Of a stretch of 64,000 nt of DNA, positions 1 to 64,000 are shown in pieces (position 1 is the stretch's first letter; the number at the start of each line of letters is the position of its first letter). Location of the stretch: the NCBI GenBank assembly GCA_002722955.1, contig PBMZ01000076.1, forward strand, positions 11,132 to 75,131, written 5' to 3'. The position numbers and the translations under genes are program-made. This stretch comes from Planctomycetaceae bacterium (lineage in GTDB: Bacteria; Planctomycetota; Planctomycetia; Planctomycetales; Planctomycetaceae). Below the pieces are notes generated by a model. That model was not told the DNA's origin. It made no database searches and saw only the letters and a program-made list of their open reading frames with translations.

Positions 1-700
1 GGAGTTCGGAGCGTTGATACCGATGTCATCGATACCGTCGAGGTTGAAGTCACCAACCGTGAAGGCTTGCTCAACAACACCTGGGAATCCGAAGCCAGGA
101 TTGCTGAAGCTGATCGTTGCATCGACATCGTCACCGAAGCCGTCGTTTGCCAAGTCGAAGGTGAAGGTATCCGCGTCGGCTCGGTAAGCACCAAAGTCAT
201 CCAGGCCGTCACCATCGAAGTCACCCACGATCGGTTGTCCGCGGAGAGCCGTGGTGATGGTCAAGTCGCCGGCACCACCGACGTTGTTGTCACCATCGGT
301 ATCCAGGAAGAAGCGAGCACCGTCGAACAAGCCGACTTCGTCGCCAGCATCTGCCGGTCCACCGTTCAAGACGTCAAAGTTACCGGCGACCGGGATGGCA
401 TTGATTTGCTCACTACTGATCGTCGTGACGTCGGTCACACCATCGTTGTCCGTATCCAGAGCGAATCGGAATTGACCGTTGACCAATCCGTAAGCTCCCA
501 ATCGATCGTAGCCGTCATCGACGCCGAAGGCACCCGAGAAGACTTGATCGGTTTCGATACCAACTTCGAAGACAAAGTCACGGTTGGTGGCGTCGACATT
601 GTCGGTATCGAAGTCGAAGTTGCCGTTGATGTCGATCGAGATCAAACCTTGACCGATGATTCCGATTTCAGGTCGGCTATCGATCGTGAAGCGAGCCACG
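1..700 (-). repeat. FG-GAP / VCBS-like repeats of the giant ORF, running off the window
   Basis: Verified translations: TVGDFNLDGIDDIGINAPNS (1-60), GQPIVGDFDGDGLDDFGAYR (181-240), PVAGNFDVLNGGPADAGDEVGLFDG (301-420) and IDINGNFDFDTD (601-660). Confidence 0.75.
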
Positions 701-3700
701 AAGTCCTCGCCCGGTTGTCCGTCACCGGAAGGCAACAGTTGGGCATCGACGCCGGCACCAGTGGCTTGAACGTCGCCGTCCAAAGCGTTGTCTGGGTCGT
801 CGCCAATTCGATCGGTCACGGTCAACGTGTAACGATCATCTGGCAGCAAGAACAGGTCGCCATCGGACTCTGTGAAGGTCACGTCGACAACCGTGGTTGC
901 TCCCGTGGCATCTTGCGTGGTCGAGACAACTGTCGCGGTATCGATCAGGATCGTTCCGCTAGCGTCACCGATCAGTTGGTAGTTGCCTTCGGACTCGGCC
1001 AAGATCGTGTTTACGGCATCGTGGTTGAATCCGCCTTCACGTTCCGTCGGATCGAAGAAGGTGATTCGCAAGCCGCGGACAGGATCATCGGCACCGGCTG
1101 CAGGCTTCGGTGCGAAGACCGAATCGCCGACACCCGCCGTTCCGTCGATTTGCGTCAACTGAGTAACGTTGGTGACCGTCGGGCCTTGCGTGTCGACGAA
1201 GATCGTCAAGGTGTCGATGTCCACCGCGTCTTGCGTGAGGTTACCCGCCACGTCTTCCGCAGTGACCGTCAACGTTCGCAGTCCGTCAAGACCGAGGCCA
1301 AGTTGCGGATCGTTCAAGTTGATGTTCGAGGTGATCGTCCACTCGCCGGTGACATTGTCATCTAGAATGTCGCCACCGAAGGCTTCGTTGCCGTCGAAGG
1401 GCGTCGCCACCGTTTGACCGATCAGCACGCGGTCACCGTTGGTATCGTCGACGAACACTCGAATGATCGAGTCTGCTTCGGCAAGACCGAAGAAGGTCGG
1501 AGTCGAGTCGCTCGTGATGCGATCGGAAAACGTGCCCGCTTGACCGTCGACACCCGAATCGCTTTCGGCAGCCAAGCCATCCGTCATGCTCACAGCATTG
1601 CCAGCATTGTCGGGCAGACCAAAGGCAACCGGCGGCACGATCGTGTCCAGCGTGACTTGCAAGGCGTCGCTGAGTTCACCGCGGCCTTCAACTTCCGGAT
1701 CGGCAGGATCACGGAACCAAGTGGCAGCTTGGATGAAGTTGTTGTGACCTTCTCGCAACTCGCCGTTGTCCAGCGTGATTTGCCATGTTTGCTCAACTTC
1801 AGTGGCGTCGAGCAAGAAGGCGTTACCAATGCTGACACCGTTGTTGAAGACCTCAACACCGTAGTCGAATCCGACCGTTCGCAAGTCATCGTCCGTCGTA
1901 TCTGGCAGCAGGTCGAGGTTTTCGAACTCTTGCAATCGATCGCCATCCAAAATGATGTGGAAGATCGAAGGATCAGGTGTCGGAGTGGTGCTGATGTCAG
2001 CATCATCCGTTGTGGCATCATCATCGAAGGCGGTGATGTCGTCTGTGTTGCTGCGGCCACTGTCCGTGCCAGCAGTCAGATCGACAAGCTCAGGAATCGG
2101 TGCTTCAACGTTGACGACGGTGAAGTTGTAAACGTTGATCGAATCGACCGTGTCACCAACAACTTGCAAGAAGTAAGTTTGGTTGCGGATGACAGGAATG
2201 GTGACTCGCTCACCAATCACGTTGCCAGCCGGATCCGTAAGGTCGGTTCCTTCAGCAACGTCGCCAGCGTCGTTTTCAACAACTCGACCAGTGGTTGCCA
2301 AGAAGACACCGTCCGAATCGAAGATGTTGATGTTCAAGTCACCGTCACCCGGCAGACCAGCTCGACCGTTGCCAAGCGTCGCAACTTCATCGAAGTAGAT
2401 TTGGAAGTCCAAGGTTCCTGTCTCAGCAGCAACGAATTGGAAGAAGTCGTTGTCGCCCGGAACACCGAAGGCTGCCAATCCACCTGGATCGATGGTCGGA
2501 TCAACATTGATTGTCGCACCCGAGCCAAGGAACGTGGCGTTAGCCAAGCTGTTGTTGGCTTCGAAACCATCTGGCTTGAAGACAACCAAGCGGCCTTCAC
2601 TGTCTGTTCCCGTGCCAGCAGTGATGTTGTTGAACGGTGTCACGTCGGTGAACTCAACACCGCTGTAAACAACTGGTGCCAAGGCTCCGACGGTGAACGT
2701 TCCGGTTCGATCGTCTTGACCGACGCGTTGGATGATCGTGTCACCAATGCCTTCGTCGTTAACGATCAAGCGATCACCGAACGCGTTCGGGTCGCCAGCA
2801 TTCACGGTGAACTGCAAGCTTGAGGCTTCCGTACCGGCAGCAATCAAAGCGTCGCTTGGAGTGACACTGATGATGTCATCGCCAAGGCCACCGTTGATTT
2901 CGGCTTCTTCGACCGTGTCGTCGACCAAGGTATCGGTCTCGACCGTACCATTCGTGTCGTGGACCAAGGTCGTGGCATTCGTTTGAGACACGATGAACTG
3001 ATCAGCATCCGAGGTGCCATCGATTTGGATCGTATCGAATCCGCCACCACCGTCGATGGTGTCGTTGCCTGTTCCGCCGATGAAGGTGTCTTCACCGCCG
3101 CCACCCGACATGTCGTCGTCGCCACCTTCACCAAGCAGGAAGTCGTTGCCATCGCCACCGGTCATGGTGTCGTTCGCACCGCCACCTGCCAACAGGTCCT
3201 CGCCAGTGCCGCCCGAGATTTCGTCTTGGCCGGAACCGCCTTGGATCGTGTCGTTGCCAGCACCACCAGCCAGCGTCGCGTTGGCGTCTGTTGACGTGTT
3301 GTTCTCAGTGGTCAAGACGTCGTCACCCGAGTTACCTCGAAGAACAATGTTGATGTTGTCTTCGACGTTCTCACCCGCGTTGATCGTGTCGTCACCTTGG
3401 CGACCATTGACGGTCAAGGTGTCGGCATCGGCAGGAACTCCACCATCGATGTTGATGTCGTAAGCCAATCCGCTGACAGTGATCGTATCCGCGGCAGCAG
3501 GTGCCGTGATTGCGATGTCGTCATCGTTCGTGCGGCCTTCAACCGTGACGGTCTCGGCATCACCACCGGCTCCGAAGTCGATGTTGATCAAGTCGACGCT
3601 GGTTTGAGTCAGATCGTCGATTTGAACGTCTTCGGTACCCGTATCACCGTTGATATCAATTTGTTCAACGTTGGTGATGTCGAGGTCAACGCCACCTTGA

Positions 3701-6700
3701 GTTCGTTGCAGCAGAGTGCGAACCGAGTCGTTGTCTTCAACCGCCGACAATGTGAAGTCTTCGTCAGCAACCGTGCCAGCATCGGCACCGTTGAAGATCA
3801 CCACATCCGAACCGCTGCCGCCTTCGATCGTGTCGTCGGCGTCGCCTTGGTTCCAGATGAAGGTATCGCTGCCATCGCCACCGTTGAAGACATCGGCACC
3901 GCCGTCACCGGTTACTTGGTCGTTACCAGTCCCGCCGTCGATCGTGTCATCACCATCGTCAGCAAGCGTTGCTCCACCACCATTGTCACCAGCAATGATG
4001 TCGTTTCCGCTACCACCGAAGATCAGGTCGTTACCGTCGTTACCTTGAACATTGTCGAGGCCGGCTCCAGCGTCGATCGTATCGTCGCCTGTACCACCAG
4101 TAATCACGTCGCGGCCGCTGTCGGCGTTGATCGCGACACCAACCGAGTCGACTCCGCTAACATCGACCGTGTCAGCTCCGATGCCGCTGTTGATCGTCAA
4201 TTCGTGAGCAATGTCGTCGTTGAAGGTGACCGAGTCGTTACCTTCACCCGTATTCACAGTCATCGAACTCAGATTGCCGTTCGTGTAGTCAATGCTTTGA
4301 CCGTTAAAGGCAACCGTGTCGGTGTTTGCCGTGACGGTGTCGTCCTCGGTCGTGCCGTTCAAGATCAGGTCGTCATCGTCCGCCGGGTTGGTAGCGAAGA
4401 TCACGGCGTCAGCCGTGCTGAGGTTTGTCGGCTCGACAGTAAGCGTGTCATCGCTGCCCGCTGTATCCGCATCGATCGTGATACTGTCAAAGCTTCCGGT
4501 GACTTCGATCGGCGTCAAGTTGTCGCCCGTGATGCGATCACCTTCGGCTCCCGGTGCGACGAGGATGTTGTCATCAGCGTCGGTGTCGTTGACGACCAAG
4601 ATGTCTTGATCGGCATCCGTACCGGTAACAGCCAACTCATCAATACCGATGTAAACCACGCTCAGTGCGGCTCCACCAGAATCGACGCCAATCGTACCCG
4701 TTCCAATGACATCCGGAATCATAATTCCCGTGATGGTCGCTTCACCTTGGCTGACAGTGATCGTGTCGTCCTCGGCCGCCAAGTCGTTGATCGTCAAGAC
4801 ATCGGCAGTACCCGAGTCATTACCGATCACGTTAACGATTTCCAATCCGTCCAAAGCGTTGTCAGCGTTGATGTCAAATGCATCGTCGCCACCGAGACCG
4901 TCGAGAGTGATCTCGCGGATGCTGACCGGATCGATCGGCACTCGCGTTCCGTTTTCGTTGAACACGGCAACCGTTCCGTCTCCGTCATTATTTTGGATGA
5001 ACAAGTCATCGCCGGCCGAACCAATCACCACCAAAACATCGTCTTCGGCTCCACCGTCAACGATCAACTCGCCAGCGGTCGAGATGTTGGTGTAATTGAT
5101 GCCAAGCAGCGTATCGACCGTGTTGCCAGCATTGATTTCGCCAACAACGACTCGACCCGAGCTTGAATCTGCACCCGGCGTCGCGACGATTCGGTTGGCA
5201 GCCGCCGAACCATTAACCGTCAAGACATCGGCTTCGTCTTCCGCATCGTAGTTCAAGTCTTCCGTGCCGGTCAGAGTGATCGACAAGCCGTCAACAGCCA
5301 ACGTTGCAGCATTCGTCGTTCCAGTTGCAGGACTGTACGTGACAGTTGCGTCTCCGGTGTCACCCGTCACGCTAACGATATCAGCGTTTCCAGCACCGGC
5401 AGTAATCGTCAGACCGCCAGCCAAGTCAGCGTCACCATCGACGAGGATATCGTCGTCACCGTCACCAGCTTGGATCGTTACGGCTGTTTTGTTGTCGAAC
5501 GTGATCGATTCGAAGTTATCGATCTCGATCAATCCATCACCAGCCTCTGTGTCGTCAACATCAGTCAAGGTGATGTCGTTGTCATCACCAGTCGCGACAA
5601 CCGTCAACGGACCTGCAACGTTGTCCGTCACAGGCTCAAGCCCGGTGAAGGTCACCAACTGCGTATCACCGTTGAACACAATGCTGCTCGTCCCCGAAGT
5701 CTCATTCGGGCCGACAGTGTACGTGTTGCTGGTGACGGTATTGGTGCCTTCCAAGACCAGATCATCGCTGCCTTCACCGCCGTCGTACTCGATGCCTTCC
5801 GAGACACTCACGGCACCGTCGGTTGCATCGACGGTCAAGGTGTCGTCACCCAAGCCGCCTTCAACCACGATGTTCGTGATGTTCGTGCCTGCCAAGCCAA
5901 CATAGGTCGTGTCGACACCGTTGATCGAAACAGTCAAATCACCATTGGCTTCCGAATCCAACTCGAACGTGTCGTTGCCGTCGGTTCCCGTCACCAAGAT
6001 TTGATTCGTTCCACCAGCAGCATTCGTCACCGTGTCGGTTCCGCCACCTGGGATAAAGGTGTCGTTACCGGCATCACCGTTGACCGTGTTCGTTCCCGTT
6101 CCTGGGCTCAGAACATCGTCGCCAGCACCACCGTTGATCGTGCTGTCTTGTCCGTCTTGGCCGGTAAGGTTGTCGTCACCGTCGCCGCCGTTGGTCAAGT
6201 CAGCGCCGGAGATCACGTCGTTGCCAGCACCACCGTTGACAGTGACACCGATGTTGTCGAGCGTCGCCACATCGATCGTGACCACGTCGTCGCCTTCATT
6301 CGCATCGATCGTAAACGTGTCTTGATCGGTATCGTCCGAGTTAGTGACGTTGATATCGTACTTAAGTCCTTGCAACGTCACCGTGCCGCCGGTTTCTGTG
6401 AGTGCCAAGTTGTCGGCATCCGTACGGCCTTCAACAGTGATCGAGTCGGCTGCGGCATCGTCGACGCCGTTGCCTTCCAAGTTGATGTTCAACGTATCCA
6501 GTTGGGTCGTGCTCAAATCGTTGACTTGAACCGTTTCCACTCCACCGGCATCCGCGTCGCCAGCGTCAACGCCGTTGATGTCCAGTTGCTCGACGCCTTC
6601 GATCGACAAGTTCACGCCACCTTGAGTCCGATCCAACTCGACCCGGCCACCCGTGCCGGCACTGACCGTGAAGTTCTCCGTACCGCCCGCTTCGTTAGCG

Positions 6701-9700
6701 TTCGCTCCGTTGAAGATCACTTGGTCGTCGCCGTCTTCACCTTCGATCGTGTCGTTGTTGTCACCTTGGAACCAAGTGAAGACATCACTTCCGGCTCCAC
6801 CGAAGAATACGTCGTTGCCAGCGTCGCCTTGGACCGTGTCGTTACCGTCGCCGGAATTGATCGTGTCGTCGCCGTCGTCGGTTTGATTGGCTCCGCCGTC
6901 GTCGCCGTTGATGACATCGTTTCCGGCACCCGTCGTGATCAGATCGGCTCCGTTGCCACCGTTGATGGTGTTGTCGCCACCCGTGCTGGTGATCACGTCG
7001 TCGGCGTCGTCGCCGTCGATGGTGTCGTTTCCGTCGCCCGTGTCGATCACGTCAGCTCCAGCACCACCGGCAACCGTGTTGTTGCCACTACCCGCATCGA
7101 TCACGTCGGCTTGACCCGATCCCGTGATGTTGTCGTCGCCGGCTCCACCGTTGACAGTCACTGTGCTTGTCGCGGCACTGGCATCAACTGTGTCGTTGCC
7201 GCCAGCGGTATTAATCCGCACGTCGTCTGTAATGGCTCCGGTTGTGACCGAGTCGTTGCCTTCTAAGGTGTTGATGGTGTAATCATCCAAGGCACCAGCC
7301 GTGTAGACCAAGTCCACACCGTTGACGTCCAACGTTCCGTCGGTACCGGCCACCGTGTCGTTGCCGTCGCCGGAGTTGACCGTCAGGTCGTTGTTACCTT
7401 CGTTGGCATCGATGGTGTAGGTGTAAGTTGTGGCGTTCGCCAATCCGAGGGCATTCACCGTTAGCGAGTCGTCGCCGCCTTGGCCGTTGATCGCGAAGTC
7501 AGTAACGTCGCCGGTCAAGGTCACGGTTGGAATGTCGGCTCCAACCAACACGTCGCCATTAGCTCCGGCGGACAAGGTCAGATCGTCATCTGCGCCCGTG
7601 GCACTCACGGTCAAGCTATCTCCGTCGTCAGCTTCGCCGTTGACGGTGACCGAATTGAATCCGTCGTAGTTCGTGTCGCCAGCCGAGTTGGCTTCGGTGA
7701 CTTGGCCTGTGTTCGCATCAGCGACGACCAAGGTGTAATCATCATCAGTAGCTGCACGATGCTGGATCGCCAGCGAGTCGCTGCCGGAACCGTCCAAGTT
7801 CACGGTCGTGCCCGTCGTCGGCGTGACAGTCGCACTGTCGATGCCATCGCCAAGGTCACCGTTGATCGTTGTCGCACCGTTGCCATCGACAACTGTAAAG
7901 CTGTCATCGCCAGCACCCGTCGCAACATTGATCGTCGTGGCTCCGTCACCATCCGTGATCGTGACGTCATCGTCGCCGTCGATCGTGTTGATCGTCAACG
8001 TTTCGTTGTTGTCAATCGTGAAGGCTTGGCCGTTCACGGTGACCGTGTCGTCGTTGACGTCGACCGTATCCAAGCTGTTCGTGCCATTGACGGTGACCGA
8101 GTCAGTAGCCGTGCCGTCGAGGTCGATCGTCACCGATTCCGCACCCGTGAAGGTCACTGGACTGCTCGAGTTGAATTGGAAGGTTCCGCTGTCGTTGCCA
8201 GCCGGAGTCAAGACAACCGAATCGGCGGTAGCGTTGCCATCGTCGTTGGCCGTCAAAGTGTCGGCATCACCCAAGCCAACCAACTCGACCGATTCCGCGT
8301 CAGTAATGTTGACCGTTGCGCCGTTGATGCCAACAGTGCTGTCGGCGTCTACCGTCGCACTTGGGTGGTAAGTAAAGGTGTCAGCACCGGCAGTACCTGT
8401 CACTTCGACGTTGTCACTGGCACCGGGCGATCCGGCGTTGACGTCGAACGTGTCGAAATTAGTGGCCGCGTTTCGAGCGATGGTGATCGAGTCGTCGCCG
8501 TCGCCAGCGTTGAAGGTTACAGTACTTGCATCCGTGAAGTTCAGCAGGCTGATGGCTACGCTGCTAATGCTCACGGTTGCGTCGTCGGAGTTGGCTGCAT
8601 CACCCGTGAAGCTGATTTGGTCAGCGCCACCGGTTGCGTTCAAGGTCACGGCATCGGCATTGGCTCCAGCACCAGCATCAAGTTCGACCAATTCGATTCC
8701 GCTGTAGCTCGTCGCGGCTCCATCCACAACACCTGTGCCAGTACCGGCTTCGGAACCTGGAGTCAGCGTGAACGCCGCGTCGGCATCGGCCGAGGTCAAG
8801 GTCAAGGTGTCGCTCGCACCGGGCTCACCACCATCGACTTGAATCGTCGAAGGTCCGCCTGTTCCGCTGACCGTGATGTCGTCATCCGCCAAGCCCGTCG
8901 AGAGATTCAACGTGTCTTGGTTGCTGACTGTGACAGTGATGCCCGCATTGAAGGCCACCGTACCAGCAGTACGGTCGACGGTCACGGTATCAGCAAGAGC
9001 AGTACCGTTGACGTTCACTGTGTCATCGCCGCTGATACCATCAGCTTCGATATCTGTTGAAGCATCAAGGTTGAAGCTTGGACCGCTATTGATTTGAGCA
9101 GTACCATCGGCGTTAACAACGATCGTGTCGTCACCTGTCGTGCCGTCCAAATCGACGGCACCATCACCCATCACGGTGATGTTTTCGATACCGGTTTGAT
9201 TCACAACACCCGTGCCAACAGTGACGGAACCATTCGTCACTGTTGCGGCGGTTGAGGCCTGTTGAATGGTCAGGCTGTCGTTGTCGTTGTTACCGCCATT
9301 GACGTTGGCCGTGAAGCCAGCGGATGGTGTCACGTCGGCGGTGTCGTCGCCGTCTAAGAGATCAAGGGTCACGGTTTCTTGGCTGGCCAATGTGTAAGCT
9401 CGACCGTTGACCGTCAGCGAAGCACTGGTCAAGGTCACGCTGTCGTTGTCGGCACTTCCCGTCAAGACAACCGTGTCATCATCGTCGGCGTCGCCCGTCA
9501 AGGTGATCGTGCTGCCGATATTTTGGAAGGCAACTGGCAGGCCACCATCGACTTGAATCGTTCCACTGCTCGCCGAGAGGCTCTGCAATGCAAACGTCGA
9601 GCCAGCGGCATCGCCAGTGACGTTCAAGGTGTCCGTGCCGCCGTTACCGTCGATGGTCAGGGCTTCTTCGTTGGTCACGTTGAAGGTAGCTGTGTTAGTG

Positions 9701-12700
9701 GTTGATGCAACCGTTACCACACCAGTCGCGGCCGCGAAGGTAATGCCATCGTTGCCGGTATCACCCAAGATGACCACGCTGTCGCTGGCAGTCGGGGCAC
9801 CCAAATCGACGTTGAACGTCGTGAAGTTGCCGTCGTTAGCAGCCAAGCTGACATTGTCGTCGCCGTCACCTGTATTCAGGTTAAACGTCGAGGCCGCTCC
9901 CGCATCGACGATCGAGATCGGAGCAAATTCACCGACGGTGACAGATGCGTCGTCAGCGTTCGCGCCACCGGTGAAGGTTGCTTCATCCGCATCGCCGCTT
10001 CCTGTAACGGTCACGCTAATGGTTGTGTTATTACCATCCAGAGTGATGGCTTCAACGTCGGTGAATGCTGTCGAACCACCTGCAGTATTGCCGTTGACGT
10101 CAACTGCACCAGATTCGCCATCGGCACCTTCCGTCACCACAAACGCAGCATTGTCGTCTTCGAGGATCAAGGTGTCGCCGCCGGAACCGGTATCGACACT
10201 CACCGAGACACCGTTGGTCTCAACATCGCTGACCGTAACCGTATCATCTCCAAGGCCCGTCGAGATTTGCAAGTTCTCGCTGGCGGCCACCAACGTGGTC
10301 GTCACACCATTCGCTGTGATTTGCGTGTTGTTGTTGGCATCGTCGCGATCAACAGACACGGTATCGTTACCGCTCGTACCGTTGACGATCACCAAATCTT
10401 CGTTGCCACCGGCGCCATCGACAGTGATGTTGGTCGAACCGTTCAGCTCGACCACGCTACCGTTGATGTCAACCGTACCGTCGCTGGGATTGATGACGAA
10501 TGTGTCATCGTTGGCCGTTCCCGTCAGAACGATGTCACCATCGCCGGTGATTGCCAAACTGGTGCCACCGAAGGTCACCGCGCCGGCGGTATTTGTTCCG
10601 TCATCGATCACAACAGAATTTGACGTAATCGTGGCGTTGTCGCCACCGGTCGCAACCGTCAAGCTGTCGTCGCCATTGCCGTTGATATCGAAGGTGACGC
10701 CGTCTGATGAGTCGCCTTCAGTTGTCGGCGTGACCGTGATGGAATCCGATCCCGATGTGAGATCGAAGGAAATGCTTTCGATGCGAGTTGCATCGGTCGA
10801 CGTATCCAGATTGATCGGTGCCAATCCATTAATCGTGATCTGATCTGGTGAGGCCGTAATTGTCGTATCGCCCGCGATGTCGCCGATCGACAGCGAGTCA
10901 CCCGCGGCAGCTCCACCAGTCAGGTCGATTTCTTCGGCGGAAGTGATGCCAGTGAACGTTACAGGAATTGCACCGGCGGTAATCGTTCCAGCACCAGTCG
11001 CACCAGGGGTAAACGCGAACGCTGTCGCGGTTGCTGGTGCCGTAATGTCCAACGCTGTCGCGCTCGCCGCGTGAGTGGTACCGTCATCGACGACGTTCAC
11101 TGCTTCAAACGTTTCCAAGCTAACGGCGATCGATGCGCCTGCGGCGTTGTCAATGACACCGGAAAGCGTATTCGCGGCAAGATCAAGCGCCACTGGGGAA
11201 GTGGCATCGTCATCGCTGACGGCAGAAATCGTATCTGTTCCGCTGCCACCTTGAACTGTGAAGTTGGTCAATCCCGCCGCACCGTTGGTCGCCGGATTGT
11301 TCAAGGTGATCGTGTCGTCGCCATCACCAGCGGCGATCACCAAGTTGGTCTTATTGGAGAACTCGTAAGTCTCGAAACTATCGACGGCAACCAAACCGTT
11401 GCCACCGTTGTTCGAATAAGTAATCGAGTTATTCGCAGCCGTCCCGTTGATGGTCAAGTTCGTCGCCGTCGTGGTGTCGACGACGGGTTCCAATCCCGTG
11501 AACAAGATCGTTTGCGCGTCGTGCGTGATCGTTCCGGCGTCGTCGGTCGGTCCCGGCGTGTAAGCAACGTTTGTAATACCGTTTCCATTGTTGTCGCCGG
11601 TGATGTTCAAGTCATCGTCGCCGTCACCGCCATTAAAGGTTGTCGTTCCGGTCAACAAGTCGGTCGCCGTGCTGTCAACAGTGACAGCGTCGTCGCCATC
11701 GCCACCATTGATGACAAGTGGTCCGTTGCCGTCGAAGTCAACCTGCACGGAAGCTGTGCCACTGATTGTTGGAACAACAGTTGTGCCGCCGGCTGCGGTC
11801 ACGGTAAAGGAATCATTACCAACCGAACCCGCGATCTGTACTTCGTCGTCGGCGTCGGTATCCAATGTCAAACTGCCAGCGTTGTCATTCAGACCACTAA
11901 TGTCGAGGTCCGGTGATCCGTTGCGAGAAACCGTTGCATTCGTTCCGTTGATCGGAGTCACGACTAACGTATTAGCACCAGCGACAAGAGCAATGTCGAT
12001 CGTGTCCGCATCGTCATCGTCGTCATCACCACCGTTGATACTGATGCTGGTCAAGTTTGTGCTGGCACCGTATCCAGAAATGTTGACATCGTTGTCTGTG
12101 TCGTCTTGACCGATGACGCTTAAGCCTTCGATGCTGCTGTCGAGCGTGATGACACCGTCGGCAATACCCGTCAATGTTCCGTCAGCCAAATTGATATCGG
12201 CATCGGTCGCGCCATCAACGTTTGCATTGACTGAATCGTCGCCGTCGCCACCAACAAAGCTTACTGCTTCGTCCAGCGTTGAACCTTGCAGGATCGTGAA
12301 GGTATCGTCGCCACCGGCAGCGTTAAAGGTCGAGCTTTCGATCGCGGTTGTGGTCACGCCAACTTGGCTATTCAAGTTGATCGTACCGTTCGCCGCCAAG
12401 GAAAACGTGTCGTTGTTTTCACCAGCGTTGTAAGTGAACGAGCTGGCTCCACCACTACCGGTTAGCGCCAATGTGCCGCCAGTTCCGATATCTTGGAAGG
12501 CAATCGGAGCACGCTGATCGACTTGAACGGTACCACGGTCTTCAGCCGTTCCCGGAGTCAACGTGAAGGTGTCGGACGTTCCATCGCTGTCTTCGATTTG
12601 CAGCGTGTCATCTCCGCCACCGCCATCGATAACATGAGTTTCGATCGAGTCATCTAAGTCGACGACCGCATTCGCACCCGTCACCGTGATTTCGGAGTTC

Positions 12701-15700
12701 ATGGCTCCCGTGAAATCGAAGTTGATCGTATCGTCATTAGCGCTGCCCGTGACGATCAATTCATCGCTGGCTTCAGGGTCACCACCGCGAACGATAACGC
12801 GCGTGATGTTCGCTGTCGCGGCATTTCCAGCCAAGGCCAATGGATCGACGCTGATAACATCATCGCCGCCAGCACCATCGAGCGTTACCTGTGAGCCCGG
12901 TCCCAAATTATCAAAGTTGAACGGCGTGCCTTGAGCCGTCGTTTCCAAACCGTTGGCACCAAGACTCAGGAAGTCAGCACCTTCTTGGCCGTTAAAGACG
13001 ATCTCTTCAGGACCTCCCGTGCCCGTGTTATTACCGCCATCGACGTTAATGCTAGCTGTGTTCACGTAGTTGATGCGAGTTAGCGGTGTCGGATTCACAA
13101 CGTTTTCGGAATCGAGAATGACGTCCAGTGTTCCGCTATCAACAAACAGGCCGGATGTGATTGTAAAGCTATCGGTCGCGTCATCAGTGCCCGGTAGGTT
13201 GATCGAGTCACCACTGATCGGGTCGCCGCCATCCAAATTAATCACGGTTGGTGCGAGCAAGTTACTTAGTCCGCTACGGCCAACGATAGTTACTGAATCG
13301 CTCTCACCAGCCAAATTCAAGTTGACTTCATCCAAGTTCGACAAGGTCGGGGCAGCACCAGTGTTTGGGGATGCTTGAACAAAACGCTCGATCGAGAACG
13401 TAGCGGCTCCGCCAACGCTCGAGTCAATCCAAGCGGCCGTTGCTGAAGAGTCATCACCGGCGTCTGTGAAGTTGACATCCAGCATGTCGACGACAGCCGT
13501 TCCGGTGAACGTCAAGGAATCCGTGTCGCCAGCCGAACCGTCATTCAGATTAACACTGATGTCTTCTGTGTTAATGAAGTCGATCGTTGCAATATTCGTC
13601 GCGTCCGTCGCGTTGGTCACTTGAATCTGACCGGCGAAGGCCGTCGTCGAGGCCACTATGTTCACGTTTTCGCTAACACCGGCGACGCTGCCATCGGGAT
13701 CGTTGTCAAGGAAGAACAGACCCGACTGCAATGTGAGATCGCGTTCGATATTTCCATAGAAGATATCGTCGCCATTGGTCTCACCAGCCGTTCCACCATC
13801 GATGGAGATATCAATGTCCCATCCACCCGTGTTGTCTTCCGCGTACGGATCGATCGTGATGTCGTCGTCACCACCACGTCCGTCGATGTTCAAGTGATGA
13901 ACGTTGAAGATTCCGATCGGGCTGGAACCGTTGATCAGGACGTAAGCTTCGTTGGCGTTGTCCCCATCTTCTTCGGCACTGCCGACATCAGGATCGATGA
14001 TCGAGGCAGCATCAAAGTTACCCGTAACGATGATCTCGTCCTGGTTGTTTGCATTGCCGGCGCCGATGCCGTTGTTGTCACCGATGATGTTGACAGTTTG
14101 CGAGGCATCGTCGGGGCGCAAGGTGACCAATTCGAAGTCGGCGAACACCAACTCGTCACTAGTCGCCAACAAGTTGGCTGATGTGATCGAGACGTTGGGA
14201 TCATTCGGGGCGGCTTGCGTATCACTGTCGGTGGCAGCGTCGGCGAAGATTGTGAAGTCGCCATCAGCCAACGGATTGACTCGCAGGCGGTCGCCACGCA
14301 GTGGCACGTCGGCTGGTTCTGGAAAGTCGCCGCCGTTGATTTGGAATCGGAAGTTCGTCGACAAGGTGACAGTGACATCGTCACCGATTCCCGTCGTTCG
14401 AACGCCATCTTCGTCGCCCGTGTTCACCGTGAGTTCTGCTTCAGTGTCGTCTGTGCGGCTGAAAGTATTGGTCACGATGTTGACGTTGACCAGTTGACCT
14501 TGACTGACGTCGCTGTCGTTGAAGCGTTCAATGGCGACTAAGGAATCCGTAACAGTGATAGTGTCAAAGGCTTGGTTGGTTGCTTCGATTGCGTCATCGT
14601 TAACCGCGGTGGGTTCGTTGGTCACACCATTTTCAACCGCCGCTGCCGCGTTGGGACCAAATCCACTGGTCTCATCCAAGTCACCGGCACTGTTCTCAGT
14701 CGTTGTGTTGACGATCAAGCGGTCATCATCAGTCGTACCATTGGCACCATCAAAGGTTAAACCGTTAACGCGTTCTAGACCGTCGAGGTAAATGTCTGGT
14801 CCAGGCGAGGCCAATCCAGCATCATCATCGTCGATACCTGGATTGTTTGTGTTGAAATCATCCGGTGGGATCGTCAACAGAGGATCACCATCGATGAAGA
14901 CATGCGCCGAGTTGTCGTCCAGCGGAGTGACGGACAATGTGTCGTCCATTTGAGAGCCCGTGATGGTGACGTTGTCATTGTTCGAATCGTCACCGTCAAA
15001 GTTCACTTGCTCAACTTCATTAAAGTCAACAGACGTGCCGCCGAGACCCGTGACATCGACGTCACCAGTACCGTTGGCCTTATCGTACGTCACATTCAAG
15101 TTACGTGTAATTGTGTCACCGTTGGTGAAGACATTGATGACATCTCGGTTAGCTGGATCAGCAGCCAACGTCCCGCCGTCGATGACGAATGTACCGGCTG
15201 GGATAAAGTCGTCGGCTCCAAACTCCAAATCGAATCGATCATTGCCATCGAAACCGCGGAACGTGTTGGATGCGTTCACTTGCACGATGCTATCAGTAGC
15301 AGCTCCGGTATCGGGGTCTTCCAAGCTAATATTGAAGACCGCATTGCCTCCATTGTCGGCCACTGCATCACCATCTTCGATCGTATTGGATGCCGTACCA
15401 GTCGTATCCAAAATGTCGTAAATGTTGCTGACCGCGTCGGCTCCAATCAATCGGAAGTTCTCAAGGTTGCCAGCATTTCCAGCGTTTGATGTAGCTCCGC
15501 CGTCAGCATCAGCGATATCGGCGTTGTACGTTACGTCTTGCGCCAATGGATCGGCAGCATTGGGTGTTGCACCAAGCGGGCCCATTCCCGCTCCGCCTGA
15601 GAATCGGTTGAACAACACTTCGGTCAATTCGCCCATCGTTGTCGGATCAACTTGATCAACTTCGTATTGATCACCTTCGGTGTCGTCGAAGTCCGAGATA

Positions 15701-18700
15701 TTCAAGTTGTCGGCGTCAGCACCGGTATCGATGTTGAGCTGGCCCAAAATGGCATCAAGGTTGCCAGCCCCAGCATCAAGATCTGGAGCAGCGCCGGAGA
15801 TGTTGATTATGTCCGTACCGGCTTGAGTCGCCAAGAAGTATGTCGAGCCAGCGTCAGTCGATTGGATATTGATCGTTTCGCCAGCAGCCACGGTACCTGT
15901 GAAGATCGTGATATTCTCGACCTGACCACCAGCGTTATACGTGATGTCGGTAGTAGCCGTTCCATTGGTTTCACCCGTGATGCCCTCTATGCCACCATCG
16001 GTAATTTCGATCGTGTCACCACCACCGGTGTCATCCGTATCGATGATGAATAGCTGATCCGTGTCACCATCATCATCCGCAGCTTCGTTGTTGATGTTCG
16101 GCGAAACAGCAATTGGGATCTGGATGTTGTCAACAGTACCAGCACCAAAGTCGCCATTGCCGTCGCTATCAAGAATGAACGTATCACTGCCGTCACCACC
16201 GAGCATATTCAAGGTGGCGGTTGCTGTTGGAAGTGCCGAAGTTGATCGCACGATCAATGTATCAGCACTATTATCGCCGTTGGCTTGGCCATCACCATCG
16301 ATCGTAATCGTGGTCAGGGCGTCTTCGTCGTCTGCGAAACCTTGGACGTCGATCGTATCAACGGCACCTTCACCGAAGATGGTCAAGGTGTTGAACATGT
16401 CGGCGTCGAAATCGAAGCTTTCGAAGGGGACGCCGCTGCTTGTGCCATTAATTTGAGTGGTATCAGCATCAAGTCGGACAACGTTAATCGTTTCCGAATT
16501 GTTCGTTCCGATGACTGTCAAGTCAGTTCCAGCACCAGTCGCGGTGATCGGAGCCAATCCAGTGAAGAACACAGAGAACTGATCGGTTGCGTTTTCGAAT
16601 GTCAACTCACCCATGTTTCCGGTTGCATCGGCAACTGTTCCAACACCATCACCGATACCGTAGCGGACCTCAGTGCTGCTACCGGTCAATGTGATGTCGA
16701 TGCTGTCATTACCCATACCGCCTTGGAACAGCACGCTCGGCACGACGTTCGCGTTGTCGTCGACGCCAGTCAGCAAGTTGTCCATATTGGCGTTTGTTCC
16801 GGCAATGTCCGTTAGGATATCGCCTTGGAACGTCGGAATACCACTCGCATCATCGATCATGAAGGTGTCATCGTCGTTTGAGCCAGTAACGCTTAGAGCA
16901 CGGAAAGTTCCGCGTTCTTGTTCGAAGGCCACGATGTCGTTGATGATGAGTTGGATGAGCGTCGGATCATCTGGACTGATTTGAACTTCGACAGTATCGG
17001 CGTTTCCGTCCTCGACAGGCTGTCCACCGATTTCGAAGTTGTTCAAATCGATGATGACGTCTTCTTCACCATTGTTGTCGGTGTCGCTGTCTTCGATGTT
17101 TTGGAAGTCAACCGTGATCGGGTCGTTGGCGTCATCGTTGTCGATGTCATTGACAATTGTGCCGCTCGTTGGGCTGAACAAGAAGACTTCGGCGGAACCG
17201 TCGTAGTCCACAATATCCGGCGTCGTAATCAGGGTCGGGTCCATACCATCAATGTTCAGGCCGACATCGCCGAAGGTGTTGAGGGCACCGTCACCGTTGG
17301 TGAGACCAAACAGATTCAAGTCCGGTCCAGGTTCTGTCCCGCCACCTGCTCCAACACCACCATCAAGCAGAACACTGACGCTGGTGTTCATGATATTCGT
17401 GATCGTGAAGACCGTTGGGTCTCCGGTGTCGTTGACGGTGATTTGGTCGTCGTTGGCGTTGTCACCATTGTAGTTGATCGTCTCAACAGTGTTGGCATCG
17501 ATAATCGTGCCCGTGCCGGTTGTGTTGTCCAGATCGAGCAGTACGTCGCCGCTTGCGGAATTGTCATACGTAATGCTTGCTTGTCGCAGGCCATCGGCCA
17601 CCGGCAAGTTGATATTGACGATGTCGCGGTTCGCAGCGTCGGTTGCTGGGGCGTTGCCATTGATCACAAACGTTCCGCCACTCGCGTCTGTTCCAGCGTC
17701 AAATTCAAGGTTAAAGGTGTCGTTGCCAGCATTGCCGCTGAAGTTGTGATTCGCGGTTGCATTCAACGCATTCGATTGAATCGTCCAAGTGCTGTTCCCA
17801 GTACCGTCATCGACGTTCGTCATCGCCGTGGCGCCGGTTGCATCCGTTGTTCCAGCATCGTCTATGTTGATGGTGTTGTTACCATTCCCAAGATCGATAT
17901 CGAGGTTCTCGATGTCGTTCGTACCGTCGCCGTAGTTGATGATTCCGTTGGTGTCAAAAATGCCGCCTGCTGCGACTGCCGCATTAAAGGCACCACCACC
18001 TATTTGATTGTCGCTGAGACGCAGCGTGTTGTCGTTGCCGTCAGCGACGTCACTTACATTGATCGTGTCGGTATCAGCACCACCGCTAATAGTTAAGACA
18101 GCATTGATTCCGTTTGCATCACCAGCGTTGGTTGGAGCATCGCTGGAAACGTTGATCGTATCATCGTCAGCGTCACCATTGATGGCCGTCGCACTGTCAA
18201 TGCTTTGAACATTGATTTGATCATTCCCAGCGTTTCCGTTGACAGTTACAGGCGCGGTGGCAAGCGTCGATTGCACATCGAACGTGTCAGCGAAAGCACT
18301 CAAGTTAACGGTAACGCCTTCAATCGTGCCGTACGTGATTTGACCAGCGGCACCATCAAAATCAACCGTCGTTGAAGTCAAGTCGCCGTTGTCGCCATCT
18401 GGGTCACCAACATCGCTGACGGTCAATTGATCGTTGCCGCCAGCATTTCCGGTCACCGTGACATCCGCGGCGATGTTGTTGGCACCAGCCCCGGTTGCAT
18501 TACCAATCAGGAATGTGTCATCACCATCTTGACCATCCAGGCTTGTCGGGACGGTCGTGGCTTCGGCATTCAAGGCATCGGCCGCACCGTCATCAGTACC
18601 GCCCGTTTGTTGATCGCCGAAGACATCGATCGAAGTGAGGCTTGCCGCCGCCGTTGTGGAAGTCAAGGTGACCCCATCGGCACCGTCTAAGGCATTGATC

Positions 18701-21700
18701 GTTACGCCAACTTGATTTGCGAATTCAATGTCCGCGAATGTTCCGGCTCCGTCTTGCAATGTATTCGTGTTGGTGGCGCCTTCCATCGAATCCACCAAGG
18801 TTGCTCCGTCGGCTTGGTCCGTCAGGAAGATATCCAAGATCGTCGAACCGGTTGTCAACAAGACATCGCTGAGCGGAGTTCCCGCATCGGTTTCCAGGTC
18901 GTTGAAGTTAATGACTTGTTCGTCGCCATTTGCAGCCGTTCCCAACGCGAAACCTTGGTTGCCGTCTGGATCGAGGGTCAATACGCCGTCGCCAGCTTGA
19001 CCACTATCATCTGGTTGGTATGTCGTGCGAGCAATGCCTGTTCCGCCGATGACTTCCAGATTGTCGCTGGTGGTCTCTCCAGCTGCGTTAAACGTGATGC
19101 TTCCACCAGTGACTGGGACGTAAACACTGAGCGAATTATCAACGATTAGCGTATCGTCCTCACCCGAGCCGGTAACGACGATGTTGTTGATGGCACCAGT
19201 ACCAAGTTCAAATTGAAGCTGTTCCACTTCACCGATTCCGTCGCCGACGTCCTCAGCGAAGACCCTCAGGTTGCCATTGGCTTGACCTTCTAGTCGAATG
19301 TTGTTTCGGAATTGGTCGCCTGCGTCGATGATCTCCGTACCAGCGGCAACATTGCCGGCTTGGCTGTTGTCGATATCAATTGTCAATTGGAAGTTTGTGT
19401 CCGAATCGACGACTTCGATTTCTTGGAAGTCCAAGTTTTGGAAGCCCGCAGTAAAGGTGAATCCAGCCTCACCACCTGCATTTGTCGGTGTCAACACGAG
19501 GTTCGGATTCGCGCCAGGATCGGAGTTCACATTCAGTGTATCGCCGATTACGGCCAGCGGATCATTTCCATCGACTTCGAATGTACCGACTTGAGCATTC
19601 GTGATTCCGAACGCTGTGGCAACGTCGGCAATACGAACTGTGATGGTGTCACCAGTTGGTCCGTCGCCGCCAACCGGTGTGGCATCATCATCGTTTTCTC
19701 CGTTGATAAACATACTGCCAGCGCCGGCACCATTCGATGCGTTCACAATACCAGCGATTGTCGCGGTGGCCGGGACATTCGCATCAGCATCACCGGCATC
19801 AATGTTAATCGTGATGTCACCATTGTCGGTGCGAATGACCGAATTCGCGCCATTCATGATGAAGTCATCGCCGGCATTGATGATGATGCCTCCATTGGTG
19901 CTTCGAATGGTGACGCCATCAGCGATGGTCACGTCGTCGCCTGTGCCCATCGAGTCCGTCGCGGTAATGATGATGTCGTCAACTGCGATGATGTCCTCGT
20001 TGATCGTAATTGGACTGGTTGCCGTGATTCGGACTTCACCACCGGAAGTTATGCCGGTCACCATTCCGGCTAACGTAGTTACCTCGTCGATCGTCAAGGC
20101 TCCAGTGTTTGTGATGGAGACGTTCCCGCCCGCATCGACGGCGAGGTTGCTGACAGCCGTCTCGATAACGACGCCAACACCAGAACCTGCATCGCCGCCG
20201 ACGTCAATGGCCAGATTTTCGGCGGTGATATTCAAATCAGTGCCGTTGTCATCGACCAAGTCGTTGCCAGCGAGCAAGTCAACGGTTTGCGTTGCCGTGC
20301 CGTCGAGCGTGATGGCGTTAATTGTGAGATCGCCACCCGTTGCATCCGCCGTAAAGCGAGTCGGACCCGCGGCATCCGTGTCTGATATGTCAGTCAGGGT
20401 AACCGTCGTGTTAGCGCTGATGACATTAGTTGTCGTGCCGCTCAATTCGATGTCATCGACATCGTCGTCGTCGATGTCGACCGAGCCGGTCGTTGCTGTG
20501 ATGTCAACACCGCTAGCCAAGTTAACCGTGGTTACATTGTCGATGCTAACACTCGTTTGAGCCGTCACATCGCCGTCGAGGTCGACATCCATGGCGTTGC
20601 CGATCGTGACGCCTGCCGTTGTTGAGTCAACTGTTCCTTGGAAGTCAATTGCGTCGTCCGAGGTCGCGTTCGTGCCTTGGCCATTCGCTTCCACCGTGCC
20701 CGCGGTTACGTTACCGCTAGCGGTGAACGTGTCGCCGCCGGTGTCGTCCGTATCGACATCCAGATCGAGGATCGCGTTGCTGCCACCGTCGAGTGTCACG
20801 ACATCGACATCGAGATCACCGCCCGCTTGAACGTTGACTTCGGCCGGACCCGCATTGCTATCGATGATGTCGGCCAATCCAACGTTACCCGTTGCCGAAA
20901 CCGTGTTCGTCGCGGCAGTACCACTGAAGTCGATTTGTGTGACACTGTTGTCGAGGCTTGCATCGCCACCTTGAGCATCCAAATCAACATCTTCGGCGAT
21001 GTCGATTTCCGTACCAACATTTTGAATCGTGATCGATGAGTTGGCGGTGACGTTGCCGTCCAAGTTGACTGTTCCCGCACCATCGATGGTCACGCTGGTG
21101 TCCGTGGACTCAATCGTACCCACGAAGATCATGTCGTCATTGGTGTCTTGACCGTTGACTTCAACCGTACCGGCTTCAAGATTGCCGTTAACAGTCAACG
21201 TTTGAGTACCGGCAGCACCTGTGTCGACGTCAATATCCAGCGTCGGATCGTTGTCACCGTCTAAGGTGACGCTATCCAGAGTGATATCCATTCCCGCAGA
21301 AATCGCGAGGACATCGGGACCTTCATCGCTGTCGCTGATTGGGGTGTCGGCGTTGACATTGGCATCGGATGATAGCGTATTGGTCGCCTCGTCGTCGTCA
21401 CCACTGACCGTGATCGTGTTGAGAGCCGTATCCAATTCGAGATTGCCTCCGACTGCTGCCAAATCGACGCCTACAGCAAGATCGACGTCGTCGAAGGTTT
21501 GGATGGTCAGGGCACCGCCGGTCGTCGATATGTTTGCGTCAATGTCGGCTTGATCATTGCTTCCCGTACCGGAAAACGTTGCAACCGCAACATCGCTGAT
21601 TGTGCCGCTGACGGTCAATGTTTCGTTGCCGTTTGCTCCGTCAACGTCGACGTTGACGTTCAAGTTACCATTGGTGTTGTCACTCAGACTCACAGAATCC

Positions 21701-24700
21701 AAGGTGACTCCGCCATCGGCGTTGACGGTCAAGTTAGCGGCAATCGTACCGGACGCATCATCGACAACGGGGCCTAACGAAACATCGGCATCATCGCCAC
21801 CGCCTGTGTCGCCGTTGGCATCGATCGTGACCGTGTTGGAGCCATCGTCCAATGTGATCATGCCAACATTGGTCGTCATATCAATGTCGCCGCCCGTCGA
21901 GGTCAGGGCACGAGCTGCGGAAGCATCAAGTTCAACATTCGCGTTTCGGAAGGTAATACCACCCGCCGTCGCCGTTACGTCGGCGTTAACGTCAACCGTT
22001 TCATCGTTGCCGTTGTTACCACCAGCAATGAGGCTGGCGATATTCTGAATCGTGGCATCAATCGTAATCGTCTCAACGTCGTCCGCGCCGGCATTGTCAG
22101 CGGTCAATACCAACTCACCATCGGCATTGGCTCCACCATCCAGGTTAATACCGTTAAGTGTTAAAGAACCGTCGGCCACGACGCTTAGGTCAGCGCCATC
22201 ACCGCCGGCAGCATCATCGACCATACTCGCCAGAATGACATCTGCGTCCGACGTGTCGCCTTCGACACCGCTAGCCGAGATGGAAACGGCTCCATCGCCA
22301 TCCAATGTAATCATCGTCACATCCGTGTTGGCATCGAAGTCACCATTCACGGCGGTCAAGCTTCGAGTGCCTGCGGTTGGTGCGTTAATCTGCACATCAT
22401 TGAAATCACTGATCACGAATGAGCCATCCGAGGTCGCCACATCGCCATTGATGTCCAAGATGTCGTTGTCGTCTGTGGCACCACCAGAAAGATCGATGCT
22501 TTCGACGTTTGAAATCTGATTAGCGTTGATGACAAGTGTTTCGGTCGAGTCGTCATTCGAGTCGATCGCGATGACCAGTGCACCATCAGCTTGCCCTGCA
22601 GCACCATCCAGATCCAAAGTTCCTAACGAAGCACTACCGTCAGCGGTGATCGTCACGTCAGCCGCGTCCTCACCCATATTGCCGTCGTCCGTCAAGTTGG
22701 CCAGATTGACGTCCCCGCCAGTACCATTGTCGGCAGTGATCTCGATCAAATTCGTGCCAGCGGTCGTGATCGCAGTGACTGTGGTTTGCAGCTCGACATT
22801 GCCGCCAACCGCATCGATGTCCAACTGGCCTGCTGTAGAATCCAGCGTGATGTTTGCAAAGTTGTTGAAGTCAATGGCACCAGCAGTTGTCGCCAAGTCA
22901 GCAGTGATGCTAGCCGTATCGTTATTGTCGGTACCACCATTGACTGTGACGCTGGCCACATTGGTCACATTGCCATCGAAGCTGATGCTAGCACCGTCAG
23001 TGTCGTTGTCATCATCGATATCGATAGTCAACGCACCGTCCGTCGTTCCACCATTCAGATCCACACCGGCCGAGATATCGACATCACCGTCCGCCGCCAC
23101 TGTAAGAGCAGCACCAGTCGTTTGATTGTTGGTAACAACACTACCCAAATGAATGTCGGCTTCGGCGCTGCTGCCACCGGGATCCGCTCCGTTGGCATCC
23201 AATGTAACCGTCGTACCGTTACCGTTGAGACTGATCGAACCGATACCGGTTGAGATGTCGATATCGCCATCGGCGGTAGTTAGGTTACGAGTATCGGTGA
23301 CATTGACCGTTTGAGCATCCGAGATATCAATGCCACCGGCGGTCGTCGTCACGTCCGCATTGATGTTGACCGTATCGCCATTGGTGTCTCCAGTGGCGCC
23401 ACCGGTTACGGTAACGCTCGCGGCATTCGTGACATTGCCATTCAGGTTATAGGTTTCGCCCGAGTCATCGTCGGTGTCGATATTGACTTCAAACGCACCA
23501 TCGGCGTCGCCACCAGTAGCTCCATCGAGATTCACCGTACCGGTTGTCACTCCACCTGTAGCATTGACCGTCAGGCTGGGACTGTCACCTGCTGATCCCG
23601 TGGTTAGGTCGTCCAATGTCACATCACCGGCGTCCGCCGCTCCGGTCGCCGCACTGTTGGCGCTAACCGTTACGGTGGGGGCATTGGTTGCCGGACCATT
23701 GTCCAAAACGATTGGCCCATCGATGCTTACAGCTCCCGAATTGGCCGTGATGCTTCGAGCGGCACTGGCGTCGATGTTGGTGTTCGTGTTGACGTTGGAG
23801 ACCGTGATACTCGTGCCCGCCGAGACATTGCCGTCCAAGTTGACAATGTCAGATTGATTGATCGTGACAGAACCAGCAGTCGAGTCCACTGACATATCGA
23901 AGTTCATCGTGTCATCGGTGCCCGTACCATCAACCGTGATGTCTCCAGCGACGGAAATTGGTCCATTGGCGTTGAGCGTGGAACCATTAGTACCCGTGTC
24001 CAGATTCACGTCCAAGTTGGTGTTGTTGGTACCGTCCAAGGTGATTGAGCCAAGCTCAATGCCGCTTCCAGCACTGATGTCCAATTCCGCCGGGCCATCA
24101 CCACTGTCCGTGATCGCCGTGTTGGCATCAATCGAGGTGCCCGCCGTCAAGCTGTTCGTGCCCGTCGTTCCCGACAAGGTGATGCCGCCAACACTGTTGT
24201 CGACATCGATACCCATCGTCGTGGCCGTGATGTCCACGTCGGCCGCCAAGTCGATGTCCGTCGTCACATCGGAAATCGTGACACTGGTTTGCCCCGTCAC
24301 GTTGCCTTGAAGCTCGACTGTATCCGCCTGGCTGATACTCACACCGGCCGTGTCGCTGCTCACAGTACCCGTGAAGGTCAAGGTCTCGTCATCGTCCGTG
24401 CCACCAGTCACATTCACCGTACCCGCAGCCAAGTCATCAAAGCTGGCCGTCAAGCCACCACCGCCCGCTCCGTCATTGTCGTTATCGTTATCGATGTTGA
24501 TCGACAGCACTCCGCTATTCACGTCGATCGTGTCCAGCGTCGCGTTGCCTTCCGAGTTAATCGTCAGGTTTACATCGTTGGCGGCCGTCACGGGACCGAC
24601 ACTCACATTCGCATCACCATTCCCATCGATTGTATTCGTGGTCGCAGCCGCTCCGTTCAAATCGATTAACGTCACACCGGTTGCGACATCCAACGCGCCG

Positions 24701-27700
24701 TTGTTGGCAGTCAAGTTCACATTGTCAGCCAACTGGATCTCGGTATCCACATTCGTGATATCCAAAGTCGTCGCCGCCGTCACATCCGCCGACAAGTTCA
24801 CTTGATCCACTTCATCGATCGAGACGCCCGTGTCCGAACTGTCAATTTGGCCCAAGTTCGCCGTGTCACTGGCCGAGGTCGCGCTGCCTGTGATCGTGAC
24901 ACCGCCAGCGGCAATCGTGCCTGCTGCCAACGTGTTGCCACCAGCATCGTCGTCGTCGTTGAAGTTGACGCTCAAATCACCATGTCCGGTCGCCGCGCCA
25001 GCACCATCGCCATCTAAAGTAACCGTTCCCAACGTCACATCGTCATCCGCATCAACCGTCAAGTTGCGGCCATCGGAACTGTCGGTGACGTTCGCCAGAG
25101 TGATATTTGCATTCGCTGCGGTCGCCCCATCAGTGGCATCTACCGTCGTTGTACCCGCCGTGCCGCTGAGATTGATTGACGTCACATTCGTCGATACATC
25201 AATGCCACCATCGTCGGATGTCAAGTCGGCTCCATCAGCAATATCGACGGTAGCCACAGTGTTAATTCCAATCGTTGTGCCGGCATCGACGTTGCCTGTC
25301 AGATTCACCAAGTCATCGCCACCGTTGCCGTCGATATCAACCGACCCAGTTGTCGAGTCAATCGCGCCTGTGTCGAGTGTTCGAGCTCCGTTATCGGTGG
25401 GACCATCGACATCGATATTGATATTCCCCTGCGCGGTGGCGGCATCAATGTCGATGTTGCCTTCACCCACAACGCTCAGCGCATCAGCCGCGGCTGGATC
25501 GGCAATCGTGCCCAGTGTCAAATTGGCATTACCAACCGTTGTGATTGTTGTCGTTCCTGCATTCGCTTGCAGATTGACCGTATTGCCATCACCAATCGTT
25601 AGAGTGCCGACCGCCGCCGTGTACGTCGTCGCGTTCAGATCGACCGTCGTGGCGTCCAGATCAATCACATCAGCGGTCACGTTTTGAACATCGATCGTTG
25701 CTGCCGTCACGTCGAGCAATTCGAGATCGACACCGCCGCCAACATCCGCTTGAAAGTCCGCATTACCAGTGCCCGCCGTGACTGTCAGGTCGTCGTTGCC
25801 GTCCGCGTTTTGACCGTTCACCGTACTGGCAAATGTAACAGTACCAGTACCAGTATCTGTATCGATCGCGACCGCGCCATTGATGGCCACCGTGCCACCA
25901 AAGTCAACGTTGTCATTGGTCGTGGTGATGTCGCCAGCCGTCGTCACGGCGCCACCGTTTTGATCAAACGCACCGTCCAGCGTAATGTCCCCCGCCGCAG
26001 CGATGGTCAAGGTGCCCGCGTTGTTGATCGTTAGCGTATCCAACGGATTAGTGCCGCCAACCGCCAAGTCGAACGAGATGTCCGAAGCGGCGTTCGTAGT
26101 CGTGACCGTCAGGCTATTAGTCTCCGTGGCCACGCTGTCGACCGTGTCATTAAAGGCAATGCCCGTCGCGCCCGAGTCGTCGAGCGTGACACCACCAGCA
26201 CCGATCAATACTGGATCGTTAAACGTCATCGTACCGCCGTCGGTGTTCAAGTTCGCATTGATCACCGTGTTGCCAGCGGCATCCGTGGTAATACTGGCAA
26301 TTGGATTCGTGCCACCAACAACGCCGTTAAAAGTCGTATCGCCGCTGCCGATGACCACCAAGTCCGAATCCGTGCCATCATCGTCGACAGCGTTGAAGGT
26401 GATATCCGTACCATTCAAGGTCACCGTCCCTGGGCCCAGGATCACGGAGTCGCCATAGGTCTGAGTCGTATCAGTCGTGAACGAAGCCGTGTTGATAAAC
26501 GTCGTGTCGTTCGCCTCGCCATTGGCGACGGTTAACGAATTCACGTTGTTGATGTCACCAGCGATCGTCAACGTTTCCGTGCTATCGCCATCCGCGTCGA
26601 TATCAAACTGCAGGTCACCGTTCGTGCCCGTACCGTTCAAGTCGATCGTCGTGAAGTTGGCTCCACCATCGGCATTGACGGTCAAGTTGGCTCCATCCGT
26701 TCCATTGTCCGTAGCGACGGCCGCCAGTGTGACATCGGCATCACCAGCGCCAGTGGCGCTGATCGTGACCGTGTTGTCGCCGTTGTCCAGAGTGATTCCG
26801 CCCGTGGCGCCAACACCGATGTTGACGTTGCCATTGACGGCACTCAACGCACGCGCTGCGGAAGCGTCAATTTGCACGTCGTTGAAGTTCGTGGTTGTCA
26901 AGGAACCGTTGGTTGTCGAGATATTGTCGTTGATATCCAGAATATCGTCGTCGTCCGTGCCGCCCGAGAAGCTGGCACTGGCAACGTTGGAAATCTGACC
27001 GGCGTTGATTGTCAGAGTCGCGGCAGCATCGTTGTTGTCCGTGTCAATACTGATGCTCAAGTTGCCGTCGGTCGTGTCGTTAAGATTGATGGTCGTAAAC
27101 GTCGCGTTGCCTTGAGCCAAAACGTTGAGGCTGGCCGCTGTGCCGCCGGCACCATCGTCGACGACGTCATCCAATTCGACATCGCCACCGCCATTGGCTT
27201 CAATCGTCACGGCGTTGCTGCCGCCATCCAATGTGATCTGGTTCACGTTGTTGTCAAAGTCGACATTGCCGTTGTTGGCTGTGATCATCCGATTTGCCGA
27301 AGCATCGATGTTGATATCGGAGTTGACGTTTTGAACTGTTACGCCTGTGCCCGCGTCGACATCGCCATCCAGGTTAACGACATCGGCAGTATCGATCGTG
27401 ACCGAACCTGTCGCGGAAGTCACCAAGCTATCAAAGTTCATCGTGTCGTTCGTGCCTTGGCCGTTCACCGTGATGGCTCCGCCCGTAGAAATGGCACCGT
27501 TGACATTCAACGTGGCTGTGTCGTCGCCATCGGTATCCAGATTGATATCCAGCACACCCGCGTCCTCGCCGTCGCCGTCAAGAGTGATGCCGTTGACATC
27601 GATATTAGTCCCCGCATCGATTCGTAATGTGGCGTTGCCATCCGCACTGTCCGTGAAGTTCACGTTTGCTGCCGAGACTGCGGCCGAAGCGTCGATCAAG

Positions 27701-30700
27701 TTCGTGGTCGTACCCCCCGACAAGTCCACGCTCGTCACGCCCGTGCTCAAGTCAACGTCGCCGCCGTTCGCCAACAGATCGACGCCGGCACCCAAATCGA
27801 CTTCGGTGTTGACGTTCGAAATTGTGATGCCAGCGGCGCTGGTCACGTCGCCGGTCAAGTTGACTTGGTTGATCTCATCGATCGAAACCGATGTGTCTGA
27901 GCTGGTGACTGCTACCAAGTTTGCTGTGTCGTTGTCATTTCCAGTACTGCCCGCAATTGAGACTCCACCGGCATCCAACGTGCCCGCATTCAACGTGCCG
28001 CCGTCACCTTCCCCATTGAAGCTAACACTCAAGTCACCATCGGTCCCAGCCGCACCCGTGCCGCCAAGATCAACAGTGCCGAGCGTGACATCGTCATCAC
28101 CGGAAACCGTCAGGTTGGCATTGTCGGCGGAAGCCGTCACATTGGCCAAGCTAATATCGGCCGCATTGCCACCATCCGTGGACGAAATCATGTTCGTCCC
28201 TGTACCAGATAAGTTAATGGCCGAGACATTCGTAGTCGCCGAAACGCCACCGTTTTGCGCTGTCAAATCAACATTTGCTGCCAAATCGACACCACCGGCT
28301 GCGTTCTGTAGCGTGATGCTGGTTCCGGCAGTGACGTCGGCGTCCAAATCGATATCGTCATTGGCGCCATTATCGCCCGCTCCACCGGACAGGGTGAGAG
28401 ACGTACCGGCGTTCAAACCGGAGGCAGTCAATGTCGCTGTACCGTCGGCGTCCGAATCCGCGGTTACCGAGATTGCGCCGCCAACCGTGGCAGTGGTGAT
28501 GTTCACGTTGCCTTCAGAATCAACCGTCAGCGAGTCGTCATTACCCGGATCGGTGACCGTGCCCAGCGTGACATCTGCATCGGCATTACTTTCCACCGTC
28601 ACTGTGTTGCCACCGGCTTCCAGTTCCACATTGCCTGTGATCGAAGCCGCACCGGCTGTTGCGTTGTACGTCGTTCCATTTAAATTCGTGACAGTGCCTG
28701 AATCGACATCAATCGTGCCTGCTTGAACGTTTTGCAGGTTCACCGTCGCGCCATCGATCGTCAAGGCTTCCAAGTCCTGGCCGCCACCAACACTCTGCGC
28801 GCCAGCTTGTCCTTCAACATCACTCTGCAAGTCAACCGTGCCACCGGTACCGCCATTGATCGTCAAGTTATCCGTACCGGCCGCGTTGGCACCATCAATC
28901 TCGTCACGAATTGTGACATTGGCACCTGCCGCACTACCGCCACCATCGGTGGTGTCGAGAGTGCGATCTCCGTTAACCAACACTGTGTCGTTGATCGTGA
29001 TCGAATTGCCTTGAGTGACTATGTCGGCGTTCAAGGTCGTCGTGTTGCCGTCTCCGTTGACTGTGATCGAGGCGTTGTCGTTACCGGTAAGTTGCCCATC
29101 GATGACTACGTCGCCGCCGCCTGCTCGCAAGATCACGGGATCAACAAACGTGACGGCGTTGGCAGTGATCTGCCCCGTCTGATTCGCTCCACTTCGACCG
29201 ATCGAAATCGTGTCGAAATCGTCATTTTGCAAGTTATCGATATCCGCTTGAGAAAGCGTGAACGTTCCTGCAGCCCCCGCCAGTCCGATCGTGTCGGTAT
29301 TGTCATTCGGTTGTAAAACGATATCCGCGTTCTCAGCCGCCGCGGAAATGTTACCCGTGATGTTGATGTCATCGGCGGTGAACGTCGCCGTGCCACCACT
29401 GATGGTTGAGAGTCCCAGTGTTAGCAAGTCGATGTCGTTGATGTCGATGTTATTGGCCGCGCCTGAGTTCGTGATCATCAGGGCATCGCCGGTGTCGTCG
29501 TCGTCAAAGTCGTTGTTGGCATTATCAAGTGCTATGGAAGCATTTCCTGCGTCCAAAGTCGTTGTCCCAGCAACACTGAGCACTCCAGCTCCAGAATCAA
29601 CGATCATGCCGCCAGTCCCAAGACCGGTCGTATTTGTGTCAACGCTCAAGTTGCCACCAATGGTGGCCGTACCTGTGAAGTCCACAGAGTCGTTGTTCGC
29701 CACCAGGTTGCTCATGTTGGCATTGGCGGTGAAGTTAGCCGTAGTCGTCACCGTGTCGAACGTGATTCCATTGGCATCAGTAATCACGCCAGTTGCCGTA
29801 TCCGTTACGGAGACGGCACCTTGAAAGTCATTATTGATCGAGTCAATCGTGACGTTGTTTGTGTTGGCGTCAAACGATGCAGTTCCCGAAACAGTGAGCG
29901 TTCCGCTGTCCGTGACGTTGCCATCAGAGTCGAGAACCAAGTTCCCGACAGTTGTGTTACCACTGAAATCAGTACCATCGTTTTCAGTAATGCTTGCTGT
30001 TCCAGCCGTTGTCAGCGTGATGCTGGCTGCCATGAAGTTATCGCCAGCTTGATCGCCCAACGTGATGTCACCCGTCGCGGTCAAGACAGCCGTATTGTCC
30101 GCTTGGAAATCAGATGTGGCCGCATCCGTAATGGTTGCCGTACTCATCAAGGTGATGGTTGTTCCGAGCGCCCCATCGAGAACCATATCGCCTATTTCGG
30201 TGATGTTGATGGCACCACCGTCAAAGGTCAATGTGCCGAACATGTTGGTTCCATCCAACGTAATGTTCGAGCTGTCGTTCGAAATAAATCGCGCATTATT
30301 GGTGACGGTGATTGATGCGCCATTGGCGTCAGTGATCGTTCCCGTAGCGCGCAAGTCAAGGTCTGTGGCTACATTCGTTCCTGTTAGCACCATTGCATTG
30401 TCTTGAACAATGGTGGCAACGCCCGAATTAAAGTTCAAAGCGCCAAACATTACCGTATCCGTGGGCAATTCACCCATGATGACAGACGCACCTTCAAAGC
30501 TGGCCGTGCCGCCAACTGAGGTCGACACACCATTCGGGTCGGTCACCGCGGCAACGGCATCCACGGTCAAGTCGCCGTCGATTGTTGAGCTTCCGATTTC
30601 GATACTGTTGGCGTCGTCAAGTGTAACATTGTCGGCGCTCGTAACGACGACAGTCGTGAAGTCGTTTCCTGCATCATCCAATGTGATATCATTTGTGCTA

Positions 30701-31617
30701 CCCGCAGCAATTGTCGCTGTATTCTCGACTTGAATCGCGCCTGTTCCCGTCACATCGCCATTGGCCGTGATATTCAACGGCGCATTACTTCCGCCGTCTA
30801 GAACAATCCCTGCCAACGAAACCGTGCCACCCGAGTTGATCGTTAGTTGCGCTGGGCCTGCGGCTGAATCAGTAATGGCACCGAGGCTCACAGTACCCGT
30901 TCCACCTGCGGAAAATTGATTCGTGCCGCCCGTTCCATCAATATCGATGGTGACGTTCGATGACGCGCTTAGGTTGCCGTTTGTAGCGTTGAGATTATCG
31001 CCAGCTTCGAGAGTTAGGGCGGCATTGTTGATCGTCAGACTTGTGCCAGCGGTCACGTTGTCATCAATATCGATGGTGTTATTTCCGCCGTCACCATCGA
31101 GCACGATGGAACTGGCCGTGCCATTGTTGGTGCTCAGACCGACGGGCAAATTGATCGTGTCGTCCCCGCCCCCAAGGAGCACTTGAACCAGTTCCAATGC
31201 ATTGAAGTTGGCAGGCGAAACGCCCGTGAAATCGATGGTGTTGGCATCCGCATCACCGAGGATGTCGATCACTTCCACGTCGGCGGGCACGACGTTGCCG
31301 CCAGTACCACTACCACCGGCGACGTTGGCCCCATTGACCAAGACCTCGTCACCCACAACTGTGATGTCGATGTCATTGTCCGTGGCAATGTCAATGTCGA
31401 GTGTGCCCGTGCCGGCATCAAAGGCAATGGTGGTCAAGAGCTTTTTGTCTTCCAGCTCCTCCACGCTAGGAGTCATTTGGACACCTGTGTCATGGGTTTC
31501 CAACGCTTTCTTAATGCGGCGTTTCTTTTCTCGTCGCAAGCGTCCTCGGAGGAGAGCCGAGAACATGCGGTTGACAACATCTTTGTAACGACCGTCGAAC
31601 AAGCTACCTGACAACAT
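1..31617 (-). CDS. Giant extracellular repeat protein, partial. The N-terminal >=10,539 codons are in the window and the C-terminus lies beyond the window start.
   Basis: The ORF is absent from the supplied track because no stop codon lies inside the window. The minus-strand ATG at 31617 is preceded by purine-rich AAGGGAAGGA 9 nt upstream. There is an in-frame stop at 31717-31719, and alternative in-frame ATGs at 31683 and 31689. I hand-translated the minus strand at 1-60, 181-240, 301-420, 601-660, 1441-1560, 2041-2100, 2161-2220, 2341-2460, 2521-2580, 3015-3290, 3521-3560, 3781-3900, 6721-6840, 9961-10020, 14941-15000, 17941-18000, 19681-19740, 21016-21069, 22441-22560, 23791-23859, 26941-27018, 27325-27381, 29341-29400 and 31435-31617. 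Every segment is stop-free and protein-like in the same frame (first codon base at coordinates divisible by 3). The track has no minus-strand ORF in that frame anywhere in 1-31617. All 16 listed minus ORFs there end at coordinates equal to 2 mod 3. That is what a single frame open to the window edge predicts. Confidence 0.93.
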   Translation of the reverse strand, partial: MLSGSLFDGRYKDVVNRMFSALLRGRLRREKKRRIKKALETHDTGVQMTPSVEELEDKKLLTTIAFDAGTGTLDIDIATDNDIDITVVGDEVLVNGANVAGGSGTGGNVVPADVEVIDILGDADANTIDFTGVSPANFNALELVQVLLGGGDDTINLPVGLSTNNGTASSIVLDGDGGNNTIDIDDNVTAGTSLTINNAALTLEAGDNLNATNGNLSASSNVTIDIDGTGGTNQFSAGGTGTVSLGAITDSAAGPAQLTINSGGTVSLAGIVLDGGSNAPLNITANGDVTGTGAIQVENTATIAAGSTNDITLDDAGNDFTTVVVTSADNVTLDDANSIEIGSSTIDGDLTVDAVAAVTDPNGVSTSVGGTASFEGASVIMGELPTDTVMFGALNFNSGVATIVQDNAMVLTGTNVATDLDLRATGTITDANGASITVTNNARFISNDSSNITLDGTNMFGTLTFDGGAINITEIGDMVLDGALGTTITLMSTATITDAATSDFQADNTAVLTATGDITLGDQAGDNFMAASITLTTAGTASITENDGTDFSGNTTVGNLVLDSDGNVTDSGTLTVSGTASFDANTNNVTIDSINNDFQGAVSVTDTATGVITDANGITFDTVTTTANFTANANMSNLVANNDSVDFTGTATIGGNLSVDTNTTGLGTGGMIVDSGAGVLSVAGTTTLDAGNASIALDNANNDFDDDDTGDALMITNSGAANNIDINDIDLLTLGLSTISGGTATFTADDINITGNISAAAENADIVLQPNDNTDTIGLAGAAGTFTLSQADIDNLQNDDFDTISIGRSGANQTGQITANAVTFVDPVILRAGGGDVVIDGQLTGNDNASITVNGDGNTTTLNADIVTQGNSITINDTVLVNGDRTLDTTDGGGSAAGANVTIRDEIDGANAAGTDNLTINGGTGGTVDLQSDVEGQAGAQSVGGGQDLEALTIDGATVNLQNVQAGTIDVDSGTVTNLNGTTYNATAGAASITGNVELEAGGNTVTVESNADADVTLGTVTDPGNDDSLTVDSEGNVNITTATVGGAISVTADSDADGTATLTASGLNAGTSLTLSGGAGDNGANDDIDLDADVTAGTSITLQNAAGGVDLAANVDLTAQNGGVSATTNVSAINLSGTGTNMISSTDGGNAADISLANVTASADNANLTVSGDDDVTLGTVDLGGTGAAGTDGDLSVSFNGEGDGGTLNAGTLDAGGVSIAGSTGNDNDTANLVAVTSSDTSVSIDEINQVNLTGDVTSAAGITISNVNTEVDLGAGVDLLANGGDVDLSTGVTSVDLSGGTTTNLIDASAAVSAANVNFTDSADGNATLRIDAGTNIDVNGITLDGDGEDAGVLDINLDTDGDDTATLNVNGAISTGGAITVNGQGTNDTMNFDSLVTSATGSVTIDTADVVNLDGDVDAGTGVTVQNVNSDINIDASANRMITANNGNVDFDNNVNQITLDGGSNAVTIEANGGGDVELDDVVDDGAGGTAASLNVLAQGNATFTTINLNDTTDGNLSISIDTDNNDAAATLTINAGQISNVASASFSGGTDDDDILDINDNISTTNGSLTTTNFNDVQIDASAARALSAVNGNVNIGVGATGGITLDNGDNTVTISATGAGDADVTLAAVATDNGTDGANLTVNADGGANFTTIDLNGTGTNGDLQFDIDADGDSTETLTIAGDINNVNSLTVANGEANDTTFINTASFTTDTTQTYGDSVILGPGTVTLNGTDITFNAVDDDGTDSDLVVIGSGDTTFNGVVGGTNPIASITTDAAGNTVINANLNTDGGTMTFNDPVLIGAGGVTLDDSGATGIAFNDTVDSVATETNSLTVTTTNAASDISFDLAVGGTNPLDTLTINNAGTLTIAAAGDITLDGAFDQNGGAVTTAGDITTTNDNVDFGGTVAINGAVAIDTDTGTGTVTFASTVNGQNADGNDDLTVTAGTGNADFQADVGGGVDLELLDVTAATIDVQNVTADVIDLDATTVDLNATTYTAAVGTLTIGDGNTVNLQANAGTTTITTVGNANLTLGTIADPAAADALSVVGEGNIDIDAATAQGNINIDVDGPTDNGARTLDTGAIDSTTGSVDIDGNGGDDLVNLTGNVDAGTTIGINTVATVDIADGADLTSDDGGIDVSTNVTSINLSGTAGTTTVDATDGATAANANITLANVTDSSDGRNLTVDADDDVTLGTVTLDGDGAGAATGHGDLSVNFNDDDDAGGNTLAAGTIAAGGVTITGSATSASDTANLGQIDSSDTGVSIDEVDQVNLSADVTAATTLDITNVDTEIQLADNVNLTANNGALDVATGVTLIDLNGAAATTNTIDGNGDANVSVGPVTAANDVNLTINSEGNATLDTIDVNSGVLSINIDNDNDNDGAGGGGLTASFDDLAAGTVNVTGGTDDDETLTFTGTVSSDTAGVSISQADTVELQGNVTGQTSVTISDVTTDIDLAADVDITATTMGIDVDNSVGGITLSGTTGTNSLTAGTSIDANTAITDSGDGPAELDISAGSGIELGSITLDGTNNTNLDVNLDTGTNGSTLNANGPISVAGDITVDGTGTDDTMNFDMSVDSTAGSVTINQSDIVNLDGNVSAGTSITVSNVNTNTNIDASAARSITANSGAVSIDGPIVLDNGPATNAPTVTVSANSAATGAADAGDVTLDDLTTGSAGDSPSLTVNATGGVTTGTVNLDGATGGDADGAFEVNIDTDDDSGETYNLNGNVTNAASVTVTGGATGDTNGDTVNINADVTTTAGGIDISDAQTVNVTDTRNLTTADGDIDISTGIGSISLNGNGTTVTLDANGADPGGSSAEADIHLGSVVTNNQTTGAALTVAADGDVDISAGVDLNGGTTDGALTIDIDDDNDTDGASISFDGNVTNVASVTVNGGTDNNDTASITADLATTAGAIDFNNFANITLDSTAGQLDIDAVGGNVELQTTVTAITTAGTNLIEITADNGTGGDVNLANLTDDGNMGEDAADVTITADGSASLGTLDLDGAAGQADGALVIAIDSNDDSTETLVINANQISNVESIDLSGGATDDNDILDINGDVATSDGSFVISDFNDVQINAPTAGTRSLTAVNGDFDANTDVTMITLDGDGAVSISASGVEGDTSDADVILASMVDDAAGGDGADLSVVADGSLTLNGINLDGGANADGELVLTADNAGADDVETITIDATIQNIASLIAGGNNGNDETVDVNADVTATAGGITFRNANVELDASAARALTSTGGDIDMTTNVGMITLDDGSNTVTIDANGDTGGGDDADVSLGPVVDDASGTIAANLTVNADGGVTLDSVSLSDNTNGNLNVNVDVDGANGNETLTVSGTISDVAVATFSGTGSNDQADIDANISTTGGALTIQTFDDVDLAVGVDLAAVGGNLELDTALNTITVSGDDDEATNTLSSDANVNADTPISDSDEGPDVLAISAGMDITLDSVTLDGDNDPTLDIDVDTGAAGTQTLTVNGNLEAGTVEVNGQDTNDDMIFVGTIESTDTSVTIDGAGTVNLDGNVTANSSITIQNVGTEIDIAEDVDLDAQGGDASLDNSVTQIDFSGTAATNTVSATGNVGLADIIDSNAGPAEVNVQAGGDLDVDVVTLDGGSNAILDLDVDTDDTGGDTFTASGNVTAGTVEANGQGTNATSDDAIDFQGTVDSTTAGVTIGNAMDVDLDGDVTAQTSVSIDNVTTVNLASGVDITATTGSVDIDDDDVDDIELSGTTTNVISANTTVTLTDISDTDAAGPTRFTADATGGDLTINAITLDGTATQTVDLLAGNDLVDDNGTDLNITAENLAIDVGGDAGSGVGVVIETAVSNLAVDAGGNVSITNTGALTIDEVTTLAGMVTGITSGGEVRITATSPITINEDIIAVDDIIITATDSMGTGDDVTIADGVTIRSTNGGIIINAGDDFIMNGANSVIRTDNGDITINIDAGDADANVPATATIAGIVNASNGAGAGSMFINGENDDDATPVGGDGPTGDTITVRIADVATAFGITNAQVGTFEVDGNDPLAVIGDTLNVNSDPGANPNLVLTPTNAGGEAGFTFTAGFQNLDFQEIEVVDSDTNFQLTIDIDNSQAGNVAAGTEIIDAGDQFRNNIRLEGQANGNLRVFAEDVGDGIGEVEQLQFELGTGAINNIVVTGSGEDDTLIVDNSLSVYVPVTGGSITFNAAGETTSDNLEVIGGTGIARTTYQPDDSGQAGDGVLTLDPDGNQGFALGTAANGDEQVINFNDLETDAGTPLSDVLLTTGSTILDIFLTDQADGATLVDSMEGATNTNTLQDGAGTFADIEFANQVGVTINALDGADGVTLTSTTAAASLTSIDVFGDQQTGGTDDGAADALNAEATTVPTSLDGQDGDDTFLIGNATGAGANNIAADVTVTGNAGGNDQLTVSDVGDPDGDNGDLTSTTVDFDGAAGQITYGTIEGVTVNLSAFADTFDVQSTLATAPVTVNGNAGNDQINVQSIDSATAINGDADDDTINVSSDAPTNAGDANGINAVLTISGGADTDTINVSDVADGNDNTLRLSDNQIGGGAFNAAVAAGGIFDTNGIINYGDGTNDIENLDIDLGNGNNTINIDDAGTTDATGATAMTNVDDGTGNSTWTIQSNALNATANHNFSGNAGNDTFNLEFDAGTDASGGTFVINGNAPATDAANRDIVNINLPVADGLRQASITYDNSASGDVLLDLDNTTGTGTIIDANTVETINYNGDNANDDQITVNDTGDPTVFTITNIMNTSVSVLLDGGVGAGGGTEPGPDLNLFGLTNGDGALNTFGDVGLNIDGMDPTLITTPDIVDYDGSAEVFLFSPTSGTIVNDIDNDDANDPITVDFQNIEDSDTDNNGEEDVIIDLNNFEIGGQPVEDGNADTVEVQISPDDPTLIQLIINDIVAFEQERGTFRALSVTGSNDDDTFMIDDASGIPTFQGDILTDIAGTNANMDNLLTGVDDNANVVPSVLFQGGMGNDSIDITLTGSSTEVRYGIGDGVGTVADATGNMGELTFENATDQFSVFFTGLAPITATGAGTDLTVIGTNNSETINVVRLDADTTQINGTSSGVPFESFDFDADMFNTLTIFGEGAVDTIDVQGFADDEDALTTITIDGDGQANGDNSADTLIVRSTSALPTATATLNMLGGDGSDTFILDSDGNGDFGAGTVDNIQIPIAVSPNINNEAADDDGDTDQLFIIDTDDTGGGDTIEITDGGIEGITGETNGTATTDITYNAGGQVENITIFTGTVAAGETINIQSTDAGSTYFLATQAGTDIINISGAAPDLDAGAGNLDAILGQLNIDTGADADNLNISDFDDTEGDQYEVDQVDPTTMGELTEVLFNRFSGGAGMGPLGATPNAADPLAQDVTYNADIADADGGATSNAGNAGNLENFRLIGADAVSNIYDILDTTGTASNTIEDGDAVADNGGNAVFNISLEDPDTGAATDSIVQVNASNTFRGFDGNDRFDLEFGADDFIPAGTFVIDGGTLAADPANRDVINVFTNGDTITRNLNVTYDKANGTGDVDVTGLGGTSVDFNEVEQVNFDGDDSNNDNVTITGSQMDDTLSVTPLDDNSAHVFIDGDPLLTIPPDDFNTNNPGIDDDDAGLASPGPDIYLDGLERVNGLTFDGANGTTDDDRLIVNTTTENSAGDLDETSGFGPNAAAAVENGVTNEPTAVNDDAIEATNQAFDTITVTDSLVAIERFNDSDVSQGQLVNVNIVTNTFSRTDDTEAELTVNTGDEDGVRTTGIGDDVTVTLSTNFRFQINGGDFPEPADVPLRGDRLRVNPLADGDFTIFADAATDSDTQAAPNDPNVSITSANLLATSDELVFADFELVTLRPDDASQTVNIIGDNNGIGAGNANNQDEIIVTGNFDAASIIDPDVGSAEEDGDNANEAYVLINGSSPIGIFNVHHLNIDGRGGDDDITIDPYAEDNTGGWDIDISIDGGTAGETNGDDIFYGNIERDLTLQSGLFFLDNDPDGSVAGVSENVNIVASTTAFAGQIQVTNATDATNIATIDFINTEDISVNLNDGSAGDTDSLTFTGTAVVDMLDVNFTDAGDDSSATAAWIDSSVGGAATFSIERFVQASPNTGAAPTLSNLDEVNLNLAGESDSVTIVGRSGLSNLLAPTVINLDGGDPISGDSINLPGTDDATDSFTITSGLFVDSGTLDVILDSENVVNPTPLTRINYVNTASINVDGGNNTGTGGPEEIVFNGQEGADFLSLGANGLETTAQGTPFNFDNLGPGSQVTLDGAGGDDVISVDPLALAGNAATANITRVIVRGGDPEASDELIVTGSANDDTINFDFTGAMNSEITVTGANAVVDLDDSIETHVIDGGGGDDTLQIEDSDGTSDTFTLTPGTAEDRGTVQVDQRAPIAFQDIGTGGTLALTGSGGASSFTYNAGENNDTFSLAANGTINLNSQVGVTTTAIESSTFNAAGGDDTFTILQGSTLDEAVSFVGGDGDDSVNANVDGATDADINLADGTLTGIADGVITLDSSIEGLSVIGQDDTDNDVNISGYGASTNLTSISINGGDDDDDDADTIDIALVAGANTLVVTPINGTNATVSRNGSPDLDISGLNDNAGSLTLDTDADDEVQIAGSVGNDSFTVTAAGGTTVVPTISGTASVQVDFDGNGPLVINGGDGDDAVTVDSTATDLLTGTTTFNGGDGDDDLNITGDNNGNGITNVAYTPGPTDDAGTITHDAQTILFTGLEPVVDTTTATNLTINGTAANNSITYSNNGGNGLVAVDSFETYEFSNKTNLVIAAGDGDDTITLNNPATNGAAGLTNFTVQGGSGTDTISAVSDDDATSPVALDLAANTLSGVIDNAAGASIAVSLETFEAVNVVDDGTTHAASATALDITAPATATAFAFTPGATGAGTITAGAIPVTFTGITSAEEIDLTGGAAAGDSLSIGDIAGDTTITASPDQITINGLAPINLDTSTDATRIESISFDLTSGSDSITVTPTTEGDSSDGVTFDINGNGDDSLTVATGGDNATITSNSVVIDDGTNTAGAVTFGGTSLAITGDGDIVLTGTANDDTFVINPSDGTVDINGSVVELNGSTNITVDGAGGNEDLVIVNGTSGNDTVSVDRDDANNNTQITANGVTTTLVAASENLQISTGLGDDTVTVSDVETNGVSVSVDTGSGGDTLILEDDNAAFVVTEGADGESGAVDVNGNTAGGSTAFTDVEAITLDGNNTTISVTVTGSGDADEATFTGGANADDASVTVGEFAPISIVDAGAASTFNLNTGDGDDNVSLAANDGNFTTFNVDLGAPTASDSVVILGDTGNDGITFAAATGVVTVASTTNTATFNVTNEEALTIDGNGGTDTLNVTGDAAGSTFALQSLSASSGTIQVDGGLPVAFQNIGSTITLTGDADDDDTVVLTGSADNDSVTLTSASLTVNGRAYTLASQETVTLDLLDGDDTADVTPSAGFTANVNGGNNDNDSLTIQQASTAATVTNGSVTVGTGVVNQTGIENITVMGDGAVDLDGTTGDDTIVVNADGTAQINSGPSFNLDASTDIEADGISGDDTVNVNGTALADTVTVDRTAGTVAFNAGITVTVSNQDTLNLSTGLADDDITVSGTGGPSTIQVDGGEPGASDTLTLTSADADAAFTLTPGSEAGTGTGVVDGAATSYSGIELVELDAGAGANADAVTLNATGGADQISFTGDAANSDDATVSISSVAISLLNFTDASTVTFNAGDGDDSITIARNAATNFDTFDVNAGSPGASDNVEVTGTAGADTFTYHPSATVDADSTVGINGATVNITDAESVELVGLGDADTLTANDDGNATADSVVLTPAGNDSGTFQFNSSSPVTFTGAESVTIDLDGTATDSVTVNGTNSLDTVDVNDDTVTVNGQAFTIDNNETLTINTIDGDDDVTITDGDGATTINVATGAGDDSFTVVDGNGATTINGDLGDGIDSATVTPTTGTTVNLDGSGSDSLAIQHRAATDDDYTLVVADANTGQVTEANSAGDTNYDGFNSVTVNGEADDGDSLTVSATGADDDLTLSAGANGDVLVGADIPTVTLTGDVTDFAINGQGGDDSLTVNALGLANATTYTYTIDANEGNNDLTVNSGDGNDTVAGTDGTLDVNGVDLVYTAGALDDYTINTLEGNDSVTTGAITDDVRINTAGGNDTVDASAATSTVTVNGGAGDDNITGSGQADVIDAGSGNNTVAGGAGADVIDTGDGNDTIDGDDADDVITSTGGDNTINGGNGADLITTGAGNDVINGDDGGANQTDDGDDTINSGDGNDTVQGDAGNDVFFGGAGSDVFTWFQGDNNDTIEGEDGDDQVIFNGANANEAGGTENFTVSAGTGGRVELDRTQGGVNLSIEGVEQLDINGVDAGDADAGGVETVQVNDLSTTQLDTLNINLEGNGVDDAAADSITVEGRTDADNLALTETGGTVTLQGLKYDINVTNSDDTDQDTFTIDANEGDDVVTIDVATLDNIGVTVNGGAGNDVISGADLTNGGDGDDNLTGQDGQDSTINGGAGDDVLSPGTGTNTVNGDAGNDTFIPGGGTDTVTNAAGGTNQILVTGTDGNDTFELDSEANGDLTVSINGVDTTYVGLAGTNITNIVVEGGLGDDTLTVDATDGAVSVSEGIEYDGGEGSDDLVLEGTNTVTSNTYTVGPNETSGTSSIVFNGDTQLVTFTGLEPVTDNVAGPLTVVATGDDNDITLTDVDDTEAGDGLIEIDNFESITFDNKTAVTIQAGDGDDDILVDGDADLAGGLTITAGAGNADIVSVTGDTGDATVTYSPATGTTNAATLAVDGLSITLTGTEDLNYDAEDEADVLTVNGSAAANRIVATPGADSSSGRVVVGEINAGNTVDTLLGINYTNISTAGELIVDGGAEDDVLVVIGSAGDDLFIQNNDGDGTVAVFNENGTRVPIDPVSIREITLDGLGGDDAFDINADNALDGLEIVNVIGNDSGTADVLTINDLAAEDDTITVSQGEATITGIMIPDVIGTGTIGVDSGGAALSVVYIGIDELAVTGTDADQDILVVNDTDADDNILVAPGAEGDRITGDNLTPIEVTGSFDSITIDADTAGSDDTLTVEPTNLSTADAVIFATNPADDDDLILNGTTEDDTVTANTDTVAFNGQSIDYTNGNLSSMTVNTGEGNDSVTFNDDIAHELTINSGIGADTVDVSGVDSVGVAINADSGRDVITGGTGDDTIDAGAGLDNVQGNDGNDLIFGGSGNDIIAGDNGGGATLADDGDDTIDGGTGNDQVTGDGGADVFNGGDGSDTFIWNQGDADDTIEGGSGSDVVIFNGADAGTVADEDFTLSAVEDNDSVRTLLQRTQGGVDLDITNVEQIDINGDTGTEDVQIDDLTQTSVDLINIDFGAGGDAETVTVEGRTNDDDIAITAPAAADTITVSGLAYDINIDGGVPADADTLTVNGRQGDDTINAGENVEDNINIVLRGNSGDDVLTTENNTSTDANATLAGGAGNDTIQGGSGQDEISGGTGEDLLAGGGANDTMTGGDGNDFLLGEGGDDDMSGGGGEDTFIGGTGNDTIDGGGGFDTIQIDGTSDADQFIVSQTNATTLVHDTNGTVETDTLVDDTVEEAEINGGLGDDIISVTPSDALIAAGTEASSLQFTVNAGDPNAFGDRLIVNDEGIGDTIIQRVGQDDRTGTFTVGALAPVVYSGVEFTDVTPFNNITAGTGTDSEGRLVVFKPDGFEANNSLANATFLGSGATINVDPTIDPGGLAAFGVPGDNDFFQFVAAETGTLDFQIYFDEVATLGNGRAGLPGDGDLNINIFDSDGVFLATTGRVVENDAGDVAEGTDLTDPAGNVIGERVTIPVIRNQTYFLQVVGDTVDSINVYNFTVVNVEAPIPELVDLTAGTDSGRSNTDDITAFDDDATTDDADISTTPTPDPSIFHIILDGDRLQEFENLDLLPDTTDDDLRTVGFDYGVEVFNNGVSIGNAFLLDATEVEQTWQITLDNGELREGHNNFIQAATWFRDPADPEVEGRGELSDALQVTLDTIVPPVAFGLPDNAGNAVSMTDGLAAESDSGVDGQAGTFSDRITSDSTPTFFGLAEADSIIRVFVDDTNGDRVLIGQTVATPFDGNEAFGGDILDDNVTGEWTITSNINLNDPQLGLGLDGLRTLTVTAEDVAGNLTQDAVDIDTLTIFVDTQGPTVTNVTQLTQIDGTAGVGDSVFAPKPAAGADDPVRGLRITFFDPTEREGGFNHDAVNTILAESEGNYQLIGDASGTILIDTATVVSTTQDATGATTVVDVTFTESDGDLFLLPDDRYTLTVTDRIGDDPDNALDGDVQATGAGVDAQLLPSGDGQPGEDFVARFTIDSRPEIGIIGQGLISIDINGNFDFDTDNVDATNRDFVFEVGIETDQVFSGAFGVDDGYDRLGAYGLVNGQFRFALDTDNDGVTDVTTISSEQINAIPVAGNFDVLNGGPADAGDEVGLFDGARFFLDTDGDNNVGGAGDLTITTALRGQPIVGDFDGDGLDDFGAYRADADTFTFDLANDGFGDDVDATISFSNPGFGFPGVVEQAFTVGDFNLDGIDDIGINAPNS
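1380..2100 (-). other. Bacterial Ig-like domains of the DSGxSxxDxIT / TPTFxG type within the giant ORF
   Basis: Verified translations: PIPELVDLTAGTDSGRSNTD (2041-2100) and DSGVDGQAGTFSDRITSDSTPTFFGLAEADSIIRVFVDDT (1441-1560). This signature is common in Ig-like domains of RTX-type adhesins. Confidence 0.65.
2150..2570 (-). other. PPC (bacterial pre-peptidase C-terminal)-like beta-sandwich domain of the giant ORF
   Basis: Verified translations: FKPDGFEANNSLANATFLGS (2521-2580), PGDNDFFQFVAAETGTLDFQIYFDEVATLGNGRAGLPGDG (2341-2460) and VIGERVTIPVIRNQTYFLQV (2161-2220). The E(A)NNxxxxA...GDxDFFxFxAxxxGxL pattern is typical of PPC domains. The family assignment is from motif memory only. Confidence 0.6.
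3015..3290 (-). repeat. RTX block A: nine consecutive GGxGxDxUx nonapeptides
   Basis: Verified translation: ATLAGGAGNDTIQGGSGQDEISGGTGEDLLAGGGANDTMTGGDGNDFLLGEGGDDDMSGGGGEDTFIGGTGNDTIDGGGGFDTIQIDGT. Confidence 0.9.
3780..4120 (-). repeat. RTX-type Ca-binding block B inside the giant ORF
   Basis: Verified translations: GADVFNGGDGSDTFIWNQGD (3841-3900) and ADDTIEGGSGSDVVIFNGAD (3781-3840). These are paralogous to block D. Confidence 0.8.
6020..6290 (-). repeat. RTX-type Ca-binding block C inside the giant ORF
   Basis: My rough translation gives VNGGAGNDVISGADLTNGGDGDDNLTGQDGQDSTINGGAGDDVLSPGTGTNTVNGDAGNDTF. Coordinates are approximate. Confidence 0.65.
6730..7200 (-). repeat. RTX (hemolysin-type Ca-binding GGxGxD nonapeptide) block D inside the giant ORF
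   Basis: Verified translations: DTVQGDAGNDVFFGGAGSDV (6781-6840) and FTWFQGDNNDTIEGEDGDDQ (6721-6780). The adjacent sequence reads as repeated GxGxD(T/V)(I/V) units. Confidence 0.8.
7300..19700 (-). repeat. Coding zone 2 of the giant ORF: heterogeneous ~90-120 aa beta-sandwich-like modules punctuated by (I/V)NGG(D/A)G(D/N)D-type acidic motifs
   Basis: My spot translations give fragments such as ISVTVTGSGDADEATFTGGA (9961-10020), FDGDDSNNDNVTITGSQMDD (14941-15000) and GGGAFNAAVAAGGIFDTNGI (17941-18000). My rough full translation shows recurrent GDGDD / GNGND motifs. A module of the form ...F(T/N)GLEPV(T/V)D...FE(S/T)xxFxNKT...AGDGDD appears near 11.1-11.9 kb and again near 5.2-5.9 kb. Boundaries and domain families are not established. 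Confidence 0.5.
19700..31400 (-). repeat. Coding repeat zone 1 of the giant ORF: degenerate ~105-115 aa T/D/G/N/V/A-rich modules (beta-solenoid-like stalk) with a ~4.48 kb super-repeat
   Basis: A recurring signature was verified by hand at three sites: VNLDGNVTANSSITIQNV (21016-21069), VNLDGNVSAGTSITVSNV (23791-23845) and VNLDGDVDAGTGVTVQNV (27325-27381). Paralogous segments TLTINAGQISNVASASFSGGTDDDDI (26941-27018) and TLVINANQISNVESIDLSGGATDDNDI (about 22460-22539) lie exactly 4479 nt apart. Zone boundaries are approximate. Confidence 0.7.
31435..31617 (-). other. N-terminal leader of the giant protein: no hydrophobic signal core, a basic stretch, then a VEELEDKKLL motif (31435-31464)
   Basis: Translation: MLSGSLFDGRYKDVVNRMFSALLRGRLRREKKRRIKKALETHDTGVQMTPSVEELEDKKLLTTIAFDAGTG. 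The LE(D/x)(R/K)xLL motif close to the N-terminus recurs in large planctomycete extracellular proteins. That recurrence is from my recollection and is not verified here. Confidence 0.6.
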
Positions 31618-32676
31618 GGATAAAAGTCCTTCCCTTACAAACGCTTGCTGATAATACGTATATATGTGGTCGTAAAGCCACATGCTCATGAGTACAAAAC
31701 GTTGGGGTGTCGCGTCTTACGTGGTAAGTGAATGTGCTCGAAGTAAAATTGCTAAAATTGATATAATCCCTAAGGTTCGCAGGGCCTCTAGGATAGTTAT
31801 TTTTCCTTAAATTGCCCAAACTACTTGTGGGGCTTTGGTTTGTCCAGTTTGAATTGAACCGTTTTTGCGTTTCTTGTTCATGCAAATGTTCAGTTCCCTG
31901 GCGTCTGGATTTTGAATGTTTGGCCAGTGACTTGAGCTGTTTTCCGCGCAGATAATCAGTATTGCTAGCTGCCGAAAAGAGCGATGGCGCGGCGCGCATG
32001 ATGAGCGGCTTAGAGGACTCAACACAGAGAATTGTTACCTGTGAAATTACAGGACGTGTGTACACAAATTACTCCGGATTATTCCGGTTGTATCGGATCT
32101 ATCGGTATAGACGCGCCGTAAGTACAAAAAAACAAAAAACACCTCTAGCTCAACTTAAGAGCGTTTCTGGACGTCGTAAGTCAATGATTTCAAACGTTTT
32201 ATGCACCACGCATTAGAGTTTGGCGATTTTTTGTTTTGTCAAAATTACACAAGAAAAATCGCCAATTTGTGCCCAAGAGTGGGTGCCTGAACTGCGCAGT
32301 AATCGCACATGCCCACTTTTCCTGCCCTGTTGCGCCGCGCTCGCTTGAATTGGCGTTGTCACTTACTGGAATTCGCGGCCTTGCCGAAATCGGCATTTTG
32401 TGCCCAGTCGCGAAACCAGCTAAGGACGCACGCGCATCGCGCACGCAAATGCAAACTCACTAAGAGCTTGCAAAACTGCGGATCATCTGACGTCGACGAT
32501 TGTTAAGATTCGTCGTGCTCGCGTACCGAAAGAGCGTGTCCGCAGTGAAGATATCGCCAATGTTTTCCCTATTTCTTTTAAATTCTCCAATTCCCACCTG
32601 AAGTCGCGCTACTTGCACCATGTTGCACCGCTTGATTGTGAGACTCGCTGGATTGGTTCTCATCCAAGCCCGTCCG

Positions 32677-34191
32677 TTACTCGTAGTCCCATTTCATGAT
32701 CCAAGGATCCTGCATTCGCTTCTGAAACGCCTTCAGCTTCGCTTGATAGGCTTCCAGCACCTTGGCGAATTGAGGATTGATGGCTAGGTTCTTGGACTCA
32801 TTTGGGTCTGCATAGATGTCGTAAAGTTCGAAGCGGGGTCGATTTATGTACTGTCCCACCGTTTTCTTGCCATACGGGGCATCTTTGCCTTTGCGGAATT
32901 GAGCCTGCCAACTGGAAGCCGCCCAGAGGTCTGACGCGAACGGATACGGCAAACCATGCGCGATATTCCAGATCAGCTTGTACTTCTTATCCCGTACGAC
33001 TCGCATGGGGTAATACATTTGAATTTCATGAAATGTGTGCGACGCGAACACGGTCTCCCAGTGCTCGGCATCCGCATTACCAAGGATCGGGATCCAAGAT
33101 TTGCCGTGATAGGACGTGTATTGGGCTCCGCGGTTCTCCTTGAGATTCTCGCCCCGATCCTTCCAGTACTTATTGGCATTCAGCGGGTCTTGAGGCCCGT
33201 TGGTCTTGGCATCCAGCCCGCCAGCAAAGTCCAGCAGCGACGGAGTGATATCGATGTGGCTGATCATTGCCTTCGAGACCACGCCGCGTTTTTTCTGATA
33301 GGGGTTACGGACGACGAACGGCACCTTCAAGCCACCTTCATAGACGGTAGTTTTGCCGCCCGAAAAGGCCATGCCGTGATCGGATGTAAACACGATCATG
33401 GTTTTGTCATAGAGACCAGCTTCCTTCAGGATTTCCACCAAGCGACCGACGCCCTGGTCGATCCGCGAGCACGATTGGTAGTATTGGGCCAGTTCTTCGC
33501 GAGTCTCGGCGGTATCGGGCAAGAAGTCTGGGATCGGCACCTTGGCTGGATCATAGAACACCTCGTCGATGCCCTGGTGAGAGCCACGGTTTGGTTTGTT
33601 GCCGAACAGATCGGCCTTCAATTCCAGTTTCGAGGTTTGGTCTTTCCCGCCGCCTCGGTGAGGGTCGCTGGTCCCGAAATAGAGGAAAAATGGCCGCTCA
33701 TCTTCCGTGTCGGTGATAAACTCGCGAGCCGCATTGGCCATCTGCAGAGCGTTGCGGCCGTTGCCCTTGATGTATTTCTCGAATCGGTAGACCTCTTCGG
33801 GAGCCACGTGGTACTTGCCAATCTGAGCGGTCCGGTAGCCGGCTCGAGCCAAGACTCTCGGCATGGCCAAGCTGATCACGTTGTAAAACGACGAGAACTT
33901 GTGAAACGCGTGCTGGTGACCGTACTGCCCGTTTCGGTGGTTGTGCAGGCCAGACATGACAACGGACCGGCTGGCGCTGCAGCTAGCCGTTGTGGCAAAA
34001 GCGTTGGTAAACCGAGTGCCATCGGTGGCTAAGGCGTCGATGTTGGGGGTCACCGCAATCGCATCGCCATAACATCCCAGCGTGGGGCTTTCATCATCGG
34101 TGATGAAAAAGATGATGTTCTTCTCGGCGGCCTGCGAAAGCGAGCAAGCGAGCAGCAATAGCAAACACGAAAAGCCGATTGAGCGACTCAT
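32677..34191 (-). CDS. Sulfatase (formylglycine-dependent, arylsulfatase A / N-sulfoglucosamine sulfohydrolase-like), secreted
   Basis: 504 aa ORF. It has a signal peptide MSRSIGFSCLLLLLACSLSQAAE and the N-terminal metal motif IIFFITDDESP. The active-site motif CSASRSVVMSGL is the C-x-A-x-R variant. A FTSDHG motif is present. Confidence 0.9.
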   Translation of the reverse strand: MSRSIGFSCLLLLLACSLSQAAEKNIIFFITDDESPTLGCYGDAIAVTPNIDALATDGTRFTNAFATTASCSASRSVVMSGLHNHRNGQYGHQHAFHKFSSFYNVISLAMPRVLARAGYRTAQIGKYHVAPEEVYRFEKYIKGNGRNALQMANAAREFITDTEDERPFFLYFGTSDPHRGGGKDQTSKLELKADLFGNKPNRGSHQGIDEVFYDPAKVPIPDFLPDTAETREELAQYYQSCSRIDQGVGRLVEILKEAGLYDKTMIVFTSDHGMAFSGGKTTVYEGGLKVPFVVRNPYQKKRGVVSKAMISHIDITPSLLDFAGGLDAKTNGPQDPLNANKYWKDRGENLKENRGAQYTSYHGKSWIPILGNADAEHWETVFASHTFHEIQMYYPMRVVRDKKYKLIWNIAHGLPYPFASDLWAASSWQAQFRKGKDAPYGKKTVGQYINRPRFELYDIYADPNESKNLAINPQFAKVLEAYQAKLKAFQKRMQDPWIMKWDYE

Positions 34192-34672
34192 GAGATTCTC
34201 CGGTTGGTAATCAAAGCACGCTCCGCGTGTTCGTTCGTGGCAGTTTTCCGCATCGAGCCTGAATTGCCACTTTGCGTATCCATAACAATTGCGCCCAACC
34301 GCCTACTATCCGAGAATTCTCCCACGAATCAAGCCTCGGCTCTGGTGAATCCAGACGACGGAATGCGATGAGGCATTTTTCGAAACACTAATCGGCGCTA
34401 ATTCTGCGCGCATTGAGAATTCGTAACGCGCTCGACTTTATGTCGGGGGTTCTCGCGTTTTTTCACTACGACACGACGAATAGTGCAGAGACGCGAGAAC
34501 CCCTGAGTTCAACTCAGGGGCGTTTGAACAATTGAAGGACAGAGCTAGTCTTTTCTGATTAGCGTTCAATAGTGTCGATTAGCGTTCCCAACCAGTTTCC
34601 CCCGTTCCCTTCCCCGAACGCATCGAAGTTGATAGAAGCCAACTGACGAATCTATGATCTTTGGGGAGCGGA

Positions 34673-35053
34673 ATGATGTTGGATGGTGGCGAAACCCTGT
34701 ACGCGCGGCTTGGCGGTTACGATGCGATCTCGGCGGTGGCGGATAATCTGTTACCGCGATTGATGGGCGACGATCAATTGGGCCGCTTTTGGGCTCATCG
34801 AGGCGATGACGGAATCGCTCGAGAGAAACAGTTGCTGATCGACTTCTTGGCTCATAACGCTGGTGGCCCCATGTATTACACGGGGCGCAACATGACCTTG
34901 GCTCACAAAGGCATGAGAATCTCCGAGTCCGACTGGTCCAGATTCTTGGGCCACTTGAACAACACGCTGGATCATTTCAATTTGGGCGAAGCCGAGCGAA
35001 ACGACGTGCTGGGCTTCATCGAAAGCACGAAGTCCGAAATTGTCGAGGCGTAA
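34673..35053 (+). CDS. Truncated hemoglobin (group I trHb-like 2-on-2 globin)
   Basis: ETLYARLGGYDAISAVADNLLPRLMGDDQLGRFW...GGPMYYTGRNMTLAHKGMRI aligns by eye with the trHbN/GlbN pattern (LYxxLGG...DxxLxxFF...GGPxxYxGxxMxxxHxxxxI, with a proximal His). The track start is TTG at 34661. I prefer the in-frame ATG at 34673. Confidence 0.8.
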   Translation: MMLDGGETLYARLGGYDAISAVADNLLPRLMGDDQLGRFWAHRGDDGIAREKQLLIDFLAHNAGGPMYYTGRNMTLAHKGMRISESDWSRFLGHLNNTLDHFNLGEAERNDVLGFIESTKSEIVEA

Positions 35054-35055
35054 TC

Positions 35056-35622
35056 GTGCAAGCTCCGATCACTGAACAACTCGAGCGCGTATTCGCCAAC
35101 AAAGGTGACTCACAGTACGGATTCGAAGCCGTCACGCAACTGGAACACGCATTGCAAGCCGCGACCCTTGCCGAGGCAGAAGCGTCGACGCCCGAGTTAA
35201 TCGCGGCGGCGCTGTTGCACGATATCGGTCACTTGCTACACGATTTGCCTGATGATGCGACGGTGCGAGGTATCGACGACCGGCACGAAGTTCTGGGGCA
35301 ACGATTCCTGGAAAGCTACTTCGGCTCGGCAGTCACCGAGCCGGTGAAGTTGCATGTGGACGCGAAACGATTTCTGTGTGCCACGGACAGCAGCTACGAG
35401 TCTCAACTGAGCGAACCGTCGCGGCAGAGCATGAAGCTTCAGGGCGGAATCATGACGCCGGCCGAGGTCGAAGCGTTCTCGGCATTCACTCATCATCAAG
35501 AAGCCGTGCGATTGCGGCGCTGGGACGATTTGGCAAAAGTCGTCGATCTGAAGACGCCGCCGTTGACACATTTCCTGGAAATCATCGCGGCCGAAGTTCC
35601 CATTTCCGAGGTGTCCGAGTGA
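35056..35622 (+). CDS. HD-domain protein of the phosphonate-degradation-associated clade (PhnZ-like / TIGR03276-type)
   Basis: 188 aa with the HD signature LLHDIGHLLHD. The GTG start lies 2 nt after the globin stop (TAA 35051-35053). Size and genomic context (FAD oxidoreductase plus PhnX downstream) match the Phn-HD family as I remember it. Confidence 0.75.
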   Translation: MQAPITEQLERVFANKGDSQYGFEAVTQLEHALQAATLAEAEASTPELIAAALLHDIGHLLHDLPDDATVRGIDDRHEVLGQRFLESYFGSAVTEPVKLHVDAKRFLCATDSSYESQLSEPSRQSMKLQGGIMTPAEVEAFSAFTHHQEAVRLRRWDDLAKVVDLKTPPLTHFLEIIAAEVPISEVSE

Positions 35623-36773
35623 CTCGCACGCAGCCCGAAGCATCGTTCGACGTCGCCGTTGTTGGTGCTGGAATTGTGGGGCTTGCGCATGCGTGGGTGG
35701 CCGCTCGACGTGGACATCGCGTGGTTCTTTTCGATCGATCGCCGCAAGCTCATGGTGCTTCGATCCGCAACTTCGGCATGGTGTGGCCCATCGGGCAGAC
35801 TCTGGGCGTGTGCATGGAGATCGCGCTTCGGTCCAGAGAACTCTGGCTCGAGTTTGCCGAACAGTCCAGGGCATGGGTGAATCCGTGCGGTTCGATCCAC
35901 TTGGCACACCGCGAAGATGAGCTGCCAGTGCTCGAGGAGTTTTGCTCGCTGGCTAAAGGCGACGGATTGCCCGTTCGCATGCTGTCGAAGCAAGAAGTCT
36001 TAGACCTTTCTCCGGCCGCCAATCCGTCCGGACTGCTTGGTGGGATGCACAGCGATTTGGAATTGTGCGTCAATCCGCGCGAAGTGATCGCTGGGATGCC
36101 CGAGTTCTTGATAGAGAAATGTGGCGTCGAAACACACTTCAACACGCTGATCACTCAGGTCGGCAGTGGTCAATTGACGGCTTCTGATGGGCGAAGCTGG
36201 CAGGCGGATCGAATCTTCGTCTGCAGCGGCAGCGATTTTCAGACGTTATTTCCTCGCGTCTTCCTGGGATCAGGACTGCGGAAGTGCAAGCTACAAATGA
36301 TGCGCACGAAGCCTCAAGCCAGCGGCTGGCGAATCGGGCCACATTTGGCAAGCGGCTTGACCTTACGGCACTATCAATCGTTCACAGCCTGCCCGTCACT
36401 CGAAGCGTTGAAACAAAGGGTCGCCAATGAGACGCCCGAGCTGGATCGATTCGGAATCCATGTGATGGCCTCTCAGAACAACGCCGGCGAAGTGATCCTG
36501 GGTGACTCACACGAGTATGACGACCAACTGACGCCTTTTGATAAGTCCCAGATTGAAGCATTAATGCTGCGAGAACTTGCTAAGATCATCAAGCTGCCCG
36601 ATTGGGAAATCGCCGAACGATGGCACGGAGTTTACGCCAAGCATCCCCATGCGTTGATTTTCTACGCCGAGCCAGCCGATGGAGTTCATGTTACCGTCGG
36701 TCCTGGAGGTGCCGGCATGACGATGTCCTTCGGGTTGGCTGATCAGGCTTGGCGAGATATCGAAGAAGTTTGA
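35619..36773 (+). CDS. FAD-dependent oxidoreductase (DAO family, TIGR03364-type aminophosphonate oxidoreductase)
   Basis: The GTG at 35619 overlaps the HD-gene stop (GTGA). Translation VTRTQPEASFDVAVVGAGIVGLAHAWVAARRGHRVVLFDR contains the GxGxxG Rossmann motif right at the N-terminus. The 465 aa track ORF starting at 35376 is an upstream extension that overlaps the HD gene. Confidence 0.8.
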   Translation: MTRTQPEASFDVAVVGAGIVGLAHAWVAARRGHRVVLFDRSPQAHGASIRNFGMVWPIGQTLGVCMEIALRSRELWLEFAEQSRAWVNPCGSIHLAHREDELPVLEEFCSLAKGDGLPVRMLSKQEVLDLSPAANPSGLLGGMHSDLELCVNPREVIAGMPEFLIEKCGVETHFNTLITQVGSGQLTASDGRSWQADRIFVCSGSDFQTLFPRVFLGSGLRKCKLQMMRTKPQASGWRIGPHLASGLTLRHYQSFTACPSLEALKQRVANETPELDRFGIHVMASQNNAGEVILGDSHEYDDQLTPFDKSQIEALMLRELAKIIKLPDWEIAERWHGVYAKHPHALIFYAEPADGVHVTVGPGGAGMTMSFGLADQAWRDIEEV

Positions 36774-36889
36774 ATGGAATGTCCAATGCCCAACAAGGAA
36801 TTTCGAAGGTCGAAGTAAGATGTTCTTGTCTGGCACGCAACTTCTTCCTTGGACCTTCGAAATTCCTTATTGGACATTGGACATTCCAT
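36774..36889. repeat. REP-like inverted repeat: 38 nt arms, 36/38 complementary, 40 nt spacer
   Basis: The left arm is ATGGAATGTCCAATGCCCAACAAGGAATTTCGAAGGTC (36774-36811). The right arm is GACCTTCGAAATTCCTTATTGGACATTGGACATTCCAT (36852-36889). It lies between the FAD-oxidoreductase stop and the phnX start. Confidence 0.9.
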
Positions 36890-36928
36890 CTCACACCACA
36901 ATTGCTACTAAGAAAACCGTAATTCACC

Positions 36929-37744
36929 ATGTCAGAGCCGTTTCGTCATTTGAAAGCCGTTATCTTCGATTGGGCGGGAACTACAGTTGATCACGGCAGT
37001 CGTGCGCCAGCATTGGTCTTTCGTGAAATCTTTCATCGGCAGGGCATCGAGATCACGTTGGCTCAAGCACGCGGGCCGATGGGGCTTGCCAAGCGAGACC
37101 ACATTGCCGCCCTTCTACGGCTGCCAGATGTTCGCGAAGCTTGGCTTGGGCAACACGGTGCCGAGGCCACGGACGCCGACATTGATTCGCTGTACGCCGA
37201 CTTTCTGCCGCTTCAAAAAGAAACACTGGTAACGCACACCGAAATCATCGATGGTGTGGTTGATTCGGTCGCCCAGTGTCGTCAGCGCGGGCTTTCCATC
37301 GGGTCCTCGACTGGATATACGCACGAGTTGGTTGATGTCTTCGCCGAGCAAATCGCGCAGCAAGGCTATCGCCCCGATTGCGTTCTGTGTTCAGAAGATG
37401 CTCCGCAGGGTCGTCCAGCGCCGTGGTTGATCTTCAACGCCGCTCAGCAAATGGGCGTCTTCCCAATGTGCCACATTGTGAAAGTGGATGACACGACTCC
37501 CGGCATCGAAGCGGGCAAGAACGCCGGTTGCTGGACGGTCGGAATCACTCGGACTGGAAACGAAGTAGGTCTCACCGCGGCCGAGTTCGCGGCTCTCTCG
37601 GCAGACGAACAAAACGAGCGGCTCACTACAGCAGCCAACAAGCTAAAAGCGGCAGGTGCCGACTTCATACTAGAGTCCGTGGCTGAGCTGATCCCGCTAC
37701 TGGAAGAAATCAACGATCGGCTCAAGAACGGAGAGCGTCCGTAA
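36929..37744 (+). CDS. phnX: Phosphonoacetaldehyde hydrolase (phosphonatase, HAD superfamily)
   Basis: 271 aa. The N-terminus AVIFDWAGTTVDHGSRAPALVFREIFHRQGIEITLAQARGPMGLAKRDHI closely matches the PhnX consensus (VIFDWAGTTVD...PMGL.K.DH). Confidence 0.9.
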   Translation: MSEPFRHLKAVIFDWAGTTVDHGSRAPALVFREIFHRQGIEITLAQARGPMGLAKRDHIAALLRLPDVREAWLGQHGAEATDADIDSLYADFLPLQKETLVTHTEIIDGVVDSVAQCRQRGLSIGSSTGYTHELVDVFAEQIAQQGYRPDCVLCSEDAPQGRPAPWLIFNAAQQMGVFPMCHIVKVDDTTPGIEAGKNAGCWTVGITRTGNEVGLTAAEFAALSADEQNERLTTAANKLKAAGADFILESVAELIPLLEEINDRLKNGERP

Positions 37745-37750
37745 TCTCTC

Positions 37751-38256
37751 CTACTTCCCAGGCAACTCCCAGACTACCGAGAAATCGTCCTCATGAAACA
37801 TGCAATTGACGGCCCGTGACAAGAGCACCATTGACGGACCGTCGCCTGGGTATTGATTCAGCAGCTCGCCGAGTACTTGCACGGCTTTGTTGTGATCTTG
37901 CTGTTCGAAGTGATCCAAGGCCTCGACATAAAGGTCCATTTTTTCTCGATCGCTCGCCGACGCGTTGACAAGTTCGTAAAGCTGAATTGGTTGGTCGATA
38001 TTGACAACCCGCGCGCTGCACACTCGGCGAGAATCAAAAGATTTGTCCAAACCCGCAAAGGTCGAGCCTGTTGATGACCGATTTTGGTTTCGGTGCGCTC
38101 GGCGATGATCAGCCGCCAGATCGGATCTGTTTTGCGCAGCGTGTACGCATCGTCTTCGCCAGTGCATTGCCGACCCAATTCGACAGGGCCAGAAAACTCA
38201 CCCGAATAGACTGTGCTTGAACCTTCTAGGATTCTGACTCGGAAGTCCGCGCTCAT
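37751..38256 (-). pseudogene. Remnant of an FHA-domain adenylate/guanylate cyclase gene: N-terminal FHA start joined out of frame to the cyclase C-terminal tail
   Basis: Frame A (37858-38256) starts MSADFRVRILEGSSTVYSGEFSGPVELGRQ..., which is FHA-like. Frame B (37751-38167) ends ...SFDSRRVCSARVVNIDQPIQLYELV...LLSRAVNCMFHEDDFSVVWELPGK, the typical end of a class III cyclase domain plus tail. The catalytic core is missing, with only ~500 bp in total. Confidence 0.5.
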
Positions 38257-38437
38257 GACGTTAGATTATGGTCTTAAGGGTCCTCGACATCCGTGTGAGG
38301 ATTGGATCGAATGACCTAATACCAACGGTAACGGTACTCCCCCTTTCAAAGTCAAAGCCGGTTACGCTCTACTGAGCACCAGCTATCTCATAGATTATCC
38401 GAGAATTGGACAGCGAAACAACAAGAGATCGCAAGAA

Positions 38438-39367
38438 ATGCAGGAACCTTACCTCATCCAACTCGGAAATCGACTCAGCCAAGGCCTAACTCAGATGGCG
38501 CCCGACCGTCGCGAGCGGCATCGTCAGTTCATTTTAAGCCACCAGATGGAAGATGGCGGATTTAGGGGGCGTGAGGGGGACTCGGACCTGTATTACACCA
38601 GCTTTGCGGTTCGAGGCTTGGCGATGTTGGGCGGTTTAGGAGGAATAGAGTGCGATCGGCTGTTCGAATACGTCAAGAGTCACCGTGACCAGCAACTGAA
38701 CGTGGTCGATCTCGTCAGTTGGCTGTATACCGCATTGGCGGTCCAGATTTTTGGCGGGCAAGACGTCTTTGCCGATGCCAACGGTGATTGGCCTGATAAG
38801 ATCGCCGAGCAGATGGAATCCGTCCGCACGGAAGACGGTGGCTACGCGAAATCCGTCGAGGGAGCGTCTGGCAGCACGTACCATACGTTTTTGGTCGCGT
38901 TGACTTACGAGCTGATTAGCAAGCAGGTACCTCGGCCAAATTCCTTGGTCCAATTTGTCTACGATCGCCAGCGAGATGATGGTGGCTTTGTCGAGATCGC
39001 GGCGATGAAACGAAGCGGCACGAATCCGACTGCTGCCGCAGCCGCCTTGCTGAAGATCTTCGACGCCTTGGATGACGAATTGTGTGATGATGTCCGCGAG
39101 TACTTGGGCTTGGTGCGAGGAGCCGAGGGAGGTTTTCAGGCCAACACCAGAATTCCCTTCGCCGACGGTCTCTCGACATTCACGGCATTACTGACAACGC
39201 TGGATTTGGACTTGGATCCCGTGATCTCGCCCGCGAAGATTGAGGAGTTCATTGCTGGAGATCTCGAGTTCCCAACGGGCGGCTTTCGAGGTGCCAGTTG
39301 GGATGAGCAAGCGGACGTGGAATACACTTTTTATGGGTTGGGCACGTTGGGGCTTCTTTGGTCATGA
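38438..39367 (+). CDS. Prenyltransferase / squalene-oxidase repeat (alpha-alpha toroid) protein, geranylgeranyltransferase beta-subunit-like
   Basis: 309 aa with five repeats of the (E/D)(D/G)GGF type: EDGGFRGREG, EDGGYAKSVEG, DDGGFVEIAA, AEGGFQANT and PTGGFRGASW. Confidence 0.8.
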   Translation: MQEPYLIQLGNRLSQGLTQMAPDRRERHRQFILSHQMEDGGFRGREGDSDLYYTSFAVRGLAMLGGLGGIECDRLFEYVKSHRDQQLNVVDLVSWLYTALAVQIFGGQDVFADANGDWPDKIAEQMESVRTEDGGYAKSVEGASGSTYHTFLVALTYELISKQVPRPNSLVQFVYDRQRDDGGFVEIAAMKRSGTNPTAAAAALLKIFDALDDELCDDVREYLGLVRGAEGGFQANTRIPFADGLSTFTALLTTLDLDLDPVISPAKIEEFIAGDLEFPTGGFRGASWDEQADVEYTFYGLGTLGLLWS

Positions 39368-41364
39368 CCGTTTCGCTACTGCTGCTATTGCAACTTTCCC
39401 AACTCGGCGATCCGTCGTCCGCTGAGATCGAGGACCTGCGGTCTCGGCTGAAGATTCATGTCGACACGCCCGCCGTCTTGGTGCGGAACGTTCCGGTCAG
39501 CAAAATCAGTATTCGCATCGAAAGCGAAACACCGCAGTTAGTGGAAGCCATCAGCCCGAAACTTTCTCTTCGCAATGTGCGGATGACAGTGAAGGGAAAG
39601 GAAGTCGTGTTGCCCGCATTCGATCAAGGGCAGCTTGAGTTGACATCGGATCTGGCCAGCGGCACTAAACTCTATGTCGATGGTCCGCTGGACATCGAAT
39701 TTGGATCAAGCACACTGGCGGCAAGACCGGTACGCTTGCTGTCCGGTTGGACCAGTCTCATCCCGCCGCTCTTAGCAGTCGCTCTGGCAATCATATTGCG
39801 AAACGTGTTTGTCGCACTGTTCGCTGCCGTGTGGACCGGAGCCACGCTGTTATTGTTTGCCGAGGTCCCGGAGTCGTCGAATTTCTTAAGCTTCCTGTTC
39901 AGCGGTTTCTTGCACACGTTGGATACGATCATCTTGGACGAGTTGGTGCAGCCAGACGATCCTGGCAAGGATCATATGCTGATCACACTCTTCACGGTTT
40001 TCCTGGGCGCCATGATCGGCGTGATGTCTCGCAGCGGCGCGACAACCGCGCTGGTCAATCGAGCCGGCCGACTGACAGAAACTCGCGAACGCGGACAGCT
40101 ACTGACTTGGGCCATGGGGATGGTCGTGTTCTTTGACGACTACGCCAATACGCTGCTCTTGGGCGGCACAATGCGGCCGGTGGCGGATCGCTTGAAGATC
40201 TCTCGCGAGAAACTCGCCTTCTTGATCGACTCGACAGCGGCACCGATTGCTGGTCTGGCGTTGGTCTCGACCTGGGTCGGTTTCGAGATCGGTCAAATCG
40301 AGGAAGGTTTCGCTGGCATCGGCGTCGAAGTGAACGCTTTCAGCCTGTTTGTCGAGTCCGTGCCTTACCGATTCTACCCGGTGTTTTTAATCGCCTTTGT
40401 GGCCATGATCGCTTGGACGGGTCGCGACTTTGGCCCGATGTTCTCCGCCGAGACAAGATCGATACAAACTGGTGTTCTGGGCAAGGGCGTCGAACAAACT
40501 GACGACTCCGCCAATGAACCCGAACCACGTAGGCCACTTGTCCGAAATGCCGTGATTCCCATCTTTGTATTGTTGAGCTTACTGGTGGCTGGGTTGTGGT
40601 GGACGGGGGCTTCCGCGATCGCTGAAGAGAACGCGGCACTTGCCGACGGCGCCGAGCCGGTGGCTGCCACGTTTCGAAACATCCTGGGCTATGCCAGCGG
40701 AAATCGTGTCTTGCTGGCATCGTCGTTTCTGGCTTCGCTGGTGGCGGTGGGCTCGACCTTGGTGTCTCGCTCATTGACTCTGAACGAAGCGATTGACGCC
40801 TGGATCGAGGGAGCCAAGAGCATGTTTTCGGCACTGGTTGTGCTTGTGCTCGCCTGGTCAATCGCCACCGTTTGCGATGCGTCGCACTTGAGCACAGCCG
40901 GCTTCTTGGTCGAGTCGACGTCGGGCATTCTGGACTCGCGTTGGCTTCCCGCGATTTCGTTTGTGCTGGCTGCCGCCGTGTCGTTCGCGACAGGTAGTTC
41001 CTTCTCGACGATGGGTCTGCTAATGCCGTTGTCGATTGCCGTGACGTTTCAAGTTATGGGTGAGGTCGAGTCCTCGCACCCAATCATGTTAGCAACCATC
41101 GGTGCAGTTCTGGCCGGTTCAATCTGGGGCGATCATTGCTCGCCGATCTCCGATACAACGGTGCTCTCGTCGGCAGCCGCCGGCTGTGATCATCTAAGCC
41201 ATGTGGCAACACAGTTTCCGTATGCGTGTTGCGTTGCCTTTGTCGCGCTGTTACTGGGCTACTTGCCAATCGGCGTGGGTTATACAGTCTGGTTGCTGAT
41301 TCCGCTCGGCATTGTAGCCTTGTATCTGCTCGTCCGATTCGTGGGAAAAAAACCAAGTAGTTGA
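39364..41364 (+). CDS. NhaC-family Na+/H+ antiporter-like membrane transporter with a ~125 aa N-terminal extracytoplasmic extension
   Basis: Multi-TM protein containing FFDDYANTLLLGGTMRPVADRLKISREKLAFLIDSTAAPIAGLALVSTWVGFEIG, an NhaC C-terminal-domain signature. The ATG at 39364 overlaps the upstream stop (ATGA). The track start at 39358 is TTG. Confidence 0.8.
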   Translation: MTVSLLLLLQLSQLGDPSSAEIEDLRSRLKIHVDTPAVLVRNVPVSKISIRIESETPQLVEAISPKLSLRNVRMTVKGKEVVLPAFDQGQLELTSDLASGTKLYVDGPLDIEFGSSTLAARPVRLLSGWTSLIPPLLAVALAIILRNVFVALFAAVWTGATLLLFAEVPESSNFLSFLFSGFLHTLDTIILDELVQPDDPGKDHMLITLFTVFLGAMIGVMSRSGATTALVNRAGRLTETRERGQLLTWAMGMVVFFDDYANTLLLGGTMRPVADRLKISREKLAFLIDSTAAPIAGLALVSTWVGFEIGQIEEGFAGIGVEVNAFSLFVESVPYRFYPVFLIAFVAMIAWTGRDFGPMFSAETRSIQTGVLGKGVEQTDDSANEPEPRRPLVRNAVIPIFVLLSLLVAGLWWTGASAIAEENAALADGAEPVAATFRNILGYASGNRVLLASSFLASLVAVGSTLVSRSLTLNEAIDAWIEGAKSMFSALVVLVLAWSIATVCDASHLSTAGFLVESTSGILDSRWLPAISFVLAAAVSFATGSSFSTMGLLMPLSIAVTFQVMGEVESSHPIMLATIGAVLAGSIWGDHCSPISDTTVLSSAAAGCDHLSHVATQFPYACCVAFVALLLGYLPIGVGYTVWLLIPLGIVALYLLVRFVGKKPSS

Positions 41365-41659
41365 GAATTGGTGCTATTGAAGCATCACCACCTCGGACAC
41401 AGTCAGACTCGACTTGGAGATCTTGACACGCGCGCCACATCGGGCTGGGCGGGGTGATACGTAGCGAACTGATCAACAGAGCGAATACGGGAATGCCTGA
41501 TCTGGTCGAGCGTAGCCGCTACCGATAACGCAGAAGAACTCTAAGCCTGCTGAGCTAACTCAAGCGTTTTAGCGTGTTGGGTTGAGGTCTCCTGGTATCG
41601 ATCCCGCAGATCGAGATTGGTGAGATAGATTGACGCGTAATTCAAGATGGTCGATAGGA

Positions 41660-42667
41660 TCAGCAGCGCCAGCACAAAAATGCTCGCGTCCATGCACTGG
41701 TCCACAGAGTCACGGCCAACGTGGGTGAGGCGAACTGTAAGAAATACGGCAAATCGTTCTTGTGCAACTTGCTGGCGTGCGGGTTGATGGCCAGCTCTTG
41801 GTACAGGTGTGAGGGCAGCGTGTTGGCCTCGGTCACTAGCGTCGGACTCTCAAATCGCTCTTTCAGAATCAAGGCAATCAACGCGGCCAAGCTGTCGGTG
41901 AAGCCCTCTTTAGCGACAATTGTAACTGGTAGCGCGACAGCGGTGATCTCCGACTCTGGAAGATTGTCCGTCACACTAAAGCCACCTTTGGGAATCAAAA
42001 CTTCTTGAAGATAGGGATACATCTTGGAGACAGCTTTCGCGTGCTCTAAGTTGATCACGTGCAGCCTTGGATTCTTTCCCAATCGTTGCACCAATTCGGT
42101 TTCCGGGGGCAACAGAAAGAACGCGGCATCAACATCTCCTTGCACGATCAGTTTTTCGTCATCTGTCGCATGTCTCGGCACGAATTTGGAGTTCTCTTCG
42201 GTTATCCCGAACAGTGTGACAATTTCCTCAGCCAATCGGCGAGTTCCTGAAGCCTCGGGCCCAATCGCCAGCCGTTTACCCTTCATGTCCGTGATTTCGC
42301 GAATATCGGAATCGGCTCGTGCGAAGATGAACAACGGCTCGATCATCACAGCACCCAATGATGTGACATGCTGGCAATCTTGAGGATTCAACTCTTGAGC
42401 CACGAATCCGAGGTCCGCAGCGTCCTTGTCGCCAGCATTCAGTCGTTTCACAATGTTTGTCGTGTCATCAACATTGACAACTTCCGCCTCGACGCCAACT
42501 CTTCCCAATTCCTCTTTCAGATAGTGCGCAGTCGAGTCAAAAAAGCCACCCTTCGGTCCGGCTTCAATTCGAATGTTATTGGGAGGCATCGTGACCAACA
42601 CGGTGACACCAAACACAATCACCAATAACAATGGTGTGTAAATGAAGTGTAGACGAAAGAAAAACAT
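41660..42667 (-). CDS. TAXI-family (TRAP-associated) periplasmic solute-binding-like protein with an N-terminal TM anchor; the 3' end is possibly frameshifted
   Basis: 335 aa. It has an N-terminal TM (FIYTPLLLVIVFGVTVLV), a PBP-like body (IRIEAGPKGGFFDSTAHYL...GKRLAIGPEASGTRRLAEEI) and an odd C-terminus WTSAWTRAFLCWRC. A TM-plus-tail continuation lies in another frame (41541-41693). Confidence 0.65.
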   Translation of the reverse strand: MFFFRLHFIYTPLLLVIVFGVTVLVTMPPNNIRIEAGPKGGFFDSTAHYLKEELGRVGVEAEVVNVDDTTNIVKRLNAGDKDAADLGFVAQELNPQDCQHVTSLGAVMIEPLFIFARADSDIREITDMKGKRLAIGPEASGTRRLAEEIVTLFGITEENSKFVPRHATDDEKLIVQGDVDAAFFLLPPETELVQRLGKNPRLHVINLEHAKAVSKMYPYLQEVLIPKGGFSVTDNLPESEITAVALPVTIVAKEGFTDSLAALIALILKERFESPTLVTEANTLPSHLYQELAINPHASKLHKNDLPYFLQFASPTLAVTLWTSAWTRAFLCWRC

Positions 42668-43239
42668 GCCAACCTCGCTCTAGCCTTAGCTTCCGCATCA
42701 AGTCGGGAAACTGACACCTATCGATACAACATCGGAGGGCATTGACAAGGCTAATTCGCAATACCCAGTTGGATAGCAGATAAAAGAAATACAGATGCGT
42801 AGAATCTAAGATAGACAAGCCGGTGCGTGGTGCTTAATCGATCGTCATTCTTGACTAACGCAGAACAGAATATCTACTTATATATAAATATGTGCGAGTG
42901 GTATCTGTCAACGCTCATAGATAATTACGTGGCGTGCGCTTTGATGGTGGGCTCTTCTCATCGCGGATGAACGGAAAATAGCTAGAGTGCGAGGTTCAAG
43001 ATGCCTACAGTCTGACTTACCCGAATCGGGCAGCGGTCGAGGCCGGACTCGAACCGTCAGGCCACTCAACATCATCGACTGGCATCTTCGATGCAAAGCA
43101 GTTCTCGCATCGTTATGTGATAGATGCGGGCATGGCTGTAGCTTGGAGTATTAACGGACCAAGTCTCACCGAATTTCCCCAGGTCGTTAAACGATACAAG
43201 GGCTCGATCGTCGAATCGCTCGGCCTTGGCGTCTAAGAC

Positions 43240-44696
43240 CTAAATGTTTACACACATAAGCGTTAAATACAGATATTGATTGATGGCAATCGTGTTGCCG
43301 TTGAAGCACCACCATCCGTCGCGTCCTAAGCGACGGTCATCAGCGACGTCGATTCCACGGCTGTTGATCGTCATTTTGGGTACAGCGTGCCCATCGCTGA
43401 TGCGGTCTCCCCATCCACGTCGGGTACTGGGAAAGGCAATTCCAAATACTCGACGACTTCAGTCTCGACGTTGATTCGAGCAATGCTATTGTGAGGTCCG
43501 ATGTTGGTTGGTTTTCCTCGTCTTTTGCCCTGGAAGCTGAAACATTGAAAGTAGAAGTGAGGATAGATGCTGAGATTCGCGTGCCAAGCAGGAAAGACTT
43601 TGACCGTAGGAGATTCGTTGCCAAGACTCACGCTAGATCGATGAGTAAACTTTCCGGTCTTCGCGTCGTACGAGGTCACATTGACGTTGTTGGTCCACGA
43701 GATGCGCTTTGCCTCGCTGACGTCCTTTGTGTTGAGCACAACAAGCTCGGTCAGCGTTTCGTCCAGCCAATAACAATACTTCTCGTCCCAGCATTGAGTG
43801 ACTTGGGCCTTGCCATTCGGCTTGGCTTTCCAACTCCACAACGGTTCCCTGGCTTGGGCCCATCTACTCGAGTTAGCGTGAGTCCCGCAGGGGATTCGGG
43901 TGTACCATGATGTGCTCCTCGTCCAGACAACACAGCAAGACCGCCGTCCGGAAGTTTGCCAAGGATGGGTGTGTTGTAATGCGTCAGCCCTTCGTATGCC
44001 GTCCACAGTGGCGAGCCCCTCTTGGCATCAAAGGCTCGCAGATGGTTCTATGCATCTTCGCGGCGTTTTGGATCGTCCGCGCCGAGCGGCTCGACGTTTA
44101 GCAGCGTGTTGCCAATTCGAATTGGTTCGTACTGTTTGTTGAAGGGTCGGCCCAGTGTTGGCGTCCAGGCTCGCACCCAGACTTCCTGGCCATCGACTGT
44201 CCAACATCCCATCCGCCCGCTGGCATTCCAAAACCAGACATGTTTGCCATCGGTGATCGGTGTGGGACTACTGCTACTGCTGAAACCATAAGCGTAAGAG
44301 CTAGGGGCCTTGGCATCGCCAGCAAGATCATGTTTCCACAGAGTCTTGCCGTGTTTGGCGTCGACACAATAAATGACAACATCGCTGCCCTTCTTCTTCG
44401 TTGCCCCCACAGCCAAAGGCTTCATTGTCGAGAAGAACAATCGATCTCCCCACACAGCGATGCCGCTCTGGCCAGGTCATTCGCCAGCGAATGTTCTTGT
44501 CGTTTTCGGCACTCTACGACAGCGGAATTGCGCCGTCAGTTTTCACCGTCCAGTTATGATTTGGTCCTGCCGCTTGAGGCCAATCCGCTAGACCGACTGA
44601 GGACAGAGTGAGCAGAATTGTCAGCGAAGTAATTGCTTGGTGGGTTCTCATTAATCGTCGTCGTTTGAAATCGGGACGGGTTGGTGGAATGGTCAC
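43240..44696 (-). pseudogene. Decayed PQQ-like / BamB-like beta-propeller repeat gene
   Basis: A secreted N-terminus ...SSVGLADWPQAAGPNHNWTV is present. In-frame TAG stops lie at 44514-44516 and 44048-44050. Frameshifts lie near 44465, 43865 and 43375. Read through, the pieces are WSAENDKNIRW, VWGDRLFFSTMKPLA, IYCVDAKHGKTLWKHDL, HLRAFDAKRGSPLWTAYEG, EPLWSWKAKPNGK and DGWWCFNGNTIAINQYLYL. Confidence 0.65.
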
Positions 44697-44710
44697 TCGG
44701 CGAGTGGTAG

Positions 44711-46621
44711 CTACTTTGTCTCAACAACCGGCGCCGAGAATTCGGTCGTTGTTGCTTTGGCGTAAAAGCCGACGTACTCGATAGTTTTCACATTTGATGG
44801 CAATACAAACTTGAACATCGATCCGTTGACAACAGCTGTGCCAGTACCTTTCGACACATCAAGTTTGACCTCGATCTGAAAAGTGTCTCCTTGCTCGAAG
44901 CTGGCCTTCTTGGTGGCAACGCTACCAACATTGCCCCAGCCACCAGCAAACGCGACGTGTTGGTTCATGCCGATAGCTGTGCCAATTTTGAAGCTGTCTT
45001 TATTCGTTGGCTTCGACCCAATAACAACGGCACCATTTCGTGTCGTTCCGGTCTTTGGACCGCTTCGATACTTCAGTCGGATTGTCGCCGTTTGCTTGAT
45101 CGGTTTCTCCAACTTTTGAAAGGCGAGCCCCTCTGTTTGTGGTGACATGGAGTAGCCAAAATCCGCGGCAGTGATGTTCGCACCCAGGACAACATCGAAA
45201 TCACCCGTCGTATCTTTACCGGCTGCAGGCTCGACAGATTTCTTGCCACCACGATTTCGAGGTTTGTCAAGTTTCCACCAATCGGGGCCTTCCTTGAGAA
45301 CGGTGGCGTCGTGTTTGATCAACTTTGCCCGCATCTCGGCGAACTTGTCGGGGAACTCGGCCGCGACGTTGGTTGTTTCCTGCCAATCCTTAGCGATGTT
45401 GTATAGCTCGAACGAAGTCAAGTTGTCGGAGCCAACGATCTTCCAGTCACCAATTCGCATGCCAAGTCGGTACTGTGTTGGGGCGAGATGATTTCGCCAA
45501 TACAGCGGTTGCTCACGTTGAATTTCCTTACCCGCGAACAGCGGCAGCAAGCTTGTCCCGTCAATCGTACGATCACCTGGAAGCGGAATGCCCAACGCTT
45601 CGCAGATTGTCGGAAAGATGTCCGAGCCAATGACCGGCGTGTCACTGACCGAGCCCGCTTTGATCTTTCCCGGCCAGCGAACAATTCCCGGAACGCGAAT
45701 CCCACCTTCGTGAGTCGCACGCTTGCGGCCTCGCAAGCCGCCTGTCGACCCGCGCGTTCGGCCGGTCTTCCCACTGCCTTCGGGACCGTTGTCCGAAGTA
45801 AAGAAGACGACGGTGTTGTCGCGATAACCCATTTCGTCGACGGCTGCCATCAGCTTACCGAAGGCATCGTCCATCTGAGTGATGTTGCCATGGTGCTGAC
45901 GAATTCCCTCGGCTTTGATATTCGCGTAGTGCTTCATGTATTCCGGCGCGGACTCGATCGGCAAATGCGGTTCGTGAGTCCAAACGGTGATGAAGAACGG
46001 AGTCTTCGATTTCTTTCGGCCTTTAAGCCAGTTGATCGCTTCATTCGCAGCGATCACAGCGCTGGGACCTTCCATACGACCGACGGCCTTCCGGTTGCGC
46101 ACGTAGTTCGTCGGATTCATGTGGTGAGGCGCCGCGTTGTTCTGCGTTGCCAGCCAATGATCGTAACCGTGATTGTCTGGCTGAGGTTGCTCGTCAGAAT
46201 TGAACTTCCCATTCAAGTGCCACTTGCCGGCATGGCACGTTTCGTAACCCCGTTTCTTCAACAGGGCCGCAATCGTGATCTCACTTTCACGCAGATGATA
46301 CATGCTGCCGCTTGGAATCCACCGCCAGACCCCGTTTCGATACGGCGTACGCCCCGTCAGAATCGCTGACCGGGATGGCGAACACACCGAGCATCCCGAA
46401 TAACACTGCGTCAACCGCAATCCCTCAGTGGCGAACTTATCCAGGTTCGGCGATTTGATGATTGGATGACCGTAACAGCCCAGGTCCCCCCAACCCTGAT
46501 CGTCTGTCAGAAAGACAATGAAGTTGGGTGTTTCCTTGGACGATTCATCAGCGCCATGGGCAACGGCCAATTGACAAAGGACTGTGACGACAAGGGCCAG
46601 AGTGCGGATGCAAAAACTCAT
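44711..46621 (-). CDS. Sulfatase (arylsulfatase A family) with an extra ~180 aa C-terminal beta-rich domain
   Basis: It has a signal peptide MSFCIRTLALVVTVLCQLAVAHG, the motif FIVFLTDDQGWGDLGCYGH and the active site CSVCSPSRSAILTGR. I place the start at ATG 46621 (M30 of the 665 aa track ORF). Confidence 0.9.
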   Translation of the reverse strand: MSFCIRTLALVVTVLCQLAVAHGADESSKETPNFIVFLTDDQGWGDLGCYGHPIIKSPNLDKFATEGLRLTQCYSGCSVCSPSRSAILTGRTPYRNGVWRWIPSGSMYHLRESEITIAALLKKRGYETCHAGKWHLNGKFNSDEQPQPDNHGYDHWLATQNNAAPHHMNPTNYVRNRKAVGRMEGPSAVIAANEAINWLKGRKKSKTPFFITVWTHEPHLPIESAPEYMKHYANIKAEGIRQHHGNITQMDDAFGKLMAAVDEMGYRDNTVVFFTSDNGPEGSGKTGRTRGSTGGLRGRKRATHEGGIRVPGIVRWPGKIKAGSVSDTPVIGSDIFPTICEALGIPLPGDRTIDGTSLLPLFAGKEIQREQPLYWRNHLAPTQYRLGMRIGDWKIVGSDNLTSFELYNIAKDWQETTNVAAEFPDKFAEMRAKLIKHDATVLKEGPDWWKLDKPRNRGGKKSVEPAAGKDTTGDFDVVLGANITAADFGYSMSPQTEGLAFQKLEKPIKQTATIRLKYRSGPKTGTTRNGAVVIGSKPTNKDSFKIGTAIGMNQHVAFAGGWGNVGSVATKKASFEQGDTFQIEVKLDVSKGTGTAVVNGSMFKFVLPSNVKTIEYVGFYAKATTTEFSAPVVETK

Positions 46622-46801
46622 GAATGAATCCTCAATTGCAGATTGTGAGCATCGATCATAGACCAACCACCGGAGTGCGAGCCAGTCACCATGACTCTCA
46701 ATGAGCATCCAATGGTGGTACAGTTGTCAGAAGCCCGGCTTTTTGAAAAAGCCGGACTTCACTCCCAACTCACTCACGCTTTGACGTTCTGATCTTTTCG
46801 T

Positions 46802-46862
46802 TTAACCCGTAGCCGAAGGCGAGGATTTTCCGACATGCTCCTCGCCTTCGGCTACGGGTTAA
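46802..46862. repeat. Perfect 24 bp-arm inverted repeat (REP-like)
   Basis: TTAACCCGTAGCCGAAGGCGAGGA (46802-46825) and TCCTCGCCTTCGGCTACGGGTTAA (46839-46862) are separated by a 13 nt loop. A related half-copy TCCTCGCCTACGGGTTAA occurs at 51674-51691. Confidence 0.9.
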
Positions 46863-47687
46863 ATGATCAATGCCTTTGGGTTACTGTATGGCATGCCGTT
46901 GATCTCGTTGGACAACTTGGAAGACGACCGGCTTGAGGTTTACCGCAACCTGAAGCACACCAATCGCACGCGCTGGCAAAACACGTTTATTGCGGAGAGC
47001 AAACGTGTGGTGAGGCGACTCGTGGAGAGCGATTTTGAAATCGAATCCATCTTGGTCAGTCATAAGCGAATCGAGAGCATCAGTGATTGGCTGCCGGCCG
47101 ACGTGTTGACGTTTGTGTTGCCGCATAGCTTGATCGAGCAATTGATCGGATTCAACTTTCACATGGGAGTTATGGCCTGTGGCAAGCGAAAGATCAATCC
47201 GCTGTTGTCCGATTTTGTGAGCACAACGCGACGCTCGACCATCGTTGCTTGCCGTGACGTGATGGATCCCGAAAACATGGGCACGATCATTCGGCTTTGC
47301 ACGGCTTTTGGTGTCGACGGATTGCTGTTAGGCCATCGCAGTGCGGATCCGCTGTCTCGCCGATCATTGCGCGTGTCGATGGCCAACGCTTTGAACTTGC
47401 CCATCATTCAATCATCCGACTTTCAGCAGCACCTCAAGGAATTGCACGAGAGGTGGCAATACGATGTTGCCGGCACTGTGCTGGATGACTCTGCCGAAAA
47501 TCTAACACAGGCAAACCGTTCTGACCGGCTCGTCATTGTCTTCGGCAACGAATCCGAGGGATTGGATCAAGAAACGCTGAGTCTTTGCAATCGCCAAATC
47601 ACGTTGCCCATGCAAGGCGGCACGGACTCGGTCAATGTCGCGGTTGCTGCGGGCATCTTCCTCTATCATCTGACGAGACTAGTTTGA
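46863..47687 (+). CDS. TrmH/SpoU-family RNA 2'-O-methyltransferase
   Basis: 274 aa with the C-terminal SPOUT motifs IVFGNESEGL and LPMQGGTDSVNVAVAAGIFLYHL. The start could instead be M11 at 46893, because the ATG at 46863 abuts the palindrome. Confidence 0.8.
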   Translation: MINAFGLLYGMPLISLDNLEDDRLEVYRNLKHTNRTRWQNTFIAESKRVVRRLVESDFEIESILVSHKRIESISDWLPADVLTFVLPHSLIEQLIGFNFHMGVMACGKRKINPLLSDFVSTTRRSTIVACRDVMDPENMGTIIRLCTAFGVDGLLLGHRSADPLSRRSLRVSMANALNLPIIQSSDFQQHLKELHERWQYDVAGTVLDDSAENLTQANRSDRLVIVFGNESEGLDQETLSLCNRQITLPMQGGTDSVNVAVAAGIFLYHLTRLV

Positions 47688-49139
47688 GTCGTCGTCGTCT
47701 TTCTTCTTGTGACGTTTCCTTCTTGGCTTGGGTTTCGAGTCGGCAATCTTCTTGTCCCATGGCAAGGCTGCTCGCTTACGGTACTGAGGTCGAGCATCTC
47801 GCTTGGGCATTTTGTCGACAACCTGCTGGAACTTTGCCAAGACCGGCGCGAGATCGGCGGAGTCTCCGTTGAGCAAATTCGATCTCTCCAGAGGATCGTT
47901 CTTCAGGTCGTACAAGGCATTGATCTTGGCACCTTCATCGACCCAAACCTTGTAGCGTTTGTCTCGGATAATGCGTGCCGTGTAATCTTTGACACCACGA
48001 ACTCCGTCTTTATCCAGCTTGGCGGCACCATGTCCCAAGGCCATGATCCAGTCGCGCGGTGAATCCTTAGCCTTGCCCAAGATCAGTGGCGCGAACGAGC
48101 GGCCATCCAAAGTCGCTTCTTCTGGCAACATCGCCCTGCCCAACTCTGCAAAGGTTGGCAACAAATCAGAGAAGTCGGTGAGAGCATCTGTCTCGGCACC
48201 AGCGGTGACAAGTCCGGGACAATTCACGATGAAAGGCTCGCAGACGCCGCCTTCGAATTTCGAGGCCTTTCCGCCTGACGGACGCTTGCCCTTCACAGTT
48301 CCTCGTAACCCGCCGGAAGTGCCATTGTCGGTCGTGAAGATCACGATTGTTCGTTCACGGATTTTAAGTTTATCCAACGCACCGACCAAACGTCCCACCA
48401 AGTGATCTGTGTAGTTCACCATCGCTTTGTGCTTATCCAATTTGCTACTGACCTTCGGTTCGTTTGGTGTATGCACCAACGGACCGTGAGTGAGTGCCAT
48501 TGGGAAATAGACCATCATTGGTTCGTCGCGATGCTTGGTCATGAAATCGATTAAGAAGTCGCAATACACGTCGGGGCCGAATTTGTCTTTGTGCGTCTTG
48601 CTACCCGTGCCGCTTGTGTGAATGTAGGCGTCCCAATAACGCTCGGCACTGGGTGGGTTCTGTGCTTCGAAGCCCGTCCACACACACCACTCGTCGAATC
48701 CATGTTTTTTGAGAGCTTCGGGTTCGACGCGGAAGTCGTTGATTTGCCACTTGCCCGCGATCGCTGTCGAGTAACCCGCTGACTTCATCACCGTGGCGAA
48801 GGACGTGTACTTCTCCCAATCGAAGTAGCCAACTCCCCAACGCGGCACATCCCAGTGATTGACCCATCCCGTTCGCCACGGATACTGGCCCGTTAACAGA
48901 GTGACTCGAGTCGGCGTGCACTGCGGCATCGAATACGCGTTATGGAATTTCAAGCCACCCTTGGCCAGAGCGTCGATGTGTGGAGTCTCGATGTTGTCGG
49001 CACCGTAGCAACTGATCCAGTCCTTGCCCAAATCGTCAACCATGATGAAGACGATATTTGGCTTCTCGACGGCTTCCGATTGTTCGGGACTAAGAATGCA
49101 AACCACAGTGAGTATGAAGACAGGAAAAGTTTTGAGCAT
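47679..49139 (-). CDS. Sulfatase (arylsulfatase family), secreted, with a Lys/Arg/Asp-rich C-terminal tail
   Basis: It has a signal MLKTFPVFILTVVCILSPEQSEA, the motif NIVFIMVDDLGKDW and the active site QCTPTRVTLLTGQ. I place the start at ATG 49139 (M41 of the 526 aa track ORF). The 3' end overlaps the convergent trmH-like gene by 9 nt. Confidence 0.9.
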   Translation of the reverse strand: MLKTFPVFILTVVCILSPEQSEAVEKPNIVFIMVDDLGKDWISCYGADNIETPHIDALAKGGLKFHNAYSMPQCTPTRVTLLTGQYPWRTGWVNHWDVPRWGVGYFDWEKYTSFATVMKSAGYSTAIAGKWQINDFRVEPEALKKHGFDEWCVWTGFEAQNPPSAERYWDAYIHTSGTGSKTHKDKFGPDVYCDFLIDFMTKHRDEPMMVYFPMALTHGPLVHTPNEPKVSSKLDKHKAMVNYTDHLVGRLVGALDKLKIRERTIVIFTTDNGTSGGLRGTVKGKRPSGGKASKFEGGVCEPFIVNCPGLVTAGAETDALTDFSDLLPTFAELGRAMLPEEATLDGRSFAPLILGKAKDSPRDWIMALGHGAAKLDKDGVRGVKDYTARIIRDKRYKVWVDEGAKINALYDLKNDPLERSNLLNGDSADLAPVLAKFQQVVDKMPKRDARPQYRKRAALPWDKKIADSKPKPRRKRHKKKDDDDSN

Positions 49140-49359
49140 GATGAAGTTCTGAGACCGGTTGATTTGAGAAGTTTGTGAGGTCAAGTGTGCTCGCAGATCA
49201 CCTGTTTGAGATGTTAGGAGACATGGCTCGACTTTAACGGTTTTGCTTACTGTAGGCAATTTGCTGCTTAGTTCGTTCGCAGCGGCTTCTCGTCCTCAGT
49301 CTGTAACGATTGACGGAATTGAAGGTCTTCTGCTGAATTCGCGGAACCCTCGTTCCGAT

Positions 49360-49550
49360 CGGAAGAAGAGGAACAATCGGTGCAATTGATGGCACCGTGT
49401 CATTCGCGTCAGGGAAGTGGAGTGAGAATGTCCCGCCGTCCCGCGACTGTCAGGTGGACGAAAGCCGGCAAGATGCCACTGGCTCGATGAGCTGGGAAGG
49501 CGCGGTGAGTAGGAAGAAACCAAGCCAGGATATCTGACTCGATGACCAAC
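49360..49550 (+). promoter_or_regulatory. Cobalamin (B12) riboswitch
   Basis: Read directly: ...AGGGAAGTGGAGTGAGAATGTCCCGCCGTCCCGCGACTGTCAGG...AGCCGGCAAGATGCCACTGGCTCGATGAGCTGGGAAGGCGCGG...AAGCCAGGATATCTGACTC. This matches the conserved GGGAA / GGTG-AA-CC / CCCGC-ACTGT / GCCACTG / GGGAAGGC core and a B12-box-like AGYCMGGAnnnCYG element. It lies 35-220 nt upstream of the receptor ATG. Exact ends are approximate. Confidence 0.85.
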
Positions 49551-49583
49551 ACTTAACGGCTTCTTCGCGGAAAGGGCCACTGA

Positions 49584-51638
49584 ATGCGAGTCTCGTCACA
49601 GCTAATTGTCGTCGTAGCCACAGGCTGCCTGTTGAGCAGCCAAGTGTCTGCGGCGGAGCCATTGCTCAAACGCTTCACGAAGCTATCGTTTGTTGGTCGG
49701 AAAACCGGCGAACAAGATCAAACCGGTCGCGTCATCATTCCCGTTATTCAAGAAACCGAAGAAGCAGAATCAGCTGACGATGAAGCTGCCGGGACATCCG
49801 AGGGCGAAATACCAACGATTCCCGAAACCGAGGTCACGGCCGAGCCGTTTCCAAGATCGCCGCTTTCCAATGACAACGTCCTAACACCGACGCGAACCGT
49901 GAAGCCGCGCGGCCGCGTTGGTAGCTCGGTCACGGTGATCACTGAAGAGCAAATTCGGCAAAGCCAACACACGTACGTTCAAGATGTCCTGCGTACTGTG
50001 CCAGGATTGGATATTGCTCGGAGCGGTGGCCCAGGACAGATCACAAGTGTCTTCTTACGCGGCGGTAAGAGCGAGCAGACGAAGGTTTTTCTCGACGGAA
50101 TTCCCATCAACGATCCCAGCAACGCGGCGCGGTCATTTGATTTTGGCTCGCTAACCTTGGACAACATCGAGCGAATTGAAGTTCTCAGAGGCGCTCAAAG
50201 TACGCTTTACGGATCGGATGCCATCGGCGGTGTCATCTACATCACAACGAAACGCGGCGACGGTCCGTTGACGGTTCGAGCAACCTCGGCCGGCGGCACT
50301 TTCGACACGTTCAATCAGTCTGCAAGCCTCAGCGGCGGCAACGACAAGTTCTATTACTCTGTTGGTGGCTCGTTCTATGAAACAAACGGCTTTTCTGCCA
50401 TCAGCAAGAACCGCGGCGGGCAGGAAAACGACGGATTCCGCAACGGCACGGTTTCTGGTCGGATGGGTTGGATTCCAACAGAGTCGATCGATGTTGACTA
50501 TGTGTTCCGTTACAACGATTCCGATGCGCAAATCGACGATAGCTTTACAGTTTCTGATGATTTGATCCGCAAGGTCTTGAATGAATCCTTCTTCTCTCGG
50601 ATTCAAACTCGGATGACGTCTTGGGACGGGAAGCTCGAACAAATTGCGGGTTACAACTATGTCAACTACAACCGTGCCGACACGAATTCTGGAATCTTCT
50701 TAGCCCCCGAATTCGAGGGACGGACAGTTCAATTCGACTATCAAGCCAACTTGCTGTTTTGGGATAGCTGTCGCCATGAGAACATTCTGACGGTTGGCAC
50801 GCACTACTTGGACGAGGCCGCCAGCGATTCGTTCAGTACGCAACGACGTCGTCGCTATAACCGATCGGCCTTCATTCAAGACCAGATCAGCATCGATGAT
50901 CGATTGTTCTTGACGATCGGTGGTCGCAGTGACTTTTACAGCTTGGCCGGAAGCACAGAGACGTATCAGGCGACAGGACGATACGAATTGAGCGATGAGC
51001 GGACAGCCATTCATGCTTCGATCGGAACTGGCTTCCGAGCCCCCTCGTTCTCTGAGCTTCAGTTTGGTCCAAACCTGCGTCCTGAAGAAAGCAAAGGCTG
51101 GGAGTATGGCGTCGAATACGCGTTAAACAATGGTCGCTTCATCTTCGATGCCACTTACTTCCGCAACGATTTCAAAGACCAAATCGCCTTCGATTTCAAT
51201 ACGTTTACCTTGCAAAACATCGGCAGTGCCTTGGCTTCGGGCGTCGAAGTTGCTGGCACGCTGTACGTTGCCGAGGCAAGCTATGTCACGGCGACTTACA
51301 CGCACACGGACACGCGAGATCGATCGGATGGTCAAGAGCTCGTCCGACGTCCGCGTCACAAATTCAATGTGCGTTACAATCAACGATTCTTGAAGAACAA
51401 GGCGAACGCCAACTTCGGATACCGCTGGGTCGACGATCGCCGCGACTTTGGCGGAATTCTGGACGACTACTCTGCACTGGACATGGCGCTCTCGTACAAC
51501 GTCAGCGACCAGCTTCAACTGTTCGCTCGAGTCGACAATGTGCTCGACGAAATCTACGAAGAGGTGATCAATTTCGCGACACCGCGAGTTTCCGCATTCG
51601 CTGGCGCGACGATTACGTTTTCCGGCAGCAAGAAGTAG
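49584..51638 (+). CDS. btuB: TonB-dependent outer-membrane receptor, vitamin B12 transporter BtuB-like
   Basis: 684 aa with signal peptide MRVSSQLIVVVATGCLLSSQVSAAEP. The plug-domain region DVLRTVPGLDIARSGGPGQITSVFLRGGKSEQTKVFLDGIPINDP...IERIEVLRGAQSTLYGSDAIGGVIYITTKRG resembles E. coli BtuB. An aromatic-rich C-terminal barrel end is present. A B12 riboswitch lies upstream. Confidence 0.85.
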   Translation: MRVSSQLIVVVATGCLLSSQVSAAEPLLKRFTKLSFVGRKTGEQDQTGRVIIPVIQETEEAESADDEAAGTSEGEIPTIPETEVTAEPFPRSPLSNDNVLTPTRTVKPRGRVGSSVTVITEEQIRQSQHTYVQDVLRTVPGLDIARSGGPGQITSVFLRGGKSEQTKVFLDGIPINDPSNAARSFDFGSLTLDNIERIEVLRGAQSTLYGSDAIGGVIYITTKRGDGPLTVRATSAGGTFDTFNQSASLSGGNDKFYYSVGGSFYETNGFSAISKNRGGQENDGFRNGTVSGRMGWIPTESIDVDYVFRYNDSDAQIDDSFTVSDDLIRKVLNESFFSRIQTRMTSWDGKLEQIAGYNYVNYNRADTNSGIFLAPEFEGRTVQFDYQANLLFWDSCRHENILTVGTHYLDEAASDSFSTQRRRRYNRSAFIQDQISIDDRLFLTIGGRSDFYSLAGSTETYQATGRYELSDERTAIHASIGTGFRAPSFSELQFGPNLRPEESKGWEYGVEYALNNGRFIFDATYFRNDFKDQIAFDFNTFTLQNIGSALASGVEVAGTLYVAEASYVTATYTHTDTRDRSDGQELVRRPRHKFNVRYNQRFLKNKANANFGYRWVDDRRDFGGILDDYSALDMALSYNVSDQLQLFARVDNVLDEIYEEVINFATPRVSAFAGATITFSGSKK

Positions 51639-51721
51639 CTGCATCGTTTAAGGCAAGGCTTCTCGGGTATAAGTCCTCGCCTACGGGTTAAACGACCAAT
51701 GTTGCGGGCCTACTCTGATCC

Positions 51722-52471
51722 TCAGACGCCTCGCCCGGATCCATACAAGCGAACGTGATGCCGGTCCGAGTAGTTGACACCTAGAGCACCGCAACGAGTC
51801 CAAAGCCACTCTTGCTTTTCCTGTAGCTCGGGCAAGGTCATCGCTTCACCCATCAAGTAGACTCGATCCAAATCAATCTCGTATTGCTCGACCAATTCTT
51901 GCACTTCGACCAAGTCATCAGGCGTTTCAATAACGAACTTGAAGTGACTCCGAGAACACGCAGCGAACCACTTCAAGGCGTCATCGACAAGTCGTCGCGC
52001 TGACTCCACGCGCGAGTTCGATAGCTTCGGCGAGACGTTGTATTGAACGCTCGCCCGGTCGATGTCGTCTATCGGAATCAGCGTTGCGTTCGTCTCAATC
52101 TCGAACTGATAGCTCTGGTCAATCTTTTTCAGGCCATCAATCAGCTGAGATAACTCGTCCTGTTGCAGTAGGGGCTCACCACCAGTAATCACAACATTGC
52201 GGCAGTCGAATTGATGGATTCGTTCACAGACATCCGCGGCGTCAAGCGTGACGATTTCGTTTTCCTTTGTGAACTTCGCGGGCGTGTCGCCGTCGGTGAT
52301 GTGTGGGAAGGCCGTGCCTTGCCAGTTCCAGGTGTACGCAGTATCGCACCAATAGCAGTACAAGTTGCAAAGGCTCAACCGCACAAACACCGACGGGCGG
52401 CCAATGGTTTTGCCTTCTCCTTGAATGCTGTAAAAGATTTCCGCGTCATCGTCACATCGCGCTAAACGCAT
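51722..52471 (-). CDS. queE: 7-carboxy-7-deazaguanine synthase (radical SAM)
   Basis: 249 aa. EIFYSIQGEGKTIGRPSVFVRLSLCNLYCYWCDTAYTW carries the QueE CxxxCxxC-type cluster motif and the N-terminal QGEG motif. Confidence 0.85.
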   Translation of the reverse strand: MRLARCDDDAEIFYSIQGEGKTIGRPSVFVRLSLCNLYCYWCDTAYTWNWQGTAFPHITDGDTPAKFTKENEIVTLDAADVCERIHQFDCRNVVITGGEPLLQQDELSQLIDGLKKIDQSYQFEIETNATLIPIDDIDRASVQYNVSPKLSNSRVESARRLVDDALKWFAACSRSHFKFVIETPDDLVEVQELVEQYEIDLDRVYLMGEAMTLPELQEKQEWLWTRCGALGVNYSDRHHVRLYGSGRGV

Positions 52472-52511
52472 TTTCCCTTCTCACATGTCGATTCGATGGT
52501 TATATCGCCGA

Positions 52512-53324
52512 CTAAAACAAGCATAGCTTGCCGCGACGATCGGTCCCACTCCACTCGAGCATCGGTTGCGCAAAACTTTGCTCGCGCCCCAGAAAACGCC
52601 GCCGAGCAAACTGACAACGCCGGATGGATCGACGAGCCCCCCATCCCGGGCGGACCATTTGAATCTTTTCCTCGCCAAGATGCCAGTTCGAGAGGATCTC
52701 GCCCCAAGCGTTTACTCGCTGTTTTGGGCGAATATGAATCGGATCGAATCCGTACCACTCCGATCGAGCCTCGACAACGCGGACACTTTCGTCAGACCAA
52801 GATGTCAAGGTCTCGTTGATTGCAGCGACTCGATCCAAGAATCCGTCGTAGCCGAATTCACTTCGAGGAAAGAACAACGTCCGCGTTGCCATAAATCGCG
52901 CCCGTGACAGATTCCTCAAACTGTCGAAGGGCAACAACGTGATCACTGTTTGAGAGTTTTGTTTTTTGAGACGCTCTACGCAGTCGGCCACCCAAGCCAA
53001 CGTTTGCTCCGTACTAACGCCATAAAGCAAATCGTTCCCGATGTCGGTAATCAGGGCCACAGTGGTCGACGGTTCGTTGTCCTCTTCAAGCTCGTCCCAA
53101 AGATTACACTCGGTGATACCCGGCAGCGAGCGATACAACACATTGCTCCAAATTCCGTACGAACGCCCATGCCCGACGGCCGTGAAGATGTCGGCGTAAG
53201 GAAGACTTGACCTCAGCGAATGAGCGATCAGGGGCAACGAAATCGTCGCGTTGCTGGCACCGAGCACGACAACTCGATAACGCGATTTCGATGGAGTTTC
53301 GCCCATTTCTTGTTCCAACAACAC
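52512..53324 (-). CDS. SGNH/GDSL-like hydrolase-fold protein (putative)
   Basis: 270 aa with block-like motifs VVVLGASNA, ITDIGNDLLYG (GxND) and GFDPIHI (DxxH). The catalytic Ser context is atypical (GASN rather than GDS). It lies 40 nt upstream of queE on the same strand. Confidence 0.45.
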   Translation of the reverse strand: MLLEQEMGETPSKSRYRVVVLGASNATISLPLIAHSLRSSLPYADIFTAVGHGRSYGIWSNVLYRSLPGITECNLWDELEEDNEPSTTVALITDIGNDLLYGVSTEQTLAWVADCVERLKKQNSQTVITLLPFDSLRNLSRARFMATRTLFFPRSEFGYDGFLDRVAAINETLTSWSDESVRVVEARSEWYGFDPIHIRPKQRVNAWGEILSNWHLGEEKIQMVRPGWGARRSIRRCQFARRRFLGREQSFAQPMLEWSGTDRRGKLCLF

Positions 53325-53338
53325 TGCTGCGCCTGCAA

Positions 53339-53438
53339 GTAACCCGACGCGTTAGCGAGGGACGCTCACACGCGTTTGCAAACATGTTGTATTGCTTGCG
53401 AACGCGTGTGAGCGTCCCTCGCTGACGCGTCGGGTTAC
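53339..53438. repeat. REP-like inverted repeat: 43 nt arms, 41/43 complementary, 14 nt loop
   Basis: GTAACCCGACGCGTTAGCGAGGGACGCTCACACGCGTTTGCAA (53339-53381) pairs with TTGCGAACGCGTGTGAGCGTCCCTCGCTGACGCGTCGGGTTAC (53396-53438). It generates four mirror-image spurious ORFs in the track. Confidence 0.9.
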
Positions 53439-53461
53439 CATCAAAAGCACGCAGTCTCGAT

Positions 53462-53812
53462 TCACCGCAAGGTCGTCAGCTGACGCGTGCGCACAAGCGT
53501 CAACACAATCAGGTTTCCAAAGTGCATCGATCCCAAAACTAAACACACGATGCCAACATTGGTCGAGACGAAATTGACCGCATCGATCAGTGTCGAGGCT
53601 CGATCGCCAAAACGCAACATCAGGGCGACAAAGGCGATGTTGACCAAATAGTAGCCAACCAACAACAAGTGGTTCACGGCATCCGCCAACGATTCGTTTC
53701 CGTCAAAACATTTGACCAAAAAATGACGCCCATTTTTGTGCAACGAGTGTCCGACACAGACAGTAATAAGCACGCTAATCGTCAAGTAGATTGCATAAGT
53801 AAGCGCGTTCAT
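53462..53812 (-). CDS. Small integral membrane protein (3 predicted TM helices), paralog 1
   Basis: MNALTYAIYLTISVLITVCVGHSL...HLLLVGYYLVNIAFVALML...STNVGIVCLVLGSMHFGNLIVL. The start is placed at ATG 53812 (M12 of the track ORF). Confidence 0.7.
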   Translation of the reverse strand: MNALTYAIYLTISVLITVCVGHSLHKNGRHFLVKCFDGNESLADAVNHLLLVGYYLVNIAFVALMLRFGDRASTLIDAVNFVSTNVGIVCLVLGSMHFGNLIVLTLVRTRQLTTLR

Positions 53813-53878
53813 GGCCACTGTCCTTAGAAAAAGAACTCCCGGCAAGGCAAACCATGCCGGGAGTTTCGATGGCTGCGA

Positions 53879-54304
53879 TTATCTTCCGATATCGCTTCGC
53901 AGATTCTCGAACGTTTCGATTTCCATCGGCTCACGATGATTGTAGCCATCGAACTCGTCTCGCTTGTTGCGGCTCTTTCGAATCACACCCAATGCGATCA
54001 AGATCATGAAGTGGACTGCACCCAATCCGACCAGGATCACCCCCACCTTCGTGCTGAGCAGTTCGACGGCACTGGTAACGTCGGTGACACTGTTGCCAAT
54101 TCGCAACGCGACGCAGATGGCACCAACGTTGATCAGGTAAAAGCCAACTGTCAGCAAATGGGTGATGGCAAACGAATCTTCTTTGGACTCTTCGCCGCTA
54201 TCGATCATCTTCGGAGCGTGGATGTTCAAAGCTCGAGCCGCCCAAATCGTTGCACCGACGCTGACCACCAAATATCCCACGTATGTCCAAGCTAAAGTCG
54301 TCAT
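53879..54304 (-). CDS. Small integral membrane protein (3 predicted TM helices), paralog 2
   Basis: MTTLAWTYVGYLVVSVGATIWAARAL...HLLTVGFYLINVGAICVAL...STKVGVILVGLGAVHFMILIAL. It shares motifs and topology with the downstream paralog. Confidence 0.7.
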   Translation of the reverse strand: MTTLAWTYVGYLVVSVGATIWAARALNIHAPKMIDSGEESKEDSFAITHLLTVGFYLINVGAICVALRIGNSVTDVTSAVELLSTKVGVILVGLGAVHFMILIALGVIRKSRNKRDEFDGYNHREPMEIETFENLRSDIGR

Positions 54305-54541
54305 CTCTCTTCACCCTTCGTATGTCTAAGGTTTGCGATTGTTTCGCGGTTTTGTTTGATTTCTGCTCTGTCATATGAACCGCAAGAATCTCGAAGGGTT
54401 AACAGACAACTGATGAAGAATTAGTTCGCTAGACAGTGTTGGTTGTGCCGGGAACTTACTTTCGTAAGGATCTGGGCCTATCGAAGGTCATTGTTTGGTC
54501 AATGGATCTCAGGTTCTTAAAACCTCGAAGTCACCTACTCG

Positions 54542-54700
54542 ATGTTTTCACTGCCACTGTTGACCAAAGATCTGATCGAGCAATCGGGGCGGCAGCGGAC
54601 TTACTTCATCCGGACGCTGTTGGCGGTGGTGCTGTTTACCGTTCCGATCATCGAATTCGGTGATATGTACGTCTACGGCGGCGAGTACGCACAACAGCCA
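54542..54700 (+). pseudogene. Possible 5' fragment of an ABC-2-type permease-like gene
   Basis: MFSLPLLTKDLIEQSGRQRTYFIRTLLAVVLFTVPIIEF resembles the N-termini of planctomycete ABC-2 permeases (this is my recollection). The frame then runs into the opposite-strand vWA gene and loses protein-like character. Confidence 0.3.
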
Positions 54701-55118
54701 GGCATGTCGCCTCCTCGCCATTCGTGGCAACCGGTAATCGGTCGATGGCCTTCCGAATCTCTGAAAGCTTCGCCGTCGGTTGGCGAGTCATCTGATGGAT
54801 TCGATCACTAAAGCCAAACATCGATGTCAACATACGTGAATCGGCATCACCTGCGGGCTCCGGAAGCATCGCCAATTCTTCAAAGACCTTGCCGAATAGT
54901 TTGCGAATCTCCTGTTGATCGTCCTTCATGCTGGGCGATTCGTCGAACAGCCAAACGACATGAAGCGGATCTTTCGCACGTTTCCAGTCCAACGACAACC
55001 TTGCCAAAACATCACGGTAGCTCGTGAGTCGAATCGAGTGTTTGCTTTGGTCTTGGGCCGAACAGACCGTGATCATCGAGACTGATAAGAACATTGCAGC
55101 GCATGAACGAAACATCAA
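54648..55118 (-). CDS. Secreted von Willebrand factor A (vWA, MIDAS DxSxS) domain protein, apparently 3'-truncated
   Basis: It has a signal MMFRSCAAMFLSVSMITVCSAQ, the MIDAS motif VVWLFDESPSMKDD and the following helices/strands up to ...AIDRLPVATNGEEATCLAV. The ORF then ends in an Arg-rich non-domain tail (VVRTRRRRRTYHRIR). Confidence 0.6.
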   Translation of the reverse strand: MMFRSCAAMFLSVSMITVCSAQDQSKHSIRLTSYRDVLARLSLDWKRAKDPLHVVWLFDESPSMKDDQQEIRKLFGKVFEELAMLPEPAGDADSRMLTSMFGFSDRIHQMTRQPTAKLSEIRKAIDRLPVATNGEEATCLAVVRTRRRRRTYHRIR

Positions 55119-55144
55119 TGCCCCCTTTGAACGTGCGGCTCAGA

Positions 55145-56185
55145 TCACCGTTGATAGATCGGCAAATACTGATACTCAACGGAGAGTGCTAGTACTGCCA
55201 TGCTGGTGGCGTAGACGGGGCCTTGGCTCTTTTCGCTTCCGCGCGTCGCCATCCAGCTGCCATCGGGATTTTGTGCGGCCAGCAATGTTCGCACCAGTTG
55301 GTCGCGTGTGTTGATCCAGTCTTTGCCGCCAACTTTGAACATGCCGACGCTGCAGTAATAGACGCCATAAAAGAAGTAATGGCTGTTAAAGTTCAACTCG
55401 CGTTCACGAAGGAAAGCGACGCCGCCCATGACCTCGGGTGATCGATGTTCGCCGCAGACTTCCAGGGCAAGGATTCCGGTTCCGGTCCGAGTTGGTGTGG
55501 GATCGCCGCCGGGTTGATAGGCGAAGCCGCGGTTTCCTCGACCGGCACATTTCTTGACGTACGCGATTGCGGCTTCGATGTTCTCTAATGGTACGTCGCA
55601 ACCGATATCCTTGGCCGCTCGCAACGCGAGCAATTGCCAACCGGTGACGCTTAGATCACTGTCACCTGCGCCGGGCGAGTATCTCCAGCCGCCAGCATGC
55701 AAGGGCGACTTTCGCACGTATTGAGCATCCAAGGTCAGCCGGATGGCTCTTTCTAAAGCCTGCTTCACGCGGCGAGCTTGGCCACCTTCGACCATGCCCA
55801 GGACTTCAGCCAACATCAACGTGCTGATGCCATGGCTATACATGGGACCGTGGCTACGTTTGTGAACGAGCAACCCGTTTTGTTCTTGGCGGTCGATGAC
55901 CCATTTGATTCCGCGTTCGATGTTCCGAGCGTAAGGTCCTTCTCCGGGAACATGACCGGCGGCCATGAATGACATCACTGCCAAGGATGTCGCCGCGGTG
56001 GACTCACCGTATTGATCGACTTTCCAAGCCCCGGAAACCTGCTGTTGCGACGCAATAAACTCCAGCGCCTTGGCGATGGCGTCATCCGTTCGACGTTGAA
56101 GTGGAGTTCGCGGCGCGGCAGACGCCTCGGGCAAGAAGCAGGCAGCAGGCAGAAGAATTGTTAACAGGACTCTTCGGATCGACAC
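55145..56185 (-). CDS. Secreted prenyltransferase / squalene-oxidase repeat (terpenoid cyclase-fold) protein
   Basis: 346 aa with a signal peptide. Repeats have the QQxxGxW type: SQQQVSGAWKV, RQEQNGLLV, AGGWRYSPG and AQNPDGSWMA. Confidence 0.8.
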   Translation of the reverse strand: MSIRRVLLTILLPAACFLPEASAAPRTPLQRRTDDAIAKALEFIASQQQVSGAWKVDQYGESTAATSLAVMSFMAAGHVPGEGPYARNIERGIKWVIDRQEQNGLLVHKRSHGPMYSHGISTLMLAEVLGMVEGGQARRVKQALERAIRLTLDAQYVRKSPLHAGGWRYSPGAGDSDLSVTGWQLLALRAAKDIGCDVPLENIEAAIAYVKKCAGRGNRGFAYQPGGDPTPTRTGTGILALEVCGEHRSPEVMGGVAFLRERELNFNSHYFFYGVYYCSVGMFKVGGKDWINTRDQLVRTLLAAQNPDGSWMATRGSEKSQGPVYATSMAVLALSVEYQYLPIYQR

Positions 56186-56223
56186 GTTTTGTCTCCGGCT
56201 GCTGTTTGCTGGGCGGCCGCGAA

Positions 56224-59200
56224 TTACTTCTTGGGCTGTTGAGCGATTTCTTGGAAGTACAGTTTGATCAGCTTCGCGTAGTCACCGTTCAGTTTCTTCC
56301 GTGCCCCTTGGATGATCTCGGTCTTGAGATGTCCTGGTAACTTGCCCCAGTCGCGCTGACTGTACTTGCTGGGATTCTGCAAGAGCTCCTTTAGGTCAAT
56401 CGTACCTTCCATGCCACCAGCGGACTCGCCCTGAGATTGCGATGCCATCTGCGAAGTTTGCGAGCTTTGGTTCGAGTTACTCTGTCGATTGCCTCGCATC
56501 TGCTGAGCCGCTTGAGAAAGCGCCTCGGCAGCTTGACGCAAGCTTTGCGAAGAACTTTGCGACTGCGAACTTTGGCTACCTTGGCTCTGCGAATTGCCTT
56601 GGCTGTTCGAGTTCTGCTGGCTGTTTTGTTGGCTCGACTGCGACTGCGAATTCTGTTGTCCCGACGGGTTACCGTTTTGCGACTGATCACCTTGCTGCTG
56701 ACCGTCTTGTTGCTGCTGTTGGCCAGACTGCTGGAGTTGCTGGGCGGCTTGCCGTAGCTGTTGAGCAGCGTCGGCAACCTGTTCTCCCAGTGGCGGAGGA
56801 ATGGGCGACTCGGGCCCGCTCTGAGCCGTACCGGTGGCTTGATCTGCCGCTTCCCGAAGTAATCGCGCGGCATCTTGGCCCGCTTGACTGGCCTGTTGCA
56901 AGTTTCCGTCTTCGATCTGTTGACCGGACGATTGCATCTGCTGCGAGCTTTGGCCGGAAGATTGCGCGGCGGAGTTCGCTTGTTGTTGCTCGTCGTTCAA
57001 ACTGAGCGGGTCGGCTCCCAAACGATTGGCAACACCTTCAAGCTGTTGCGTCAAATCTTGTGTGCTCCGCGCAAGACGTTCCTGGGTTGCTTGTTGGAGA
57101 GCCCGGCGAGCGTCTTCGGAATTCGCCTGCTGTGCCATTTGCCCCGCCAACTGTTGTTGTTGTCCGGCAAGCTGGCCGGCTTGTTCTGCCAGCGGGCTGT
57201 TGTTGGCCGCTAAGGACTGCTGAAGGTTTTGTCCTGCTTGCGCCGCTTGTTGAGCACTGCTTTGGGCTCGCTCGACGTCACCATTCATCATCAGCTCGTT
57301 CGCTTCGGCTGCCTGTTGAGCAAATCCGATCGCTTGTTGAGCGGCTGCGGATTCGGCACCGTCCTGACGCACAACGTCGACGGCCATGCGAGCAGCCTGT
57401 GCTGCCAAGAATTGCTGACTCGGAGTTCCTTGCTGCGCTGGCGAATTACTGGGTTGCGAATTGCTCGCAGGAGAGCTGCTACTGCGACTGCTCGGCGATC
57501 CAACCGACGTAATTGCACGTTGAGACAAAGATGAGTTCGACGATGGAGACGCTGAAGCCGGCGAAGGCGATTGAGGTTGCGGCGGCTGTGGTTGAGGTGG
57601 CTGAACACCATTGTTTGCTGTCGGAGAGTTTGGAGTCGATTGTCCAGGTGACGACTGAGTAATTCGCGGAATCGCATTCGGATTTGAAGGCGTTGATGGC
57701 GAGCCGCTTGGACTCGAGGGTGAGGAACTCGGATTCGACGGTGTTGATGGTGAGCCACTTGGCTTAGAAGGCGAACTCGGCGAACTTGAGTTGTTGCTTG
57801 GCTGTGCCGATGAGTCGCCATTTGTCATCGGCTGACCAGGCGGCGTTCCAGGATACGCCGCGGGAGACGAGGGCGTCGATGGTTGACTTGGAGAATTGCC
57901 ATTCGGTTGAGGTTGCGGCGGTGGGTTGCCGTTGTTCGGTGGACTCGGATTGTTCGGTGATGGCTGATTCGGAGAATCGCCATTCGGTTGAGGTTGCGGC
58001 GGTTGGTTGCCGTTGTTCGGTGGAGTCGGGTTATTCGGAGATGGCGTGTTGCCGGGTTGCGGATTGGGTGATTGGCTTTCGTTTTGCAGCGTGGCTTGCT
58101 CTGGTCGTTGTCCAGGATTTGTTGAATTGGACGTTGGTGGTGGATTCGTCGTATTCGGATTGTTCTCTGCTGGCGGCGCTGGTGGTGGTGTGTCTCCTGG
58201 GTTGCCGGGTTGCTCGATACGGAGTTCATCGGGTCGCTGCTCTTGCTCAAGCAACTGGGCCAATTGTTCTTGCGACTGAGCCAAACGGTTCGCTCGGTTG
58301 GCCAACTCACCCAATTGATCCAGTTGGGCTCTTCTTGCGGCATCCAGTAGCTCAGGTCGCTTCTCTAAGAGCTCGTCCAATTCGGCCGACAGTTCGCGTT
58401 GTTGGTTAAACAGTTCATCACGTTCGTCGGCCATCTGGCCTTGCTGGGCTTCCGTCAAGGCGTCGGGTCGCTGAGCCATCTCAAGATTGCGGGCCTCGAA
58501 AGCTTCAGCGTCGTCGGCTAATTGATTGGCTCGCTGAGCCAAACGATTGAGTTCCAGCAGATCACGCTCGATATCGGAAAGCTCATCATACAGTTGTTGA
58601 ATCGCGGCGATTCCCGCTTCGGCCTCGGCCAACTGACGATCGGCTTCATCAAGTTGTTCGTTTCGAGACGTCTCGTTGGTGGCATCAGCAGCACGCTCGG
58701 TATGCTCGGCTGATTGCTTCAATTCTTCGTTGGCCAAGGACCGTGTCTCGACAGCAAGCTCCTCGAACAGTGGTGTCTGATCCAATTGTTGGGCAAGCTC
58801 ATCGATCTTGTCGGCGATCTGCTTTTGTTCGAGCTTGCGGTTGTCGAAGTCTTCTTCTTCAGCCGTTGCCTTCAGACGCTCGACCAGCTGACGTTGCCGT
58901 TTTAGATCGGCTTCGATTTGCTCCAACTGTTCATTGACTTGGCGTTGTTCCGTTGACAGCTCTGTGCTTCCTGGAGCGGTGGCATCGTCGCGGATCTTGA
59001 TCATCAAACGGTCGGAGAAGGCTTCGTGCGGGTTTGGAATTGTGCAACGATCGGCGGCTCGGACTTGCAAGACCAACAGATCCTTGTTGGCTACGTCGAG
59101 CTTAGCCAGATCGATTCGAAAAACGTCCTCGACCTCGCGCGAGTCCGCGGCCAGTCTTGCGGAAGGAGACTTCTCCGAGACGATTGTTTCACCATTACGT

Positions 59201-60582
59201 TGTGCTTCAACGATCAGCTCGACAGCACCTAATCCCAAATCATCGCTGGCCGCAACATTGACGGCCACAACATCCGTCGGCCGAGCTTCACGAACGGCGG
59301 GTTCGGTCCAGGCGCGGACTTGTGGCTGTTGGTCGATGATCAATTCCAGGTTGCGATCGGTGTCGTCGTTGTTTGTCAGGCCATGCTCATCACTGACTTT
59401 GATAGAGAACGCGCCGCCGCGAGTGGCCGTTGCCTTCAGCGTTCCCGTTAGACCTTCGGCAGAGAGTTCGAACCACCAGTTAATCTCGCTGGGCTCGGCG
59501 TCTTCTTCTTCAACAGCACCTACAGGGTCCGACCATTCGATCTCGGCTCGTTCGATTGGTTTGTTAAATGTCACGCGAAACGTCATTTCGCTATGTTCGT
59601 GAACGGGAATGTTGCCCACGATTCCGTCGACTGTGCGAGCGGCCGTGCCGACATAAGTGGGCGGTTCGATTTCGAGGCTCGCATCAGCAACCTCTGGTCG
59701 TTCAACCACGTTGACTTGATATTCGCGCGAGTGGCTTCGTCCGGACGAAACGTAATAATCGAAGCCCGAAAGGACGTCGGACATCGTCGTTGCATAGACC
59801 TCTTCGGCCTCGTTCCATTCCAATAGCCGCGTCTCTTGATCGCCGTCGGCGTTCGACCAGTGCAAGCGCAAGTTTTCAGGGCGCTCCTTGACACTCGCAC
59901 GCCAATCGATGGTTGCCGAGATCGCGACATCGCTACCACGAGCGACAACGCGGTCGCCGTTCGCGACTTGAATCGACATCAGCCCGACGGACTGCAAATT
60001 CTCGAACGGAGAGGCAAAACGCTCGATCAACAAAGCGTAGGCGTTCGGCGCGAACAGAAATGGCATCAGCAACGCAACGACGGAAAACACCGAAAGAAAA
60101 CAAAGTTTCTCTGTCCGCTGCGATGGAACGGCTCCCGAAAAATCGACGCGGCGCACGGCTTTCGAGGTTTGCTCGATGAGCATCTTGCGCATCACTGCCG
60201 AACCTTTGTGTGACTCGGGTGACTCCGGATCACTCAATTCGACGCTGGAAAGCAATTGCTCACCCAAACCCGGATTCGCGGCCTCGACAATCGCGGCTAA
60301 ATCGGAAGCAGAGCGTTTGCGCACGAGTGGCGCGATCATTAATCGTGCGATTGCGGCCAACCAAATCGCGGTAACGACGGCCAAGCTACCGATGCGTCCC
60401 CAGGGCGGCAAATTGACCAGCCAGTCGATCATCAAGGCGACGGCGATACTGCCAGTCGCAATGAAGACGAAAACCCCGCAACCTCGCATGAATTCGACAC
60501 GCCGAATCCGTGCGTCCATCCTTCGGAGTTTTTCCGCAATCTTTGACGGTATCGAAGTTTGTGGCTTAGGCATAGTTCTCAT
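56224..60582 (-). CDS. Large membrane-anchored low-complexity protein, DUF4175 / TIGR02302-like
   Basis: 1452 aa. The N-terminus has 2 TM helices (CGVFVFIATGSIAVALMIDWLV and IGSLAVVTAIWLAAIARLMIAPLV). These are followed by a folded ~500 aa region, a long E/Q/R/L coiled coil, a ~330 aa P/S/N/Q/G-only tract, a Q/A/S-rich tract and a conserved-looking tail DWGKLPGHLKTEIIQGARKKLNGDYAKLIKLYFQEIAQ. The family name is from memory. Confidence 0.85.
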   Translation of the reverse strand: MRTMPKPQTSIPSKIAEKLRRMDARIRRVEFMRGCGVFVFIATGSIAVALMIDWLVNLPPWGRIGSLAVVTAIWLAAIARLMIAPLVRKRSASDLAAIVEAANPGLGEQLLSSVELSDPESPESHKGSAVMRKMLIEQTSKAVRRVDFSGAVPSQRTEKLCFLSVFSVVALLMPFLFAPNAYALLIERFASPFENLQSVGLMSIQVANGDRVVARGSDVAISATIDWRASVKERPENLRLHWSNADGDQETRLLEWNEAEEVYATTMSDVLSGFDYYVSSGRSHSREYQVNVVERPEVADASLEIEPPTYVGTAARTVDGIVGNIPVHEHSEMTFRVTFNKPIERAEIEWSDPVGAVEEEDAEPSEINWWFELSAEGLTGTLKATATRGGAFSIKVSDEHGLTNNDDTDRNLELIIDQQPQVRAWTEPAVREARPTDVVAVNVAASDDLGLGAVELIVEAQRNGETIVSEKSPSARLAADSREVEDVFRIDLAKLDVANKDLLVLQVRAADRCTIPNPHEAFSDRLMIKIRDDATAPGSTELSTEQRQVNEQLEQIEADLKRQRQLVERLKATAEEEDFDNRKLEQKQIADKIDELAQQLDQTPLFEELAVETRSLANEELKQSAEHTERAADATNETSRNEQLDEADRQLAEAEAGIAAIQQLYDELSDIERDLLELNRLAQRANQLADDAEAFEARNLEMAQRPDALTEAQQGQMADERDELFNQQRELSAELDELLEKRPELLDAARRAQLDQLGELANRANRLAQSQEQLAQLLEQEQRPDELRIEQPGNPGDTPPPAPPAENNPNTTNPPPTSNSTNPGQRPEQATLQNESQSPNPQPGNTPSPNNPTPPNNGNQPPQPQPNGDSPNQPSPNNPSPPNNGNPPPQPQPNGNSPSQPSTPSSPAAYPGTPPGQPMTNGDSSAQPSNNSSSPSSPSKPSGSPSTPSNPSSSPSSPSGSPSTPSNPNAIPRITQSSPGQSTPNSPTANNGVQPPQPQPPQPQSPSPASASPSSNSSLSQRAITSVGSPSSRSSSSPASNSQPSNSPAQQGTPSQQFLAAQAARMAVDVVRQDGAESAAAQQAIGFAQQAAEANELMMNGDVERAQSSAQQAAQAGQNLQQSLAANNSPLAEQAGQLAGQQQQLAGQMAQQANSEDARRALQQATQERLARSTQDLTQQLEGVANRLGADPLSLNDEQQQANSAAQSSGQSSQQMQSSGQQIEDGNLQQASQAGQDAARLLREAADQATGTAQSGPESPIPPPLGEQVADAAQQLRQAAQQLQQSGQQQQQDGQQQGDQSQNGNPSGQQNSQSQSSQQNSQQNSNSQGNSQSQGSQSSQSQSSSQSLRQAAEALSQAAQQMRGNRQSNSNQSSQTSQMASQSQGESAGGMEGTIDLKELLQNPSKYSQRDWGKLPGHLKTEIIQGARKKLNGDYAKLIKLYFQEIAQQPKK
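57891..58052. repeat. 81 bp x 2 in-frame tandem repeat within the DUF4175-like gene
   Basis: Unit 1 is 57891-57971 and unit 2 is 57972-58052. Their first 55 nt differ at 3 positions. They encode SPNNP(T/S)PPNNGN(Q/P)PPQPQPNG(D/N)SP(N/S)QP. A second ~51 bp imperfect duplication at about 57680-57784 encodes SSSPSSPS(KP)SGSPSTPSNP. Confidence 0.85.
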
Positions 60583-60707
60583 CGTACCGCAAATTTACGC
60601 GGATCCATAGGGCAAGTGTGAGAAACGCCGTCAAGGCGCACGCTGAGCGTTTGGAGCATCGTCCTTGAGAATATGATCGGCGAGACATAACGCTTCGAGG
60701 CGGTAAT

Positions 60708-60835
60708 TTTTTGGAGTGCGGCGATTCATCGCCGCTTTCCTATGTGGCGAAGCCACTTTGTTTTCATCCGCGATACCACGATCAAAAAGTGGCTGCGAGA
60801 CAACCAAAGCGGCGATAAATCGCCGCACTCCAAAA
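60708..60835. repeat. Nested palindromic REP-like element: 30 nt outer arms (29/30), each arm internally palindromic
   Basis: TTTTGGAGTGCGGCGATTCATCGCCGCTTT (60708-60737) pairs with AAAGCGGCGATAAATCGCCGCACTCCAAAA (60806-60835). An inner pair is AGCCACTTT / AAAGTGGCT. Confidence 0.9.
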
Positions 60836-60844
60836 CCCTTCGCC

Positions 60845-61063
60845 TTAAGTCTCCGAGTCGTCCTTGTCGTTGCTGCCTTTGGGCTTCGTCAGACGCAGTT
60901 CACCATTGGGGTGCTCATACAACAGTTTTCCATTGATAGAGTAGACGTTCGCCACCCCCATATCGCGGCTTTCCTGCTGTGCCTGACGCACAGGCCGCTT
61001 CGCGAGTTGAACAAGTGGAGCGAAGTAATCGGAGACGTCTTGACCAGGATCGGGTTCAGTCAT
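60845..61063 (-). CDS. Small hypothetical protein (72 aa) translationally coupled to the sigma-54 activator gene
   Basis: The ATG at 61063 overlaps the upstream TGA (ATGA overlap at 61060-61063). The protein-like sequence is [73 protein letters not shown] recognise no family. Confidence 0.5.
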
Positions 61064-62478
61064 GAGTTCTTCAGTCCGTATTCTTTGATCTTGCGATAGA
61101 TGCTGCGTTCACCGATTCCTAGCAAGGCGGCGGCTTCTTCTCGTTTGCCGTTGGTTAGCTCGAGGGCCTTTTGCACGTAGTACTTCTCGACTTCGGACAA
61201 GGGTTTGCCAATGAGCGAGTCAGTGCCGGAGATTGTTGACATGAGCGGGCTTTCGCCATCGTCGTCGCCGACCGGGACGATGTCGCGCGGGAGATCATCG
61301 ACGTCGAGCAGGCCGTCCGAATCGAGCACGACCATGCTTTCGATCGTATTGCGAAGCTCGCGGATGTTGCCGGGCCAGTCGTAAGCCATCAACGCTCGGC
61401 GGGCATCGCGAGAGACTGCGGGAGCCTCGCGACCGTGGGACTCGGCAATGCTGTTTCGGAAGTGATCGATCAATAGTGGGATGTCGACACGGCGTTCTCG
61501 CAGCGGTGGCAGCTCCACCGAGATGACCTTCAATCGATAATAAAGGTCCTGTCGGAACTTGCCGTCTTTGATCAGTTGTTCAAGATTCGCGTTGGTTGCC
61601 GCCACCAGCCGGACGTTGACGTCGATCTCTTCGTTGGCCCCGACGCGAGAAATCTTGCGGCTCTCGAGAACTCGCAGCAATTGAATTTGCGTGTCGACGG
61701 GCATCTCGCCGACTTCGTCCAAGAACAACGTGCCGCCGTTGGCATATTCGAACTTGCCGATTCGACGACCGACCGCACTGGTAAAAGCCCCCGGTTCGTG
61801 ACCGAACAGTTCACTTTCGAGGATGCTGTCTGGTAGCGCGGAAATGTTCAGAGCGACGAAGGGTTTGCTCTTGCGGTCACTGTTTTGGTGAAGGGCTCGG
61901 GCGACGAGTTCTTTGCCCGTACCGTTTTCGCCGCGGATGAGAACTGTGGAGGGCGTGGGTGCCACGGACCGCAATTGATCGATGATGCGGTTCATCGATG
62001 GGCTGTTGCCGACAACGCCTTCGAATCCGAACTTCTCGTCCAATGATTGCCGCAGTTCGGCGTTCTTGCGGATCAGGCGGATGCGCGTGGACGCTTTCTC
62101 GACGGCTTGCCGCAGCTCGTTGATGTCGAGTGGTTTGGTCAAGTACATCGACGCGCCGCCTTGACCGGCCGCCAGAGCTGATTGCACGGATGCGTGACCG
62201 GTGAGCAAGATGACTTCGGCGTCGGGCAATTCTTCTTTGGTCTTCCGCAAGATCGCTAGGCCGTCGATGTCGCCCATCTTGAGGTCGGTGACGACAACGT
62301 CGAAGTTCTCGCTTTCGATCGACGCCACACCGCGCTCGCCGGAATTCGCGGTCGAGCATTCGTAGCCGACGCGTTCCAGACTTTCCGCGACTGCCTGCGC
62401 ATGCGGCTCGTCATCATCAATGATGAGAACCTTGATTCGCATTCCTGTCAGGTCAATGGCGTCGGCGTCTTTGGGCAT
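61060..62478 (-). CDS. Sigma-54-dependent response regulator (NtrC family: REC + AAA+ + Fis-type HTH)
   Basis: The REC domain is [13 protein letters not shown]...[13 protein letters not shown]...LTKP. The AAA+ Walker A is GENGTGKE. The sigma-54 contact loop reads GAFTSA. The C-terminal HTH is [21 protein letters not shown]. The start may be M13 (62442). Confidence 0.9.
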
Positions 62479-62524
62479 TCAAGAAGTTCCGAGGGACTGT
62501 CGGTGAAGAATCTCTAGTGACTTG

Positions 62525-62692
62525 TTAAGGATCGAGAGAAGATTACGCGAGTGTTTCTGAGCGTAGCGAAGGTGAGGTCCCCTCTCCCCACTAGTGACTA
62601 TTTGAGTAAATGCAATCGCTAGTGGGGAGAGGGGACCTACCTCGCTTCGCTCGAATCAATAAACACCCGTTTGATTTTTTCCTCGATCCTTA
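62525..62692. repeat. Nested inverted repeats (REP-like) between the kinase and regulator genes
   Basis: The outer arms TTAAGGATCGAG (62525-62536) and CTCGATCCTTAA (62681-62692) are perfect. The inner ~35 nt arms are GAGCGTAGCGAAGGTGAGGTCCCCTCTCCCCACTAG (62560-62595) and CTAGTGGGGAGAGGGGACCTACCTCGCTTCGCTC (62619-62652), with a few mismatches/indels. Confidence 0.85.
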
Positions 62693-62727
62693 ACGAGAGA
62701 CCGTTTCAGAACTCTTTCTGCTTCTCT

Positions 62728-63453
62728 TCAACGGTCTGCAACGGGAAACGCGATTTGAAACCGCGTGCCGCGTTCCAATTCGCTTTCACAAGAGATCGTA
62801 CCATGATGCGCCGTGACAATCTTCCTTACGGTAGGTAATCCGAGGCCGCTTCCGCCGGATTTGGTGGAATAAAAGATGTCGAATATCTTGTCGCGAGTCC
62901 GCTCGTTCATCCCGGCGCCATCGTCAATCAGCACCAACTGAACTTCACCGTCGAGGCTCAACGTTTGAATTTCAATGCGGCCGCCGTCCGGCATCGCTTG
63001 CTGAGCGTTCAGGGCCAGATTCATCAGGATTTGACGAATCAGCTTTTGGTCCAGCTTGACTCTGGGCAGCCCCGAGGCCAGGTGCGGACTAATCTCGACG
63101 TTGTACTCGGCAGCTTGCGGCTGAAAGAACTCGATGAATTCCGTGACAACCTGATTCAAGTCCGACTCGGTCAACTCCAACTCGCCGACTCGAGCAAACT
63201 GCAAGAAGTCGTCCAGAATTTCCTGCAAGTGTCCGCATTCTTTCTGGACCGTGCTGACCTTGCGGACCATGCGTTCTCGCTGAGGAATGTCGCCCTCGTT
63301 CAGGTCCTCGGTAAGCAACTCAAGATTCATGCTGATCGTCGACAGCGGATTCTTGATCTCATGAGCCAGCGCACCGGCAAGCGCCGCAATCTCTGCGTAC
63401 TGGTCCAGCAACCGCTGCCGTTCAGATTCTTCCAAGTGAGTGCTCACGGACAT
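62728..63453 (-). CDS. Soluble sensor histidine kinase core (HisKA + HATPase_c only)
   Basis: 241 aa. The H-box is LAHEIKNPLSTI, the N-box is LMNLALNAQQAM, G1 is IDDGAGM and G2 is GGSGLGL. There is no TM or recognisable input domain. Confidence 0.85.
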   Translation of the reverse strand: MSVSTHLEESERQRLLDQYAEIAALAGALAHEIKNPLSTISMNLELLTEDLNEGDIPQRERMVRKVSTVQKECGHLQEILDDFLQFARVGELELTESDLNQVVTEFIEFFQPQAAEYNVEISPHLASGLPRVKLDQKLIRQILMNLALNAQQAMPDGGRIEIQTLSLDGEVQLVLIDDGAGMNERTRDKIFDIFYSTKSGGSGLGLPTVRKIVTAHHGTISCESELERGTRFQIAFPVADR

Positions 63454-63661
63454 TTCTATGTGAGGAAAAAAGTCGACTATCCAACTCTACACGAATTCGC
63501 TGAATTTACCACTGCACGATGAATGTGTGAATTTGCAACTCGAAGGCGTCTTTCTCGTTCCAAGCTCTGCTGACGTACGGCGGAACGTCGGGTAAGATGA
63601 AGTATCCGCCTTGAAGCGGCAAACTCGCTCTTCGATCTAGAATCTCAGTGAAAGATGGATG

Positions 63662-64000
63662 ATGAATCAAACGGCACATCTGAGCCGCCGGCGATTCCTT
63701 TTGGGGACTGGTATCGCTTTGTCGCTACCGGCCTTCGAGAGTTTTGCAGCCGGAACTGCAACCAATGAGTCTCCGCGGCGTTTGGTTTGCGTTGGCAATC
63801 ACCTAGGTTTCTATCCAGGCAACTTCTTTCCGAAGGCGGCCGGAAAGGACTACGTGCCGACGTCAACGCTCAAGCCACTTGAGGCGCATCGTGACGATCT
63901 TACAGTGTTTTCGCATTTGGATCACGGGCTTAATGGCGGGCACAAGGCAGTTCAAGGTTTTCTGACGAGTATCAAAAAGGAAGAAGCCGCTGGGTTTCCT
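63662..64000 (+). CDS. DUF1552-like protein, 5' partial (Tat-type signal), running off the window end
   Basis: It is not in the track because there is no stop in the window. My translation from ATG 63662 is MNQTAHLSRRRFLLGTGIALSLPAFESFAAGTATNESPRRLVCVGNHLGFYPGNFFPKAAGKDYVPTSTLKPLEAHRDDLTVFSHLDHGLNGGHKAVQGFL. The twin-Arg signal plus the FSHLDHG..GGH motif are typical of planctomycete DUF1552 proteins (my recollection). Confidence 0.7.
   Translation, partial: MNQTAHLSRRRFLLGTGIALSLPAFESFAAGTATNESPRRLVCVGNHLGFYPGNFFPKAAGKDYVPTSTLKPLEAHRDDLTVFSHLDHGLNGGHKAVQGFLTSIKKEEAAGFP

Follow-up and report, generated by a model that had tools for sequence, protein, structure and literature searches.

Introduction

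Giant genes are a recognised hallmark of the Planctomycetota and are functionally unexplained. How proteins of megadalton size that have no classical signal peptide get across the planctomycete envelope is, to our knowledge, not known. The motif RRLxxExLExRxLLA reportedly goes back to Studholme et al. in 2004.

As PF07595 (Planc_extracel), this motif is a proposed planctomycete-specific export signal, the mechanism itself being a proposal (Seeger et al., 2021, PMC8567305). In Tuwongella immobilis it is found in 8 of the 10 longest proteins (4,016-10,566 aa), and proteomics detected 20 of the 52 motif proteins of this species, with 8 of these 20 confined to the SDS envelope fraction (PMC8567305). 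'Giant genes' have also been described in Fuerstia marisgermanicae and Gimesia maris (Kohn et al., 2016, PMC5177795). Published planctomycete genes reach 36,239 bp and leader-bearing proteins reach 10,566 aa.

Here we analyse a stretch of 64,000 nucleotides (the window) from a Planctomycetaceae bacterium. Judged by its sequence, the giant protein encoded at one end of it fits as a further member of a class that has been described before, the giant cell-surface proteins of planctomycetes with a PF07595-type motif.

Results

The giant open reading frame is a real gene

The minus strand of the window carries a frame without stops from 1 to 31716 (10,572 codons). Within it, the ATG at 31617 opens 10,539 codons that are still open at coordinate 1. 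Random sequence of the same base composition would have stops at about 4% of its codons, which by simple arithmetic puts the probability of so long a run at about e^-440. The gene and the region upstream of it are:

1..31617, minus strand: giant ORF, codons 1-10,539 of 11,033, with its stop about 1,485 nt left of coordinate 1; supported by the lack of an in-frame stop, the start and length in the Tara assembly, native codon-position GC and synonymous SNPs
31618..32676, minus strand: upstream non-coding region of 1,059 bp from a sulfatase gene to the giant ATG, containing a 20-nt direct repeat three times

A previous sequence-only reading had proposed a minus-strand ORF of at least 10,539 codons, open at coordinate 1, and our stop scan of the frame, which returned zero stops, agrees. 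That reading was also right that the ORF list omits this gene, because ORFs running off an end go unlisted, and that the plus strand of 1-31716 holds antisense shadow ORFs (up to 699 aa). Its expectation that the protein extends beyond the window is borne out by an independent Tara assembly (ENA TARA_SAMEA2622804_METAG-scaffold_421), whose gene table has the same ATG and a called product of 11,033 aa, about 1.1 MDa. As 10,539 codons are present here, 494 aa lie outside the window. By the same reckoning the gene should occupy about 9,587-42,688 of that scaffold (assembly ERZ28653918) on its reverse strand, with roughly 9.5 kb of scaffold left downstream of it.

A long frame of this kind might stem from faulty assembly, or the gene might be decaying or not expressed, instead of encoding a functional protein. 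The gene is known solely from metagenome assemblies, and its product is repetitive at the protein level. However, the frame lacks any stop, the gene region contains no DNA-level tandem repeats, and identity between internal protein repeats does not exceed about 55%, so that repeat collapse or expansion in the assembly is unlikely. Moreover, over window positions 22677-42120 the Tara scaffold differs at 4 of 19,444 bases; the two differences that fall inside the giant gene are both synonymous. Codon-position GC is in line with that of the neighbouring genes, and homologues exist for both ends and for the middle of the protein, one relative being co-linear. We therefore regard artefact or decay as extremely improbable: the giant ORF is a real gene.

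Proteins encoded next to it are identical to NCBI MBM80901.1 and MBM80925.1 of a Planctomycetaceae bacterium. Close homologues of the giant all come from Planctomycetota and are named Planctomycetaceae, Pirellulaceae or Planctomycetales. A 153-aa ORF (31604-32065) overlapping the giant start was considered as a partner gene and rejected; it is probably non-coding, with an unprotein-like sequence and no family match. A sigma-54 promoter in the upstream 20-nt repeat (TGGGCACAAATTGGCG...) was also rejected, the GG-to-GC spacing being 10-11 by eye where 12 is required. A search of the 1-kb upstream region for riboswitches and sRNAs gave nothing above the Rfam thresholds.

Residue counts confirmed a composition dominated by Asp (13.9%), Thr (13.7%), Gly (13.2%), Ala (10.5%), Asn (8.9%) and Val (8.3%), with no Cys and little Arg (1.1%), Trp (8 residues, 0.08%) or Lys (13 residues, 0.12%, of which the leader holds 7). 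The net charge is about -1,635. Together with the RTX blocks and domain matches described below, this composition supports the earlier suggestion of a strongly acidic, putatively calcium-binding fibre of extracellular type. In contrast, the suggestion that the protein ranks among the largest in bacteria was overstated, since many public proteins are of comparable size; a 2023 survey counted 7,478 of at least 10,624 aa. Still, at 11,033 aa the giant exceeds all of the 150 best relatives that we retrieved (maximum 7,658 aa).

The N-terminal leader carries a variant of the planctomycete motif

The N-terminus contains two features:

31432..31617, minus strand: N-terminal leader, aa 1-62, a basic run with no Sec-type hydrophobic core, homologous by blastp to leader-bearing relatives
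31435..31464, minus strand: motif VEELEDKKLL at aa 52-61, a variant of RRLxxExLExRxLLA (PF07595) with Lys in place of Arg, found by regex

Ten Lys or Arg residues lie in the 30 aa preceding the motif, and the maximum Kyte-Doolittle 12-mer score of the leader is 1.0, compared with 2.3-2.6 in true TpsA matches. Blastp aligned the leader to the relatives P0048 (E=6e-8 over aa 23-125) and P0041 (E=1e-7), with alignments that pass through the motif, and the regex pattern is common to the giant and 10 relatives. When run on the first 100 aa, a motif HMM made from relatives only placed aa 53-64 at 5.1 bits, a weak score that was equalled by 3 of 2,000 shuffles and by none of 277 natural windows. The Pfam PF07595 HMM did not match aa 1-89 of the giant even at E<=10; on the leaders of three relatives it scored 13-16 bits, below the gathering score of 25.5. 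At the level of sequence, the leader is shown to be of planctomycete type, with a basic run followed by EELEDKKLL and without a Sec core.

The shaft is predicted to be mostly beta-solenoid

Behind the leader, about 9,600 aa are mostly beta-solenoid or, in zones A and B, predicted to be so. We divide this shaft as follows:

19738..31431, minus strand: zone A, aa 63-3,960, predicted FHA/DUF5649-like beta-solenoid of about 12 divergent super-repeats of 290-330 aa
13018..19737, minus strand: zone B, aa 3,961-6,200, a heterogeneous block conserved in other large planctomycete proteins
7168..13017, minus strand: zone C, aa 6,201-8,150, a rod of degenerate RTX-like beta-roll in which strand and turn recur every 11 residues, made up of modules of about 75 aa with GGDGDDT(I/L)TV-type turns
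2668..7167, minus strand: zone D, aa 8,151-9,650, four blocks of canonical RTX nonapeptides, between which lie 75-aa modules and a non-RTX module that occurs twice
6931-7092, minus strand: RTX block 1 of zone D, aa 8176-8229
5887-6237, minus strand: RTX block 2 of zone D, aa 8461-8577
3778-4185, minus strand: RTX block 3 of zone D, aa 9145-9280
2950-3285, minus strand: RTX block 4 of zone D, aa 9445-9556

Pfam scans in 5,000-aa blocks hid the DUF5649, Big_13 and FG-GAP matches, and all three were recovered with pieces of at most 1,000 aa. NCBIfam gave no match for any piece of the giant.

In zone A, PF18886 (DUF5649) matched at 3.6e-27, in five stretches within aa 1-1000, and the super-repeats were mapped by an iterated HMM and alignment A3. 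Neither a single sequence nor an 11-row profile of this zone matched the PDB. Its relatives are DUF5649 proteins, and those from outside the planctomycetes carry the TPS domain of filamentous haemagglutinins and are annotated accordingly. With such repeats in its N-terminal 3,900 aa, the giant could be imagined as a TpsA exoprotein that leaves the cell via Sec and an outer-membrane TpsB. Yet the TPS domain PF05860 is absent at E<=1 from aa 1-1000 and from aa 1-500, the leader has no Sec-type hydrophobic core, and no TpsB/POTRA/ShlB-type gene occurs in the 32 kb upstream. In the planctomycete relatives, the leader motif replaces the TPS domain. This reading is already largely refuted and we give it very little credence.

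Zone B matched neither Pfam nor the PDB. It has an 11-residue periodicity in aa 4000-5000 and is aperiodic in aa 5000-6200. Residues 5009-6800 of the giant align to the 7,658-aa relative P0169 at E=8e-166, and also to P0213 and P0210.

An iterated HMM placed about 45 modules of about 75 aa over aa 4137-9417, and zone C has a lag-11 autocorrelation of 0.19. The Pfam HemolysinCabind family did not detect zone C. An AF2 model of aa 7274-7673 (window 8599-9798) reached a pLDDT of 87.8 and a pTM of 0.81 with about 40 short strands, although AF2 can be over-confident on repetitive sequence. Its best Foldseek match was the CyaA RTX domain 7rah_E (E=2.9e-6, probability 1.0). The sequence-only reading had placed a beta-sandwich zone here; as modelled, this segment is instead one continuous RTX-like beta-roll or solenoid, with CyaA RTX as the nearest solved fold. 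In zone D, by comparison, the RTX repeats are recognised by PF00353 (E=4e-17 and 2.7e-28) and by PDB sequence matches to CyaA RTX (1.4e-34), HlyA, RTX lipases and serralysins. The locus shows that Pfam badly under-annotates the RTX-like content of giant proteins of this kind.

The C-terminal cassette is shared with much smaller proteins

The shaft is followed by a head composed of PPC-like, Ig-like and FG-GAP-like domains:

2128..2580, minus strand: PPC-like (pre-peptidase C-terminal / collagen-binding-domain-like) beta-sandwich, about aa 9,680-9,830, from the head model and Foldseek
658..2100, minus strand: three Ig-like beta-sandwich domains in tandem, about aa 9,840-10,320, from an all-beta model and Ig-type Foldseek matches
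1210-1584, minus strand: Big_13 domain within the Ig-like stretch, aa 10,012-10,136, PF19077 at E=2.1e-7
1..657, minus strand: FG-GAP/VCBS-like repeats with DxDxDG-type calcium sites, aa 10,321-10,539, cut by the window edge

Sequence and profile searches of the head against the PDB gave no match. Foldseek matched the modelled PPC-like domain to the ColH collagen-binding domain 3jqw (probability 1.0, rmsd 3.9 Å over 117 columns) and further to the C-terminal domains of the subtilases KP-43 and SubHal, and relatives carry PF04151. The FG-GAP repeats have near-invariant D/G/N columns (alignment A1), and the PF01839 match (E=3.8e-4) ends at the last residue in the window. Beyond it should follow about 110 aa more of the FG-GAP module, which is seen to continue in relatives, and a tail of about 380 aa. 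The outline proposed earlier (leader, solenoid zone, RTX, PPC-like, Ig-like, FG-GAP-like) was therefore broadly right, the beta-sandwich zone, a beta-roll in our model, being the part that did not hold.

Large relatives were retrieved by an exhaustive HMMER search of protein cluster representatives, of which 7,684 match the C-terminal 1,200 aa at E<=1e-30, RTX-only matches included. The head, with its three Ig-like domains, is present in 102 of 145 retrieved representatives, and 54 of these 102 have the leader. P0169 is co-linear with the giant, with a zone-A-like solenoid, zone B, 75-aa modules, RTX, PPC, Ig and FG-GAP. The same order is found in P0213, P0216, P0155 and P0106 (5,500-7,000 aa), which like P0169 are metagenomic. 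All five, at 31-43% identity, are shorter than the giant, whose zone A with its roughly 12 super-repeats is much longer than in P0169 and related large proteins, and their tails differ, being either dockerin plus acidic or RTX. A scan of JGI metagenomes revealed a 42%-identical paralogue locus. The cassette also ends many smaller planctomycete proteins, in which the payload is a metalloprotease, a BNR-type propeller or nothing (P0080 and P0082 exemplify this diversity). At locus L003, a stand-alone leader-plus-head protein is encoded between two outer-membrane beta-barrel genes.

The canonical RTX blocks (PF00353 down to 2.7e-28) raise the question of a type-I-secreted RTX adhesin of the LapA, SiiE or MpIBP kind, which would leave C-terminus first via ABC-MFP-TolC with a C-terminal signal after the RTX repeats, its N-terminus being kept at the outer membrane. 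The giant's final 494 aa and the downstream genes fall outside the window, and the relatives closest to this length after the cut (P0003 with 505 aa, P0106 with 518 aa and P0088 with 520 aa) have RTX-rich tails, two of them ending in ...DVLDSIFLDGIDDILI. However, PPC, Ig and FG-GAP domains take up at least 980 aa beyond the final RTX block of the window, and the extender consists of DUF5649 repeats and RTX-like solenoid, not of tandem Ig domains. No ABC, MFP or TolC gene is present in the 32 kb upstream (window 32-64 kb). Furthermore, the tails of most relatives with the head are dockerin-like or acidic (a dockerin-like pattern in 24 of 90, RTX-rich tails in 3 of 90; Dockerin_1, PF00404, is present in many), and these same relatives bear the N-terminal planctomycete leader. 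Type-I secretion is thus an unlikely explanation, if a less remote one than TpsA.

Discussion

From sequence and models, we consider it likely that this gene of a marine Planctomycetaceae bacterium encodes a megadalton extracellular or cell-surface fibre that is anchored by its cassette and folded by calcium. The chain would be exported via a still uncharacterised route serving proteins with a PF07595-type leader. It would remain unfolded at the low Ca2+ of the cytoplasm and fold outside, in seawater with about 10 mM Ca2+. Such calcium-dependent folding outside the cell is well established for CyaA and other RTX beta-rolls. Assuming 4.8 Å per solenoid coil of about 20-22 residues, the folded form may be a stiff, highly negative rod of roughly 0.1-0.25 µm. 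Because the C-terminal cassette is what stays constant across the family, it most likely serves for binding or anchoring, either to the cell envelope or to a partner. In that case the giant solenoid would form a variable 'passenger', whether as a spacer, a fibre or an adhesive surface, and a likely role of the protein is the formation of surface fibres or attachment to particles or algal polymers.

The topology could also be the opposite, with the cassette as a distal ligand-binding tip and the N-terminus at the cell, or the protein could be shed as extracellular matrix or as a calcium-rich coat. Elsewhere, domains of the PPC/ColH and FG-GAP types bind ligands, as is established for ColH collagen-binding domains and integrin alpha propellers. 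A cassette that stays constant across very different payloads, enzymes included, is nevertheless more typical of a sorting or anchoring module, and the head-only protein of L003 is flanked by outer-membrane beta-barrel genes. We therefore hold the opposite topology, or a shed protein, to be possible but doubtful, and favour a fibre anchored through its cassette.

More tentatively, the leader and the PPC/Ig/FG-GAP cassette might together mark the substrates of a planctomycete-specific export-and-anchoring pathway, with cargo from <1,000 to >11,000 aa and no Sec-type signal. On this speculative proposal, the RTX-like beta-roll of 11-residue period would be a distinct class of calcium-binding repeat missed by family models, and the outer-membrane beta-barrel genes at L003 would be candidate partners. 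The giant locus overturns no current view. It is a clean example, backed by two assemblies, of a modular logic in which a leader and a giant, putatively calcium-binding solenoid are combined with a cassette common to much smaller proteins. This logic points to a tractable study, with the smaller paralogues serving for export and anchoring and fragments of zone C for calcium-dependent folding.

How does the giant compare with the systems that its parts recall? With LapA, SiiE, MpIBP and FrhA it shares giant size, acidity, RTX repeats and ligand-binding-type domains near the C-terminus, and a calcium-dependent fibre is predicted here as well. Those adhesins have a tandem Ig-like extender, RTX repeats abutting a C-terminal signal and adjacent type-I genes, none of which is seen within the window. 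TpsA proteins have the DUF5649-type beta-helical shaft repeats in common with the N-terminal third of the giant, which unlike them is without a TPS domain, a Sec signal or, in the upstream 32 kb, a TpsB neighbour.

The likeness to solved RTX beta-rolls (Bordetella CyaA 7rah, 7usl and 6sus; serralysins; RTX lipases) lies in the GGxGxD-type calcium-binding turns that alternate with short strands; for the four blocks the match is one of sequence (E down to 1e-34), for the zone C model one of fold. Zone C differs in having a period of 11 instead of 9 residues and in being invisible to PF00353. The RTX-like stretch of the giant spans thousands of residues, compared with about 100-700 in the solved RTX proteins, and no type-I genes lie within the window.

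The sequence-only reading had held that the architecture could not be assigned to a described adhesin family. By the tests run, the giant is indeed neither a type-I RTX adhesin nor a TpsA protein, but it does fit the giant planctomycete surface proteins with a PF07595-type motif, and the 7,658-aa relative is co-linear with it. Two differences from that class stand out: the motif has KK for RR and is missed by the Pfam HMM, and the shaft appears to be almost wholly beta-solenoid or RTX-like, whereas the T. immobilis proteins are mentioned with integrin-beta or Ig repeats. What the giant shares with the class is its phylum, the size class of >30 kb, repeat domains of extracellular type, and an N-terminus in which a basic run precedes an ExLExRxLL-type motif and a Sec hydrophobic core is lacking.

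The giant gene is an uninterrupted reading frame recovered in an independent assembly

The minus-strand frame of the giant gene contained no stop codon across window 1-31716 (10,572 codons). Since about 4% of random codons should be stops at the base composition of the window, a run of this length cannot be attributed to chance. The first plausible start is the ATG at 31617, which gives 10,539 codons of a frame that is unclosed at coordinate 1. An unbroken ORF of at least 10,539 codons had been claimed in the sequence-only reading, and we found no in-frame stop within 1-31617 that would contradict it. The reading had also rightly explained why the ORF track lacks the gene: by design the listing leaves out ORFs that run off a window end, and it shows here only antisense shadow ORFs on the plus strand, the longest of 699 aa. 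The described composition was borne out as well. D, T, G, A, N and V make up 68% of the residues encoded in the window, Cys is absent, and Lys (0.12%, n=13, of which 7 lie in the leader), Trp (0.08%) and Arg (1.1%) are scarce. This part of the protein has a net charge of about -1,635 and a mass of about 1.05 MDa.

Tandem Repeats Finder detected no repeat over the 31.7 kb of the gene and no two internal protein repeats share more than about 55% identity, making collapse or expansion of repeats during assembly unlikely. GC content at the three codon positions (0.57 / 0.47 / 0.62) agreed with that of neighbouring genes. An exact look-up with the neighbouring sulfatase led us to the locus in a second, independently made assembly from Tara Oceans, on the 53,191-bp scaffold ENA TARA_SAMEA2622804_METAG-scaffold_421. 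The portion of it that could be retrieved corresponds to window 22677-42120 and differs at 4 of 19,444 bases; two of these mismatches lie inside the giant gene and both are synonymous. The Tara gene table starts the gene at the identical ATG and gives a product of 11,033 aa. Thus, 494 aa and the stop codon (1,485 nt) lie to the left of the window, the protein is longer than the window part as had been expected, and the gene is complete inside the scaffold. These data confirm that the giant is a real, well-supported gene.

A rank among the largest bacterial proteins is not exclusive, as 7,478 public proteins have at least 10,624 aa (West-Roberts et al.). Giant genes were found in 29 of 29 planctomycete genomes examined, exceeding 30 kb in only two, with a maximum of 36,239 bp (Kohn et al. 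2016, PMC5177795). Within its own family as sampled here, 11,033 aa is the top.

The leader resembles a proposed planctomycete export motif

Parts of the giant protein (minus strand, aa numbering)
aa 1-62, minus: leader; basic run, then VEELEDKKLL, then first beta-strand
aa 63-3,960, minus: zone A; Pfam DUF5649 repeats (3.6e-27)
aa 3,961-6,200, minus: zone B; no Pfam or PDB match
aa 6,201-8,150, minus: zone C; 75-aa modules with 11-residue period, AlphaFold2 model
aa 8,151-9,650, minus: zone D; four canonical RTX blocks (PF00353 down to 2.7e-28)
aa 9,660 to window edge, minus: head; all-beta model

A hydrophobic core of the Sec type is absent from the leader. Ten relatives, which come from the N-terminal and C-terminal homologue sets alike, are headed in the same way, with a basic run and then (hydrophobic)-E-x-(hydrophobic)-E-x-R-x-L-L. 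The 20-position Pfam model PF07595 ('Planctomycete extracellular') did not match the leader of the giant and matched three of these ten, all below threshold. An HMM of the motif, derived solely from the relatives, found its best match in the giant at aa 53-64 with only 5.1 bits, a score reached by 3 of 2,000 shuffles and 0 of 277 natural windows. Stronger evidence comes from blastp alignments to leader-bearing relatives, which span basic run, motif and first module (E=6e-8 and 1e-7). Together with the shared pattern and the motif HMM, it is above all this homology that leads us to read VEELEDKKLL as a putative Lys-for-Arg variant of RRLxxExLExRxLLA. The latter was proposed as a planctomycete export signal (Studholme et al. 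2004, as cited in PMC8567305). It is present on 8 of the 10 longest Tuwongella immobilis proteins (4,016-10,566 aa; Seeger et al. 2021, PMC8567305), and 20 of the 52 motif proteins of this species were seen by proteomics, 8 of these only in the SDS envelope fraction (PMC8567305).

A DUF5649 array is followed by a degenerate RTX-like shaft

In zone A, iterated HMM searches distinguished about 12 super-repeats, each 290-330 aa long and divergent from the others. The relatives of this zone belong to the DUF5649 proteins. In Proteobacteria, Cyanobacteria and Omnitrophota they bear the TPS domain of filamentous haemagglutinins, in planctomycetes the leader in its place. Neither sequence nor profile searches retrieved a solved relative, and a beta-helix is the putative fold of the zone. 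Zone B has an 11-residue period in some parts and none in others. From zone B onward, aa 5009-6800 could be aligned to the unnamed metagenomic relative P0169 with E=8e-166; comparable segments align to P0213 and P0210. The block without Pfam or PDB match (aa 4,550-6,800, about window 11218-17970) shares 28-32% identity over 1,200-1,800 aa with these three proteins and is a candidate for an undescribed domain array within giant planctomycete proteins.

A degenerate module, about 75 aa in length and marked by GGDGDDT(I/L)TV-type turns, recurs about 45 times across aa 4,137-9,417 with a clear 11-residue period; the Pfam RTX model matched none of the copies. We modelled aa 7274-7673 with AlphaFold2 from an alignment of internal paralogous windows and six external relatives. 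The model was confident (pLDDT 87.8, pTM 0.81), bearing in mind that AlphaFold2 can be over-confident on repeats, and consists of about 40 short strands in a single uninterrupted body. Foldseek ranked the CyaA RTX domain first (7rah_E, E=2.9e-6, probability 1.0); RTX lipases, serralysins and RsaA came next. Zone C, read earlier as a beta-sandwich zone, is thus modelled as a continuous, degenerate RTX-like beta-roll rod and not as a row of beta-sandwich beads. The RTX blocks of zone D match CyaA at 1.4e-34 and alternate with 75-aa modules and a duplicated non-RTX module.

The head is a cassette shared by a large family

The head model, built from 24 homologues, is all-beta (pLDDT 73). One part of it is a PPC-like sandwich, which matched the collagen-binding domain of ColH, a Ca-dependent one (3jqw, probability 1.0), and the C-terminal domains of subtilases. 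The other parts are three Ig-like domains, one recognised as Big_13, and FG-GAP/VCBS-like repeats that carry DxDxDG motifs and are truncated where the window ends. When the final 1,200 aa encoded in the window served as query, an exhaustive HMMER search yielded 7,684 cluster representatives (E<=1e-30), among them matches to RTX repeats only; lengths in the best 150 range from 712 to 7,658 aa. Among 145 of these 150, the Ig plus FG-GAP head occurs in 102 (median length 2,555 aa), 54 of which carry the leader pattern, often in the textbook form RRLRLEPLEDRRLLA. In P0169 (7,658 aa), zones A, B-C and D-head align with those of the giant in the same order. The region preceding the cassette is highly variable, with a matrixin-type protease in P0080 and a Sortilin/BNR-type propeller in P0082.

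Ninety of the 145 align to the cut point of the window and run on for 66-743 aa (median 265). Their tails vary: 24 of 90 have dockerin-like motifs and an acidic end (Dockerin_1 was confirmed in P0082 at 5e-11), 3 of 90 are RTX-rich, and WYF-type repeats occur too. P0003, P0106 and P0088, whose 505-520 aa past the cut come nearest to the missing 494 aa, have RTX-rich tails, a weak hint that the giant may end likewise. An aromatic-rich tail type on the same cassette is found in P0079, P0080 and P0134, whose C-terminal ~300 aa form three aromatic-rich repeats (...EKWFRDxxxxWYFITPDGxLxxW...); a Pfam scan of P0079 and P0080 left these unannotated.

In the JGI metagenome locus Ga0070727_10000137, an 867-aa protein (9425-12025) has the head straight after the leader with nothing between. 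Its gene lies between two same-strand genes for PF05150 Legionella_OMP outer-membrane beta-barrels (8225-13182; E=3.6e-21 and 3.1e-24), the second overlapping its end by 40 nt. These beta-barrel proteins may act as partners in anchoring or secretion; no relatives of them are encoded in the window.

Word-indexed homologue searches returned nothing above about 1,700 aa, relatives of up to 7,658 aa being reached by the exhaustive search, and Pfam scans in 5,000-aa blocks missed domains seen with pieces of at most 1,000 aa. Giant proteins are systematically under-served by such default searches.

The upstream region

Features upstream of the giant gene (window coordinates)
32220-32231 / 32254-32265: perfect 12-nt inverted repeat
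32256-32275, 32387-32406, 32551-32570: 20-nt direct repeat AAATCGCCAATTTGTGCCCA, three copies (100/90/75% identity)
32677-34191, minus: sulfatase
44711-46708, minus: sulfatase
47679-49259, minus: sulfatase
49584-51638, plus: TonB-dependent receptor
56224-60582, minus: 1,452-aa DUF4175-like protein (weak match, 7e-5, below cut-off)

The 32 kb upstream of the giant also encode a sigma-54 two-component pair and prenyltransferase-like and squalene-hopene-cyclase-like proteins. Two neighbour-encoded proteins are identical to NCBI MBM80901.1 and MBM80925.1, entries of a MAG labelled 'Planctomycetaceae bacterium'. The giant gene has all three sulfatases and the TonB-dependent receptor within 20 kb of it, a grouping typical of planctomycete loci for sulfated-polysaccharide use, which lends circumstantial support to a particle- or alga-associated lifestyle. 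The 1,452-aa protein has N-terminal transmembrane segments, a coiled-coil-like E/Q/A/L-rich stretch and ~500 aa of P/S/N/Q low complexity; its DNA shows a strongly negative AT skew (-0.21 to -0.25).

The stretch of 1,059 bp that separates the ATG from the upstream sulfatase looks non-coding, and no family reached its threshold in an Rfam scan. A 153-aa ORF (31604-32065, minus), called as a gene in ENA assemblies, has an unprotein-like sequence, overlaps the giant's start by 14 nt and matched neither Pfam nor NCBIfam; this ORF is probably a miscalled gene in the 5' leader region. The 20-nt repeat copies in this 1-kb region are 131 and 164 nt apart. On the giant's strand the repeat reads TGGGCACAAATTGGCG and resembles a sigma-54 -24/-12 element; its spacing is wrong and we rejected this assignment.

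Proposed mechanism and comparison with known systems

The giant combines a planctomycete-type leader, a predicted Ca-binding shaft shown to be RTX or RTX-like at least over its modelled and canonical parts, and a cassette common to a large protein family. The folding of CyaA and of type-I substrates requires millimolar Ca2+. By analogy, we infer that the chain would leave the cell unfolded and that seawater Ca2+ would fold it outside into a stiff, very negative rod. A rise of 4.8 Å for every coil of about 20-22 residues would make about 9,500 aa roughly 0.1-0.25 µm long. As the cassette is constant across the family and the preceding region variable, the former probably serves for binding or anchoring and the latter as passenger, in the giant a fibre.

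The original observation is confirmed and its interpretation supported in part. The giant is a well-supported, modular example of a still unexplained protein class, its long RTX-like repeat type passes un-annotated by Pfam, and the logic of leader, variable passenger and constant cassette makes secretion and anchoring a question open to experiment.

We consider it unlikely that the giant is a type-I RTX adhesin: its extender does not consist of Ig domains, its RTX blocks lie about 980 aa from the end of the window, and the 32 kb upstream hold no type-I secretion genes (ABC/MFP/TolC set). A TpsA identity was rejected, given the lack of a TPS domain, a Sec signal and a TpsB gene in the same 32 kb. 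The architecture had been regarded as not assignable to a described family; yet the giant agrees with an already published class, the giant surface proteins of planctomycetes that bear a PF07595-type motif. It is like the T. immobilis motif proteins in PF07595-type leader and size, and differs in carrying the KK variant of the motif.

Follow-up and report, generated by a model that had tools for sequence, protein, structure and literature searches.

Does a truncated haemoglobin encoded directly in front of three phosphonate-catabolism genes serve the enzymes that follow it, or is it a neighbour acquired by rearrangement? The question is raised by a locus in a stretch of 64,000 nucleotides of planctomycete DNA (the window), where four ORFs follow one another on the plus strand at the coordinates given in a preliminary description of this DNA. 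That description had proposed the globin as a component of an oxidative phosphonate operon. The features of the locus, with functions as predicted from family models, are as follows.

34557..34587, + strand: direct repeat of GATTAGCGTTC, two copies 20 nt apart (start to start), lying some 90-115 nt ahead of the globin start
34629..34658, + strand: sigma-70-like match TTGATA-18-TATGAT, 10 of 12 positions, just upstream of the globin start
34673..35053, + strand: group-I (N-type) truncated haemoglobin, 126 aa (Pfam, solved relatives, predicted fold)
35056..35622, + strand: HD-domain mixed-valent diiron oxygenase of the PhnZ/TmpB family, 188 aa, GTG start (TIGR03276)
35619..36773, + strand: predicted PbfD2-type FAD-dependent aminoethylphosphonate oxidase, 384 aa (TIGR03364)
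36774..36889, no strand: long near-perfect hairpin in the FAD-PhnX spacer, 51-nt arms, 90% complementary
36929..37744, + strand: phosphonoacetaldehyde hydrolase PhnX, 271 aa (TIGR01422)

Layout of the locus

The four gene identities given earlier were right, with matches to TIGR03276, TIGR03364, TIGR01422 and PF01152 all above their cut-offs. The minimal spacing described for the cluster holds at the first two junctions but not at the third. Read from the sequence, the globin stop codon (TAA, 35051-35053) is followed by TC and then by the GTG of the HD gene at 35056, a gap of 2 nt, and the TGA of the HD gene overlaps the GTG of the FAD gene in the GTGA at 35619-35622. The FAD-PhnX spacer measures 155 nt and contains the 116-nt hairpin, so that this pair is not tightly spaced. 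The motif GAGG, also read from the sequence, precedes the HD start by 8 nt and the FAD start by the same distance. The GTG at 35056 suits the TIGR03276 model, with residue 5 of the HD protein aligned to model position 3, and no alternative in-frame start was seen by eye near the 5′ end of the HD gene. For the globin, gene callers choose the second ATG, at 34676, giving 125 aa. The globin 3′ end, GAGGCGTAA, is also found in a relative (L086), so the Shine-Dalgarno-like motif pre-exists as the Glu-Ala-stop codons of the globin.

A single giant gene on the minus strand (11033 aa, by the gene call on a same-species contig) apparently fills bases 1-31.6 kb of the window. Base composition gives no sign of a foreign origin for the cluster. 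Among the plausible ORFs scanned between 31.6 and 62.5 kb, a set that passes over 54648-55118, 62728-63453 and smaller ORFs, there is no PhnW aminotransferase, PhnY 2-oxoglutarate dioxygenase or phosphonate ABC transporter; the reported lack of phnW and phnY is thus borne out for these ORFs. No homologue of DUF5690 or alcohol dehydrogenase (ADH) occurs anywhere in the window, nor do remnants of genes that neighbour relatives of the globin (MS channel, AP_endonuc_2).

The spacer hairpin has a folding energy of -72.6 kcal/mol (z = -9.5). It was considered as a repeated element, but a search of the window returned a single copy. The FAD-PhnX spacers of four of the nearest relatives (L177-L180) are 46-60 nt long and form no more than a minor stem (-4 to -21 kcal/mol). 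In this comparison the hairpin is lineage-specific, with an RNA stabiliser, a processing site or an inserted palindromic element as candidate roles. Rfam models run on 34100-38500 gave only sub-threshold matches to microRNA precursors and generic hairpins, and for bacterial DNA such matches carry no meaning. A 12-nt repeat, TATCCGAGAATT, at 34307 and 38396 was dropped, with about 0.5 chance matches estimated in 4.3 kb.

The phosphonate trio and its known route

Clusters of the HD-FAD-PhnX kind have been published before, and the trio represents a route already known in planctomycetes, one that depends on O2 and recovers phosphate from naturally occurring aminophosphonates. The cluster of Mariniblastus fucicola combines pbfD2, phnX and a phnZ homologue (Table S1 and Fig S1 of Zangelmi et al. 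2023, iScience, PMC10590968). Its PbfD2 uses O2 to turn 2-aminoethylphosphonate (AEP) and N-methyl-AEP into phosphonoacetaldehyde, and phnW is absent from the genome (PMC10590968). The two loci come from the same phylum, share three enzyme families and lack phnW; the likeness described here is one of gene content, and no globin is reported for M. fucicola (PMC10590968). Clusters with pbfG have been reported in Planctomycetota, including Pirellulales, and phnZ is drawn within examples of them (PMC13576164, Fig 2b).

The FAD enzyme scores 468 bits against TIGR03364 (cut-off 285). It is 53% identical to M. fucicola PbfD2 over 372 aligned positions (residues 10-379 of 384) and 29% identical to PbfD1, so that PbfD2 is the closer; both references were machine-read from Fig S2 of PMC10590968 and may carry small sequence errors. 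In the window its gene clusters with phnX and without phnW. We infer from this sequence evidence that it is a PbfD2-type oxidase of AEP or N-methyl-AEP. The suggestion that a TIGR03364-type enzyme feeds phosphonoacetaldehyde to PhnX holds up and corresponds to what has been published for the M. fucicola cluster (PMC10590968). PhnX itself reaches 339.7 bits against TIGR01422 (cut-off 220) and matches the Bacillus cereus phosphonatase at E=4e-69, with conservation of the nucleophile motif DWAGTTVD and of the cap-domain Schiff-base lysine in PMGLAK. By homology, PbfD would convert AEP or N-methyl-AEP and O2 to phosphonoacetaldehyde, NH3 or methylamine, and H2O2, and PhnX would cleave phosphonoacetaldehyde to acetaldehyde and phosphate.

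The resemblance of the HD protein to the PhnZ clade was confirmed by its score against TIGR03276 (224.6 bits, cut-off 214.6) and by its similarity to TmpB (6NPA, E=5e-34) and PhnZ (4MLM, E=4e-25). The motifs LEH, LHD, RHE, LHV and WDD align with their counterparts in both proteins; we take these to supply the His / His-Asp / His / His / Asp metal ligands, as in PhnZ structures. An N-terminal Tyr/Glu pair is also kept (QYGFE aligned with DYIGE). The protein belongs to the same mixed-valent diiron oxygenase family as the HD enzymes of the PhnY/PhnZ, TmpA/TmpB and GmPhnY*/GmPhnZ1 pairs, but, unlike in these pairs, the window ORFs scanned include no 2-oxoglutarate hydroxylase to go with it. Against the equivalog models (cut-offs 300) for PhnZ1, which acts on hydroxymethylphosphonate, and TmpB, which acts on trimethyl-HAEP, it scores lower, at 173.9 and 167.5 bits. 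Since the hydroxylase is missing from the window and both of these scores fall below their cut-offs, the presumed substrate is a 1-hydroxy-phosphonate that reaches the enzyme ready-made, for example (R)-HAEP. By homology, the enzyme would cleave existing (R)-1-hydroxy-2-aminoethylphosphonate, or a closely similar compound, with release of glycine and phosphate and with no need for PhnY.

On present evidence, the locus exemplifies once more a route, PbfD-PhnX(-PhnZ), that has already been published for marine Planctomycetota. What had been described as new was the globin, and indeed we found no paper that joins truncated haemoglobins to phosphonate catabolism.

Linkage of the globin to the trio

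The arrangement of globin and trio is fixed within one marine planctomycete species, being seen in five same-species contigs (L081-L085) from different samples. A neighbourhood survey, which the preliminary description had put forward as the way to find recurring linkage, gave none in a large though not complete sample of relatives of either the globin or the cluster. For the globin, 80 of 274 candidate genome loci were retained, covering many phyla at 62-80% identity; the closest relatives in genomes reach 80% globin identity and 75% FAD identity. None of the 80 has an HD, FAD or PhnX gene at distances of up to 8 kb. When ORFs within 4 kb were clustered, no family other than the globin recurred in more than 7 of the 80 loci, so guilt by association yields no function. 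One ORF cluster, present at 52 loci, was discarded because it is the globin gene's own antisense reading frame. Downstream of the closest metagenomic globins (78-83% identity), unrelated genes begin after 62-200 nt.

On the cluster side, 80 HD-anchored metagenome loci were kept of 450 candidates; the FAD gene is present in 55 and PhnX or a PhnX-like gene in 49, and a globin is encoded in none. Searches for divergent globins by tblastn (E<=10) and profile HMM (E<=1) were likewise negative in 85 loci, comprising these 80 and L172-L176. For the nearest cluster relatives 11 contigs were read (L172-L182), with identities of 73-75% for the FAD enzyme and 66-71% for the HD protein. The genes in front of HD in these contigs are DUF5690-ADH (L172, L177-L181), an AMP-binding gene (L174-L176) or unrelated (L182), and never, in the contigs read, a globin. 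Two samples, SRR15322232 and SRR19040531, each hold a close relative of the globin and a close relative of the cluster on separate contigs with different neighbours.

The closest relatives of the HD, FAD and PhnX proteins (66-75% identity) are encoded in the DUF5690-PbfG(Zn-ADH)-PhnZ-PbfD-PhnX operons of marine planctomycetes (L172, L177-L181), which may be compared with the PbfG clusters of PMC13576164, Fig 2b. The HD-FAD-PhnX order of the window is common to L177-L180, and the 4-nt HD/FAD overlap to L177-L179. The window differs in having the globin in place of DUF5690 and the alcohol dehydrogenase, and, compared with L177-L180, in having the 116-nt hairpin between FAD and PhnX.

From these comparisons we consider it likely that the HD-PbfD2-PhnX trio was joined behind a stand-alone globin gene by a lineage-specific rearrangement, the globin being neither a conserved nor a required part of the pathway. 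The front end of most of the nearest relatives (a DUF5690 putative transporter and a PbfG-type Zn-alcohol dehydrogenase) is missing here, and the trio instead begins 2 nt after the stop codon of a globin gene that is common elsewhere and usually stands alone, most likely through operon remodelling or promoter capture. Transcription of the trio would then probably start from the globin promoter, with translation by way of the GAGG already present in the last globin codons. How the rearrangement came about, and in which direction, is inferred. Because only one species shows it, the adjacency is no more than chance would produce across the family. The globin as a component of such operons is thus not borne out, its linkage being seen only in the same-species contigs and in no other relative examined; a linkage unique to the strain, without conservation in relatives, had been named at the outset as an outcome that would refute the proposal, and outside this species none of the relatives examined repeats it. 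The locus looks like a local gene rearrangement and not a new globin-assisted pathway, and a lineage-specific helper role for the globin finds no support. As an instance of operon remodelling the locus is clean-cut: a set of three catabolic genes appears to have lost its transporter/dehydrogenase front end and become fused precisely behind an unrelated gene. It also warns that close spacing by itself is no proof of a functional link.

It is unlikely, though the junction lends itself to the idea, that the globin was recruited in this lineage as an accessory of the O2-dependent phosphonate enzymes, whether in buffering or delivering O2 to PbfD and the HD protein, in consuming the H2O2 produced by PbfD, in protecting the diiron site from NO or as a redox partner for the mixed-valent Fe(II)/Fe(III) centre. 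Use of O2 is common to PbfD (PMC10590968) and the PhnZ family. With only 2 nt at the junction, a promoter of its own for the HD gene cannot fit between the two genes, so that co-expression of the globin with the two O2-consuming enzymes is very probable, which is compatible with such a role; co-transcription is probable, translational coupling is possible given the gap and the GAGG 8 nt upstream of HD, and the arrangement is stable across the five contigs. The distal pocket of the globin is also unusual in being apolar (Leu B10, Leu E11). By general globin chemistry, such a pocket is expected to hold O2 less tightly than that of canonical trHbN. Against recruitment, no second lineage carries the linkage from either side, and characterised and related clusters function without a globin (PMC10590968). 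Members of the same subfamily, with the same invariant residues, stand alone with changing neighbours in many phyla, and the globin has no sequence specialisation for this locus. The more specific version, with the apolar-pocket globin co-opted as first cistron to provide O2 at low tension, remove H2O2 or maintain the mixed-valent diiron state, seems to us quite doubtful and slightly less probable. If the globin were a true partner, it would bear on O2 supply to, and protection in vivo of, diiron HD oxygenases and flavin oxidases, and would be the first globin with a dedicated role in assisting cleavage of the C-P bond.

Separate transcription units, with the trio served by a promoter within the globin coding region or by read-through independent of globin regulation, perhaps under phosphate-starvation control, would leave the adjacency without regulatory meaning. 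Sequence does not prove a single mRNA, and the HD gene of the nearest relatives belongs to an operon that has upstream genes of its own. The sole promoter-like match upstream of the globin, the sigma-70-like site, is at chance level (1 seen against 1.8 expected in shuffles). On the other side, a consensus scan, of a kind that does not cover planctomycete promoter types, gave no hexamer pair inside the globin ORF, and the 2-nt gap with the Shine-Dalgarno-like GAGG in the last globin codons suits a polycistronic message. We regard separate units as improbable.

Upstream of the globin, GATTAGCGTTC at up to 1 mismatch has 5 matches in the window against 0.92 expected, its exact copies being the tandem two, and the pair is a speculative candidate for an operator site. 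As a shared operator it was rejected: the exact tandem is confined to the same-species contigs, and other fetched loci have scattered single-mismatch matches. The region upstream of the globin shows no conservation among relatives, where these regions do not align.

The globin and its haem pocket

The product of 34673-35053 is, from its profile match and modelled fold, a group-I truncated haemoglobin, and haem binding is predicted. Pfam Bac_globin (PF01152) is matched at E=1.1e-12 and 48.6 bits (gathering score 21) over nearly its full length (profile positions 1-119 of 121), and the best matches among solved structures are truncated haemoglobins of group 1. No NCBIfam model matches. The AlphaFold model (pLDDT 80) superposes on Mycobacterium tuberculosis trHbN with a TM-score of about 0.8, and the top ~25 Foldseek matches are all group-I trHbs, at TM about 0.8, so that the 2-on-2 helical fold is closest to group I. 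The proximal His F8 is His78, aligned with His73 of the Tetrahymena trHb. In the subfamily, G14, G15 and G64 of the Gly-Gly motifs are invariant, G65 is conserved in at least 90%, and Phe39, at or next to CD1, is invariant or nearly so.

The 2-on-2 fold, His F8 and the Gly-Gly hinges are thus common to this globin, M. tuberculosis trHbN and Tetrahymena pyriformis trHb, but identity to these two is only 28-29%. In both of them, Tyr B10 and Gln E11 stabilise bound O2. Here both positions are Leu and E7 is Glu (Leu27, Leu55 and Glu51, aligned to 3AQ5, 3AQ7 and 3AQ8), all three invariant or nearly so across the subfamily. The Tyr B10/Gln E11 hydrogen-bond network of characterised trHbs is therefore missing, although these residues are typical of the group-I family and not strictly defining. 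It is very improbable that the protein has a globin fold with another role and does not bind haem in function: the two Leu replacements, the lack of an NCBIfam match and a subfamily conservation far above that of usual globins would suit such a role, but the retained His78, Gly-Gly motifs and Phe39, the end-to-end Pfam match and the trHbN-like predicted fold argue against it.

Identities of 62-83% between phyla make this trHb subfamily extremely conserved, more so than is usual for globins. A subfamily that hops between phyla, without the canonical distal residues or conserved neighbours, may be the more interesting lead.

Four genes and their junctions

Window positions 34673-37744 hold four open reading frames, all on the plus strand.

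34673-35053, plus strand: globin gene (ORF 1), 126 aa; full-length match to Pfam Bac_globin, E = 1.1e-12
35056-35622, plus strand: HD oxygenase gene (ORF 2), 188 aa; TIGR03276 'phosphonate degradation HD-domain oxygenase', 224.6 bits against a cut-off of 214.6 bits
35619-36773, plus strand: FAD protein gene (ORF 3), 384 aa; strong TIGR03364 member, 468 bits
36929-37744, plus strand: PhnX gene (ORF 4), 271 aa; TIGR01422, 340 bits

The enzyme activities of these proteins are predicted. ORF 2 aligns with TmpB (6NPA, 5e-34) and PhnZ (4MLM, 4e-25) and keeps their His/Asp ligand motifs; ORF 4 aligns with the phosphonoacetaldehyde hydrolase of B. cereus (4e-69), with the Asp motif and the Schiff-base Lys kept. 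The preliminary description regarded all four genes as minimally spaced. This holds for the globin/HD and HD/FAD junctions, which read TAA-TC-GTG and GTGA in the sequence, and fails for FAD and PhnX, which are 155 nt apart. The motif GAGG lies 8 nt ahead of the HD start and of the FAD start alike.

Unlike the other two junctions, the FAD-PhnX spacer consists almost entirely of a nearly perfect 116-nt hairpin (36774-36889), with 51-nt arms that are 90% complementary (-72.6 kcal/mol, z = -9.5), whereas the corresponding spacers in the nearest relatives of the cluster are 46-60 nt long and hold a small stem at most. The hairpin occurs once within the window and is assigned to no family by Rfam; a palindromic element that was inserted is one possible reading, a signal for mRNA processing or stability another.

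A known kind of phosphonate cluster

The trio of HD oxygenase, FAD protein and PhnX is an already known kind of cluster. Enzymes of the TIGR03364 type were named PbfD by Zangelmi et al. 2023 (PMC10590968), and PbfD2 of the planctomycete Mariniblastus fucicola was shown to catalyze the O2-driven oxidation of 2-aminoethylphosphonate (2-AEP) and N-methyl-AEP to phosphonoacetaldehyde (PMC10590968). The M. fucicola genome is without PhnW, for which PbfD2 stands in, and PhnX then frees phosphate; the cluster (Fig S1 and Table S1) contains pbfD, phnX and a phnZ homologue 'presumably involved in an (R)-HAEP degradation process' (PMC10590968). The FAD protein of the window is 53% identical to PbfD2 over 372 aligned positions and 29% identical to PbfD1, as measured against reference sequences machine-read from Fig S2 of PMC10590968, in which minor errors are possible. 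Furthermore, example clusters with the HEP dehydrogenase gene pbfG include phnZ (PMC13576164 (2026), Fig 2b), and pbfG clusters are present in Planctomycetota (PMC13576164).

Among the scanned ORFs of the window (all but 54648-55118, 62728-63453 and smaller ones), no PhnW-type aminotransferase, PhnY-type 2-oxoglutarate dioxygenase, phosphonate ABC transporter, DUF5690 protein or PbfG-type dehydrogenase was found, in agreement with the earlier remark that PhnW and PhnY are missing. Given the M. fucicola PbfD2/PhnX/phnZ cluster and the PbfG clusters, a composition without PhnW and PhnY is explained and published. The suggestion that the FAD enzyme supplies phosphonoacetaldehyde to PhnX without PhnW was correct in its enzymology, and already known for PbfD2 (PMC10590968).

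Gene neighbourhoods of the globin and of the cluster

A search with the globin returned 6338 relatives at E <= 1e-5, the top 120 of which are all 70-83% identical to it. Species-representative genomes, when scanned, yielded 274 confirmed relatives. Besides Planctomycetota, the sources of the best 80 (62-80% identity) include MAGs labelled Deltaproteobacteria, Rokubacteria/Methylomirabilota, Nitrospirae, Acidobacteria, Binatia, Gammaproteobacteria and others. No homologue of HD, FAD or PhnX lies within up to 8 kb of the globin at any of these best 80 loci (0/80), and when all their neighbour ORFs were clustered, no real family besides the globin reached more than 7 loci. Among metagenomic globins, the four closest (78-83%) are each followed, 62-200 nt on, by an unrelated gene: one for a PSCyt1/PSD1 protein, two for AP_endonuc_2 proteins, and a small ORF and then a gene for an NYN protein.

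The view from the HD gene is the same. Eighty metagenome loci that encode an HD relative (51-64% identity) were kept out of 450 candidates; a FAD gene is present in 55/80 and PhnX or a PhnX-like HAD protein in 49/80, with a globin in none (0/80). Searched with a profile HMM for the globin subfamily at E <= 1, these loci and five contigs with close cluster relatives (L172-L176) also gave no match. In freshwater metagenomes (L094, L106-L157 and others) TIGR03276 HD genes stand most often in the order FAD - HD - HAD; the HAD protein, which shares only 22-30% identity with PhnX, may be of the PhnX-like TIGR03351 type.

Eleven contigs with the nearest relatives of the cluster (L172-L182; FAD 73-75%, HD 66-71%) were read, and none carries a globin upstream of HD. 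Marine relatives (L172, L177-L181) have DUF5690 and a PbfG-type Zn-ADH in this position, within a conserved operon DUF5690 - Zn-ADH - HD - PbfD - PhnX (L181 is without the FAD gene); L174-L176 have a gene for an AMP-binding enzyme there, and L182 has unrelated genes. DUF5690, a plausible phosphonate importer, is absent near the cluster in the species of the window, unlike in these marine relatives. Samples SRR15322232 and SRR19040531 each contain a close relative of the globin and one of the cluster, on different contigs and in different contexts, which suggests, rather than proves, that the two are unlinked in sister organisms. A gene-neighbourhood survey of the kind proposed in the preliminary description thus finds no recurrence of the linkage from either side. 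Within reach of the data, the linkage is unique to this species, with no conservation in relatives, an outcome that the preliminary description had named as refuting its idea.

Among solved structures, the globin is closest to group-1 truncated haemoglobins (Tetrahymena, M. tuberculosis HbN, Shewanella), and its AlphaFold model (pLDDT 80) superposes on trHbN with a TM of ~0.8. Its trHb-I subfamily is very large, with best-matching members 62-83% identical across Planctomycetota and MAGs of other phyla; it has no conserved gene neighbour, and its conservation across phyla is far above that usual for globins. His78 (F8), G14, G15, G64 and Phe39 are invariant, and G65 nearly so. In characterized group-I proteins a Tyr B10 / Gln E11 pair stabilizes O2. 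The globin of the window lacks this pair, and HMMER alignments to Tetrahymena trHb and its Y25F and Q46E mutants place Leu27 at B10, Glu51 at E7 and Leu55 at E11. These residues are invariant or nearly so across the subfamily, and since the pair is missing throughout, its absence is no adaptation to this locus.

Origin and surroundings of the arrangement

The association of the globin with the trio is real in this species and idiosyncratic. A Tara Oceans scaffold carries the identical arrangement, as do four short contigs of other assemblies. The observation itself is confirmed, and its interpretation is partly supported, in its enzymology but not in the globin as a component of such operons. 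We infer that the ancestral form was DUF5690 - PbfG - PhnZ - PbfD - PhnX, as in most of the nearest relatives, and that the first two genes were lost in the lineage of the window, where the trio starts 2 nt past the globin stop. There is no room for a promoter between globin and HD, so the trio is probably transcribed from whichever promoter serves the globin, a case of promoter capture, and a single transcript may cover all four genes. The globin ahead of the trio is intact and full-length, its C-terminus (...STKSEIVEA) being the family consensus. Its terminal gene sequence, GAGGCGTAA, also occurs in the globin relative L086, and so the Shine-Dalgarno-like GAGG before the HD start pre-existed as Glu-Ala-stop codons. 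That the globin is instead a lineage-specific helper of the trio is unlikely, and the comparative data lend this role no support.

Two exact copies of GATTAGCGTTC, 20 nt apart, lie ~100 nt ahead of the start of the globin gene (34557-34587). The tandem pair is seen in same-species contigs only, and a protein of the response-regulator type may bind there. The intergenic region between the globin and a divergent sulfatase gene also holds an imperfect inverted repeat with 44-nt arms (34425-34524), built around a GGGGTTCTCGCG...CGCGAGAACCCC stem; another small hairpin comes after it.

The window is DNA of a marine planctomycete. Upstream of the globin, beyond the divergent sulfatase, a giant minus-strand gene (1-31600; 1-2942 on the same-species contig L081) appears to span about half of the window; it is called as a single 11033-aa gene on a same-species contig, with no Pfam match listed in the gene table. 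Convergent to PhnX, two overlapping minus-strand ORFs in different frames (37751-38256; 138 and 132 aa) are probably degenerate and may be a gene that is frameshifted or decaying; the only call there on the same-species contig is a 62-aa gene. Downstream of PhnX are genes for a prenyltransferase-like protein, a Na+/H+ antiporter-family protein, a TAXI/NMT1-like binding protein, more sulfatases, a TonB-dependent receptor and others. Three sulfatase genes fall within 17 kb (32677-34191, 44711-46708 and 47679-49259), with the receptor gene (49584-51638) in addition, a combination typical of polysaccharide-degrading marine planctomycete genomes.
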